Below, piece after piece: positions 1 to 32,000 of a DNA stretch of 32,000 bases (the stretch's first letter is position 1; the number at the start of each line of letters is the position of its first letter). Made by a program: the position numbers and the translations under genes. This DNA is from Candidatus Saccharimonadota bacterium. GTDB lineage: Bacteria > Patescibacteriota > Patescibacteriia > 2-12-FULL-60-25. Below the pieces are notes generated by a model, which ran no database searches, had not been told where the DNA came from, and saw nothing but the letters and a program-made list of their open reading frames with translations. The stretch is from positions 630,001-662,000 of the forward strand of contig CP064964.1 in the NCBI GenBank assembly GCA_016699205.1. Reading direction: 5' to 3'.

Positions 1-164
1 GTGGCACTCGGCGGCGAGCGGGCATCGAGCGTGTCGAATGTCCTCGTACTTCCGCCGTCGCGACGACGACTGAAGCTCTCGCCGCCTTTGGCGCATCCGG
101 CGATTGCGGGCCAAAGAAAGATGAAGTTGAAACTGACCAAGAGATAGATGAACCATCGACGCAT
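1..164 (-). CDS. putative lipoprotein; downstream (C-terminal) part cut off by window edge
   Basis: Own minus-strand translation. The ATG at 164-162 is preceded by GGGAGG with a 5-nt spacer. MRRWFIYLLVSFNFIFLWPAIAGCAKGGES... is a hydrophobic signal region followed by a lipobox-like IAG|C. It is absent from the ORF track because it runs off the window. Confidence 0.4.
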   Translation of the reverse strand, partial: MRRWFIYLLVSFNFIFLWPAIAGCAKGGESFSRRRDGGSTRTFDTLDARSPPSA

Positions 165-538
165 GGGAACCTCCCGACCGCACCCAACACTCATTGTAGG
201 CACGGCCGGGGATTACCCGGCGCAGAATCTCGACCGGAACAGGAGGTAGTTGGTCGTCCTACCAGCATCGAGTCAGGCGCGGCACGACCACTGATGAGTC
301 AGAGTCATTTTGCCCGCCCAACCCAACACTCCCCGTCCGGCAACGCACATTGTCCAACCAGCCTTTCGGCATGACCTAGAACCGCAAGCATGGAACGGTC
401 CGGATCATGGACACCACTCGGGCCGGTTATTTCCCGAGCGCATCCCTCAACCAGCAATGCACTGTTCTTGTTCCGACGTTCGGAACTTGTGAATGTCCGC
501 GACACATACGGGCTTTTGACTCCCTCGTGTCTGATTCC

Positions 539-567
539 AGAATAGGAATTGACGATAGGCGCGTCAA
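539..567 (-). promoter_or_regulatory. sigma70-like promoter candidate (TTGACG-N17-TATTCT)
   Basis: Minus strand: TTGACG (567-562), 17-nt spacer, TATTCT (544-539). It would give a ~370-nt GC-rich leader before the ATG at 164. Confidence 0.3.
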
Positions 568-716
568 AAAAGTTGTTTGTCTTTTTTGACATAACATTTC
601 TTCATGTAAAAATCTTGCAGACATTAAGAGCCGGTCTCTCTATTGATATTGTTTATCGATTAAAACATCCCGCATGCGCTGACAGAATTGAAATTTGGGT
701 TGTGGATTGTTTTATT

Positions 717-1883
717 TTAACGACGCGTGGATAACTTTTTCCATGCCCACCAAATAACGATGTAACAACCGATCATGAACCATGGAGTTACACCTAAACC
801 CGACCAAGAACCCCAACCGATATTCTCGGCGGTCGTTGCGATCCATAGCAGTGCGGATAAAAATCCTTGGGCTGGGAGCGTGAATGGCGAGGATGGTATT
901 GCGAGCGCGATGAGACCGCTGCCCATCGCCCACGGGATGAGAGGGATGGCAAAAAGATTGGTGATGATGCCAACGACGGTCGCTTGTCCAAAAGCCCAAG
1001 CGGCGTATGGCGTCGTCATTAACGTAGCAGCGAGCGTGGTTGAGACGCCCTCGCGAATACCATCCCAAGGAATCTTCTTTTCAAAATACTCGTCAAAGCG
1101 TTGGCCCCAAGTCATGAGGCCAAGGGTTGCCAGGAATGAAAGTGCGAAAGAGGGATCGTAAACGAGCGACCACGGCTTCCATGCAGCAAAGATCGAAGCA
1201 GCTACGAGTAACAGACGTTTCGTTGATGGTAGTCGGCCAACGACGGGGGCAAGTGCTACCAGCCAACCCATAATTGCCGCGCGTACTACGGGTGCTTGAG
1301 GCGCGACGAGCCAGACAAAGGCGATCAGAACACCCGTTAAAAGTAAAAAGGCTTTTCTGCGTGAAAGATGAAATAGATTAAAGAGCTGCATCGCGGCCAT
1401 GACAACAATCATTACGTTGGAACCCGAGACAGCGACGAGATGCGTCATGCCGGCCGTGCGGAATGCATCGCGTGATTCTTTGGTGAGACTTCTTTCTCCG
1501 TAGAGAATTCCCGCGAGGAGAGCGCCTTCATCGCCGGGCAAGCCTTGGCGAATGCGGCCTGAGAGATAGTCACGGTAGGGATTTGGGGCATTGCGCGTGT
1601 AAGCAAAGCCGCTTGGATCGAGGAAGCGGAGGTTGGGCGGAATTGATGAAGATTCAAAACGCCAAAGACCTAACAAGAAAGCGAGCGTGACGAGAAAGAC
1701 GTAACGAAAAATGGATTTTGATAAAAGGAGAGCGATGAATAACGCTAGAGCAGAAGCGATCGAGAGATATTGCATGCCGATGGATGCGTAGGGCCATGGG
1801 CTATGGATAGCGATGCCTAAAAGAAATGCGGCAAAAAGCCACCCGGAGAATTTCCAGAATGAAATCGGCTTGATCGCGCTCAC
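717..1883 (-). CDS. comEC: ComEC/Rec2-family competence membrane protein (short form, competence domain only)
   Basis: 388-aa polytopic membrane ORF. The segment ...FRTAGMTHLVAVSGSNVMIVV... resembles the ComEC competence-domain signature. GTG start with GGAG 6 nt upstream. Confidence 0.8.
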   Translation of the reverse strand: MSAIKPISFWKFSGWLFAAFLLGIAIHSPWPYASIGMQYLSIASALALFIALLLSKSIFRYVFLVTLAFLLGLWRFESSSIPPNLRFLDPSGFAYTRNAPNPYRDYLSGRIRQGLPGDEGALLAGILYGERSLTKESRDAFRTAGMTHLVAVSGSNVMIVVMAAMQLFNLFHLSRRKAFLLLTGVLIAFVWLVAPQAPVVRAAIMGWLVALAPVVGRLPSTKRLLLVAASIFAAWKPWSLVYDPSFALSFLATLGLMTWGQRFDEYFEKKIPWDGIREGVSTTLAATLMTTPYAAWAFGQATVVGIITNLFAIPLIPWAMGSGLIALAIPSSPFTLPAQGFLSALLWIATTAENIGWGSWSGLGVTPWFMIGCYIVIWWAWKKLSTRR

Positions 1884-1923
1884 TCTCTACTCCGTTCCAC
1901 GGAACGTTCGGCTCTGTCAATCC

Positions 1924-3006
1924 TTATGCTCCGATTCTGAAATAGCAAACATCGCCATCCTGCATGATGTAGTCTTTTCCTTCGATGCGCGTCTTTCCCT
2001 TTTCACGGCAACCGGCTTCTCCACCAAATTCCACGTAGTCCGTATACGGCGTGATTTCTGCGCGGATGAAATTCTTTTCAAAGTCGGTGTGAATGACGCC
2101 AGCGGCTTGAGGAGCGGTTGATCCTTTTTTGGTGGTCCAGGCGCGTGTTTCAACTTCACCTGTGGTCAGGAATGTGATGAGACCGAGGACATCGTAGGCT
2201 TCTTGGATCAGTTTGTTCAAGCCGCTCTGGGTTTGGCCGGCCATTTCCAAATATTCTTTTTTCTCGTCGTCGGACATGGTGGAGAGGTCTGCTTCCATCT
2301 TGATACAGACAGGAACGATGCGGCCTTTCAGGTCTTTGACGCGTTCTTTCCAAGAACCATCGCCAAGCTGAGCTTCACTGACGTTTACGACGTACAACAT
2401 CGGTTTCATCGTGAGAAGCTGAAGGACACGCAAAGAGAAGCGCTCGTCATCGGTCCACTCGACATCGCGGAGCATGGTGCCGGCGTTCAAGTTCTGGATC
2501 GCTTTGGCGACAGCAGTGCCTTCTGCTTCCAACTCTTTGGTTTTGCCGCTCTTCATCTGCTTCTCGATGGTACCGGAGCGTTTGGTGAGAACATCCAAGT
2601 CAGCGAGGGCGAGCTCGGTATTGATCGTGTCGGCATCGCGCAGAGGGTTGATGGAGCCGTCGACGTGAAGAATATTAGAATCTTCAAATGCGCGGACAAC
2701 CTGGGCGATGGCGTCGGTCTCGCGAATGTTGGCGAGGAATTTGTTGCCGAGGCCTTGGCCTTCGGAAGCTCCCTTTACGAGACCGGCGATATCGACGAAT
2801 TCGATCACGGTCGGAATCAGTTTGGCGCTGCCGCTCATCTTGGACAGGACAGCGAGGCGTTCATCCGGAACTTCAACGACGCCGACGTTTGGATCGATCG
2901 TGCAGAACGGATAGTTGGCGCAGTCGACCTGCTTTTTGGTGATCGCAGAAAACAGCGTGGATTTGCCCACGTTTGGAAGACCGACGATGCCGATTTGGAG
3001 AGCCAT
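1924..3006 (-). CDS. ychF: ribosome-binding ATPase YchF (Obg-like GTPase family)
   Basis: [23 protein letters not shown] (P-loop), ...[20 protein letters not shown]..., and a C-terminal TGS-like ...[16 protein letters not shown] place the start at the internal ATG (3006), giving the canonical [10 protein letters not shown]-terminus. The track ORF starts 13 codons further upstream, at 3045. Confidence 0.95.
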
Positions 3007-3048
3007 ATTTGCGCGGAGAATAAAGGAGAACAGGGAAATGTGCAAGGG

Positions 3049-3076
3049 TTGACTTGTCCTTAATATAATGTAGGTT
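3049..3076 (+). promoter_or_regulatory. promoter candidate TTGACT-N16-TAGGTT
   Basis: AGGGTTGACT...GTAGGTTGGAGG closely parallels the tig upstream block AGGGTTGACG...GTAGGTTCGAGG. Confidence 0.35.
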
Positions 3077-3100
3077 GGAGGCGCACCTTAGGAGGTCGCT

Positions 3101-3520
3101 ATGAGCGATGTTCCGCTGCTACTCCCGCAAGTGACGGTTCACCGAGGGATGTTCTGGTTTCGAGATAACGAGAGCGTCTGCTACTCGATCTCGCCCGAAA
3201 CAGCGCATGAGATCGTCTTTCATTGGCCGCTTCTACCCAACTCCATGAGGGAAGGCCAGCTCACGTTTACCGTCGGACCGTATCGCGTAACCAAGCGTCT
3301 CACGGCCAGCGTCGAGCTGCCACTGCGTACGTCCTATCAAGGAACGCGCGGCGTGATGGTCTCGATCGAGTGGATTGCACGCATGCAGCCGCTACTCGAG
3401 TACGCCTACCGAATTCATCAGCATGATCCGAACGACTCGTTCACGATCGTGTTTGGCGAAGAGGGTCGGTCTACGCGCGTCGAGCCTGATCGACAATCCA
3501 TTCCACCGCAGAAGGAGTAG
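3101..3520 (+). CDS. hypothetical protein (orphan, GC-rich island)
   Basis: 139-aa ORF with a strong SD (TAGGAGGtcgctATG). First gene of a tightly packed three-gene unit. No family recognised. Confidence 0.7.
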   Translation: MSDVPLLLPQVTVHRGMFWFRDNESVCYSISPETAHEIVFHWPLLPNSMREGQLTFTVGPYRVTKRLTASVELPLRTSYQGTRGVMVSIEWIARMQPLLEYAYRIHQHDPNDSFTIVFGEEGRSTRVEPDRQSIPPQKE

Positions 3521-3523
3521 AAG

Positions 3524-4066
3524 ATGCCGGCTCTGCTTTCAATTGATGCCTGCATCGTGGTTCGCGGCGTCAAGCCTATCGGATTCCACGGCGCGTATCG
3601 AGATCCGTCGAGCGTATGCGAAGTCTGGATTCGCGACAGCTACGCGGGTGTCGAGAATTGCTGGCACCAGTATTACGCCGATCAGACCATCGACCTTCTC
3701 AACGATCTTGCGAAGATCAACTTCTCGATCGACGAGCGCGATGAGATGATTGGCGCGGTCAGACATACGAGCCAACGCGAGCACTCTGTGACTCTGACCG
3801 GGCATTCGGTTCCGCAAATCGGCGTGGATTGGGAGATTAGCCTCGGGAGTTTTTGGGACAATTTCCCTTTTCTCGAGGCGGCAGAGAATCTCAAGCGGCT
3901 CTCCAAGAGCATCGAGCCGAACCAAATCATACCGATTCACCCGGTGAACAATCCGCCCGCTCTTGCCCAGCAGCTTCAGGAGTACCGCGCGCGCTGGCAG
4001 GACAACCTCAATCGTCCAACCCACACGTATCTCCCGATCCACATCAACCGACCGGAGGAGAAATGA
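3524..4066 (+). CDS. hypothetical protein (orphan, GC-rich island)
   Basis: 180-aa ORF. Its ATG lies 3 nt after the upstream stop, and its SD (GAAGGAG) overlaps that stop. No family recognised. Confidence 0.7.
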   Translation: MPALLSIDACIVVRGVKPIGFHGAYRDPSSVCEVWIRDSYAGVENCWHQYYADQTIDLLNDLAKINFSIDERDEMIGAVRHTSQREHSVTLTGHSVPQIGVDWEISLGSFWDNFPFLEAAENLKRLSKSIEPNQIIPIHPVNNPPALAQQLQEYRARWQDNLNRPTHTYLPIHINRPEEK

Positions 4067-4269
4067 CTCGTACCGTGATCTTTGTTGCCGTCCTGCTCAT
4101 GCTCGCACCGACCGAGATCAAGGAGCGCGCAGCCGACATACGCCGCAAGTCCGCGGAGATGCGTGAGCGCTTCTGGCGTAAGTACGACGCCGCCGCGAAT
4201 CACGCGATCGATCGCCTCGAAGACTTGGGCGTCATTCGCACCAAGGACTACGGGACTAGCAAGTCCTAA
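4063..4269 (+). CDS. small hypothetical protein with N-terminal hydrophobic segment
   Basis: MTRTVIFVAVLLMLAPTEIKERAADIRRKSAEMRERFW... The ATG overlaps the upstream stop (ATGA at 4063-4066), with SD GGAGGAG just upstream. The track ORF 3853..4269 has an implausible N-terminal extension that overlaps the previous gene. Confidence 0.55.
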   Translation: MTRTVIFVAVLLMLAPTEIKERAADIRRKSAEMRERFWRKYDAAANHAIDRLEDLGVIRTKDYGTSKS

Positions 4270-4278
4270 AACTGCCTG

Positions 4279-4315
4279 CGCCGACCCGGAATCACCGGGT
4301 CGGCGTTTCGTATTT
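4279..4315 (+). terminator. intrinsic terminator
   Basis: CGCCGACCCGG-aatca-CCGGGTCGGCG stem-loop followed by tttcgtattt. Confidence 0.7.
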
Positions 4316-4322
4316 ACGAGGG

Positions 4323-4351
4323 TTGACGTGATCGACGAAAACGCGTAGGTT
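4323..4351 (+). promoter_or_regulatory. promoter candidate TTGACG-N17-TAGGTT (tig)
   Basis: Correct spacing. It lies about 15 nt upstream of the tig ATG, implying a very short leader without an SD. Confidence 0.4.
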
Positions 4352-4365
4352 CGAGGCCTATATAT

Positions 4366-5649
4366 ATGTATACGGTAACCAAACTCCCTAAGTCGGAGGC
4401 CAAAATCGAATTTGAAGTTACGTGGGAAGAGTCTGCCCCCTATCGCGAAGAAGCGGTGGTCGAGATTTCCACGGCCAAACCAATGCCGGGATTCCGTCCA
4501 GGCAAAGCTACCTATGCCGATGTTTCACGCATGGTTGGCGAGATGAAGATTCTTGAGATGGCGCTCGAGCGTATCGTGCGCGCTTATTACGTGAAGGCTG
4601 TTATCGCCGAGAAGCTTGAGACGGTTGGTTCCCCGGCTGTTTCTGTTGATCAGCTCACGGCTGGCCAGTCCATCAAATTTACGACGATCTCTCCTGTTGC
4701 ACCGGAAGTCACCAAAATGCCGGTCATCAAAGACTGCGCTGTTGAGAAGAAGACCAAGCAGGCCACGGACAAGGAAGTTGAGGATGCGGTCGATGAAATG
4801 CGCAAAATGCGCCGCACCGAGGTTCTCGTAGACCGCGCTGCGACCATGGATGACTTGGTGATCGTTGATATGGAGATGTCGCGTGATCATGTTGCGCTTG
4901 AGGGCGGCACGGGACGTGATTACCGTGTTTACTTGTCGGAACCGCAATATATCCCTGGGTTGACGCAAAAACTCGAGGGTATCAAGGCTGGCGAGGAGCG
5001 TACGTTTGCTCTCCCTTTCCCTGAGGAATATTTCCAGAAGCATTTGGCAGGCAAGGATGTCGACTTCAAGGTGAAGGCCAATTCCGTGCATGAGTTGAAG
5101 ATGCCGGAAGTGAATGACGAGTTTGCCAAGGGTATCGGTATCGAGACCATGGATGAGCTGCGCAAGAAACTTCAGGAGAACATGCAGAAGGAAATGGATC
5201 AGCGAAGTTCCGACGCGGCCGAGATCGAGATGTTGGAAAAACTTGTTGCACAAGCGAGCTTCTCGGAAGTTCCGGAAATTTTGATCAATGAGGAAGTGCG
5301 CCGCATGCAGCATGAGCTGCAGCACAGCATCGAGGAGCAAGGAATGAAATGGGATGATTATCTTTCGTCCATCAAAAAGACGGAAGCTGATCTCAAACTC
5401 GACTTTGTGAAGCAGGCGATCCGCCGCATTCAAACGGCTGTGCTCATCAAAGCGTTTGCCAAGAAGAATGATATCGATGTCGCGGATGAAGAAGTGGATG
5501 CCGAGATCGACCGCATTCTTGAAAACTTGCCAGCAGAGCAAGAAGAATCGCGCGCGCATGTCTCAAGTCCGGACTATCGCGACTACGTAAAAGTCACGAT
5601 GCGCAACCGCCGAACCTTGGAATGGCTGCGAACGGAGTGTATTAAATAA
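4366..5649 (+). CDS. tig: trigger factor
   Basis: 427 aa. N-terminal ...MPGFRPGKATYADV... (ribosome-binding-domain style GFRxGK motif), a central FKBP-like region, and a C-terminal helical arm rich in E/K. Confidence 0.9.
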   Translation: MYTVTKLPKSEAKIEFEVTWEESAPYREEAVVEISTAKPMPGFRPGKATYADVSRMVGEMKILEMALERIVRAYYVKAVIAEKLETVGSPAVSVDQLTAGQSIKFTTISPVAPEVTKMPVIKDCAVEKKTKQATDKEVEDAVDEMRKMRRTEVLVDRAATMDDLVIVDMEMSRDHVALEGGTGRDYRVYLSEPQYIPGLTQKLEGIKAGEERTFALPFPEEYFQKHLAGKDVDFKVKANSVHELKMPEVNDEFAKGIGIETMDELRKKLQENMQKEMDQRSSDAAEIEMLEKLVAQASFSEVPEILINEEVRRMQHELQHSIEEQGMKWDDYLSSIKKTEADLKLDFVKQAIRRIQTAVLIKAFAKKNDIDVADEEVDAEIDRILENLPAEQEESRAHVSSPDYRDYVKVTMRNRRTLEWLRTECIK

Positions 5650-5655
5650 ACGAGA

Positions 5656-5682
5656 AACGCCCCCGTGAGAAACGGGGGCGTT
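5656..5682. terminator. bidirectional intrinsic terminator between convergent genes
   Basis: AACGCCCCCG-tgagaaa-CGGGGGCGTT, with T-rich flanks on both strands. Confidence 0.7.
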
Positions 5683-5689
5683 CTTGTAG

Positions 5690-6394
5690 TCAGCCGCGGT
5701 TCAGCCGGTCTGCCAGCGAGATGATGTTCGGATGCTTGCGTCGATTCTTCTCGGCCTTGTACATGCGAATGAGCTCGTCCTTTGCACCGTTGAGACAGTG
5801 CTCGCTGTAGCAAAGCTTTCCTTCGCTATCGTGCGAGAACATGTAGACCCCACTCTGGGCGGACCACTGGTTGTAGCCACCGAGGCGAGGCGCATCGACT
5901 TGATACGGGGACTCCATGCGGAGCGCGTAGTAGCGTCCGTCCCCGCTGAGGATCTTGCCTCGCAGGATCTGACCATCGTGCTCCACGGTGACCTCGACGT
6001 TCGAGTTCTCACAGAAGCGATCGTGTTCGTCGATCTGCTTCTTGATGGGGTCGAGTTTCGCGTTCTTGCGTGCTTCGACGTGAAGCTTGATCGCTTCCTC
6101 GCCCTGCTTCTGGACATCCGTGGGGATCCTCCCGATGTAACCCCACTTACGACCGCGGTACTCGGACTTGAACCAGAAGTAGAGTCGACCGTCGTGCTCC
6201 GCGAAGGCGGGGTTCCTCTCGAGCGAGTCAATGTCGCCTTGAGAGCCCTTGCCTTTTTCACGGATGCCACGGCAGGCCTCCCACCTGAGTTTATTTTCGA
6301 CCTCGTCGAGATCGACATCCGACGTGAATTCATCCGTGTGGTAGTGATCCACGAGATCCTGCTCCAGATCGATCGGCTGCGGGTTGTCCATCAT
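5690..6394 (-). CDS. hypothetical protein (orphan, GC-rich island)
   Basis: 234-aa ORF with SD GAAAGGAG before a tandem ATG ATG (the start may be 6391). Flanked by terminators. Two other long ORFs overlap it in other frames or on the other strand but have junk-like composition. Confidence 0.7.
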   Translation of the reverse strand: MMDNPQPIDLEQDLVDHYHTDEFTSDVDLDEVENKLRWEACRGIREKGKGSQGDIDSLERNPAFAEHDGRLYFWFKSEYRGRKWGYIGRIPTDVQKQGEEAIKLHVEARKNAKLDPIKKQIDEHDRFCENSNVEVTVEHDGQILRGKILSGDGRYYALRMESPYQVDAPRLGGYNQWSAQSGVYMFSHDSEGKLCYSEHCLNGAKDELIRMYKAEKNRRKHPNIISLADRLNRG

Positions 6395-6418
6395 CGTCTC
6401 CTTTCAAAGTACAATGTG

Positions 6419-6447
6419 GCTTTACCAGAATAATATTGTTTTGTCAA
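6419..6447 (-). promoter_or_regulatory. promoter candidate TTGACA-N17-TAAAGC
   Basis: Minus strand: TTGACA (6447-6442), 17 nt, TAAAGC (6424-6419). This block can be aligned with the one at 7280-7308. Confidence 0.4.
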
Positions 6448-6480
6448 TGGTCTAGTGAAGTGATCGCTTGTAAAAATACT

Positions 6481-6517
6481 GACAAATGAAAACGCCGTTC
6501 GCAGATGCGAACGGCGT
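6481..6517 (-). terminator. intrinsic terminator
   Basis: ACGCCGTTCGC/GCGAACGGCGT hairpin (6492-6517) followed on the minus strand by tttcatttg. Confidence 0.7.
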
Positions 6518-6536
6518 CAGCTTCTCCTCGGCGGAG

Positions 6537-7250
6537 TCACTTGATCGAGGGAGCTGCGCAACCCCGACGCGGAAAGGGAGGGTCATCGACATCCAAAAGA
6601 GTAGTGCCGTCGGATGAATGGTGGTCTACGACCGGAGCATAGTTTCTCGGACGCAGATACTCAGGCAGGCTTTGATCGCTTTCCTCGCGCACAGGACTCA
6701 TCACGTATCCCGCGAGGTAGAACGGATACAGCGTCTTGCGGTCGATGGCGCGGATCCGTTCAGGAACCAGCCAAGAGAGCACAAGACCTTCGTCCGCAAT
6801 GGACTTCGGGCCGCACAGGTTCTCGAAGGAGAAGGCACGGATCGATTCGTCCCTCAGAGGCGACGACAGGTTAGGGATCACGACCCACTCAATGATGGGC
6901 TCGTGGGTTCCGTCACCGTTCAGAAGACGAAATCTATCGATGTGTCCCCCGCGCTTGTCCGTCCGTGCGCCCAGCCTACGGTCGAACTTGGGTCCATGAA
7001 CCCGCTTCATGGCCTCGGCATGCGCTTCGAAGGTCTGGATCATGCCCTCGCGGCCCTTGCCGAAGCGGACACGAAACGATCGGAAAGCGTCACGTCCCCG
7101 GGGCCAGTTGGGAGCGGTTGCAGCGAGGCGCTCGAAGACATCGGAGTGGATACCCCAATTCCCAAGCTCGCACTGTTCTCGCAAGCGCTTGATTTGAATC
7201 TCAAGAGACTGCTTGAACGGGTTCCTGCTCTTTGCGTGCTCAGCACTCAT
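6537..7250 (-). CDS. hypothetical protein (orphan, GC-rich island)
   Basis: The ORF track starts it at GTG 7256. The ATG at 7250 has a better SD context (AAGGAtgtggtaATG). No family recognised. Confidence 0.7.
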   Translation of the reverse strand: MSAEHAKSRNPFKQSLEIQIKRLREQCELGNWGIHSDVFERLAATAPNWPRGRDAFRSFRVRFGKGREGMIQTFEAHAEAMKRVHGPKFDRRLGARTDKRGGHIDRFRLLNGDGTHEPIIEWVVIPNLSSPLRDESIRAFSFENLCGPKSIADEGLVLSWLVPERIRAIDRKTLYPFYLAGYVMSPVREESDQSLPEYLRPRNYAPVVDHHSSDGTTLLDVDDPPFPRRGCAAPSIK

Positions 7251-7279
7251 TACCACATCCTTTCAAGGAACATTTGTAG

Positions 7280-7308
7280 GCTATATCAGAATATTGCGAT
7301 TCTGTCAA
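7280..7308 (-). promoter_or_regulatory. promoter candidate TTGACA-N17-TATAGC
   Basis: Minus strand: TTGACA (7308-7303), 17 nt, TATAGC (7285-7280). Confidence 0.4.
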
Positions 7309-7361
7309 CGGTCGTCGGTAGAGCGATATTAAAAAACTCCTGTTTTTGCTATCATTCATTT

Positions 7362-7628
7362 ATGTACACACTAAGTGTTCTTGTTGTGCCGAATGCTTCC
7401 GTGACGGAAATTGTCGGGATGCATGATGGGGCTTTGAAGATCCGTTTGGCTGCGCCGCCTGTTGATGGGAAGGCGAATGAAGAGCTGTTGCGTTTTTTGG
7501 CGAAATATTTTGATCTTGCTCCATCGGAAATCGACATTGCAAAGGGCGCGAGTGGAAAACGCAAACGAATTTCTATTCCCCTGCCAGAGGAAGATGTGAA
7601 AGCGATGCTTAAAATTTACGAAACGTGA
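7362..7628 (+). CDS. yggU: DUF167 (YggU-like) family protein
   Basis: [50 protein letters not shown]... The motif PxxGKAN-EL is typical of DUF167. It is the 3' portion of track ORF 6618..7628, whose upstream part is antisense to the previous gene. Confidence 0.8.
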
Positions 7629-7867
7629 TCGATGCCGCCGTGGCTCCAGGGATTGCATCGTAATATTCTTTTCCAGCCGATCCAAGAGCCTTTGATCAGT
7701 CCGTACTTTCCGATGGCGTCGTATGTGTACTGCGAACAAGTCGGGTGAAATTTACAAACACGGTACGGAAATAAATCCCGGAAGGGGCCGTGGTCGGGTG
7801 AGAGCGTTTTTTGATAGAGACGGATCATGAGCTGACCCGAGCGTCGTGGAAGATGCGTGATCTTCAT
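7616..7867 (-). CDS. yidD: membrane protein insertion efficiency factor YidD
   Basis: ...[45 protein letters not shown] is the YidD signature. Its start overlaps the rnpA stop by 4 nt. Confidence 0.9.
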   Translation of the reverse strand: MKITHLPRRSGQLMIRLYQKTLSPDHGPFRDLFPYRVCKFHPTCSQYTYDAIGKYGLIKGSWIGWKRILRCNPWSHGGIDHVS

Positions 7868-8271
7868 GTTTCATTTTTGAAAACGACGGAAGATTTTTTA
7901 CGCGCTTTTGGTTTGCGAGGAGCGGGAGGCTTTTGCATGGCTTCCGGAATTTTTTCAAATGATCGACGGACCATCGTTTCAAGTTCTTTGAAGTCGGCCT
8001 TGAGGAGTTCCAATTTCAGGATGAAAAGGAGGTCCATGTTTTTGGGCCACTCGGATTTGAGGAGGCGGAGCACCTCGCGCATGCGGCGTTTCCCACGATT
8101 GCGTGCGACGGCTGTCTTAAAAACCTTGGATGAAGTGACAAAACCGACCTTGGTTGGTGTTTGGCTCGCGCGGATGCGCAATGCGTAGAAAGGACTATAA
8201 ACAACCCGCCCTTTTTGCGAGAGCAGAGCGAAATCTTTGGCTCGGCGGAGGCGTTCGTTTTTGGGCAACAT
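7864..8271 (-). CDS. rnpA: ribonuclease P protein component
   Basis: MLPKNERLRRAKDFALLSQKGRVV...FVTSSKVFKTAVARNRGKRRMRE is the RnpA RNR-type motif. Classic rpmH-rnpA-yidD order. Confidence 0.9.
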   Translation of the reverse strand: MLPKNERLRRAKDFALLSQKGRVVYSPFYALRIRASQTPTKVGFVTSSKVFKTAVARNRGKRRMREVLRLLKSEWPKNMDLLFILKLELLKADFKELETMVRRSFEKIPEAMQKPPAPRKPKARKKSSVVFKNET

Positions 8272-8312
8272 ATGAAAAGACGAGGGTTTCCCCTCGCCTA
8301 TTCTACCGCTCT

Positions 8313-8480
8313 TTAGCGGCGGGAGCGCTTAACGACGGTTTTGATCGCCGAGACGCGGCGGCCCTTTTTGCGGCGGCGCGAGAGGACTTCACGGCCGTTC
8401 TTGGTGCTCATACGAGCACGAAAACCGTGCACCTTTGCTCTGCGGCGCTTTTTGGGCTGATAGGTTCGCTTGGTTGCCAT
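8313..8480 (-). CDS. rpmH: 50S ribosomal protein L34
   Basis: Own translation (too short for the ORF track): [55 protein letters not shown]. Confidence 0.9.
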
Positions 8481-8550
8481 ATAATTGGTGACCCGCCAAA
8501 GATACAGGATTCCGCAGAAATTGGCAAGTATTCACCCCTTTGCTCACTTT

Positions 8551-8591
8551 TTCTCCACAGGTTTGACATAGTTATGCACAGTTGGAATGAT
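8551..8591 (+). promoter_or_regulatory. dnaA promoter candidate with two DnaA-box-like sites
   Basis: TTCTCCACA (8551-8559) and TTATGCACA (8572-8580) each match 8/9 of TTATCCACA. TTGACA (8563-8568)-N17-AATGAT (8586-8591). Confidence 0.45.
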
Positions 8592-8604
8592 CGTCGTAAT
8601 TTCT

Positions 8605-9996
8605 ATGGACCAGCAAGCACTTTGGCAGGCGGCACTCGGTGAGCTCGAACTCACTTTGTCGAAAGCGAATTTTACGACCTGGTTTAAAAACACCTATCTC
8701 ATTCAAGCCGAGGGAACAAAGGCAATTGTCGCGGTTCCAAACACGTTTACCAAGGCGTGGATGGAAAAAAAATATAACGATCAGATCATAAAAGCCTTGC
8801 GAAATGCCTCGAATCTACCGATTCGTGAGGTGACGTATCGCATCGAAGTAAAGAACACGACGGTTTTGCCGATGGAAGTTACACAGCAGACAGCGGAGCC
8901 ATCGACTTCAACGTCGGAAGCATCTCGTTATGAAGCTCCGATGAAATCTGAAGGATCGAATAGCGATGTTGGTTTGAATCCGCGTTATACCTTTGGTTCG
9001 TTTATTGTTGGAAAGAGCAATGAGCTGGCGCATGCTGCGAGTCAGGCCGTCGCTTCCAAGACAGGCGATGTTTATAACCCGCTATTCATTCATGGCGGCG
9101 CTGGAATGGGTAAGACGCATCTTTTGCAGGCTATCGGCCATCATGTGCAGGCAAGGACTCCGGAAGCCAAAATCCGCTATGTCACGTGTGAACGTTTTAC
9201 CAATGAGTTCATTCAGTCGGTGCGCGGAGGCAGGATTAATGATTTTAAAGATAAATATCGCTTGGTTGACGTTCTTTTGATCGATGATATTCAGTTTTTG
9301 ACGGGGAAAGAGGGTACTCAGGAAGAGTTTTTCCACACATTTAACGCGCTTCATCAGAACAATAAGCAGATCGTTATCACTTCGGATCGACCGCCGAAAG
9401 ATATTCAAACCTTGGAAAGCCGTCTTCAGTCCCGTTTTGAGTGGGGCATGATGGTCGATATTTCCAAACCGGATTTTGAAACGCGCGTTGCTATTCTTCA
9501 GGCTAAGGGTCGAGACAAAAATTACGCTCTATCTACAGAAATTTTCCATGCGATTGCCGGCGCGATTCAGTCGAATGTACGTGAGTTGGAGGGCGCGATG
9601 AATAAGATTATCGCTTATCACCAGTTCAAGAACATTCAGCCAACGCTTGATTCCGTACAGCCGCTGCTTCAGAGCTTCACGCCGACGATTACCAAGCGAA
9701 ATGTCACGCCGCGCTTGCTGATCGAGACCGTTATCTCCTACTACGACATCTCGATGGAAGATATTCTTGGTAAAAGCCGCGAGCGCCGCCTCGCTTTCCC
9801 AAGACAAGTCGCGATGTACTTACTGCGTGAGGAAGCTAAATGCTCCTATCCTTCCATTGGCGACCAAATTGGAGGAAGAGACCATACGACAGCGATGCAT
9901 GCTTGCGACAAGATCAATACGCTCTTGAAAGATGACGAGCAATTGAGGCGAGATCTCACAACTCTGCGCGAACGCCTCTACAGCCAAAGCGCTTAG
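8605..9996 (+). CDS. dnaA: chromosomal replication initiator DnaA
   Basis: Walker A GGAGMGKTHLLQAIG, the sensor and box motifs, and a C-terminal DNA-binding helix ...GGRDHTTAMHA. I place the start at MDQQALW (8605) because the earlier ATG (8587) lies inside the putative -10 element. Confidence 0.95.
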   Translation: MDQQALWQAALGELELTLSKANFTTWFKNTYLIQAEGTKAIVAVPNTFTKAWMEKKYNDQIIKALRNASNLPIREVTYRIEVKNTTVLPMEVTQQTAEPSTSTSEASRYEAPMKSEGSNSDVGLNPRYTFGSFIVGKSNELAHAASQAVASKTGDVYNPLFIHGGAGMGKTHLLQAIGHHVQARTPEAKIRYVTCERFTNEFIQSVRGGRINDFKDKYRLVDVLLIDDIQFLTGKEGTQEEFFHTFNALHQNNKQIVITSDRPPKDIQTLESRLQSRFEWGMMVDISKPDFETRVAILQAKGRDKNYALSTEIFHAIAGAIQSNVRELEGAMNKIIAYHQFKNIQPTLDSVQPLLQSFTPTITKRNVTPRLLIETVISYYDISMEDILGKSRERRLAFPRQVAMYLLREEAKCSYPSIGDQIGGRDHTTAMHACDKINTLLKDDEQLRRDLTTLRERLYSQSA

Positions 9997-10269
9997 GTTA
10001 GCGCAATCATCTGTGGACAAAACTGTGGATAGGTGGGGATAAAACTAGGGACAACTGAGGGATAAAAGATCGGACATAATTAGAACGGGGTGTTTGTGCA
10101 CGTATTAGACGGATGATGTCCCCGTCAATGGTGGATGAATGAGGACGATAACATGGCTAAGACAAGCCATGTTTTTGATTATCCCCGCTGTCCACATAGC
10201 CTATTACTACTACTGTTTATATATATACTTGATTAACACAACACGGAGTGCGAACATCGGCATGAACAT
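9997..10269. other. oriC-like region (DnaA-box cluster plus AT-rich unwinding element)
   Basis: DnaA-box-like 9-mers at 10012-10020, 10024-10032, 10034-10042 and 10057-10065 (reverse orientation), and at 10179-10187 and 10188-10196 (forward). Each matches 7-8/9 of TTATCCACA. An AT-rich run ctattactactactgtttatatatatacttgattaa follows at 10201-10237. The dnaA-dnaN spacer is a classical oriC location. Confidence 0.6.
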
Positions 10270-11400
10270 ATGCATTTCGCTTGTACTCAGGAGAACCTTC
10301 TTCAAGGCCTTTCTCTGGTAAGTCATATCTCCGGGAAGAATGCCAATCTCCCTATCTTGGGAAATGTTCTTCTTAAGACAGACTCCGGAGGTTTAAAACT
10401 CTCGACGACCAATCTTGAGATGGCGGTTTCAGCCCAGGTCAGAGGACGTGTCGAGGCTCAGGGTGAGTTTACGGTTCCTGCCAAGCTTTTGCAGGATTAC
10501 ATTTCATTGCTTCCAGCCGGAAAGGTTGAATTGGTTTTGGCGGATGATGTATTGGAAGTTCGAGCGGATGGATCATCCACATCTATTAAGGGAATGCCGT
10601 CTTCCGAGTTCCCGCTTATCCCCAAGTTAGCCAAAGACGGTGGATATCATTTGAAGGCTGATGTTTTGCGAAATGCGATCGGACAGGTGGCGTTTGCCGT
10701 GTCGGGTTCCGAGTCGCGTCCGGAGCTTTCGGGTGTCGCTTGTTATTTCCATGGTCAGATCAATGGGAGTTTGGTGATGGCAGCTACGGACTCATACCGC
10801 CTCTCGGAGCGCGTTTTGCCCCTTGAGGGCACGGGGACGCAGAAAGAGGGTAAGTGTATCGTTCCGGCCCGCGCGATGCAGGAGGCGGCCAGAATCCTGA
10901 CGGCTTACAAGGATGATGTTGGGATGCCGGAACAGGTTGAGTGGTCGGTGACGGATAGCCAGATGGTCATGACTTATGGAAACGTGGAATTGATCTCGCG
11001 CTTGATTGAAGCTTCTTTCCCGGATTATCGACAGCTTATTCCGGCACAGTTCAAGACAACGATGGTTTTGTCACGATCAGAACTTCAGAAAGCGATTCGC
11101 GCCGCTTCATTGTTCTCACGCCAAGGATTGTTTGATATTCACTTCGAAGTTGTTCCAGGAGAAGGTTTGAAGGTTTCTTCTGCGGATACGGGAACGGGTG
11201 CACATAAGACGACATTGAAAGCCGAGATTGATGGTGATGCGAACAAAGTTATTTTGAACTTCCGTTATATTTCTGATGGATTGTCAGCGATGGGAACGGA
11301 TAAGATCGTGCTGCGCATGATTGATGCGATGAATCCGGTCGTCGTTACTCCAAAAGATCAGGAAGGTTTCCGCTACATCGTGATGCCGATCAGACAGTAG
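10270..11400 (+). CDS. dnaN: DNA polymerase III beta sliding clamp
   Basis: 376 aa. MHFACTQENLLQGLSLVSHISGKNANLPILGNVLLK... is a typical DnaN N-terminus. The gene sits directly after dnaA. Confidence 0.95.
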   Translation: MHFACTQENLLQGLSLVSHISGKNANLPILGNVLLKTDSGGLKLSTTNLEMAVSAQVRGRVEAQGEFTVPAKLLQDYISLLPAGKVELVLADDVLEVRADGSSTSIKGMPSSEFPLIPKLAKDGGYHLKADVLRNAIGQVAFAVSGSESRPELSGVACYFHGQINGSLVMAATDSYRLSERVLPLEGTGTQKEGKCIVPARAMQEAARILTAYKDDVGMPEQVEWSVTDSQMVMTYGNVELISRLIEASFPDYRQLIPAQFKTTMVLSRSELQKAIRAASLFSRQGLFDIHFEVVPGEGLKVSSADTGTGAHKTTLKAEIDGDANKVILNFRYISDGLSAMGTDKIVLRMIDAMNPVVVTPKDQEGFRYIVMPIRQ

Positions 11401-11414
11401 GAACTATGCAGCAA

Positions 11415-11449
11415 GAAAAACGCCCCGGTTAACGGGGCGTTTTTTTTTA
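11415..11449. terminator. bidirectional intrinsic terminator
   Basis: aaaaACGCCCCG-gttaa-CGGGGCGTttttttttt between the convergent dnaN and PBP genes. Confidence 0.8.
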
Positions 11450-14305
11450 TTCTGTAATGTTTACACTGATTTGCACGCGGTCGAATTGATCGACATTGGC
11501 CTTTTTGGCTTTGACGACGAGATCGTAGCGGCCGATTGGAGGACCGGCTGGGACGGAGATGGTGATCTCGTTGGCGTTGGGCAGGAGCTGCGTTCCTACG
11601 AGACGATCAACGCTGTCGCTGCCGATGAAGCTGACGTCTACGCGATCATATTGCGATGGGTTTTCCAGACGGACGCGGATGATTTTTGGGAATGTCGTGC
11701 GTGCCCAGGTTTCTCCGTTGGAAGGCGCGATGATCGAGATGGTTGGTTCGTTTGGATCGGCATCGGCTTCAAGGTTGAAGGTTGTGCTCGACTCGCCCCA
11801 TTGGCCCATGTTGTCGTAAGCGCGGACGATGAGTGTGCGGAAGCCTTTGCCGATGCTGTTTGGAATTCTTACGCGGAAATCCCAGGGAGCATTGAAACCA
11901 GATCCAACAGGCGTGCCGTCGACGAATGCTTCTACGCGCGTGATTGGGCGCGAGGAGTTGATCGAGAGACTGACCTGCATCTGACGTGTAAAGATCGATC
12001 CATTTGCTTGCGGCGAGAGCACGGAGATTTGCGGTCGAGTTTCTTCCGTGAAGGCGTCATCCGTTTCTGTCGGGATCGTGCTCGTTGCATTCCAGCTTGT
12101 TTTTGAGACCCAGGTTTGAACGCCGGTTTCCCAGTTGGAGAATTGTGGATCATCGGCCGGGTTGGATGGAGGTGGTCCGGTTGGATCGTCTTTATCGACG
12201 TAGTAAAGAATGTCATGCGCTTCTCTGCCGATGCGTTCTTCTACGAGTTCCGGCGGCGTCTGATCGGTGGCGAGTTTGCCGGTCAATTTGTTGACTTTGA
12301 TTTTTTGTTCAAAGACTTTGCCGAGCAGGATTGGGCGTGTTGTTTCCGGAGGGGCGGGCTTGGTGAAGCGTTCAATTGGTTTGCCGGTGAGCGCGCGCTT
12401 CATGAAGGCCTGCCAGATCGGTGCGGCGACGATGGAGCCGTCCGCGCCGCGTTTCATTTCCGAGTTATCGTTGTTGCCGACCCAGACAACCGAGACGAGG
12501 TTGGGCGTGTAGCCCGCCGTCCATGCATCGTGGTTGTTGTTGGTGGTTCCGGTTTTGGCAGCTACCGGACGATCCGGAAGCGTGAGCGAGTTACGGCCGC
12601 CAAAAATGTAGGCGCGCGCATTGTTGTCGGAGAGAACGTCGTTGGTGAGGCGGGCGATCTGCTGATCCATGACGCGGCGAGCTTCCGGCTCCTTCCACTC
12701 TTCAAGGATTTTTCCGTCAGCATCTTCCACACGGAGAACGGCAGAGGTTGGACGCCATTCACCGTCGGTGGCAAAGGCTGCGAAGGCGGCAGCGTGCTCG
12801 ATTGGTTTCACTTCTGCGCCTCCGAGTACAAGTGATAATCCAAAGCGACTGCGGTCTTCTAACGTTGAATAGCCGAGTGTTTCGGCAAAATCGAGCACTC
12901 GTCCGACACCGACGAGGTAGAGAACTTTCACGGCCGGAATATTCAGAGAGCCGGCCAATGCCTGACGCAAAGAGACGGGACCGTTTTCTTTCAGACTGTA
13001 GTTTTTTGGTTCGTATTTTCCGATCTCGGTTTTGAAAACCGTGTTGACGTCCCAGACTTGGGTTTCTGGTAAGTAGCCGCGCATGAAGGCGGCCGCATAA
13101 ACAATCGGCTTAAAGCTGGAGCCAGGCTGACGCTCCGACAAGGTTACGTTGAATTGACCGTCGTTCTCTTCATCAAAGAAATCCTTGGATCCGACCATTG
13201 TCAGGACTTGCCCAGTCTTTGGTTCCAAAGCAACGAGGGCGGCGTTGGTAAATTGGTATTGTTTTCCAAGTGTTTCAACGCCTTTTTTTATTTCCTCTTC
13301 TGCTGCCTGCTGCATGCTCCAGTCCAAGGTTGTAATGACTTTCAATCCGCCTTGTGCGACAGCGCGATCACCATAGGTTGTTTCAAGAAGATCGCGGACA
13401 TACATGACAAAGTGCGGCGCATCGATATTGCCGATGCGGCGCGGTTTAATTTTTTCAAGCGTCTTTACTTCTTTAGCGGCATCGACTTCTTCACGAGAAA
13501 AAAATCCTTCATCAGCCATTTTTGTGAGGACGAGATGCTGACGTTGTACGAGTTGTTCGCGATGATCACCGCTCAAGCCGGTGCCGTACGGAGAAAAATA
13601 ATCTGGACGCTGAATGATGGCTGCAAGTAATGCCGATTCATCAAGCGTTAATTCTTTTGCAGGTTTTCCAAAATAGGTTTGCGAGGCCGACTCGACGCCA
13701 TACAAGTTTGAGCCGAATGGAATCTCGTTCAAATACAGCTGCAAGATCTCTTCTTTGGAATACTTCTGTTCAATCTGCAGTGACAAAATAATTTCACGCA
13801 GCTTACGCGTGTAGGAGCGCTCTGTTGTGAGAATGGCATTGCGGACGAGCTGCTGAGTTAGTGTTGAAGTTCCTTGCAAACGCTGGCCGCGCAAAACGCT
13901 CATGACGCCGGCGCGTAGGAAGCCGCGCCAGTAGACGCCGTTGTGTTCGTAAAATAAACGGTCCTCGATCGCGATGGCGGCTTTCTGCATCGAGTTTGGA
14001 ATCTCATCGATCTTTACGAGTGTGCGACGTTCATCGCCGTGGATCTCATAAAGGAGATGTTCTCCGGTACGATCAAAGATTTTGGTCGATTGCTGGACGC
14101 TTCTGGTGATCAGGGAGTTTGGATCAGGCAAATCGCGGCTGACCCAAGCGGCAAACAAGGTAAAGACAAAAAGACCGATTACAGAGATCGCTAAACCTCC
14201 TAAAACGGCTATTTTTAGCGCAATCCAAGCCTTTGGGCCGAGTTTTCGGCTCAATGGACGTAGTTTGTAGCTCAAGTCTCTAAATATTTTGCTAATATTA
14301 GCCAT
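11447..14305 (-). CDS. class A penicillin-binding protein (glycosyltransferase + transpeptidase) with C-terminal Ig-like extension
   Basis: GT51 motifs (IAIEDRLFYEHNG, GTSTLTQQL), transpeptidase motifs (PGSSFKP, SLN, KTGTT), and an N-terminal TM anchor. I place the start at ATG MANISKIF (14305). The track uses a TTG 8 codons further upstream. Confidence 0.9.
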   Translation of the reverse strand: MANISKIFRDLSYKLRPLSRKLGPKAWIALKIAVLGGLAISVIGLFVFTLFAAWVSRDLPDPNSLITRSVQQSTKIFDRTGEHLLYEIHGDERRTLVKIDEIPNSMQKAAIAIEDRLFYEHNGVYWRGFLRAGVMSVLRGQRLQGTSTLTQQLVRNAILTTERSYTRKLREIILSLQIEQKYSKEEILQLYLNEIPFGSNLYGVESASQTYFGKPAKELTLDESALLAAIIQRPDYFSPYGTGLSGDHREQLVQRQHLVLTKMADEGFFSREEVDAAKEVKTLEKIKPRRIGNIDAPHFVMYVRDLLETTYGDRAVAQGGLKVITTLDWSMQQAAEEEIKKGVETLGKQYQFTNAALVALEPKTGQVLTMVGSKDFFDEENDGQFNVTLSERQPGSSFKPIVYAAAFMRGYLPETQVWDVNTVFKTEIGKYEPKNYSLKENGPVSLRQALAGSLNIPAVKVLYLVGVGRVLDFAETLGYSTLEDRSRFGLSLVLGGAEVKPIEHAAAFAAFATDGEWRPTSAVLRVEDADGKILEEWKEPEARRVMDQQIARLTNDVLSDNNARAYIFGGRNSLTLPDRPVAAKTGTTNNNHDAWTAGYTPNLVSVVWVGNNDNSEMKRGADGSIVAAPIWQAFMKRALTGKPIERFTKPAPPETTRPILLGKVFEQKIKVNKLTGKLATDQTPPELVEERIGREAHDILYYVDKDDPTGPPPSNPADDPQFSNWETGVQTWVSKTSWNATSTIPTETDDAFTEETRPQISVLSPQANGSIFTRQMQVSLSINSSRPITRVEAFVDGTPVGSGFNAPWDFRVRIPNSIGKGFRTLIVRAYDNMGQWGESSTTFNLEADADPNEPTISIIAPSNGETWARTTFPKIIRVRLENPSQYDRVDVSFIGSDSVDRLVGTQLLPNANEITISVPAGPPIGRYDLVVKAKKANVDQFDRVQISVNITE

Positions 14306-14322
14306 TTTATTGGGCAAAACCC

Positions 14323-14351
14323 TTGACAAAAGGGCTTTATTATGTTATGAT
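14323..14351 (+). promoter_or_regulatory. sigma70-like promoter TTGACA-N17-TATGAT
   Basis: Near-consensus hexamers with 17-nt spacing, 27 nt upstream of the ATG at 14378. Confidence 0.5.
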
Positions 14352-14377
14352 TTTCCGTTAATTATTCAAGCCTGACT

Positions 14378-15007
14378 ATGACTATCTATACCATCAACAA
14401 GTATAACGTAGCCAAAAAGACGTGTCTTGCCATTATGGCTGTCGTCCTCGTTGGCGTACAGGCTGCTGCTCCGGTTGCCAAGGCTGCGGATTTTATCCCA
14501 AGCTTGCTTTGGTCTAAAACGGAGACGGATTCTGCTAATGACAAAGTCATTGTTCTCCCGCAAAAGTCTCGCCCGACTACGATTAAGACCATTCGTATGG
14601 ACTCAACGGCTTATACGTCTCGTGCTAATGAAACGGATGGTAGTCCGTTTATCACGGCTGACGGTTCTGTTGTTCGCGACGGTTATGTTGCAACGAATGT
14701 CTTGCCGATTGGTACCAAGATCCGTATTCCTTCCGTATTCGGTGACAAGATTTTTGAGGTTCGTGATCGCATGAATCCGCGCTATCGCTATCGCGTCGAC
14801 ATCTGGATGGGTGATCTTGCGTCTGCCAAGGCTTATGGATTGAAGCGCAATATCGAGGTTGAAGTTATCGAGATGGGTACGGGTAAAAAGAATTGGGAGC
14901 AGTGGAATGGCCGCACGGCTGACCTTAATAAGGTTGGTAAGTATGGTCCGGCCGCTGAACCGATCCCGCAGCCTTATATCATCGCGAAGATTGACGACCA
15001 GAGTTAA
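14378..15007 (+). CDS. secreted 3D-domain (MltA/RlpA-like fold) cell-wall-binding/hydrolase protein
   Basis: Signal peptide ...VGVQAAAPVAKA|ADF. The C-terminal half STAYTSRANETDGSPFITADGSVVRDGYVATNVLPIGTKIRIP...FEVRDRMNPRYRYRVDIWM resembles the 3D domain pattern. Confidence 0.75.
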   Translation: MTIYTINKYNVAKKTCLAIMAVVLVGVQAAAPVAKAADFIPSLLWSKTETDSANDKVIVLPQKSRPTTIKTIRMDSTAYTSRANETDGSPFITADGSVVRDGYVATNVLPIGTKIRIPSVFGDKIFEVRDRMNPRYRYRVDIWMGDLASAKAYGLKRNIEVEVIEMGTGKKNWEQWNGRTADLNKVGKYGPAAEPIPQPYIIAKIDDQS

Positions 15008-15011
15008 AAAC

Positions 15012-15041
15012 AAAAAGACTCCCGATGGGAGTCTTTTTGTT
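15012..15041. terminator. bidirectional intrinsic terminator
   Basis: AAAAAGACTCCC-gat-GGGAGTCTTTTT between the 3D-domain gene and tRNA-Cys. Confidence 0.8.
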
Positions 15042-15116
<75 letters not shown>

Positions 15117-15138
15117 GCAGTCGTTTCTGTGTGCGAGG

Positions 15139-15167
15139 ATATTAGCCATAGGTGTTGATTTTCGCAA
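15139..15167 (-). promoter_or_regulatory. promoter candidate TTGCGA-N17-TAATAT (tRNA-Cys)
   Basis: Minus strand hexamers at 15167-15162 and 15144-15139, about 20 nt upstream of the tRNA 5' end. Confidence 0.45.
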
Positions 15168-15182
15168 GCGATGAACCAACTC

Positions 15183-15211
15183 TTTACGAGACTTTCTATC
15201 TGTAGTATCCT
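15183..15211 (+). promoter_or_regulatory. promoter candidate TTTACG-N17-TATCCT
   Basis: Correct spacing, upstream of the ORF at 15268. Weaker hexamers. Confidence 0.3.
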
Positions 15212-15267
15212 GCGGGCCCGTTTGTCTTTCAAGTGGGCGGGCAACGCACTTTTTCAAGAGGAGTTTC

Positions 15268-16152
15268 ATGGAGCCTATGTCTCATCGATACGATACACCC
15301 GTACCGATCCCGAATGTCGAGGTGAAACGCGTTTCTCTCAACGAGCTGGCAACAGCTCACGCCAAGACGGGAGAGCGGTCGGTGCTGCTCGCCATCGACA
15401 TGAAGCAGGAGGTACATGAGGGGGTGATTGGTTTGATGCCGCTTTTGCCGGTGACGCGGTTCATTCCGTACAAGCCGGAGTATGCACTGGTGCGAGGATA
15501 CTACTCGATCGGACGCGTGGTGTTTCTGACGGGTAATGTGCGATTGCGCGCATTGCTTTCGGAGCCTGAGTCGCTCGATCTGGTGGTCGATGCGATCAGG
15601 CGTCGGCGCAATCCGCAAACGGGCGTGACTCCCATGGAGGCGCGCTTCGTCGGACCGCTCGAGACTTGTCTCATGCGGCGCGAGGGCCGATGGACCGAGC
15701 TCACGCAGCGCGGTGAAGGTCCTGCCGTGACGGGCGTCGATGCGCAGAGCGACATGGCTTACGCCATTCAGCTGCGTGGATCGGAGCGCTCGCTGTCCAT
15801 CGTTCGCGGACGACCGACGCTCGAGGGCGTCATCAACTGGGAGCTTGTGACCACGGCGCCGGATGGCGTTTCTATCCTGGATGCGAGCCGAATGGTGCGC
15901 GATCGGGATGGTGCGCTACTCAGCTTGGTCTCGCTCGAGGGCGAGTGCGTGAAGCTTCTCTCGCTGACCAAAGGTAAGGTGTATTGGGGTGAAGACATCC
16001 GGCTGCCTGGCTCTGCCATCGAGGGAAATGGCGTGGGTGCGGAGCCGGGATCGATCCTGACCCAGCGATGGGCAGAGGACGGTTACCTCGTCACCCAGTA
16101 CAGTCGTTTCTACAATCTTCCGCTCTTGGCCTATCTGAAGTCGAGCGGCTGA
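15268..16152 (+). CDS. hypothetical protein (orphan, GC-rich island)
   Basis: 294-aa ORF with SD AGAGGAGtttcATG, followed by a strong terminator. No family recognised. Confidence 0.7.
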   Translation: MEPMSHRYDTPVPIPNVEVKRVSLNELATAHAKTGERSVLLAIDMKQEVHEGVIGLMPLLPVTRFIPYKPEYALVRGYYSIGRVVFLTGNVRLRALLSEPESLDLVVDAIRRRRNPQTGVTPMEARFVGPLETCLMRREGRWTELTQRGEGPAVTGVDAQSDMAYAIQLRGSERSLSIVRGRPTLEGVINWELVTTAPDGVSILDASRMVRDRDGALLSLVSLEGECVKLLSLTKGKVYWGEDIRLPGSAIEGNGVGAEPGSILTQRWAEDGYLVTQYSRFYNLPLLAYLKSSG

Positions 16153-16163
16153 TCGGCATTTCT

Positions 16164-16205
16164 GAGGACCTCGGACATTCTGTCCGAGGTCCTCTTCTTT
16201 TTGTT
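16164..16205 (+). terminator. intrinsic terminator
   Basis: GAGGACCTCGGACA-ttc-TGTCCGAGGTCCTC followed by ttcttttt. Confidence 0.8.
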
Positions 16206-16228
16206 CTCCGATATGTCATGCTGTGGCC

Positions 16229-18904
16229 ATGAAACGCCTTTATATCTTGGATGCCAATGCTTTGCTTCATCGTGCTTGGCATGCGATTAGACCGCTGACT
16301 AATCCAAAGGGTCAGGTGGTTAATTGTGTGTATGGAATGATGATGTCGGTCATGAAGCTGATCGAGGATGAGAAGCCGGATGCTTTTGTCGCTTGTTGGG
16401 ATACAGAGGCTCCGACATTTAGACATGAGGCATATGAGGCTTATAAGGCTAATCGCGTTCAAAAGGAGGATGAGCTCTATGCTCAGATCCCTTGGGTAAA
16501 GGAGGGTTTGGAATTGATTGGCGTGCCATCTTTTGAATTGGATGGATATGAGGCTGATGATTTACTCGGAACTTTTGCAGAACGAGCTAAAAAAGCTGGC
16601 TGGGAAGTCGTTATTGTTACTGGAGATCGTGATGCTTTGCAGCTGGTGAAGCCGGGTATTTCCGTTATGGCGTTTAAGAAAGGCGTTACGGAGACCAAGC
16701 GTTATGATGTTGAGGCGATTAAAGAAGAATATGGGCTAACGCCAGAGCAATTTCTTGAATATAAGGCAATGCGAGGCGATACGTCAGATAATATTCCGGG
16801 TATTCGAGGTATTGGAGACAAGGGTGCGACGGATTTGTTGCAGAAATTTGGCTCTATCAAAGCTATTTTGAAGGCTGCGCATGATGCAAAGTCAGATATT
16901 TCTGCATCGACTAGAGAGAAGTTACTTGGAGCAGAGAAAGAGATTCCGGCGATTATGGCTTTGGTCACTATCGAGAAAAATGTTCCGATTGATTGGAAGC
17001 CGGCTTTAGGAGTTTTTCCGAAAGATAAAGAAGGGCTGCTCGCCTTCTTGCATGCGAATGGTTTTAAATCTTTGCTTGGAAAAATTCCTGGTGAAGTTGT
17101 CGTGAAGGAGAAGAAGGTGAAGGGAGAGAAAAAACAGAAAGGAGAAAAAGCGAAACCAGAAATTTCTGTTTCACTTAAAAATATTCTTTTGCAAGAAGTG
17201 CGCGTTGAGAAAAAGACGGAGATCAAGAACGTGCTAGAAGCTTTACGAAAATCGAAAGACGTTGTTGTGCGAGCCGTGCGAAATTCGCAAGGATCATTAT
17301 TTGGAAATGAAGCAGGAGGTTTTGTCTTGGCGGATGATCGGACAGCGTATGTTTTTTCTGCGGCACTGATCGAGTCGAGCAAGAACGAGTTGCAGGATTT
17401 TTTGGCAGACGACGATGTGAAGTTTGTCGCACATGATGCAAAGCAGGACATGAAGCTTTTGGAATCGCATGCGTTGGAAATTCCTCGCTGGAATTTTGAT
17501 ACGATGCTTGCCGGATATGTGTTGGGCGCCGGAGAACGCAATCATGATTTGGGCGCGATCGCGGCAAAGTATGCGAGCGTGCAGCTTGAACAAGAAAGCG
17601 GACCATTGGCGGAAGCGAGTGTTATCAGGGCTTGCGTGAAGACGTTAAAAAAGTTGCTGGAGGAAGAATCGCTCTTGCCGATCCTTGAACGTTTTGAACT
17701 TCCGCTTGTTCCGATTTTGCGCGCGATGGAGCGTGAAGGTATTTTGGTGGATCGAAATTATCTACGCGGACTCTCAAAAGAGATGTCGAAATCAAAACAA
17801 GAGATTGAAAAGAAGATGATCAAGGCTGCGGGAGTGGATTTTAATCCAGGATCCCCTACCCAGCTCGCGGAAGTGCTTTTTGGGAAACTTGGCTTGGAGA
17901 CGAAAGGTGTGAAGCGCGGCAAGACGGGTTTCTCGACAGCTGCTCAAGAGTTGGAAAAATTACGCGGCTCACATCCTATTATTGATATGATCGAAGATTA
18001 TCGAGAGGTGTCAAAATTACTCTCGACGTATGTTGATGTCCTTCCGGATCTCGCGGATGCGAATGGACGTATCCATACTTCTTTTGATCAAGCGGTCGCG
18101 GCGACGGGAAGACTTTCTTCATCGGATCCGAACATGCAAAATATTCCGATCCGAACCGAGCTTGGCAGAAAAATTCGCCGAGCATTTATTGCGAAGGAGG
18201 GATTTGTTTTGTTGTCCTGTGACTACTCGCAGATTGAATTGAGATTGGTGGCGGCGCTCGCCAAAGACAAAGCGATGCTTCAGGCATTTGAAAATGGAGA
18301 GGATGTGCATACGGCTACAGCATCGTCTATTTGGGAGATTCCGTTGAAGGAGGTGACCAAGGATCAGCGCCGCATCGCTAAAGCCATTAACTTTGGATTG
18401 ATTTTTGGCCAAGGTCCGCAGGGTTTGGCTCAATCGGCGGGCATTTCATTTAAGGAGGCAAGAGCGTTTATCGACAAATACTTCCAGGTTTACAAAGGAA
18501 TCAAGAATTATATGGTGGAGACCAAGCTTTCTGCGCATAAACTTGGCTATGTTGAAACGTTTTTTGGAAGAAAGCGTTATTTGCCAGAGATTCATTCTTC
18601 TATGCCGATGGTAAGGGCCCAGGCTGAAAGAATGGCTATCAATATGCCCGTACAAGGCTCTGAGGCCGATTTAATCAAGCTGGCGATGATCGAAATAGCC
18701 AAAAAATTAGAGGATGTGTCCCCTGCTAGCCGTATGCTTTTGCAGGTTCATGATGAATTGTTGTTTGAAGTGCCACCGAATGATGTTGAAAAAGTCTCGG
18801 CTTTTGCAAAAGACTTGATGGAGAATGTTGAGAAGGTTGGTGTACGGGTTGTCGTTGAGTCGAAGGTAGGAAAAAATTGGGAAGAGATGAAGCCTGTCGA
18901 ATAG
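16229..18904 (+). CDS. polA: DNA polymerase I
   Basis: N-terminal 5'-nuclease domain (MKRLYILDANALLHRAWHA...), a Lys-rich linker (KEKKVKGEKKQKGEKAKPE), and C-terminal family A polymerase motifs (DYSQIELR, RRIAKAINFGLIFG, QVHDELLFE). The start could be GTG 16223 or ATG 16229. Confidence 0.95.
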   Translation: MKRLYILDANALLHRAWHAIRPLTNPKGQVVNCVYGMMMSVMKLIEDEKPDAFVACWDTEAPTFRHEAYEAYKANRVQKEDELYAQIPWVKEGLELIGVPSFELDGYEADDLLGTFAERAKKAGWEVVIVTGDRDALQLVKPGISVMAFKKGVTETKRYDVEAIKEEYGLTPEQFLEYKAMRGDTSDNIPGIRGIGDKGATDLLQKFGSIKAILKAAHDAKSDISASTREKLLGAEKEIPAIMALVTIEKNVPIDWKPALGVFPKDKEGLLAFLHANGFKSLLGKIPGEVVVKEKKVKGEKKQKGEKAKPEISVSLKNILLQEVRVEKKTEIKNVLEALRKSKDVVVRAVRNSQGSLFGNEAGGFVLADDRTAYVFSAALIESSKNELQDFLADDDVKFVAHDAKQDMKLLESHALEIPRWNFDTMLAGYVLGAGERNHDLGAIAAKYASVQLEQESGPLAEASVIRACVKTLKKLLEEESLLPILERFELPLVPILRAMEREGILVDRNYLRGLSKEMSKSKQEIEKKMIKAAGVDFNPGSPTQLAEVLFGKLGLETKGVKRGKTGFSTAAQELEKLRGSHPIIDMIEDYREVSKLLSTYVDVLPDLADANGRIHTSFDQAVAATGRLSSSDPNMQNIPIRTELGRKIRRAFIAKEGFVLLSCDYSQIELRLVAALAKDKAMLQAFENGEDVHTATASSIWEIPLKEVTKDQRRIAKAINFGLIFGQGPQGLAQSAGISFKEARAFIDKYFQVYKGIKNYMVETKLSAHKLGYVETFFGRKRYLPEIHSSMPMVRAQAERMAINMPVQGSEADLIKLAMIEIAKKLEDVSPASRMLLQVHDELLFEVPPNDVEKVSAFAKDLMENVEKVGVRVVVESKVGKNWEEMKPVE

Positions 18905-18918
18905 ACAGGCTTTTTTTG
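18891..18918 (+). terminator. intrinsic terminator overlapping polA stop
   Basis: AGCCTGTC-gaata-GACAGGCT followed by ttttttt. Confidence 0.6.
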
Positions 18919-18950
18919 ACAGGCGGCTTCCCTATCGCCACGATATCAGG

Positions 18951-19793
18951 GTGCTGATTTTGTGTTGCGGGCCGGATAGCTATCGAGCTTTAGCCAGAGC
19001 TAAGGAGCTTGAGTTAGCGTTCAAACAGAAGCACGATCCTGAGGGTCGCGCGATTGAACGATTATCATCAGGGAAAGATGGTGTTGAAGAACTCATTAGT
19101 AAAGCGGCGGGCGCAAGCCTTTTTTCTCCTAGACGTTTTTTGCGGGTTGATGGAATCGTTTCTAGTTGTCCCAAGACAAAACAAAAAGCGTTGTTAGAAG
19201 CACTAGCTCGCGATACAGATGCGATGATTGTTGTTAGCGTAGAGGAAGAGCGGCCTGTATCGAGCGTGATGAAGCCTTTTGAAGCGCTACCGAAAATCGT
19301 GGTGAATGACTATCCCCTTTTGTCGGGAAGATCGTTTACAGATTGGGCGAGAGAAATTGCAAAAACCCTTGGTAACATTGATGATAATCAAGTTGTGAAG
19401 CTTGCAGATTTTTGCGAGGGAGATAGCTGGAAATTTATTAACGAGGCTATTAAGTTGGCGGCGGGCGCCTCACTTGAGCTCGATCGCTCTTCCTCGGAAG
19501 CCAGTGCTTATGATTTAGCAGATCAGATTTTGAAAAAAGATTTACGAAGACGAGGGAATGCAGAGAAGATTGAATTTTCTTATGCGGAAACTTCCGTGTT
19601 AGTGCAGCAAGGCGTCGCGGCATTACGAGTGAAGGATCAAGATGTTGCCGGATTGCCTCCGTTTGTTTTAAAAAAATTGCAGAGCATGAACATGATTGAG
19701 CCTTCTTTGATTTTTGCTTCAAGTCTTGAGATGTTGTTTTTGCAAAGAGCTGGGTTTTGTAATGAGGCTGAGTCGATTAGCTTAATCCCCTAG
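18951..19793 (+). CDS. holA: probable DNA polymerase III delta subunit (HolA-like)
   Basis: 280 aa with a GTG start. The N-terminal pattern ILCCGPDSY...AAGASLFSPRRFLRVDGI resembles the HolA pattern (LyGeD ... sLF...r.v.v). Its position after polA is compatible. The assignment rests on motif resemblance only. Confidence 0.5.
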   Translation: MLILCCGPDSYRALARAKELELAFKQKHDPEGRAIERLSSGKDGVEELISKAAGASLFSPRRFLRVDGIVSSCPKTKQKALLEALARDTDAMIVVSVEEERPVSSVMKPFEALPKIVVNDYPLLSGRSFTDWAREIAKTLGNIDDNQVVKLADFCEGDSWKFINEAIKLAAGASLELDRSSSEASAYDLADQILKKDLRRRGNAEKIEFSYAETSVLVQQGVAALRVKDQDVAGLPPFVLKKLQSMNMIEPSLIFASSLEMLFLQRAGFCNEAESISLIP

Positions 19794-19797
19794 AAAT

Positions 19798-19830
19798 AAA
19801 AAAGACTCGCGATTATCGCGAGTCTTTTTG
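19798..19830. terminator. bidirectional intrinsic terminator
   Basis: AAAAAGACTCGCGAT-t-ATCGCGAGTCTTTTT between the holA-like gene and rpsT. Confidence 0.8.
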
Positions 19831-19832
19831 TT

Positions 19833-20096
19833 TTATTTGATGGCGGCGATCATCTTGCTGGAAGCTGATGCCATGCGGCGTGTTTTGTTGAAATGAAGAA
19901 CGTGGTTCTTTGCAGCCTTGTCGGAAGCTTGCTGAAGTTTGCGTGAAACTTCAATAGCCTCAGCCTTTTTTCCGGCTTTCACCGTTTCCTTCAATTGCTT
20001 GGTGAGAGCCTTTACGTGCATCTTAAGACGGGCATTGCGAGCGGCGCGGCGCTCGTTTTTGCGGAGGTCTTTGATTGCTGCATGCTTGTTTGGCAT
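19833..20096 (-). CDS. rpsT: 30S ribosomal protein S20
   Basis: MPNKHAAIKDLRKNERRAARNARLKMHVKALTK... is the canonical S20 N-terminus. The track ORF is extended 14 codons upstream. Confidence 0.9.
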   Translation of the reverse strand: MPNKHAAIKDLRKNERRAARNARLKMHVKALTKQLKETVKAGKKAEAIEVSRKLQQASDKAAKNHVLHFNKTRRMASASSKMIAAIK

Positions 20097-20109
20097 AGGA
20101 AGATGCCTA

Positions 20110-20138
20110 AGATTAGTCGTGTATGCGTTTTTCGTCAA
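20110..20138 (-). promoter_or_regulatory. promoter candidate TTGACG-N17-TAATCT (rpsT)
   Basis: Minus strand hexamers at 20138-20133 and 20115-20110. Confidence 0.45.
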
Positions 20139-20155
20139 GGTTCTGGGTAAATGCG

Positions 20156-20184
20156 TTGACGGTAGGAGCAGAAAAAAATATACT
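20156..20184 (+). promoter_or_regulatory. promoter candidate TTGACG-N17-TATACT (tRNA-Arg)
   Basis: Hexamers at 20156-20161 and 20179-20184, 59 nt upstream of the tRNA. Confidence 0.45.
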
Positions 20185-20242
20185 AGCCCCGCTTCCCTTC
20201 TGAAATTAGGTTAAAAGTACTTTATATATTTTACGACACTAA

Positions 20243-20317
20243 GCTTCCATAGTTCAACGGATAGAACGAGGGACTCCTAAGCCCTAGACCGAGGTTCAAT
20301 TCCTCGTGGAGGCACCA
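20243..20317 (+). tRNA. tRNA-Arg (CCU), CCA encoded
   Basis: Hand-folded: acceptor GCTTCCA/TGGAGGC, D-arm GTTC/GAAC, anticodon loop CUCCUAA, T-arm CGAGG-TTCAATT-CCTCG. There is one A.G mismatch at the base of the anticodon stem. Confidence 0.85.
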
Positions 20318-20334
20318 GGTGAAACAATTAAATG

Positions 20335-20459
20335 AATTGTTTCACGTGAAACATTTTTGAATCGCTCGGTAATGTTTCACGTGAAACCATCTTAGAACTT
20401 GTTTCTTTATAATGTTAGTTTTGTTTGCCATCGCAGTAAGAATGTTTCACGTGAAACAT
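20335..20459 (+). repeat. 3x parS cassette, copy A (direct repeat of 20586-20712)
   Basis: About 125 bp, alignable by eye with copy B apart from a few substitutions and a small indel. Site centres are 35 and 70 bp apart. Confidence 0.85.
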
Positions 20460-20473
20460 TGTTTAATGCCTTT

Positions 20474-20549
20474 GGGCCAATAGCTCAGTTGGTAGAGCGC
20501 TGCATTCGCATTGCAGAGGTCAGGAGTTCGAATCTCCTTTGGTCCACCA
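20474..20549 (+). tRNA. tRNA-Ala (CGC), CCA encoded
   Basis: Hand-folded: acceptor GGGCCAA/TTGGTCC with the G3:U70 Ala identity pair, anticodon loop UUCGCAU, T-arm AGGAG-TTCGAAT-CTCCT. Confidence 0.9.
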
Positions 20550-20554
20550 TAATG

Positions 20555-20584
20555 AAAACCGCCAATTGGCGGTTTTTGTTTTTA
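20555..20584 (+). terminator. intrinsic terminator after tRNA-Ala
   Basis: AAAACCGCC-aatt-GGCGGTTTT followed by tgttttt. Confidence 0.75.
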
Positions 20585-20585
20585 T

Positions 20586-20712
20586 AATTGTTTCACGTGA
20601 AACATTATTGAATCGCTCGGTAATGTTTCACGTGAAACCATCTTAGAACTTGTTTCTTTTTTAAATGTTAGTTATGTAAACCATCGCAGTAAGAATGTTT
20701 TACGTGAAACAT
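20586..20712 (+). repeat. 3x parS cassette, copy B
   Basis: Direct repeat of 20335-20459. Site centres are 35 and 72 bp apart, and the third site carries a C>T change. Confidence 0.85.
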
Positions 20713-20978
20713 ATGGTTTATTGCTCTGGTTAGTTTCAATCATTTTCTACAAGCTACTATACTTATTGGTTAGTCACATTGGTTGCTTATCTACCCTCAG
20801 TTGTCTACTTATATTGATGTTATTAATACGTTGTTTCACGTGAAACATATGTTTATTCTTACTAGCTTCGCTATTTATCTTTATACAGTCTAATGATGTT
20901 TCAAATGACTTAATTTCAATGCAGATAGATACTATTTAATAGTAATACGGTTCTATATGTGAATGTTTCACGTGAAAC

Positions 20979-21278
<300 letters not shown>

Positions 21279-21457
21279 AGATGTGTTTGTTTCACGTGAA
21301 ACATTGTTATTACTTGTTCAATTAAATTGATTTATTCTGCAATTACGCATTTACTTCATGACTATTTAATTTATCAATGCGATTTAATTAATTTTTTTTG
21401 GCTAATATTAAACATTAAATATTAATATATATCTTTTACGACTCTTATTTATACCGG

Positions 21458-21486
21458 TTGAAGAAACATTGATTTTTTGCTAAAAT
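21458..21486 (+). promoter_or_regulatory. promoter candidate TTGAAG-N17-TAAAAT (surface-protein operon)
   Basis: Hexamers at 21458-21463 and 21481-21486. The predicted transcription start is only a few nt before the GTG 21493 / ATG 21499 starts, so the mRNA would be leaderless or nearly so. Confidence 0.45.
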
Positions 21487-21498
21487 AGATGTGTGCGA

Positions 21499-22416
21499 AT
21501 GAACAAAGGATTGCTCCTTATATTGTGTTGCTCCCTCTTGATGGTTGGGAGTAGGGCTTTGGCGATGTCGAGTACGAATTTTCTCATTCAATGGGATAAT
21601 GTGAATTCGGGAGGTTTGGATAATTCAAGCAGCACAAACTTTTCTTCTCGAGACACACTTGGCGATAATGCTTCTGGTACAAGTACGAGTGCCAACTTTC
21701 AACTTTCGGCTGGTTATCGAGCGCCTGAGGGGGCAGATACTCTGACTTATCAGGTTCGCGCCCGTTCTACGTCAGTGAATTCGGCTTATACGGCGTTTAA
21801 CGATGGTGCGAATACCGTTACCTTATCTTCGGTTGCTGGTTTTGCTATCGGAGACTTGATTTCGGTCGTAGAAAATAATGATTTTTCGCAGCTTGTTGCT
21901 GTTGGAAGAATCACAAATATTGCCGGGCTTGTCGTAACTGTCGATGATTTTGAAGGGGATGGTGGAAGTATGAGTGCTTTGCCTGCCGGTGGTGATGACT
22001 TGGTATATCTTTTGAATTCGAACTCTATTAACTTTGGTTCTATTTCATCCGGTTTTCCGTATACGTCGGTTGTAGGGACGTCCGTGCTGACGAATGTTGC
22101 TACGGGTTACAGTCTTTATGTTCTAGCTAACCAAGAATTGCAGAATGGTTCAGCTCAAGTTATTGCGGCGGTGAGTGATGGCACGGTATCGCTGGGAGTA
22201 GAGGAGTATGGCGCAGAAACGACCGGTGCTTCTGCATTTTCCGCAGGTGTCGACATCGGTGTTACGACATCGCAGCGTGTCGTGCAGACGTCGGTGGCGA
22301 CCACGGGGCCGATCTCTGACAAGATTGGGATGATTTTTAAACTTTCCATTACATCGTCTACGAATGTAGGAACTTACTCGCAGAACGTGTATTACACGTT
22401 AACGGCGAACTACTAG
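21499..22416 (+). CDS. exported hypothetical protein with triplicated S-[ST]-x-N-F motif and beta-rich C-terminal domain
   Basis: Signal peptide MNKGLLLILCCSLLMVGSRALA. Three motif copies: SSTNFLIQ, SSSTNFSS, STSANFQLS. C-terminus ...GTYSQNVYYTLTANY. The track starts it at GTG 21493. Confidence 0.75.
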   Translation: MNKGLLLILCCSLLMVGSRALAMSSTNFLIQWDNVNSGGLDNSSSTNFSSRDTLGDNASGTSTSANFQLSAGYRAPEGADTLTYQVRARSTSVNSAYTAFNDGANTVTLSSVAGFAIGDLISVVENNDFSQLVAVGRITNIAGLVVTVDDFEGDGGSMSALPAGGDDLVYLLNSNSINFGSISSGFPYTSVVGTSVLTNVATGYSLYVLANQELQNGSAQVIAAVSDGTVSLGVEEYGAETTGASAFSAGVDIGVTTSQRVVQTSVATTGPISDKIGMIFKLSITSSTNVGTYSQNVYYTLTANY

Positions 22417-22417
22417 T

Positions 22418-23353
22418 ATGCGATTTCGTTCTTTGTGCTTTATCGCCGTCATGATGTTCTCGCTCGTTATCGGAACTTCCGTGCAGGCGATTAGTGTTAG
22501 CCCAGCGATTATCGATGTTGGTGCTGATGCCGGCAAACAAGTGGATTTTTCTATCTTGGTTACGAATGAAGAAGCGGAGACGCTTTCTTTTGCTTTAACG
22601 ATTCAGAAGTTTATTCCGCAAGGGGATGGCGGCGGTACGCAGTTTTTACCGCAAGAAGATACGAGTGGTTTGCCGGATTGGCTTTACCTTGAAGCGCCGA
22701 CGCTAACCTTACGTGCTGGTGAAAGCCGACGCATGCCCGTTTCTTTACGTGTTCCCAATGATGCGACTCCTGGCGGTCACTACGCAGCGATTTTCTTAAC
22801 GCAGACAAGTTTGGATACGGCTGCTGGGCAAAACGTATCGGCGATTCCGCGTATCGGGGTTTTAGTTTTTGCCACGGTTAATGGGACGATGGTTGAGCGA
22901 TTGGCTTTGCGTAACGCTCGTACTGAGCAAGTAAATGGCAGTCATTTGCCGGTTCGATTTATTGCCGATGTTGAGAATCAGGGAAATATCCATGTTCAGC
23001 CTGAAGTGAAGATCGATATTACCAATATGTTTGGCCAGACGGTTGCTACGATCGATGGAAACAGTGTAGATGCCAGAGTCCTTCCTGGTTCAAAGCGTAT
23101 TTTTGCTAGTGAGTGGAGCAAGAGCGATGTGAAAATCGGAACGGGTTTTTGGGATGAGCTGAAGCAAGAGTGGGAGAATGGCGCGATTGGCTGGTACGAA
23201 GCTCGTGTTCAGGTTTCCAGCCGCGCTGGTTCTGCGGGGGAATCAAGAATTGGTTTCCAGGTTTGGCCGTGGAGAAGTTTGTCGATCGGTGCAGGTTTGT
23301 TGGTGTTGGTTGGGTTTGTGCTTTGGATGATTCGTAGGATATTCCGCCGATAG
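22418..23353 (+). CDS. exported, C-terminally membrane-anchored Ig-like protein (architecture reminiscent of DUF916-type cell-surface proteins)
   Basis: Signal peptide ...VIGTSVQA|ISVSP. A beta-sandwich-like body (...PGGHYAAIFLTQ...). A C-terminal TM segment GAGLLVLVGFVLWMI plus a basic tail RRIFRR. Only 1 nt separates it from the upstream stop. The family assignment is tentative. Confidence 0.7.
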   Translation: MRFRSLCFIAVMMFSLVIGTSVQAISVSPAIIDVGADAGKQVDFSILVTNEEAETLSFALTIQKFIPQGDGGGTQFLPQEDTSGLPDWLYLEAPTLTLRAGESRRMPVSLRVPNDATPGGHYAAIFLTQTSLDTAAGQNVSAIPRIGVLVFATVNGTMVERLALRNARTEQVNGSHLPVRFIADVENQGNIHVQPEVKIDITNMFGQTVATIDGNSVDARVLPGSKRIFASEWSKSDVKIGTGFWDELKQEWENGAIGWYEARVQVSSRAGSAGESRIGFQVWPWRSLSIGAGLLVLVGFVLWMIRRIFRR

Positions 23354-23424
23354 GCTCGGCCATCGACCTTGTTTCCTTTGTAAGAAGGAATGACAGGGCC
23401 GGCTGCTGAGGATTACGAACCTTT

Positions 23425-26400
23425 ATGACAAAGCGTTTTCAACGTATTTTTGCCACGGTGTTATCCGTGTTGTTTGTTGTTGCGCCGCTTGCGCAGACGC
23501 ACGCTGCAACGCTCACTGGTCGCCGTGACATCATGTCGCGTCAGGAACCTTCTACGCTTTCCAATCACGAGATCCGTTTTATTACACCGAGCGGAGTTGA
23601 CGCGCCGTCTGATACGATAACGATTAATTTTCCTATTGGATTCAATGTTGCGCCGATAACGGCGGGGGATGTCGATCTTTATCATGGTGCTGTCACGGGT
23701 TTTGAAACGAATGAAACCGTTGCAGCAACGGCAGCGGCTGGTGTTTGGGGTGCTGCTGTATCAGGTAGAACGCTTACGCTGACAGCCCCGACCGATGCAG
23801 CGGGTGGTGAGATCGCTGTTAACGATGTTGTGCAGGTGCGAATCGGTACAAATGCAGCAGGCGGAACAAATCAGATTACTAATCCGACAGGTGGCGGAGG
23901 CGCGGTCACGATTTCTGTCGGCGGCACGTTTGGGGATGCGGGTGGTATTGATGTTTTTATTGAAACTGGGGATACGATCGGTATCTCAGCGTCTATTGCC
24001 GCGACTTCAACGCCTGGTGGTGGTGGCGGGGGTGGTGGGTCGAGCGGGGATTTAACTCCGCCATCGATTTTGAATATTCAGGTTTTGAATATTACGACGT
24101 CGACCTCGCTTATTACTTGGGATACGAGTGAGGCAGCGACGACTTATATTGTTTGGGGAACAGATATTTTCTATACGTTAGGTACTTTTTCAAATCCTAC
24201 CTATACGATTGGGCACTCGGTGCCTTTGAGTGGATTGCCGCCCGGGACTGTCATCCATTTCCGTATTACAGCGGTTGATCCGGGAGGGAATACGACGCAT
24301 AGTACGGATCAGACGTTTACGACGCTATCGATTCCTGCGGCGCCTATCATTACCAATGTTCAGGCGGTTGCCATTACGGATACGAGTGCGTTGATTACTT
24401 GGAATACCAATATTCCTGCTTCGAGTATCGTTGATTTTGGCCTGACTGCGGGTTATGGATCTGTTGCGACAGCGCCGGGAGATGTAACAAGTCATGCGGT
24501 ATTTTTGAGCGGGCTTTCTCCGGTAACTCCTTATCACTTCCGCGTTCAATCAACAGAGCCGAGTGCATTGTTAACGGCGGTGTCTGGTGATTTTGTTTTT
24601 ACAACGACTGGCGATATTACAGGTCCAGCGAATGTGTTTGGTTTTACCGCAACACCCGGCAATTCTCAGAACTCACTTAATTGGAATAATCCATCTGACC
24701 CAGATTTTTCCTTTGTACGTATTCGCGCGAGAACGGATGGATATCCATCGGGGCCGGATGATGGACGATTTGTTTATCAGGGTAATGCGAGCTCGTTTAT
24801 CGATGCAGGCTTGGTAAACGGTGTTACCTATTTTTACGCGAACTATGCTTTTGATGGATCGGGGAATCGCTCTAGTGGCGCGTTTGCACAAGCGACTCCT
24901 TTTGGATTGCCTTTGCCTCCGCCGACCTCCACGCCGCCAACTCCTCCAACACCGCCAACGCCGCCAGTCGTCACACCTCCTGTTGGCGGAGGAGGCACGA
25001 CGACTCCGCCTCTTCCACCTATCGGTGCAGCTACTCCGACACCTCCGATCATTTTGCCGCCTACATCGACTCCTCCGGAAGAGCTGAGCGCACCGGCTAT
25101 TTCCATCAGACCTACCTATTATGCTGGCGGTGGATCGATTTTGCTTGAACCGGATATTAGCGGTGCCGTTGGTACCGCGCCTGGTGCTCCGGTGCTGGTG
25201 CGAGTTCCTGTTACGAGCCTACCATCACAACCCACGAGTGCCGTGATCCGTGTCGGCGGATCTGTTTATGCGCTCTCGCCATTGCCCGGTGGTACTGAGT
25301 GGGGTGCAACATTTGTGCCTTCTCGCGGTGTTGAGCGTGTTCCTGCAACCGTCCAGTTTCAATTAGAGGATGGGAGAACGGCGGCTGCATCTACCGTTAT
25401 TGAAACGAGACCATCGGGACGCGTTTTGGAAAGAAAGGGAGTTACTGCTGATTTAACTCCAGTACCAGGAGCCATCGTGCGTTTGTACGAGTCTGTGAAT
25501 GGGCAGTGGCAAGAATGGCAGGGTGCTCGATATGGACAGTCGAATCCTGTAGAAACCGGTGCTCCAGGCGCCTATGGATTTGTTGTAAGGAATGGCCAAT
25601 ATCGTGTTGTTGTTGAGAAAGATGGATATGTTACACAAGAAAAGAGTTTAACTGTTACCAGAAACTACGCATCGATTGATGTTATTTTACCTAGCGAGGT
25701 AGATGTTCCAGTTGTCGGTCCGATTTTGGAGTTCCTTCAGTCGGAAACAGCTCGTGATACGGCGAATATCGCGGCACCAATCGCTGTTGCGCTTGCGCTC
25801 GCCAACTTGGCGGCCGCGGCTTCCTTGTTTAGCCTGCTTAACTACATTTGGTTCTTGCTTACGCAGCCGATTTTGCTCGTCGGACGTAAGAAACGTGACA
25901 AATGGGGTATTGTTTACAATTCTTTGTCTAAACACCCGCTTGATTTAGCTGTTGTTCGTCTTATTCAAGCGCAAACTCGTACGGTTGTTCAGACTCGTGT
26001 TACCGATGCTAAGGGCCGATTTGCGTTCCGAGTAAGGCCTGGTTTGTATCGTATTGAGGTCGTGAAGCCGGGATTTGTTTTTCCTACGGTGTTTTTGAAG
26101 GAGGAAAAGGAAGATGTTGATTTTGTTGATCTTTATCATGGTGAGAATATCGAGGTTAAAGAGGAGGCGAATATCGCGGTGAACATTCCTTTGGATCCTG
26201 CTAAGGCTGAAGAAACGCCGTTTGCCATCCGCGCCAAGCGATTTTTGAGACATGCACAGCACGCATTCAGCCTTTTGAGTGTCATTGTAACGATTATTGC
26301 GCTTATCATAGCTCCAAGTTGGTTATTAGTTGGTCTGTTGGCGTTGCAAGTGCTCACGTATTTCTTGTTTAGACGCCTTGCTTTGCCTAAGAAGCCTAAA

Positions 26401-26694
26401 GAGTGGGGTATTATCTACGATCAGAAAACTCGACGTCCTTTGGGAACGGTTATTGTTAGAATCTTTGATAAGAAGTTCAATAAGCTTTTGGAAACTCAGA
26501 TCACGGATTCCAAGGGGCGATATGGATTCTTTGCCTCTAAGAACTTTTATTTTGTGACGGCGGATAAAACAGGCTTTGAAAAGTACCGATCAGAGGACAT
26601 TGATCTCGTGAATGCGAAGGAAGCTGTGATTGATAAACACATTTCTCTTAAAAAACTTACTAACAATTTATCCACAGAAAAAAAGAAAGTTTAA
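23425..26694 (+). CDS. large surface protein: signal peptide, Gly-rich region, 3 FN3-like domains, Pro/Thr linker, CarboxypepD_reg-like domains alternating with TM segments
   Basis: Signal peptide ...APLAQTHA|ATL. FN3-like repeats (...TSLITWDTSEAATTYIVWG..., ...SALITWNTNIPASSIVDFG..., ...NSLNWNNPSDPDFSFVRIR...). Linker PPTSTPPTPPTPPTPPVVTPP. Three TDxKGR[FY]xF modules. Hydrophobic helices near aa 790-830 and 975-1015. Confidence 0.85.
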   Translation: MTKRFQRIFATVLSVLFVVAPLAQTHAATLTGRRDIMSRQEPSTLSNHEIRFITPSGVDAPSDTITINFPIGFNVAPITAGDVDLYHGAVTGFETNETVAATAAAGVWGAAVSGRTLTLTAPTDAAGGEIAVNDVVQVRIGTNAAGGTNQITNPTGGGGAVTISVGGTFGDAGGIDVFIETGDTIGISASIAATSTPGGGGGGGGSSGDLTPPSILNIQVLNITTSTSLITWDTSEAATTYIVWGTDIFYTLGTFSNPTYTIGHSVPLSGLPPGTVIHFRITAVDPGGNTTHSTDQTFTTLSIPAAPIITNVQAVAITDTSALITWNTNIPASSIVDFGLTAGYGSVATAPGDVTSHAVFLSGLSPVTPYHFRVQSTEPSALLTAVSGDFVFTTTGDITGPANVFGFTATPGNSQNSLNWNNPSDPDFSFVRIRARTDGYPSGPDDGRFVYQGNASSFIDAGLVNGVTYFYANYAFDGSGNRSSGAFAQATPFGLPLPPPTSTPPTPPTPPTPPVVTPPVGGGGTTTPPLPPIGAATPTPPIILPPTSTPPEELSAPAISIRPTYYAGGGSILLEPDISGAVGTAPGAPVLVRVPVTSLPSQPTSAVIRVGGSVYALSPLPGGTEWGATFVPSRGVERVPATVQFQLEDGRTAAASTVIETRPSGRVLERKGVTADLTPVPGAIVRLYESVNGQWQEWQGARYGQSNPVETGAPGAYGFVVRNGQYRVVVEKDGYVTQEKSLTVTRNYASIDVILPSEVDVPVVGPILEFLQSETARDTANIAAPIAVALALANLAAAASLFSLLNYIWFLLTQPILLVGRKKRDKWGIVYNSLSKHPLDLAVVRLIQAQTRTVVQTRVTDAKGRFAFRVRPGLYRIEVVKPGFVFPTVFLKEEKEDVDFVDLYHGENIEVKEEANIAVNIPLDPAKAEETPFAIRAKRFLRHAQHAFSLLSVIVTIIALIIAPSWLLVGLLALQVLTYFLFRRLALPKKPKEWGIIYDQKTRRPLGTVIVRIFDKKFNKLLETQITDSKGRYGFFASKNFYFVTADKTGFEKYRSEDIDLVNAKEAVIDKHISLKKLTNNLSTEKKKV

Positions 26695-26717
26695 AACTAA
26701 TTTAATTAGCTAATATT

Positions 26718-26741
26718 AGCACCGTATGAACGGTGCTTTTA
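26718..26741 (+). terminator. intrinsic terminator
   Basis: AGCACCG-tatgaa-CGGTGCT followed by tttat. Confidence 0.6.
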
Positions 26742-26949
26742 TAAAACCTTATACTTGATGTGAGCTTAAAAAACCGCTTAGTCCACAACTAAACGGGGAT
26801 TGGTTCCTAGGTCTACGCTGCGAGTAGGAGAGTTTCCTTCGCTATCGATTGGGGAATCGAAAGCACTTATAAGGAAAAATGGTCTGCTCTTCTGCGAGTA
26901 ACACGTAGTCATGTTGTGACTGGCGTTAAATGCGCCTGTCGATTCTGAC

Positions 26950-29865
26950 GTGCAAACTCATCGTACTTTTATCGAATCTGTAATCGCATCCCCATGCGAG
27001 TTATTTGCGTTTATAAAGCGATTTTTCAGCTCCCAAGACCAGGGACGCGGAACAAGAATCGCAACGTTGGTAGCAGGTATCGTGATGACATTCGGAATAT
27101 TTGGCGCGCAAAGTGCGAGTGCGGCTATTCCGAAGGTTATTAACTATCAATCGCGATTAAGAAATAGTGGTTTATCAGCCATTACGGCTTCAACAACGAT
27201 TCAGTTTACGATTTATAACGATTTGTCGGCTGGATCGTATACAGATCCTGCGACTGCTGGTGGTCCGTTGCTTTGGAAAGAAATTCACGACGGAGGTGCT
27301 TGTGCCAAGGCTCAGCCTGATGCGGATGGTTATTTCTCTGTTCAGCTCGGTGCTTGTACGGCTTTCCCGTCCTATATTGATTGGAATCAGCCGCTTTACT
27401 TAGGTGTGCAGATCGAATCTGATCCGGAAGCATCTCCTCGCGTGCTTTTGGCGGCATTTCAATATGCTTTGAACTCGGATGCGGTTGATACGTTCAGCGC
27501 ATCGTCGACGGCTGCTGCAGATACCTTGCTCGCGCTCGACTCGAATCTCAATTTCAACATTCTAACCGGGGGCTTCTTGGGCGGTTACTTCACGATGAGC
27601 TCGACCACCGCTAATAACGGTATTGCGGGCAACCTCTCTATCGCTGGAAACTCCATTATTGGTGATAGCTCAGCGGATTTGGTCACGGTTAACGGTCGAT
27701 TTAACTCTGATCTGATTCCTTCGCTTGATCTTACGTATAGCCTTGGATCGGCATCGAATCGATGGAATGCGTTCCTTGGTAACGTGACGAGCGTGAATGT
27801 TACGAGTAGTAACTTCTTTACTGACACGCTTGTCGCGACTAATGGCACGGTAACTAACAATTTTGGTGTTACAAACATTGTTTGGACGAATGCGACGGGC
27901 ACCAATACCACCTCGACCAATCTTTTCTCGACAAATTTTGGTGCGACAACGGCAACTATTCAGAATTTGGTGTTGGGATCGCCGCTTAATCTCACAAACC
28001 TTACTTGGGTAAATGGAACGGGCACCAATACAACGTCGACGTATTTCTTTGCGAATACATCGACGATTGTCAGTTTGAACTCGACCTATGGATCGTTTAC
28101 GGAATTGACGATTGTTAATGCAACCGCAGGAACATTGAACGCAACAACGGTTACGACCACAAATTTGTTTGTCGGTGGGCGAGCCGTCTGTCTTGAGGAT
28201 GGGACGAATTGTCTTACCTCTCCTGAGACGGACAGCTTGCTTACGGTTACAAACAGGGGATCGGTTGCAACAGCAACGGTTACGCTTTTTGGTGGACTAG
28301 TTAGTGCAAATCTTACGGTTACAGGGACGAGCAACTTACAGGGAACAACGTTTACCAATGCAACGGGAACAAATTTAGTGGTGACGAATGTCACATCGAC
28401 GAATGCAAGCTCGTCGAATCTGCAAGCCAATATCGCCACCTTCGCCACGGCCACTGTCTCAGGCCAGGCTATCTGTCTCTCCAATGGCGTTGGCTGTCCT
28501 TCGACTTCGGCTGAAGCCGACACCCTCGCCTCGGTGACGAACCGTGGAGCCTTTGCGACTTCAAGCGTCACCTTGTTTGGCGGCCTCACGGTTTCCAACC
28601 TCACGGCCACGGGTACCACTTCTCTCCAGAACACCACCATCAGCAATGGCACAACCACCAACTTCGCGGTTACGGGTGCCGTCAATTCCAACCTCATCCC
28701 GGCCGCTGATCTTGCATTCTCGCTTGGAAACGCTACCAATCGCTGGAATGCGAATCTTGGGAACGTGACGAGTACTTCGGTCACGACCACCAATCTCTTT
28801 GCGACCAATGCCTTCGTCGATACCCTCGGCGTCACCACCTTCAGCGCCTCTTCGGGCACGATCACGAACTTCCTGTTTGCCAATGCCACGGGTACCAATC
28901 TCTTTGTTACGAACTTCAATGCCGGTACTGGATCGATCAACAATTTCACCAGCAACTCTTCGACGATTACGAACCTCTTCTCGCCCGCGGCCACGTTCAC
29001 GTCTTCCTCGATCGTGAACCTCACCGCCACGACCGCGACCATCACGAACTTGGTCCTTGGTTCACCTCTCAATCTCACCAATATCACCTGGGTGAATGCG
29101 ACGGGTACCAATACGACTTCAACGAATCTCTTTGCCACCACCTTCGGCTTTACCAATGCGACGGGCGACTCGCTCACTTCGAACATCGCCAACATCAACA
29201 CCCTCACTTCGGTGAATGGTTCGATCACGACGCTCACTTCCACTTCCGGCACCATCGCCACCTTCAACTTTGAGAATGCCACCGGTTCCTCCCTCTACGC
29301 CTCTACGATCCAGGCGACGACGGTGTCTTCGACGGCCGTGTTCGTCAACGGCGTTGCTGTGTGTCTCGCTTCCGGCACCAACTGTCCGACAGGAACCACG
29401 CCAAATCTCCAGACCGTGACGAATGCCGGCAATACGACGACGCGTGCCATCCAGTTTGCTGGCGGTACTTCGACTGCCGACTTTGTCTTCAATACCTCGG
29501 CCACGGTCAACGGTATCTTCACGGCCAACGGTCAGAGCAATCTCCAGAACGTTTCGTTCTTGAATGCCACTGGTTCGTCCCTCTTCGTCTCCTCCTTACG
29601 GCCACCAACGGCACCATCGATACCTTGGTCTCGACCAATGGCACGATCACTTCCTTGTCGGCAGTCTCCGTCACGACCACGAACCTGCTCGCTGCCTCCA
29701 CCACGGTCACGGGCACGCTCACGGCAAACAATGCGACGGCGACCACACTGCAAGCCAATATCGCCACCTTCGCTACGGCCACTGTTTCAGGCCAGGCTAT
29801 CTGTCTCTCCAATGGCGTTGGCTGTCCTTCGACTTCGGCTGAAGCCGACACCCTCGCCTCGGTGA
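26950..29865 (+). CDS. giant Asn/Thr/Ser-rich fibre-like surface protein, 5' segment (native frame ends near 29597; the last ~90 codons of the ORF are out-of-frame)
   Basis: Signal/TM region RGTRIATLVAGIVMTFGIFGAQSASA. An N-terminal IPKVINYQSRL...FTIYN...LLWKE...GYFSVQLG...LYLGVQI domain of the kind seen in proteins annotated as tail-fiber domain-containing. Repeated LGxAxNRWNA and V.G.A[IV]CL..G..C motifs. The tail LRPPTAPSIPWSRPMARS... is P/R/S-rich frameshift junk. The GTG start is uncertain. Confidence 0.7.
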   Translation: MQTHRTFIESVIASPCELFAFIKRFFSSQDQGRGTRIATLVAGIVMTFGIFGAQSASAAIPKVINYQSRLRNSGLSAITASTTIQFTIYNDLSAGSYTDPATAGGPLLWKEIHDGGACAKAQPDADGYFSVQLGACTAFPSYIDWNQPLYLGVQIESDPEASPRVLLAAFQYALNSDAVDTFSASSTAAADTLLALDSNLNFNILTGGFLGGYFTMSSTTANNGIAGNLSIAGNSIIGDSSADLVTVNGRFNSDLIPSLDLTYSLGSASNRWNAFLGNVTSVNVTSSNFFTDTLVATNGTVTNNFGVTNIVWTNATGTNTTSTNLFSTNFGATTATIQNLVLGSPLNLTNLTWVNGTGTNTTSTYFFANTSTIVSLNSTYGSFTELTIVNATAGTLNATTVTTTNLFVGGRAVCLEDGTNCLTSPETDSLLTVTNRGSVATATVTLFGGLVSANLTVTGTSNLQGTTFTNATGTNLVVTNVTSTNASSSNLQANIATFATATVSGQAICLSNGVGCPSTSAEADTLASVTNRGAFATSSVTLFGGLTVSNLTATGTTSLQNTTISNGTTTNFAVTGAVNSNLIPAADLAFSLGNATNRWNANLGNVTSTSVTTTNLFATNAFVDTLGVTTFSASSGTITNFLFANATGTNLFVTNFNAGTGSINNFTSNSSTITNLFSPAATFTSSSIVNLTATTATITNLVLGSPLNLTNITWVNATGTNTTSTNLFATTFGFTNATGDSLTSNIANINTLTSVNGSITTLTSTSGTIATFNFENATGSSLYASTIQATTVSSTAVFVNGVAVCLASGTNCPTGTTPNLQTVTNAGNTTTRAIQFAGGTSTADFVFNTSATVNGIFTANGQSNLQNVSFLNATGSSLFVSSLRPPTAPSIPWSRPMARSLPCRQSPSRPRTCSLPPPRSRARSRQTMRRRPHCKPISPPSLRPLFQARLSVSPMALAVLRLRLKPTPSPR

Positions 29866-32000
29866 CGAACCGTGGAGCCTTTGCGACTTCAAGCGTCACC
29901 TTGTTTGGCGGCCTCACGGTTTCTGACCTCACGGCCACGGGTACCACTTCTCTCCAGAACACGACCATCAGCAATGGCACAACCACCAACTTCGCGGTCA
30001 CAGGCCTCGTCAATTCCAATCTCATCCCAGCCGCTGATCTTGCGTTCTCGCTTGGAAACGCTACCAATCGCTGGAATGCGAATCTTGGGAACGTGACGAG
30101 TACTTCGGTCACGACCACCAATCTCTTTGCGACCAATGCCTTCGTCGATACCCTCGGCGTCACCACCTTCAGCGCCTCTTCGGGCACGATCACGAACTTC
30201 CTGTTTGCCAATGCCACGGGTACCAATCTCTTTGTCACGAACTTCAATGCCGGTACTGGATCGATCAACAATTTCACCAGCAACTCTTCGACGATTACGA
30301 ACCTCTTCTCGCCCGCGGCCACGTTCACGTCTTCCTCGATCGTGAACCTCACCGCCACGACCGCGACCATCACGAACTTGGTCCTTGGTTCACCGCTCAA
30401 TCTCACCAATATCACCTGGGTGAATGCGACGGGTACCAATACGACTTCAACGAATCTCTTTGCCACCACCTTCGGCTTCACGAATGCCACGGGCGACTCG
30501 CTCACCTCGAACATCGCCACCATCAACACCCTCACCTCGGTGAATGGTTCGATTACGACGCTCACTTCCACTTCCGGCACCATCGCCACCTTCAACTTTG
30601 AGAATGCCACCGGTTCCTCCCTCTACGCCTCTACGATCCAGGCGACGACGGTGTCTTCGACGGCCGTGTTCGTCAACGGCGTTGCGGTGTGTCTCGCTTC
30701 CGGCACCAACTGCCCGACAGGAACCACGCCAAATCTCCAGACCGTCACGAATGCCGGCAATACGACGACGAATGCCATCCAGTTTGCGGGCGGTACTTCC
30801 ACGGCCGACTTTGTCTTCAATACCTCGGCCACGGTCAACGGTATCTTCACGGCCAACGGTCAGAGCAATCTCCAGAACGTTCTGTTTACGAATGCGACGG
30901 GCATCCTTGTTCGTCTCCTCCTTACGGCCACCAACGGCACCATCGATACCTTGGTCTCGACCAATGGCACGATCACTTCCTTGTCGGCAGTCTCCGTCAC
31001 GACCACGAACCTGCTCGCTGCCTCCACCACGGTCACGGGCACGCTCACGGCAAACAATGCGACGGCGACCACACTGCAAGCCAATATCGCCACCTTCGCT
31101 ACGGCCACTGTTTCAGGCCAGGCTATCTGTCTCTCCAATGGCGTTGGCTGTCCTTCGACTTCGGCTGAAGCCGACACCCTCGCCTCGGTGACGAACCGTG
31201 GAGCCTTTGCGACTTCAAGCGTCACCTTGTTTGGCGGCCTCACGGTTTCTGACCTCACGGCCACGGGTACCACTTCTCTCCAGAACACGACCATCAGCAA
31301 TGGCACAACCACCAACTTCGCGGTCACAGGCCTCGTCAATTCCAATCTCATCCCAGCCGCTGATCTTGCGTTCTCGCTTGGAAACGCTACCAATCGCTGG
31401 AATGCGAATCTTGGGAACGTGACGAGTACTTCGGTCACGACCACCAATCTCTTTGCGACCAATGCCTTCGTCGATACCCTTGGCGTCACCACCTTCAGCG
31501 CCTCTTCCGGCACGATCACGAACTTCCTGTTTGCCAATGCCACGGGTACCAATCTCTTTGTCACGAACTTCAATGCCGGTACTGGATCGATCAACAATTT
31601 CACCAGCAACTCTTCGACGATTACGAACCTCTTCTCGCCCGCGGCCACGTTCACGTCTTCCTCGATCGTGAACCTCACCGCCACGACCGCGACCATCACG
31701 AACTTGGTCCTTGGTTCACCGCTCAATCTCACCAATATCACCTGGGTGAATGCGACGGGTACCAATACGACTTCAACGAATCTCTTTGCCACCACCTTCG
31801 GCTTCACGAATGCCACGGGCGACTCGCTCACCTCGAACATCGCCACCATCAACACCCTCACCTCGGTGAATGGTTCGATTACGACGCTCACTTCCACTTC
31901 CGGCACCATCGCCACCTTCAACTTTGAGAATGCCACCGGTTCCTCCCTCTACGCCAACACGATCCAGGCGACGACGGTGTCTTCGACGGCCGTGTTCGTC
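28420..32000 (+). repeat. tandem repeat, 1326-bp (442-codon) unit, about 2.7 copies, continuing past window end
   Basis: The same landmarks recur at 28544/29872/31198, giving offsets of 1328 and then 1326 nt. By eye, copies 2 and 3 differ at only three sites (five nt). Copy 1 differs at a few dozen positions. Confidence 0.9.
29598..32000 (+). CDS. giant fibre-like surface protein, 3' continuation in the -1 frame (open to window end; not in ORF track)
   Basis: My own translation of the frame whose codons start at positions divisible by 3 is stop-free from before 29598 to 32000. It reads TATNGTIDTLVSTNGTITSLSAVSVTTTNLLAAST...QANIATFATATVSGQAICLSNGVGCPSTSAEADTLASVTNRGAFATSS..., the same protein repeat as the upstream segment. 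Confidence 0.65.

What the first reader, a model, noticed from the sequence alone, without database searches (positions are those of the whole stretch)
1..16205. Compositional mosaic: GC-richer orphan genes with strong SD sequences interleaved with lower-GC, SD-poor core genes
By eye (not computed), 1-600, 3050-4320, 5650-7310 and 15170-16210 are clearly richer in G/C, especially at codon position 3, than the neighbouring ychF, tig, dnaA, dnaN, PBP and polA genes. All seven ORFs in these stretches lack any family I recognise. Every one has a good SD (GGGAGG, GGAGG, AAGGAG, GGAGGAG, AAGGAG, AAGGA, GAGGAG) 5-8 nt before its start. In contrast tig, dnaA, dnaN, the PBP gene, the 3D-domain gene, polA, rpsT and the surface genes show none. 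The islands nevertheless use the same TTGACR-N17-TAnnnT promoter layout, and the 3101 promoter shares AGGGTTGAC...GTAGGTTsGAGG with the tig promoter. Each island is bounded by clean terminators. This pattern argues for resident, expressed accessory genes, possibly acquired from a GC-richer donor such as a host organism, rather than simple contamination.
Basis: partly seen in the sequence, partly recalled or inferred. Interest (0 to 1): 0.65.

Follow-up and report, generated by a model that had tools for sequence, protein, structure and literature searches.

The report
GC-rich self-contained gene cassettes in Uhrbacteria
Seven small unknown genes sit between housekeeping genes of a tiny uncultured bacterium, and they are G+C-richer and use a classic ribosome-binding site that the core genes lack; this looks like a property of a pool of swappable gene cassettes, not the trace of one recent import.

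Summary
The window is the dnaA/oriC region of a ~1.08-Mb Candidatus Uhrbacteria (CPR/Patescibacteria) genome. The seven orphan ORFs have GC3 0.67-0.78. Thirteen core genes have 0.41-0.63, with no overlap (p 1e-5). All seven have stronger Shine-Dalgarno pairing than all 18 other genes (p 8e-5). Each island has its own promoter and, for islands 2-4, its own intrinsic terminator.

The orphans are real genes, not assembly artefacts. They have orthologues and dN/dS of 0.13-0.29. One has a confident, fold-novel AlphaFold model. The same junctions occur in independent assemblies.

They occupy a few slots between conserved genes. Slot content differs between strains whose flanks are 96-99.6% identical.

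The GC3 surplus and the SD persist in orthologues after synonymous sites have saturated. One family (orf239) forms a ~0.9-kb GC spike in 27 of 29 unrelated CPR-like contexts (mean GC3 offset +0.26).

No homologue was found in phages, plasmids or named non-CPR organisms, so a host donor is unsupported.

Best reading: moron-like autonomous cassettes of a flexible CPR gene pool. The cause of the GC surplus is unresolved: selection, biased gene conversion or a GC-rich reservoir. The 16S anti-SD status is untested.

The parts
1..164 (-). Island 1: 5' part of a 293-aa Cys-rich lipoprotein gene (lipobox IAGC). The SD GGGAGG lies at c170-175.
   Evidence: Reading. The full gene in the sister strain lies between 'orf95' and recA, with GC3 0.68 and dG -11.0. 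There is a weak MopE motif.
3049..3095 (+). orf139 promoter and leader: -35 TTGACT 3049-3054, -10 TAGGTT 3071-3076, SD AGGAGG 3090-3095. It is paralogous in sequence to the tig promoter at 4323-4351.
   Evidence: alignment with L017, L004, L001 and L003.
3101..3520 (+). orf139, a lineage-restricted gene (GC3 0.68).
   Evidence: Orthologues lie in the same ychF-tig slot: 66% identity in L017, 43% in L004, 29% in L001, while ychF is 86-93%. The cluster has 15 members. dN/dS is 0.075 against the sister strain.
3524..4066 (+). orf180 (GC3 0.70), with SD AAGGAG at 3512-3517. It was found only in this species.
   Evidence: Against the sister strain dS is 0.017, whereas flanking ychF has 0.28 and tig 0.19.
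4063..4269 (+). orf68, a small protein with an N-terminal hydrophobic segment (GC3 0.78). The SD is GGAGGAG at 4054-4060, and its ATG overlaps the orf180 stop (ATGA).
   Evidence: Homologues follow the orf139 orthologue in L001, L017 and L004, with GC3 0.68-0.87.
4278..4306 (+). Intrinsic terminator closing island 2.
   Evidence: 12-bp stem, 10 GC pairs, T tract.
5655..5683 (-). Intrinsic terminator of orf234.
5690..6394 (-). orf234 (GC3 0.77), with SD AAGGAG at c6398-6403 and a -35 TTGACA at c6442-6447.
   Evidence: It is 53% identical to a gene in the same slot of L017. It is 28% identical (E 3e-9) to the 195-aa gene that replaces it in the sister strain. Both of those homologues are preceded by a SAM-I riboswitch-like leader; the window copy is not.
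6491..6518 (-). Intrinsic terminator of orf239.
6537..7250 (-). orf239 (GC3 0.67). The true start is ATG 7250, the SD is AAAGGA at c7258-7263, and the -35 is TTGACA at c7303-7308. It belongs to a widespread, unnamed, fold-novel family that is mobile as a single gene.
15042..15116 (-). tRNA-Cys(GCA) bordering island 4.
   Evidence: The tRNA is also present in this slot in L003 and L004.
15268..16152 (+). orf294 (GC3 0.71), with SD GAGGAG at 15258-15263 and a ~50-nt leader.
   Evidence: Orthologues lie in the same 3D-polA slot, at 90% (L064), 54% (L065), 45% (L001), 38% (L003) and 33% (L002) identity. dN/dS is 0.13-0.29.
16164..16194 (+). Intrinsic terminator closing island 4.
   Evidence: 14-bp stem.

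Best explanation
The seven ORFs are real, lineage-restricted accessory genes of a Candidatus Uhrbacteria genome. They are packaged as autonomous, moron-like cassettes: a sigma-70-type promoter, a canonical Shine-Dalgarno site, one to three ORFs and an intrinsic terminator.

The cassettes sit in a few permissive slots between conserved housekeeping genes near dnaA (ychF|tig, tig|yggU, tRNA-Cys|polA, comEC-side|recA).

Shown:
- Slot content is gained, lost and replaced between strains and species while the flanks stay syntenic.
- At least one family (orf239) moves as a single-gene unit between unrelated contexts.
- The high GC3 and the SD travel with the cassettes and persist over long divergence.
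- Core genes start without an SD, on short leaders.

Inferred:
- The cassettes belong to a flexible gene pool exchanged among CPR bacteria. The likely route is DNA uptake (ComEC is encoded next door) followed by recombination in the conserved flanks.
- The cassettes need their own expression signals because they land between unrelated genes.
- The SD is functional, so the anti-SD is probably retained.

Not resolved: why GC3 stays above the host level. The options are gene-specific selection, GC-biased gene conversion at recombination-active loci, or repeated re-seeding from a GC-rich reservoir.
For: Identity and synteny. The comEC-ychF--tig--yggU-yidD-rnpA-dnaA-dnaN-PBP-3D--polA order holds across about 30 loci.

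Autonomous units.

Real genes: dN/dS 0.13 (dS 0.44, similar to polA 0.50) and 0.29. The AlphaFold model of orf239 has pLDDT 88 and pTM 0.87.

Not chimeric.

Strain-level turnover. The sister strain is 99.6% identical over 7342-17271 and 95.5-96% over 1-5650. Its tig-yggU slot holds a different cassette, and it has an extra 345-aa gene before tig.

Slots are open in most relatives. The tig-yggU gap exceeds 400 bp in 81% of 27 loci, and the 3D-polA gap in 93% of 14. L004 carries a non-homologous, GC3-rich (0.70) ORF in the 3D-polA slot.

Persistence of the signature. Orthologue GC3 against the core mean is .71-.81/.58 in L001.56-.68/.45 in L017.73-.87/.48 in L004.67/.56 in L002 and .72/.55 in L065, with dS >= 1.3 to L065. 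The SD is kept in orthologues.

orf239 family. It has 119 clusters. GC3 exceeds the neighbours' in 27 of 29 loci, mean +0.255, p 2e-6. A strong SD occurs in 25/37 members against 18% of neighbour ORFs. The GC spike covers a single gene. Copies 80-87% identical at the nucleotide level have non-homologous flanks. One copy sits next to yidD-rnpA-dnaA of another Uhrbacterium. Polarised third-position changes imply an equilibrium GC3 near 0.76, and a pseudogenised copy decays with S->W 20:0.

Same class elsewhere in the genome: orphans left of the window have GC3 0.78-0.95 and ACGGAGG SDs, next to SD-less recA and rodZ-like genes (ftsK reaches -7.1).

Across 46 Patescibacteria loci, a strong SD occurs in 10-18% of narrowly distributed or slot ORFs against 3% of core ORFs.
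Against: - No mobility machinery was found: no integrase, transposase, terminal repeats or attC-like sites.
- Same-slot orthologues could equally reflect vertical descent with fast protein evolution.
- Not every flexible gene carries the signature. The sister strain's 195-aa replacement has an SD but GC3 0.55, and its 345-aa insertion has GC3 0.48 and no SD. L003's orf294 orthologue has GC3 0.41 against a core of 0.43.
- Averaged over all slot ORFs in relatives, the GC3 offset is about 0. My ORF calls there are crude, and antisense ORFs of GC3-rich genes dilute the signal.
- There are no expression data.
- The 16S anti-SD of this genome was not available, and about half of Parcubacteria reportedly lack the motif (PMC9297842).
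- The polarised-substitution test rests on only 31 ancestral W sites.
Confidence: 0.55

Rival explanations
1. Recent horizontal acquisition from a GC-richer non-CPR donor, such as the host organism. On this view GC3 and the SD are the donor's imprint.
For: The compositional deviation and SD dichotomy are real. orf180, orf234 and orf239 have a patchy distribution. A tRNA gene borders island 4. The lipoprotein carries a weak MopE-type Cys motif, which from memory is common in GC-rich Myxococcota.
Against: Homologues occur only in Uhrbacteria or CPR-like contigs and carry no source names. There are no phage or plasmid hits. Orthologues occupy the same slots across species, with GC3 and SD kept at dS > 1. 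Most orf239-family members sit in hosts with lower GC3, so no GC-rich cellular home is visible.
Confidence: 0.08
2. Expression-linked codon bias. The orphans are very highly expressed resident genes, and in this genome high expression selects G/C-ending codons and an SD.
For: Among core genes, the presumably well-expressed tig and ychF have the highest GC3 (0.61, 0.63) and polA/holA the lowest (0.46, 0.41). atpD has the top GC3 (0.78) in L068. The orphans have consensus -35 boxes, strong SDs and strong terminators.
Against: The ribosomal-protein genes rpsT and rpmH have GC3 about 0.55 and no SD. GC1, GC2 and the R/K ratio shift as well, and both C and G rise at four-fold sites, which points to a general GC pressure rather than specific codons. 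Offsets of 0.9 against 0.4 in the orf239 family are far beyond usual translational selection. Homologues elsewhere are riboswitch-controlled rather than constitutive.
Confidence: 0.12
3. GC-biased gene conversion. The slots are recombination hot spots, and repeated heteroduplex repair raises GC in and near them.
For: The window-versus-sister-strain comparison shows a recombination mosaic, with dS from 0 to 0.28 between neighbouring genes. ychF and tig, which flank island 2, have the highest core GC3. GC rises at all three codon positions. The implied equilibrium GC3 is far above the host level.
Against: yggU (0.43-0.44), 3D (0.51) and polA (0.46) directly flank islands yet are not enriched. 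Non-homologous cassettes cannot form heteroduplex with the allele they replace. The GC spike ends sharply at the gene borders. A pseudogenised copy loses GC, which fits selection better than conversion.
Confidence: 0.15
4. Artefact. The islands are assembly chimeras or contamination, or the ORFs are non-coding (for example, the antisense ORFs are the real genes).
For: Long antisense ORFs overlap orf180, orf234, orf239 and orf294.
Against: The same junctions occur in independent assemblies. The GC3 > GC1 > GC2 periodicity is on the SD/terminator strand, whereas the antisense ORFs show GC1 > GC3. dN/dS is well below 1. orf239 has 119 homologous clusters and a confident fold. Open antisense frames are expected when A-ending codons are rare.
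Confidence: 0.02

Closest known systems
Phage 'morons' (Juhala/Hendrix; reviewed by Cumby, Davidson & Maxwell 2012, PMC3594210)
   Same: Each is an independent transcription unit with its own promoter and factor-independent terminator. It is inserted between genes that are adjacent in relatives, and its GC content differs from the neighbours'. Morons spread horizontally (for the definition; for the window).
   Different: These cassettes lie in a cellular chromosome among housekeeping genes, not in a prophage. There are no phage genes or PHROG hits. The deviation is always towards higher GC, and it comes with a translation-initiation signal that the host's core genes lack.
Flexible genomic islands of the replacement/additive type in bacterial populations (Rodriguez-Valera and colleagues; from memory)
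   Same: The chromosomal locus and flanks are conserved, while content between closely related strains is non-homologous or highly divergent. Window versus sister strain: orf234+orf239 against a 28%-identical 195-aa gene, plus an extra 345-aa gene.
   Different: The islands here are one to three genes (0.9-1.7 kb), not tens of kilobases of glycosylation or transport genes. Most products look cytoplasmic and belong to no known family.
Classical horizontally acquired genomic islands and ORFans (Lawrence & Ochman amelioration; Daubin & Ochman ORFans; from memory)
   Same: They share compositional deviation, lineage restriction, fast protein evolution, and tRNA adjacency for one island.
   Different: ORFans and recent acquisitions are typically A+T-richer than their host and drift towards host composition. 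Here they are G+C-richer, and the offset is retained after synonymous saturation. There is no integrase and there are no flanking repeats.
SD-poor translation regimes (Bacteroidota; some Parcubacteria lacking the anti-SD motif, Tsurumaki et al. 2022, PMC9297842; GeneMarkS-2 genome classes with 'atypical' genes, PMC6028130)
   Same: Core genes start without an SD on short leaders. A minority gene class with different start signals and composition is what gene finders model as 'atypical'.
   Different: Here the minority class carries a strong canonical SD that is conserved across species. As far as my searches show, the link between SD use, GC3 surplus and cassette mobility has not been described for CPR.
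Integron gene cassettes
   Same: They are single-gene mobile units accumulating at fixed chromosomal positions.
   Different: Integron cassettes are promoter-less and carry attC sites next to an integrase. Here each unit has its own promoter and terminator. No attC-like repeat or integrase was seen when reading the islands and their borders.

Membership tests
Moron-like autonomous cassette | Own promoter upstream of the inserted gene(s) | tested here: met
   TTGACT-N16-TAGGTT (orf139), TTGACA-N17-TATAGC (orf239) and TTGACA-N17-TAAAGC (orf234). orf294 has a weaker TTTACG-N17-TATCCT. This is sequence level only; no transcript data exist.
Moron-like autonomous cassette | Own factor-independent terminator downstream | tested here: met
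   4278-4306, c5655-5683, c6491-6518 and 16164-16194. Island 1's terminator lies outside the window.
Moron-like autonomous cassette | Inserted between genes that are adjacent in related genomes | tested here: met
   ychF and tig are 112 bp apart in L003. tig and yggU are 12-52 bp apart in L001, L003 and L004, and 47 bp apart in L065.
Moron-like autonomous cassette | [quoted passage not shown] | tested here: met
   GC3 0.67-0.78 against 0.41-0.63.
Moron-like autonomous cassette | Resides in a phage or prophage genome | tested here: not met
   The neighbours are ychF, tig, dnaA and polA. There is no PHROG hit for the seven ORFs, no viral contig relative and no phage tblastn hit.
Classical foreign-donor genomic island | Identifiable donor lineage outside the recipient clade | tested here: not met
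   All homologues come from Uhrbacteria or CPR-like contigs.
Classical foreign-donor genomic island | Integration machinery or signatures (integrase, direct repeats, tRNA target) | tested here: inconclusive
   tRNA-Cys borders island 4. No integrase gene was seen. The only flanking repeat is the duplicated tig-type promoter around island 2.
Classical foreign-donor genomic island | Composition ameliorates towards the host with residence time | tested here: not met
   orf294 keeps GC3 0.72-0.75 at dS 0.44-1.33. The offset is present in five of six related species. The orf239 subclade's implied equilibrium GC3 is about 0.76.
Replacement flexible genomic island | Same locus and conserved flanks, with divergent or non-homologous content between close strains | tested here: met
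   The flanks are 96-99.6% identical. Window 5651-7341 is replaced by 906 unrelated bp in the sister strain, and the gene there is 28% identical to orf234.
SD-led translation initiation | Purine-rich motif complementary to CCUCC, a few nucleotides upstream of the start codon | tested here: met
   GGGAGG, AGGAGG, AAGGAG, GGAGGAG, AAGGAG, AAAGGA and GAGGAG, with dG -6.3 to -11.
SD-led translation initiation | Motif conserved in orthologues despite saturated neighbouring sites | tested here: met
   orf139, orf68 and orf294 orthologues in L017, L004, L002, L064 and L065 keep it. For L001 only the orf68 homologue shows it (AAGGAG); the starts of its orf139 and orf294 orthologues are uncertain. The orf239 family keeps A(A)GGAGG-N~10-ATG.
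SD-led translation initiation | Anti-SD (CCUCC) present at the 16S rRNA 3' end of the same genome | not testable with these tools
   No rRNA gene is in the window or in the fetched loci. The motif is reported missing in about half of Parcubacteria.
Integron gene cassette | attC recombination site, adjacent integrase, promoter-less ORF | tested here: not met
   The cassettes have their own promoters. No attC-like repeat or integrase gene was seen in the regions read. A dedicated inverted-repeat search was not run.

The most novel reading that the evidence does not exclude
CPR/Patescibacteria genomes may carry two coexisting 'dialects'. One is an SD-less, lower-GC core. The other is a pool of self-contained, SD-led, GC-rich single-gene cassettes ('chromosomal morons', some riboswitch-controlled). 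On this reading the pool circulates between lineages through DNA uptake. Its composition would be actively maintained against the host's A+T-biased mutation. In effect it would be a long-lived mobile gene pool with its own expression grammar and no recognisable mobility enzymes. If the host 16S turns out to lack the anti-SD, the SD-led class would pose a direct puzzle about how, or by which ribosomes, these genes are translated.
Probability: 0.3. Interest if true: 0.8.

Novelty: new variant of a known kind. Interest (0 to 1): 0.62.

Why it matters
CPR bacteria make up a large share of bacterial diversity, and much of their gene content is unknown. Three points follow from this finding.

First, it gives a simple sequence rule for part of their accessory genes: GC3 surplus, canonical SD, own promoter and own terminator. 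That rule separates these genes from the core. It could improve gene calling, because antisense ORFs are easily mis-called in these GC3-rich genes. It could also help delineate the pangenome.

Second, the sign of the deviation (GC-richer) and its persistence run against the usual picture of A+T-rich ORFans that ameliorate. The data therefore bear on how selection, biased gene conversion and gene flow shape composition in tiny genomes.

Third, part of the Parcubacteria has reportedly lost the anti-SD. A conserved SD-led gene class inside an SD-less genome makes the question of how CPR ribosomes choose start sites directly testable.

The orf239 family (fold-novel, with a covarying leader RNA) and the SAM-riboswitch-controlled orf234 relatives are concrete entry points to function.

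Tried and rejected
- One concatenated query (orf180+orf234+orf239) to save a protein search returned nothing, not even the self proteins known to be in the collection. I treat it as uninformative.
- The word-indexed search with orf239 alone found only itself. The exhaustive HMMER search found 119 clusters.
- Exact look-ups of the window's tig and of P0045 were not on record, so the window's own assembly could not be walked. The sister strain GCA_963851785.1 was used instead.
It was repeated with 12 sequences.
- Foldseek of the good orf239 model against PDB and BFVD gave no match with E < 0.9. A profile search against PDB sequences gave none.
- PADLOC, PHROGs, NCBIfam and Pfam gave nothing for the seven ORFs.
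- Phage, plasmid and IMG/VR searches for orf234, orf239 and orf294 gave nothing.
- Rfam found no known RNA in the islands of the window.
- Literature searches found no description of SD-led or GC-rich accessory genes in CPR.
- I rejected a defence-system or toxin-antitoxin label (no supporting hit) and a prophage remnant (no phage genes).

Full report
WHAT THE WINDOW IS

The DnaA protein is 89% identical to that of two Candidatus Uhrbacteria MAGs and 80-85% identical to three more. A sister strain is GCA_963851785.1, contig CAWKPQ010000002.1 (1,072,613 bp). It is 99.6% identical to window 7342-17271 and 95.5-96% identical to window 1-5650. The window's own proteins are recorded on a 1,082,254-bp NCBI contig.

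The gene order, with brackets marking the islands, is:
- [lipoprotein c1-164], orf95, comEC, ychF
- [orf139, orf180, orf68]
- tig
- [orf234, orf239]
- [orf294]
- polA, holA, rpsT, two tRNAs, and surface-protein genes

OBSERVATION CHECK

GC3 of the seven orphans is 0.67-0.78. Thirteen core genes have 0.41-0.63 and four surface genes 0.42-0.56. There is no overlap (Mann-Whitney p 1.3e-5; pooled 0.712 vs 0.531). GC1, GC2 and the Arg/Lys ratio shift the same way. At four-fold sites both C and G increase.

All seven orphans pair better with the anti-SD than every one of 18 other genes. The ranges are -6.3 to -11.0 against +2.2 to -6.1 kcal/mol (U = 0, p 7.6e-5). The background chance of <= -8 is 2%. 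Even the ribosomal-protein genes rpmH and rpsT lack an SD.

Core promoters sit close to the start codon. For tig and dnaA the -10 box ends 13-14 nt before the ATG, which implies very short leaders.

Islands 2-4 end in strong intrinsic terminators.

The orf139 and tig promoters share GGGTTGAC-N16/17-GTAGGTT(G/C)GAGG, and this is conserved in relatives. In L003, which has no island, a single such promoter precedes tig.

- orf239 starts at ATG 7250.
- The SD-to-ATG spacing is 2-7 nt.
- The orf234 and orf239 -10 boxes are TAnnnC.
- 'orf95' inside 1-600 does not belong to the class.
- Raw GC is also high inside PBP and the surface-gene repeats.

THE ORFS ARE REAL AND THE ASSEMBLY IS SOUND

The orf294 protein and its junction with polA occur on independent assemblies (L061-L064). 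The island-2 genes occur on a Logan contig from another run. The orf234 and orf239 clusters occur on JGI contigs of 1.11 Mb and 0.61 Mb.

Against a 90%-identical orthologue, orf294 has dN/dS 0.13 with dS 0.44, close to polA's 0.50. Against a 54%-identical orthologue it has dN/dS 0.29.

The codon-position GC pattern (GC3 > GC1 > GC2) lies on the strand that carries the SD and the terminator. The long antisense ORFs show the mirror pattern.

orf239 has 119 homologous clusters in an exhaustive HMMER search. With 73 sequences it gives an AlphaFold model with pLDDT 88 and pTM 0.87. That model matches nothing in PDB or BFVD.

EVOLUTIONARY BEHAVIOUR

The backbone order is conserved across about 30 Uhrbacteria-like loci. 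The orphans' orthologues lie in the same slots but diverge much faster than their neighbours:
- orf139 is 66%, 43% and 29% identical in L017, L004 and L001, where ychF is 86-93%.
- orf294 is 45%, 38% and 33% identical in L001, L003 and L002, where polA is 69-83%.
- An orf68 homologue follows orf139 in L001, L017 and L004.

The slots are hot spots. The tig-yggU gap exceeds 400 bp in 81% of 27 loci, and the 3D-polA gap in 93% of 14. L004 carries a different GC3-rich ORF next to the tRNA.

Turnover is visible at strain level. In the sister strain the whole tig-yggU spacer (window 5651-7341) is replaced by 906 unrelated bp. That segment carries a 195-aa gene only 28% identical to orf234 (E 3e-9). 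A 345-aa HTH-HATPase_c_2-DUF4325 gene is also inserted before tig.

Divergence between the two strains is mosaic. dS is 0.28 for ychF, 0.19 for tig, 0.017 for orf180 and about 0 for dnaA to orf294.

THE SIGNATURE PERSISTS

If the GC surplus were the imprint of one recent import, it should fade. It does not. orf294 keeps GC3 0.72-0.75 at dS 0.44 and 1.33, while polA stays at 0.45-0.52.

Orthologue GC3 compared with the core mean is:
- L001: 0.71-0.81 vs 0.58
- L017: 0.56-0.68 vs 0.45
- L004: 0.73-0.87 vs 0.48
- L002: 0.67 vs 0.56
- L065: 0.72 vs 0.55
- L003 (the exception): 0.41 vs 0.43

The SD is also retained in orthologues.

THE orf239 FAMILY GENERALISES THE PATTERN

A metagenome scan gave 53 loci.
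- In 27 of 29 loci with at least three neighbour ORFs, the family member has higher GC3 than its neighbours. Typical values are 0.8-0.95 against 0.39-0.65. The mean offset is +0.255 (p 1.9e-6).
- A strong SD is present in 25 of 37 members, against 18% of neighbour ORFs given the same number of candidate starts.
- The GC spike is about 0.9 kb and covers a single gene.
- Contexts are small-genome and CPR-like. Examples are a copy between dciA and mreB, and a copy beside yidD-rnpA-dnaA of another Uhrbacterium, which is the same origin-proximal neighbourhood as in the window.
- Copies 80-87% identical at the nucleotide level have non-homologous flanks, so the unit moves on its own.
- Polarised third-position changes in that subclade (S->W 80, W->S 11) imply an equilibrium GC3 near 0.76, far above the hosts' 0.39-0.62. 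A copy with two stop codons shows S->W 20:0 and GC3 0.63. This small sample suggests that intact copies are held at high GC.

SAME CLASS ELSEWHERE

Left of the window in the sister genome, island 1 is a single lipoprotein gene before recA. Further on lies a block of at least 5.5 kb of orphans with GC3 0.78-0.95 and ACGGAGG SDs. It sits beside recA and a rodZ-like gene that lack an SD; ftsK has a borderline one at -7.1. One of the orphans has a weak DUF2786/phrog_421 hit.

Across 46 Patescibacteria loci, a strong SD at the first start occurs in 10-16% of narrowly distributed ORFs and 17% of slot ORFs, against 3% of core ORFs (Fisher p 3e-6). Among narrow ORFs, those with a strong SD are GC3-richer (rho -0.21, p 1e-4). 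A GC3 surplus is not a property of all slot ORFs, though. My ORF calls for these loci are crude.

INTERPRETATION

The anatomy matches the definition of phage morons: own promoter and terminator, insertion between genes that are adjacent in relatives, and deviating GC (PMC3594210). The difference is that these units are in a cellular chromosome with no phage genes. The strain-level replacement matches 'replacement flexible genomic islands'.

I therefore read the seven ORFs as autonomous cassettes of a flexible CPR gene pool that lodge in a few permissive slots. comEC next door and the recombination mosaic make DNA uptake plus flank recombination the likely route, but that step is inferred.

Conservation of the SD across saturated divergence argues that it is functional, and hence that the anti-SD is present. 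This could not be checked. Tsurumaki et al. report the anti-SD motif in only 48% of Parcubacteria 16S sequences (PMC9297842).

The host-donor idea finds no support. The reason for the sustained GC surplus remains open. Gene-specific selection, GC-biased gene conversion and re-seeding from an unseen GC-rich reservoir each fit part of the data.

FUNCTION

No family, defence-system or structural match was obtained.

Two leads emerged outside the window. First, the orf234 relatives in the sister strain and in L017 are preceded by a SAM-I riboswitch-like aptamer. In the sister strain it scores 43.1 bits against a gathering score of 44.4, covers the full model at E 6e-9, and is followed by a terminator. 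In L017 it scores 28.2 bits.

Second, most orf239 relatives carry a ~130-200-nt leader with an 18-bp and an 8-bp helix. It is supported by covariation:
- 89% of cells are paired, against 34-46% when the partners are slid.
- 21 of 26 pairs show double changes.
- 0 of 500 shuffles reach the observed values.
- There are many G-U pairs, so the structure is RNA on the sense strand.

This leader is absent from Rfam.

The window's own copies lack both leaders. Metabolite-responsive control elsewhere argues against simple 'junk' or purely selfish genes.

VERDICT

The finding is a new variant of known kinds (morons and flexible islands). Its unusual features are the reversed sign of the compositional deviation, its persistence, and its coupling to a translation-signal dichotomy.

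Noticed in passing
window 20339-21302: Nine clustered copies (eight perfect; 0.1 expected by chance) of the 14-bp palindrome GTTTCACGTGAAAC lie around tRNA-Arg and tRNA-Ala and in the 26-30% GC spacer upstream of the surface-protein genes. A (TTAG)n microsatellite of about 77 units at 20982-21278 sits between two of them. This could be an operator array with a slipped-strand phase-variation tract.
   Followed up: partly
L084:5690-5877, L086:5655-5847, L113:5095-5268 and 14 other loci (alignment A8): There is a conserved structured RNA leader upstream of orf239-family genes. A long helix GUUGAAAGCGGCGUUUUG.../...CAAAACGCCGCUUUCAAC and a second hairpin precede the SD. Covariation is strong: 21 of 26 pairs show double changes, 89% of cells are paired against 34-46% in slid controls, and 0/500 shuffles match. 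It has no Rfam match and is a candidate new riboswitch or leader. The window copy lacks it.
   Followed up: yes
L066:10000-10104 (+) and L017:8572-8675 (-): A SAM-I riboswitch-like aptamer followed by a terminator lies directly upstream of the orf234-family gene in the sister strain. It scores 43.1 bits against a gathering score of 44.4, covers the full model, and has E 6e-9. A weaker hit (28.2 bits) occupies the same position in L017. The window's orf234 has only a plain promoter.
   Followed up: partly
L066:12240-13277 (between the orf68 terminator and the tig promoter; absent from the window at ~4310): The sister strain carries an extra 345-aa gene with HTH, HATPase_c_2 and DUF4325 (STAS-like) domains. 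Its GC3 is 0.48 and it has no SD. It shows that not all strain-variable genes carry the GC-rich/SD signature.
   Followed up: partly
L124:15296-20882 (sister genome, about 5-11 kb beyond the window's left edge): A larger GC-rich block of orphan genes lies here, with GC3 up to 0.95. Two genes have ACGGAGG SDs. One has a weak DUF2786 hit (E 4e-4) and a phrog_421 hit (E 1e-7). Some database gene calls in the block look like antisense frames, because they show GC1 0.86.
   Followed up: partly
window 28086-31936: Tandem repeats of about 1.33 kb lie inside the large surface-protein gene that starts at 26950. Three nearly identical antisense ORFs mark them, and GC skew is strongly negative. The listed ORF ends in a low-complexity, Pro/Arg/Ser-rich tail that suggests a frame problem or repeat collapse.
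   Followed up: no
window 305-592 (-): 'orf95' has no SD and GC3 0.52. It is conserved next to comEC in L001 (77%) and L017 (47%), and is called as a gene in the sister strain. It could be a small protein or a conserved non-coding element. Rfam gives no hit.
   Followed up: partly
window 3505-3520 and 4063-4066: The C-terminus of orf139 (…IPPQKE) is conserved in orthologues (IPPHKE, IPPMKE). Its last codons, AAG GAG, form the SD of the next gene. The orf180 stop and the orf68 start overlap (ATGA), which suggests translational coupling within island 2.
   Followed up: no
L084:6682-6900, L091:3492-3710, L086, L116 and others (3' of orf239-family genes): The region downstream of the stop codon is conserved. 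It contains CTTGG/CTCGG pentamer repeats, an intrinsic terminator and the sequence GGAAAGTAGGCTCATGAATCGG, which starts a frequently co-occurring small gene. The mobile unit may therefore be larger than the ORF, about 1.2 kb or two genes.
   Followed up: partly
L017:16580-17501: The orf294 orthologue in L017 is split into two overlapping ORFs of 144 and 175 aa. This is either a frameshift pseudogene or a sequencing error. Its GC3 is lower (0.55-0.57) than in intact orthologues.
   Followed up: no

Follow-up and report, generated by a model that had tools for sequence, protein, structure and literature searches.

Layout and conservation of the locus

The window, by which I mean the whole 32,000-nucleotide stretch analysed here, contains four consecutive plus-strand genes: g1 (21493-22416, 307 aa), g2 (22418-23353, 311 aa), g3 (23425-26694, 1089 aa) and g4, which is read from 26950 to 29591 in one frame and from 29592 to 32000 in the next, where it runs off the end of the window. 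The g1-g2 gap is a single nucleotide, the start of g2 lying 1 nt past the g1 stop codon. At the N-terminus of each gene product a hydrophobic segment precedes an AxA-type cleavage motif (ALA/M, VQA/I, THA/A and ASA/A, respectively), so that the hydropathy scan and motif, on which signal peptides were judged, agree with an earlier note's description of four consecutive exported ORFs. The ORF list of the cluster region contains no further ORF besides g1-g4; long minus-strand ORFs within g4 (28086-29282, 29519-30610 and 30860-31936) were discounted as by-products of its repeat composition. An exact sequence look-up returned no record for g3 and, for g2, a record only on a 1.6-kb contig.

Immediately upstream, and outside the system discussed here, lies an array of nine parS-like sites (TGTTTCACGTGAAACA; 20338-21303, no strand assigned), six of them perfect and three with one mismatch, against 0.02 expected by chance, which bears out the centromere region that the earlier note had placed there. 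A block of about 125 bp holding three of the sites is duplicated on either side of a tRNA-Ala gene (20335-20459 and 20586-20712), and a (GTTA)n microsatellite occupies 20982-21278. Directly 5' of g1, on the plus strand, is a sigma-70-like promoter match (TTGAAG-17-TAAAAT with TG, 21458-21486). It is a consensus match only, and weak evidence, because promoter and terminator scans of the region gave no more matches than shuffled sequence.

A scan of GTDB species representatives with a 12-sequence alignment found the order g1-g2-g3-g4, with g4 represented by its N-terminal domain, in 34 of 35 loci. Gene-order conservation in relatives was the test that the earlier note had itself proposed, and since the same order appears in 34 of 35 species-representative genomes, the cluster recurs far more often than chance would allow. 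Order and adjacency persist down to 30% identity and in Uhrbacteria, Falkowbacteria and Magasanikbacteria alike; the latter two lineages, like some more distant contigs, have modular versions. In about 10 Uhrbacteria loci a further gene, for a two-domain pilin, lies between g1 and g2. Nearly all loci sit in a polA-holA-rpsT neighbourhood, with dnaA-dnaN upstream in this window; in one locus (L046) order and adjacency are kept at another chromosomal position.

A putative Pam-type pilin

The likely true start of g1 is the ATG at 21499. Behind a predicted signal peptide (aa 1-24) its product has a conserved region with three S-T-N-F/Y motifs (aa 25-76, nt 21565-21720), then a small beta-barrel insertion (aa ~84-165, nt 21742-21987) and finally an Ig-like domain of the Pam_pilin_C type (aa ~168-307, nt 21994-22413). 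The last residue of this C-terminal domain is aromatic, as it is in every member of the g1 family. The triplicated STNF motif reported from the letters alone is indeed present, as SSTNF, SSTNF and TSANF, within residues 26-70.

The NCBIfam model CPR_pilus_PamT (NF058579), named for the Pam pilus of Ca. Mycosynbacter amalyticus (Saccharimonadia, CPR; Troman et al., bioRxiv 10.64898/2026.03.03.709456), is matched by g1 (E 2e-11) and by all 36 aligned relatives (37/37; best E 3.6e-14), and the match of g1 survives removal of the signal peptide. A second model, CPR_Pam_pilin_C (NF058581), is matched by 14 of the 37 aligned family members (best E 3.4e-11). The match of g1 itself (E 0.0043, aa 175-252) indicates homology at the level of the domain only, and the orthologue in locus L029 spans the full model (positions 2-148 of 148, E 7.7e-7). 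All of these matches of the 37-member alignment fall below the curated NCBIfam cut-offs: g1 scores 43.7 bits against 240 for the PamT equivalog and 17.1 against 55 for Pam_pilin_C; among the relatives tested the top scores are 77 and 45 bits. As g1 scores so far below these cut-offs, I call it PamT-like, a putative cap or tip pilin, and no PamT equivalog. With that reservation, the profile matches place g1 in the Pam pilin superfamily, and the earlier statement that no pilin is visible at this locus does not hold. The g1 profile retrieves 2168 related protein clusters.

The AlphaFold2 (AF2) model of g1 (pLDDT 82.9) is confident and beta-rich over aa 80-307 and falls below 50 over aa 19-79; the N-terminal region is thus unstructured in the model yet highly conserved. 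Fold matches are dominated by the chaperone-usher pilins CsuA/B, CfaB, CfaE and FimG, all weakly (E no better than 1.8e-3; rmsd 3.6 over 144 columns for CsuA/B, 7zl4), and a match to TasA (8aur, E 0.07) is too weak to serve as evidence. No Pfam family matches g1 at E < 0.1. Sequence searches of the PDB with the g1 family profile and with a profile of the C-terminal domain gave nothing useful and no WxL chain; a relationship between the WxL domain and the Pam C-terminal domain is therefore not claimed here.

A predicted membrane-tethered chaperone

In the g2 product a signal peptide precedes two beta-sandwich domains, and the C-terminus is formed by a transmembrane helix (aa 285-310, nt 23270-23347) with RRIFRR behind it. 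The helix, anticipated by the earlier note, appears in both the hydropathy scan and the AF2 model (pLDDT 89.5), which otherwise contains the two beta-sandwiches. Its top Foldseek match in the PDB is the WxLIP of E. faecium (9i25_C, E 2.6e-12), and the next are the chaperones of chaperone-usher systems, CsuC, CfaA, Caf1M, DraB, SafB and EcpB (E 1e-10 to 1e-7). Supporting this, 18 of the 44 members of the g2 family match PF06030 (WxLIP_PGBD) at E < 0.01 (best E 1.2e-7), g2 alone remaining below the Pfam threshold, and the family profile gives a full-length match to EfmWxLIP1 (E 1.5e-4). These profile and model comparisons support homology of g2 to WxLIP (DUF916/DUF3324), with a predicted fold like that of the chaperones of chaperone-usher pili. 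Neither g1 nor g2 has a sequence match to chaperone-usher families in Pfam, so that the likeness lies at the level of fold, strong for g2 and weak for g1.

A candidate donor-only anchor

The third protein was described in the earlier note as a 1089-aa product with FN3 and CarboxypepD_reg-like domains and transmembrane segments, and each of these elements was recovered (fn3, E 8e-11; CarboxypepD_reg, E 3e-19 over three stretches; two hydrophobic regions). From its N-terminus it comprises a signal peptide (aa 1-27), a pilin-NTD-like domain (aa 28-180, nt 23506-23964), a candidate donor strand, DTIGISASIA (aa ~181-194, nt 23965-24006), a Gly-rich hinge, two to three FN3 domains (aa ~210-497, nt 24052-24915), a Pro/Thr-rich spacer (aa ~498-575) and a beta-sandwich/CarboxypepD_reg region (aa ~576-778). 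Two hydrophobic regions of about 40 residues each follow (aa 779-819, nt 25759-25881; aa 943-985, nt 26251-26379), with further CarboxypepD_reg stretches at aa 828-912 and aa ~995-1070.

The N-terminal domain is homologous to that of a two-domain Pam-like pilin in a related cluster (L045:10714-11772, E 2e-14), which carries Pam_pilin_C as its C-terminal domain. The pilin acceptor domain is absent from g3, and the FN3 domains and membrane/CarboxypepD_reg module stand in its place. That the pilin N-terminal domain has been shuffled between g3 and the two-domain pilins indicates one functional system. In Falkowbacteria and Magasanikbacteria the two halves of g3 are separate genes, and the distant locus L048 encodes a minimal strand-FN3-TM anchor in which the strand forms the very N-terminus; by analogy this is the architecture of PamR. 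A strand of the form D-x-V-x-V-S-A-x-V is common to g3 orthologues and two-domain pilins. In Pam pilins the linker strand is reported to be the most conserved part (Troman et al.), whereas in the N-terminal region of g3 it is only moderately conserved and the most conserved motifs sit inside the N-terminal domain; the donor-strand assignment consequently rests on comparative architecture.

A giant repeat protein with a frame change

The fourth gene encodes a giant Thr/Asn/Ser-rich, fibre-like protein with a predicted signal peptide (aa 1-58) and a conserved N-terminal domain (aa ~59-190, nt 27124-27519) that is 25-36% identical across lineages, and more so in close relatives, followed by repeats. 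It had been read as a single ORF of more than 1680 aa, a reading that has to be revised. The frame opened at 26950 ends at a stop at 29863-29865 (971 aa) and is already out of frame after 29591; from 29592 the protein-like reading is carried on by a different frame, one without stop codons between 29274 and the end of the window. Compared with the in-frame repeat of a close relative, one nucleotide has been deleted between 29591 and 29592, and it is because of this deletion that the stop is encountered. The tandem repeat units are 1326-1328 bp long, with starts at 28391, 29719 and 31045; copies 2 and 3 share 99.4% identity, copies 1 and 2 share 94%. The repeats are hypervariable, and orthologues measure 2807, 5378 and 7602 aa. 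No recognisable family was found for g4 in Pfam (E < 0.1), NCBIfam, PHROGs (both frames) or a sequence search of the PDB. What ties g4 to g1-g3 is conserved adjacency only.

Relation to known surface systems

The closest overall counterpart is the Pam pilus. Troman et al. describe two-domain polymerising pilins (PamA, PamB and PamE, each an NTD, a linker strand and a CTD), membrane-anchored, PapD/FimC-like two-domain chaperones (PamC and PamD) and PamR, a membrane-anchored terminator that contains FnIII and carries a donor element at its N-terminus; the Pam locus adjoins ATP synthase and a conserved neighbour is labelled ‘tail fibre-like protein’. The cluster studied here shares the PamT N-terminal motif region and truncated Ig-like Pam_pilin_C domain (g1), a two-Ig protein with a C-terminal transmembrane helix as in PamC and PamD (g2), a fibre-like giant gene alongside, the absence of usher and secretin, and membership of the CPR. 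As an FN3-containing, membrane-anchored protein with a candidate N-terminal donor strand, g3 would be the counterpart of PamR. The likeness of g2 to PamC and PamD is drawn from architecture and fold and that of g3 to PamR from architecture, and homology within these pairs is putative. Among the matches of the PDB searches run, the PamA and PamB structures (25PZ and 25QA) did not appear.

There are also clear differences from Pam. In this cluster a beta-barrel domain is inserted into g1, the polytopic membrane/CarboxypepD_reg module fused to g3 goes without mention in the Pam preprint, the genomic neighbours are parS, polA and rpsT rather than ATP synthase, and the organism belongs to Ca. Uhrbacteria, a lineage that the preprint likewise does not mention. 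No two-domain polymerising pilin of the PamA/PamB/PamE type lies within 21493-32000, and the upstream genes scanned are housekeeping genes; related clusters do encode such two-domain pilins (L029:11086-12165, L045:10714-11772 and L047:12773-13951).

The second counterpart is the WxL cluster of Firmicutes, where WxLIP combines DUF916/PGBD, DUF3324/HBD and a transmembrane helix (CscA; PDB 9i1y, 9i25) and where AlphaFold2 predicts a strand inserted into the partner protein (Hassan et al., 2023, PMC10599100). Profile and fold comparisons point to homology between g2 and WxLIP, the Ig-Ig-TM architecture is the same, and in both a small secreted subunit is paired with a very large adhesin. However, the LPXTG protein is absent here and the presumed partner of g2 is a Pam-type pilin. 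WxL clusters encode at least two WxL-domain proteins, whereas neither g1 nor g4 contains a WxL domain, as neither has a Pfam match at E < 0.1.

With chaperone-usher pili, whether archaic (Csu), alternate (CFA/I) or classical (Caf1, Pap, Fim), the cluster shares the predicted chaperone fold of g2 and a g1 C-terminal domain that weakly resembles the pilins CsuA/B, CfaB and FimG; a pilin with a conserved aromatic residue at its C-terminus is also in keeping with donor-strand complementation. It differs in lacking an usher (no usher-type Pfam match in g1-g4) and an outer membrane, in having a membrane-anchored rather than a soluble periplasmic chaperone-like protein, and in its anchor, which would be an inner-membrane protein. 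Finally, TasA fibres and archaeal bundling pili of monoderm cells also build on secreted beta-rich subunits and strand complementation without an usher, but here the SipW-type signal peptidase gene is absent and a dedicated chaperone-like protein is present.

The earlier note had treated the cluster as one of unrecognised function, none of whose proteins matched a family that could be named with confidence. The homologies of g1 to Pam pilins, of g2 to WxLIP and of g3 to a pilin N-terminal domain largely connect the set to known systems and leave little of that novelty. The note’s broader suggestion of a dedicated surface appendage or adhesion system fares better, being supported by these same homologies and by the conserved gene order.

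Proposed assembly and its alternatives

I propose that these genes specify a surface fibre built by donor-strand complementation with the help of a chaperone but no usher. It would be a compact and divergent relative of the Pam pilus typical of Ca. Uhrbacteria, Falkowbacteria and Magasanikbacteria, and I put the probability of this reading at roughly 70%. All four proteins would be exported by Sec. The g2 protein would stay tethered to the membrane by its C-terminal helix and, in the role of a PapD- or CsuC-type chaperone, cap the incomplete Ig-like C-terminal domain of g1, and g3 would donate its strand into g1. Because g3 combines a pilin N-terminal domain and strand, but no acceptor domain, with FN3 domains and a membrane module, it would be a terminating subunit, stalk and anchor at once, like PamR. 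The order of subunits could then take one of two forms: a short cap-on-stalk device with g1 on g3, or a homopolymer in which g1 subunits join through their conserved N-terminal STNF region and g3 ends the chain. A long filament need not form, because a polymerising two-domain pilin is missing from the cluster, though one may be encoded elsewhere in the genome. The likely distal adhesin is g4, whose conserved N-terminal domain would dock it to g1 or g2 and whose rapidly varying repeats would form a shaft. The product is most likely a cell-surface attachment device, and I infer that the surface it attaches to would be that of a host.

Of the other explanations, the one that survives best is a static complex of the WxL type, in which g2 would be a permanent tether that holds g1, g4 or both by strand insertion, with no subunit exchange and no polymer, and in which g3 would be independent. 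It accounts well for g2, whose homology to WxLIP/DUF916 is supported at the sequence level and whose closest solved structure is WxLIP, including the entry 9i25, ‘WxLIP bound to long WxL’. The composition also parallels that of a WxL cluster (PMC10599100), in which a TM-anchored Ig-Ig protein likewise accompanies a giant adhesin and a small secreted protein, and the window has no polymerising pilin. However, the WxL domain is missing from g1 and g4 (Pfam, E < 0.1), the profile of the g1 C-terminal domain matches no WxL chain in the PDB, and g1 matches Pam pilin models instead. A static tether would furthermore leave the pilin N-terminal domain and strand of g3 without a role, and related clusters contain genuine two-domain pilins. 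I regard this explanation as unlikely.

It is far less probable still that these are unrelated envelope proteins (S-layer, cell-wall-associated or enzyme-scaffold) that are merely neighbours near the replication origin. The FN3 and CarboxypepD_reg domains of g3 are generic, g4 belongs to no recognisable family and the locus always lies in a housekeeping region, all of which such a set would explain; it would not explain why order and adjacency persist at 30% identity in three lineages and even at the other chromosomal position of L046, why g1 and g2 are so tightly juxtaposed, or why a pilin N-terminal domain has been shuffled among members (g3 and the two-domain pilins).

A remnant of a prophage tail-fibre module, comprising g4 and its neighbours, would suit the repeat-rich, fibre-like composition of g4, the ‘tail fibre-like’ label given to the Pam neighbour and a weak tail-fibre PHROG match in g3 (E 6e-4 over about 25 residues), but g1 and both frames of g4 are without PHROG matches, the window holds no phage genes and the locus is chromosomal and conserved across species, and I reject this reading as effectively refuted.

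Implications

A broader extension of the donor-strand fibre proposal is possible, if doubtful. Pam pili, the WxL/WxLIP clusters of Firmicutes and the present cluster may be branches of one ancient usher-less donor-strand family, built on a membrane-tethered Ig-Ig chaperone and suited to cells without an outer membrane. In Uhrbacteria the system might have been reduced to a non-polymerising cap-stalk-anchor device of g1 on g3, the anchor being fused to a polytopic module whose transthyretin-like domains, possibly cytoplasmic, could signal across the membrane. The g4 protein would be displayed as a host-recognition adhesin that varies in repeat number and switches frame.

To our knowledge, how cells of the CPR/Patescibacteria attach to their hosts is largely unknown. 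For the Pam pilus the one description is a 2026 preprint on a single Saccharimonadia isolate (bioRxiv 10.64898/2026.03.03.709456). The present locus shows that a related system is conserved near the origin in another CPR lineage, that of Ca. Uhrbacteria and its relatives, and it displays what appears to be a modular logic of cap pilin, tethered chaperone, donor-only anchor and giant fibre. It also connects the chaperone component with WxLIP proteins, which are found in pathogens and commensals among Gram-positive bacteria. The cluster offers testable subunit pairs, and g4 is a hypervariable candidate adhesin from which work on host range could start.

A conserved surface-appendage cluster

The four genes g1-g4 are real, conserved and clearly a surface-appendage system, as the earlier note had proposed, although not one of an unrecognised kind: they belong to the Pam pilus family, as a variant that is both compact and divergent. 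All lie consecutively on the forward strand (g1, 21493-22416, 307 aa; g2, 22418-23353, 311 aa; g3, 23425-26694, 1089 aa; g4, starting at 26950), and a hydrophobic N-terminal segment and an AxA-type cleavage motif in all four bear out the signal peptides previously ascribed to these co-directional ORFs. The g2 product shares 100% identity with 'hypothetical protein IPH19_03340 [Candidatus Uhrbacteria bacterium]', for which NCBI gives the lineage Patescibacteria group, Parcubacteria group, Ca. Uhriibacteriota.

With each GTDB species represented by one genome, a synteny scan gave 35 loci, nearly all downstream of polA-holA-rpsT, and g1, g2 and g3 occur in that order in 34 of them. A relative in which g1 identity is only 30% shows this pattern too. 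The g4 N-terminal domain comes next after g3 in about half of the 34 loci, many others ending too early to show it. About ten of the more divergent Uhrbacteria loci have an additional gene between g1 and g2, which in one (L029) encodes a 359-aa second pilin matching Pam_pilin_C over its full length. Other versions combine a PamT-like protein, chaperone, membrane module and g4-like protein (L044, Magasanikbacteria), a PamT-like protein, chaperone, FN3 anchor and fibre (L046), a chaperone, PamT-like protein, minimal anchor and fibre (L048), or three chaperone paralogues and a two-domain pilin with giant neighbours (L047). The g1-g4 set is one modular system, not a chance adjacency. Several cluster-bearing contigs (L010, L013, L015, L030, L043 and others) are titled 'uncultured Gammaproteobacteria bacterium', 'Candidatus Methylomirabilis sp.' or 'Anaerolineae bacterium', which are probably placeholder names or mis-binned Patescibacteria contigs.

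Upstream genes in the window are dnaA, dnaN, a class A PBP gene, polA, an ORF that is the counterpart of holA (DNA polymerase III delta) in related loci, rpsT and two tRNA genes, placing the cluster about 11.5 kb from dnaA. The centromere region reported upstream of the cluster is upheld by nine parS-like sites (TGTTTCACGTGAAACA) within 1 kb (20338-21303), against 0.02 expected by chance; a block of about 125 bp with three such sites is present twice, flanking tRNA-Ala (20335-20459 and 20586-20712). This array is unusually dense for the centromere of a genome of about 1 Mb. The eighth and ninth sites are separated by a (GTTA)n microsatellite of about 300 bp (20982-21278; about 77 copies, with GAA/AGA interruptions), which lies about 215 bp upstream of g1 and the length of which may vary and affect parS spacing or g1 expression. 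Elsewhere, a ComEC-like ORF (717-1883, minus strand) encodes only 388 aa with the Competence domain as its sole match; the gene may be truncated or of a short type.

A Pam-type pilin and a WxLIP-like chaperone

The CPR_pilus_PamT and CPR_Pam_pilin_C models originate in a 2026 preprint in which the filaments of Ca. Mycosynbacter amalyticus were solved (bioRxiv 10.64898/2026.03.03.709456). Its authors propose that the pilins PamA and PamB consist of two domains, one N-terminal and one C-terminal, the latter Ig-like and truncated, plus a linker strand that is donated, that PamT is a tip pilin without the linker, that PamC and PamD are membrane-anchored, PapD/FimC-like chaperones, that PamR is a membrane-anchored terminator with FnIII, and that assembly proceeds without an usher (bioRxiv 10.64898/2026.03.03.709456). 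The preprint mentions neither WxL proteins nor Ca. Uhrbacteria, the CPR lineage carrying the present cluster.

I identified g1, in which the triplicated STNF motif was confirmed, as a pilin of the Pam superfamily. It has no Pfam match; against NCBIfam release 20 it matches CPR_pilus_PamT (E 2e-11, residues 8-96), also without its signal peptide, and CPR_Pam_pilin_C (E 0.004, residues 175-252). Across the aligned family, PamT is matched by 37 of 37 members (best E 3.6e-14) and Pam_pilin_C by 14 (best E 3.4e-11). Because all scores fall far below the NCBI curated cut-offs (240 bits for PamT, 55 bits for Pam_pilin_C), these proteins are divergent relatives and not equivalogs. In the AF2 model of g1, which has a pLDDT of 82.9, residues 80-307 are placed with confidence, and residues 19-79, the family's most conserved part, are disordered. 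Foldseek E-values were weak (best 1.8e-3), in a list consisting mostly of chaperone-usher pilins (CfaE, CfaB, CsuA/B, the PapG pilin domain, FimG). A profile search of 1.84 billion representative proteins found 2168 relatives, most of about 210-240 aa and aligning to g1 residues 1-90 and 170-305; g1 is therefore PamT-like with an inserted beta-barrel of about 80 residues. Where relatives of one short form (P0206) carry a source name, it is Falkowbacteria, Magasanikbacteria or 'Patescibacteria group'.

By sequence and modelled fold, g2 is a membrane-tethered, chaperone-like protein. Its C-terminal TM anchor, noted earlier, corresponds to a helix at residues 285-310, and in the AF2 model (pLDDT 89.5) a C-terminal helix comes after a pair of beta-sandwich domains. 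Among PDB folds, g2 is closest to WxLIP, the Ig-Ig-TM surface protein of Firmicutes WxL clusters, from Enterococcus faecium (9i25_C, 'bound to long WxL', E 2.6e-12; also 9i1y), followed by the pilus chaperones CsuC, CfaA, Caf1M, DraB, SafB and EcpB. PF06030 (WxLIP_PGBD/DUF916) is matched by 18 of 44 family members, and the family profile aligns with EfmWxLIP1 over its full length (E 1.5e-4). The main rival to a Pam-type pilus is a static WxL-like complex, in which g1 and/or g4 would be permanently tethered by g2. The pilus reading has on its side the Pam-type pilin g1 and the pilus chaperones among the g2 matches.

The candidate anchor

The fn3 and CarboxypepD_reg domains claimed for g3 were recovered with Pfam, along with hydrophobic regions at residues 779-819 and 943-985. 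In L045, a Falkowbacteria locus, a 352-aa two-domain pilin directly follows a PamT-like gene; its C-terminal half matches the full Pam_pilin_C model (E 9.5e-12) and its N-terminal half is homologous to g3 residues 1-228 (E 2e-14). Aligned with it, the g3 orthologues match through a strand D-x-V-x-V-S-A-x-V (DTIGISASIA in g3), past which the pilin continues into an acceptor domain and g3 into a Gly-rich hinge and FN3 domains. The more distant g3 counterpart in L048, of only 458 aa, is built in the way described for PamR: once the signal peptide is removed, the protein begins with the strand AVTDSFRVGFTVTSA, a Gly-rich hinge and a pair of FN3 domains come next, and a TM helix lies at the C-terminus. 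By comparative architecture, g3 looks like a donor-only anchor. Across 35 g3 orthologues the putative donor strand shows only moderate conservation, motifs within the N-terminal domain being more conserved.

In the C-terminal 310 residues of g3, one pattern occurs twice: a hydrophobic region of about 40 residues, then a basic K/R-x-W-G-I/V-x-Y motif, then a CarboxypepD_reg (transthyretin-like) domain. This membrane module (25759-26634, g3 residues 779-1070) is the system's best conserved piece (45-50% identity) and is a separate protein in Falkowbacteria (L045:15783-18419) and Magasanikbacteria (L044:12269-13915). By the positive-inside rule both CarboxypepD_reg domains may be cytoplasmic, which would be unusual. 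A small DUF559/MTES_1575 gene (Vsr-like endonuclease fold; L045:15272-15643) lies between the FN3-anchor and membrane-module genes of L045. An 18-nt tandem repeat (24926-24959) codes for a Pro/Thr-rich spacer (TPPTPP...) of g3 and is a likely site of stalk length variation.

The giant fibre and its frameshift

The fourth gene, previously given as continuous over more than 1680 aa, is interrupted: the frame starting at 26950 runs for 971 aa to a stop at 29863-29865, with its final 90 or so residues out of frame, and the Thr/Asn/Ser-rich reading resumes at 29592 in another frame, open from 29274 to the window end. The tandem units in the window measure 1328 and 1326 bp; in L006, a close relative, the unit is 1329 bp and in frame, with the junction reading NATGSSLFVSLLTATNGT. 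Relative to L006, one G is missing at every readable junction (29554-29600 and 30882-30925; GTCTC^CTCC, the first at 29591/29592). Near 30900 an extra 2-nt deletion upstream restores the frame as NATGILVRLLLTATNGT and changes SSLFVS to ILVRL, a recoding of five residues; no such compensation exists at the first junction, which is shifted. With the one-G loss shared and compensation only at the later junction, the frameshift thus marks a junction between repeats that is recombinant or chimeric. Either it is genuine, in which case g4 would be truncated or could be switched on and off by recombination, or the assembly is chimeric at this point.

Orthologues have a conserved N-terminal domain (25-36% identity in more distant loci) followed by a variable repeat shaft. 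Three near-identical loci (JGI 3300056827 and 3300056789) show identical percent identities to the window across g1-g3, yet their g4 lengths are 7602 (L006), 2807 (L007) and 5378 aa (L008), which points either to polymorphism in the number of repeats or to 1329-bp units that were collapsed during assembly; L006 has polA in three ORFs, so its assembly contains indel errors. Complete orthologues of 1284-1591 aa have acidic Pro/Glu/Ser/Thr-rich tails, with no TM segment or LPXTG visible in the last 120 residues, and g4 had no match in Pfam, NCBIfam, PHROG or PDB sequences. Three long, near-identical minus-strand ORFs opposite g4 (28086-29282, 29519-30610 and 30860-31936; 358-398 aa) mirror its repeats; almost certainly they stem from the biased composition of those repeats and are not genes.

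Proposed assembly

Once the proteins have been exported by Sec, the Ig-like domain of g1, which is incomplete, would be capped by g2, and g3 would donate its candidate strand into g1. Having no acceptor domain, g3 would be both terminator and anchor of the structure, with a stalk formed by its FN3 domains and Pro/Thr-rich spacer. There is no polymerising pilin in the window, and the product would therefore be one of two things: a g3 stalk capped by g1, or a homopolymer of g1 units joined through the conserved STNF region. The fibre g4 may be a distal adhesin, docking by its conserved N-terminal domain. As a whole the cluster falls within the Pam pilus family, and its chaperone is a relative of WxLIP.
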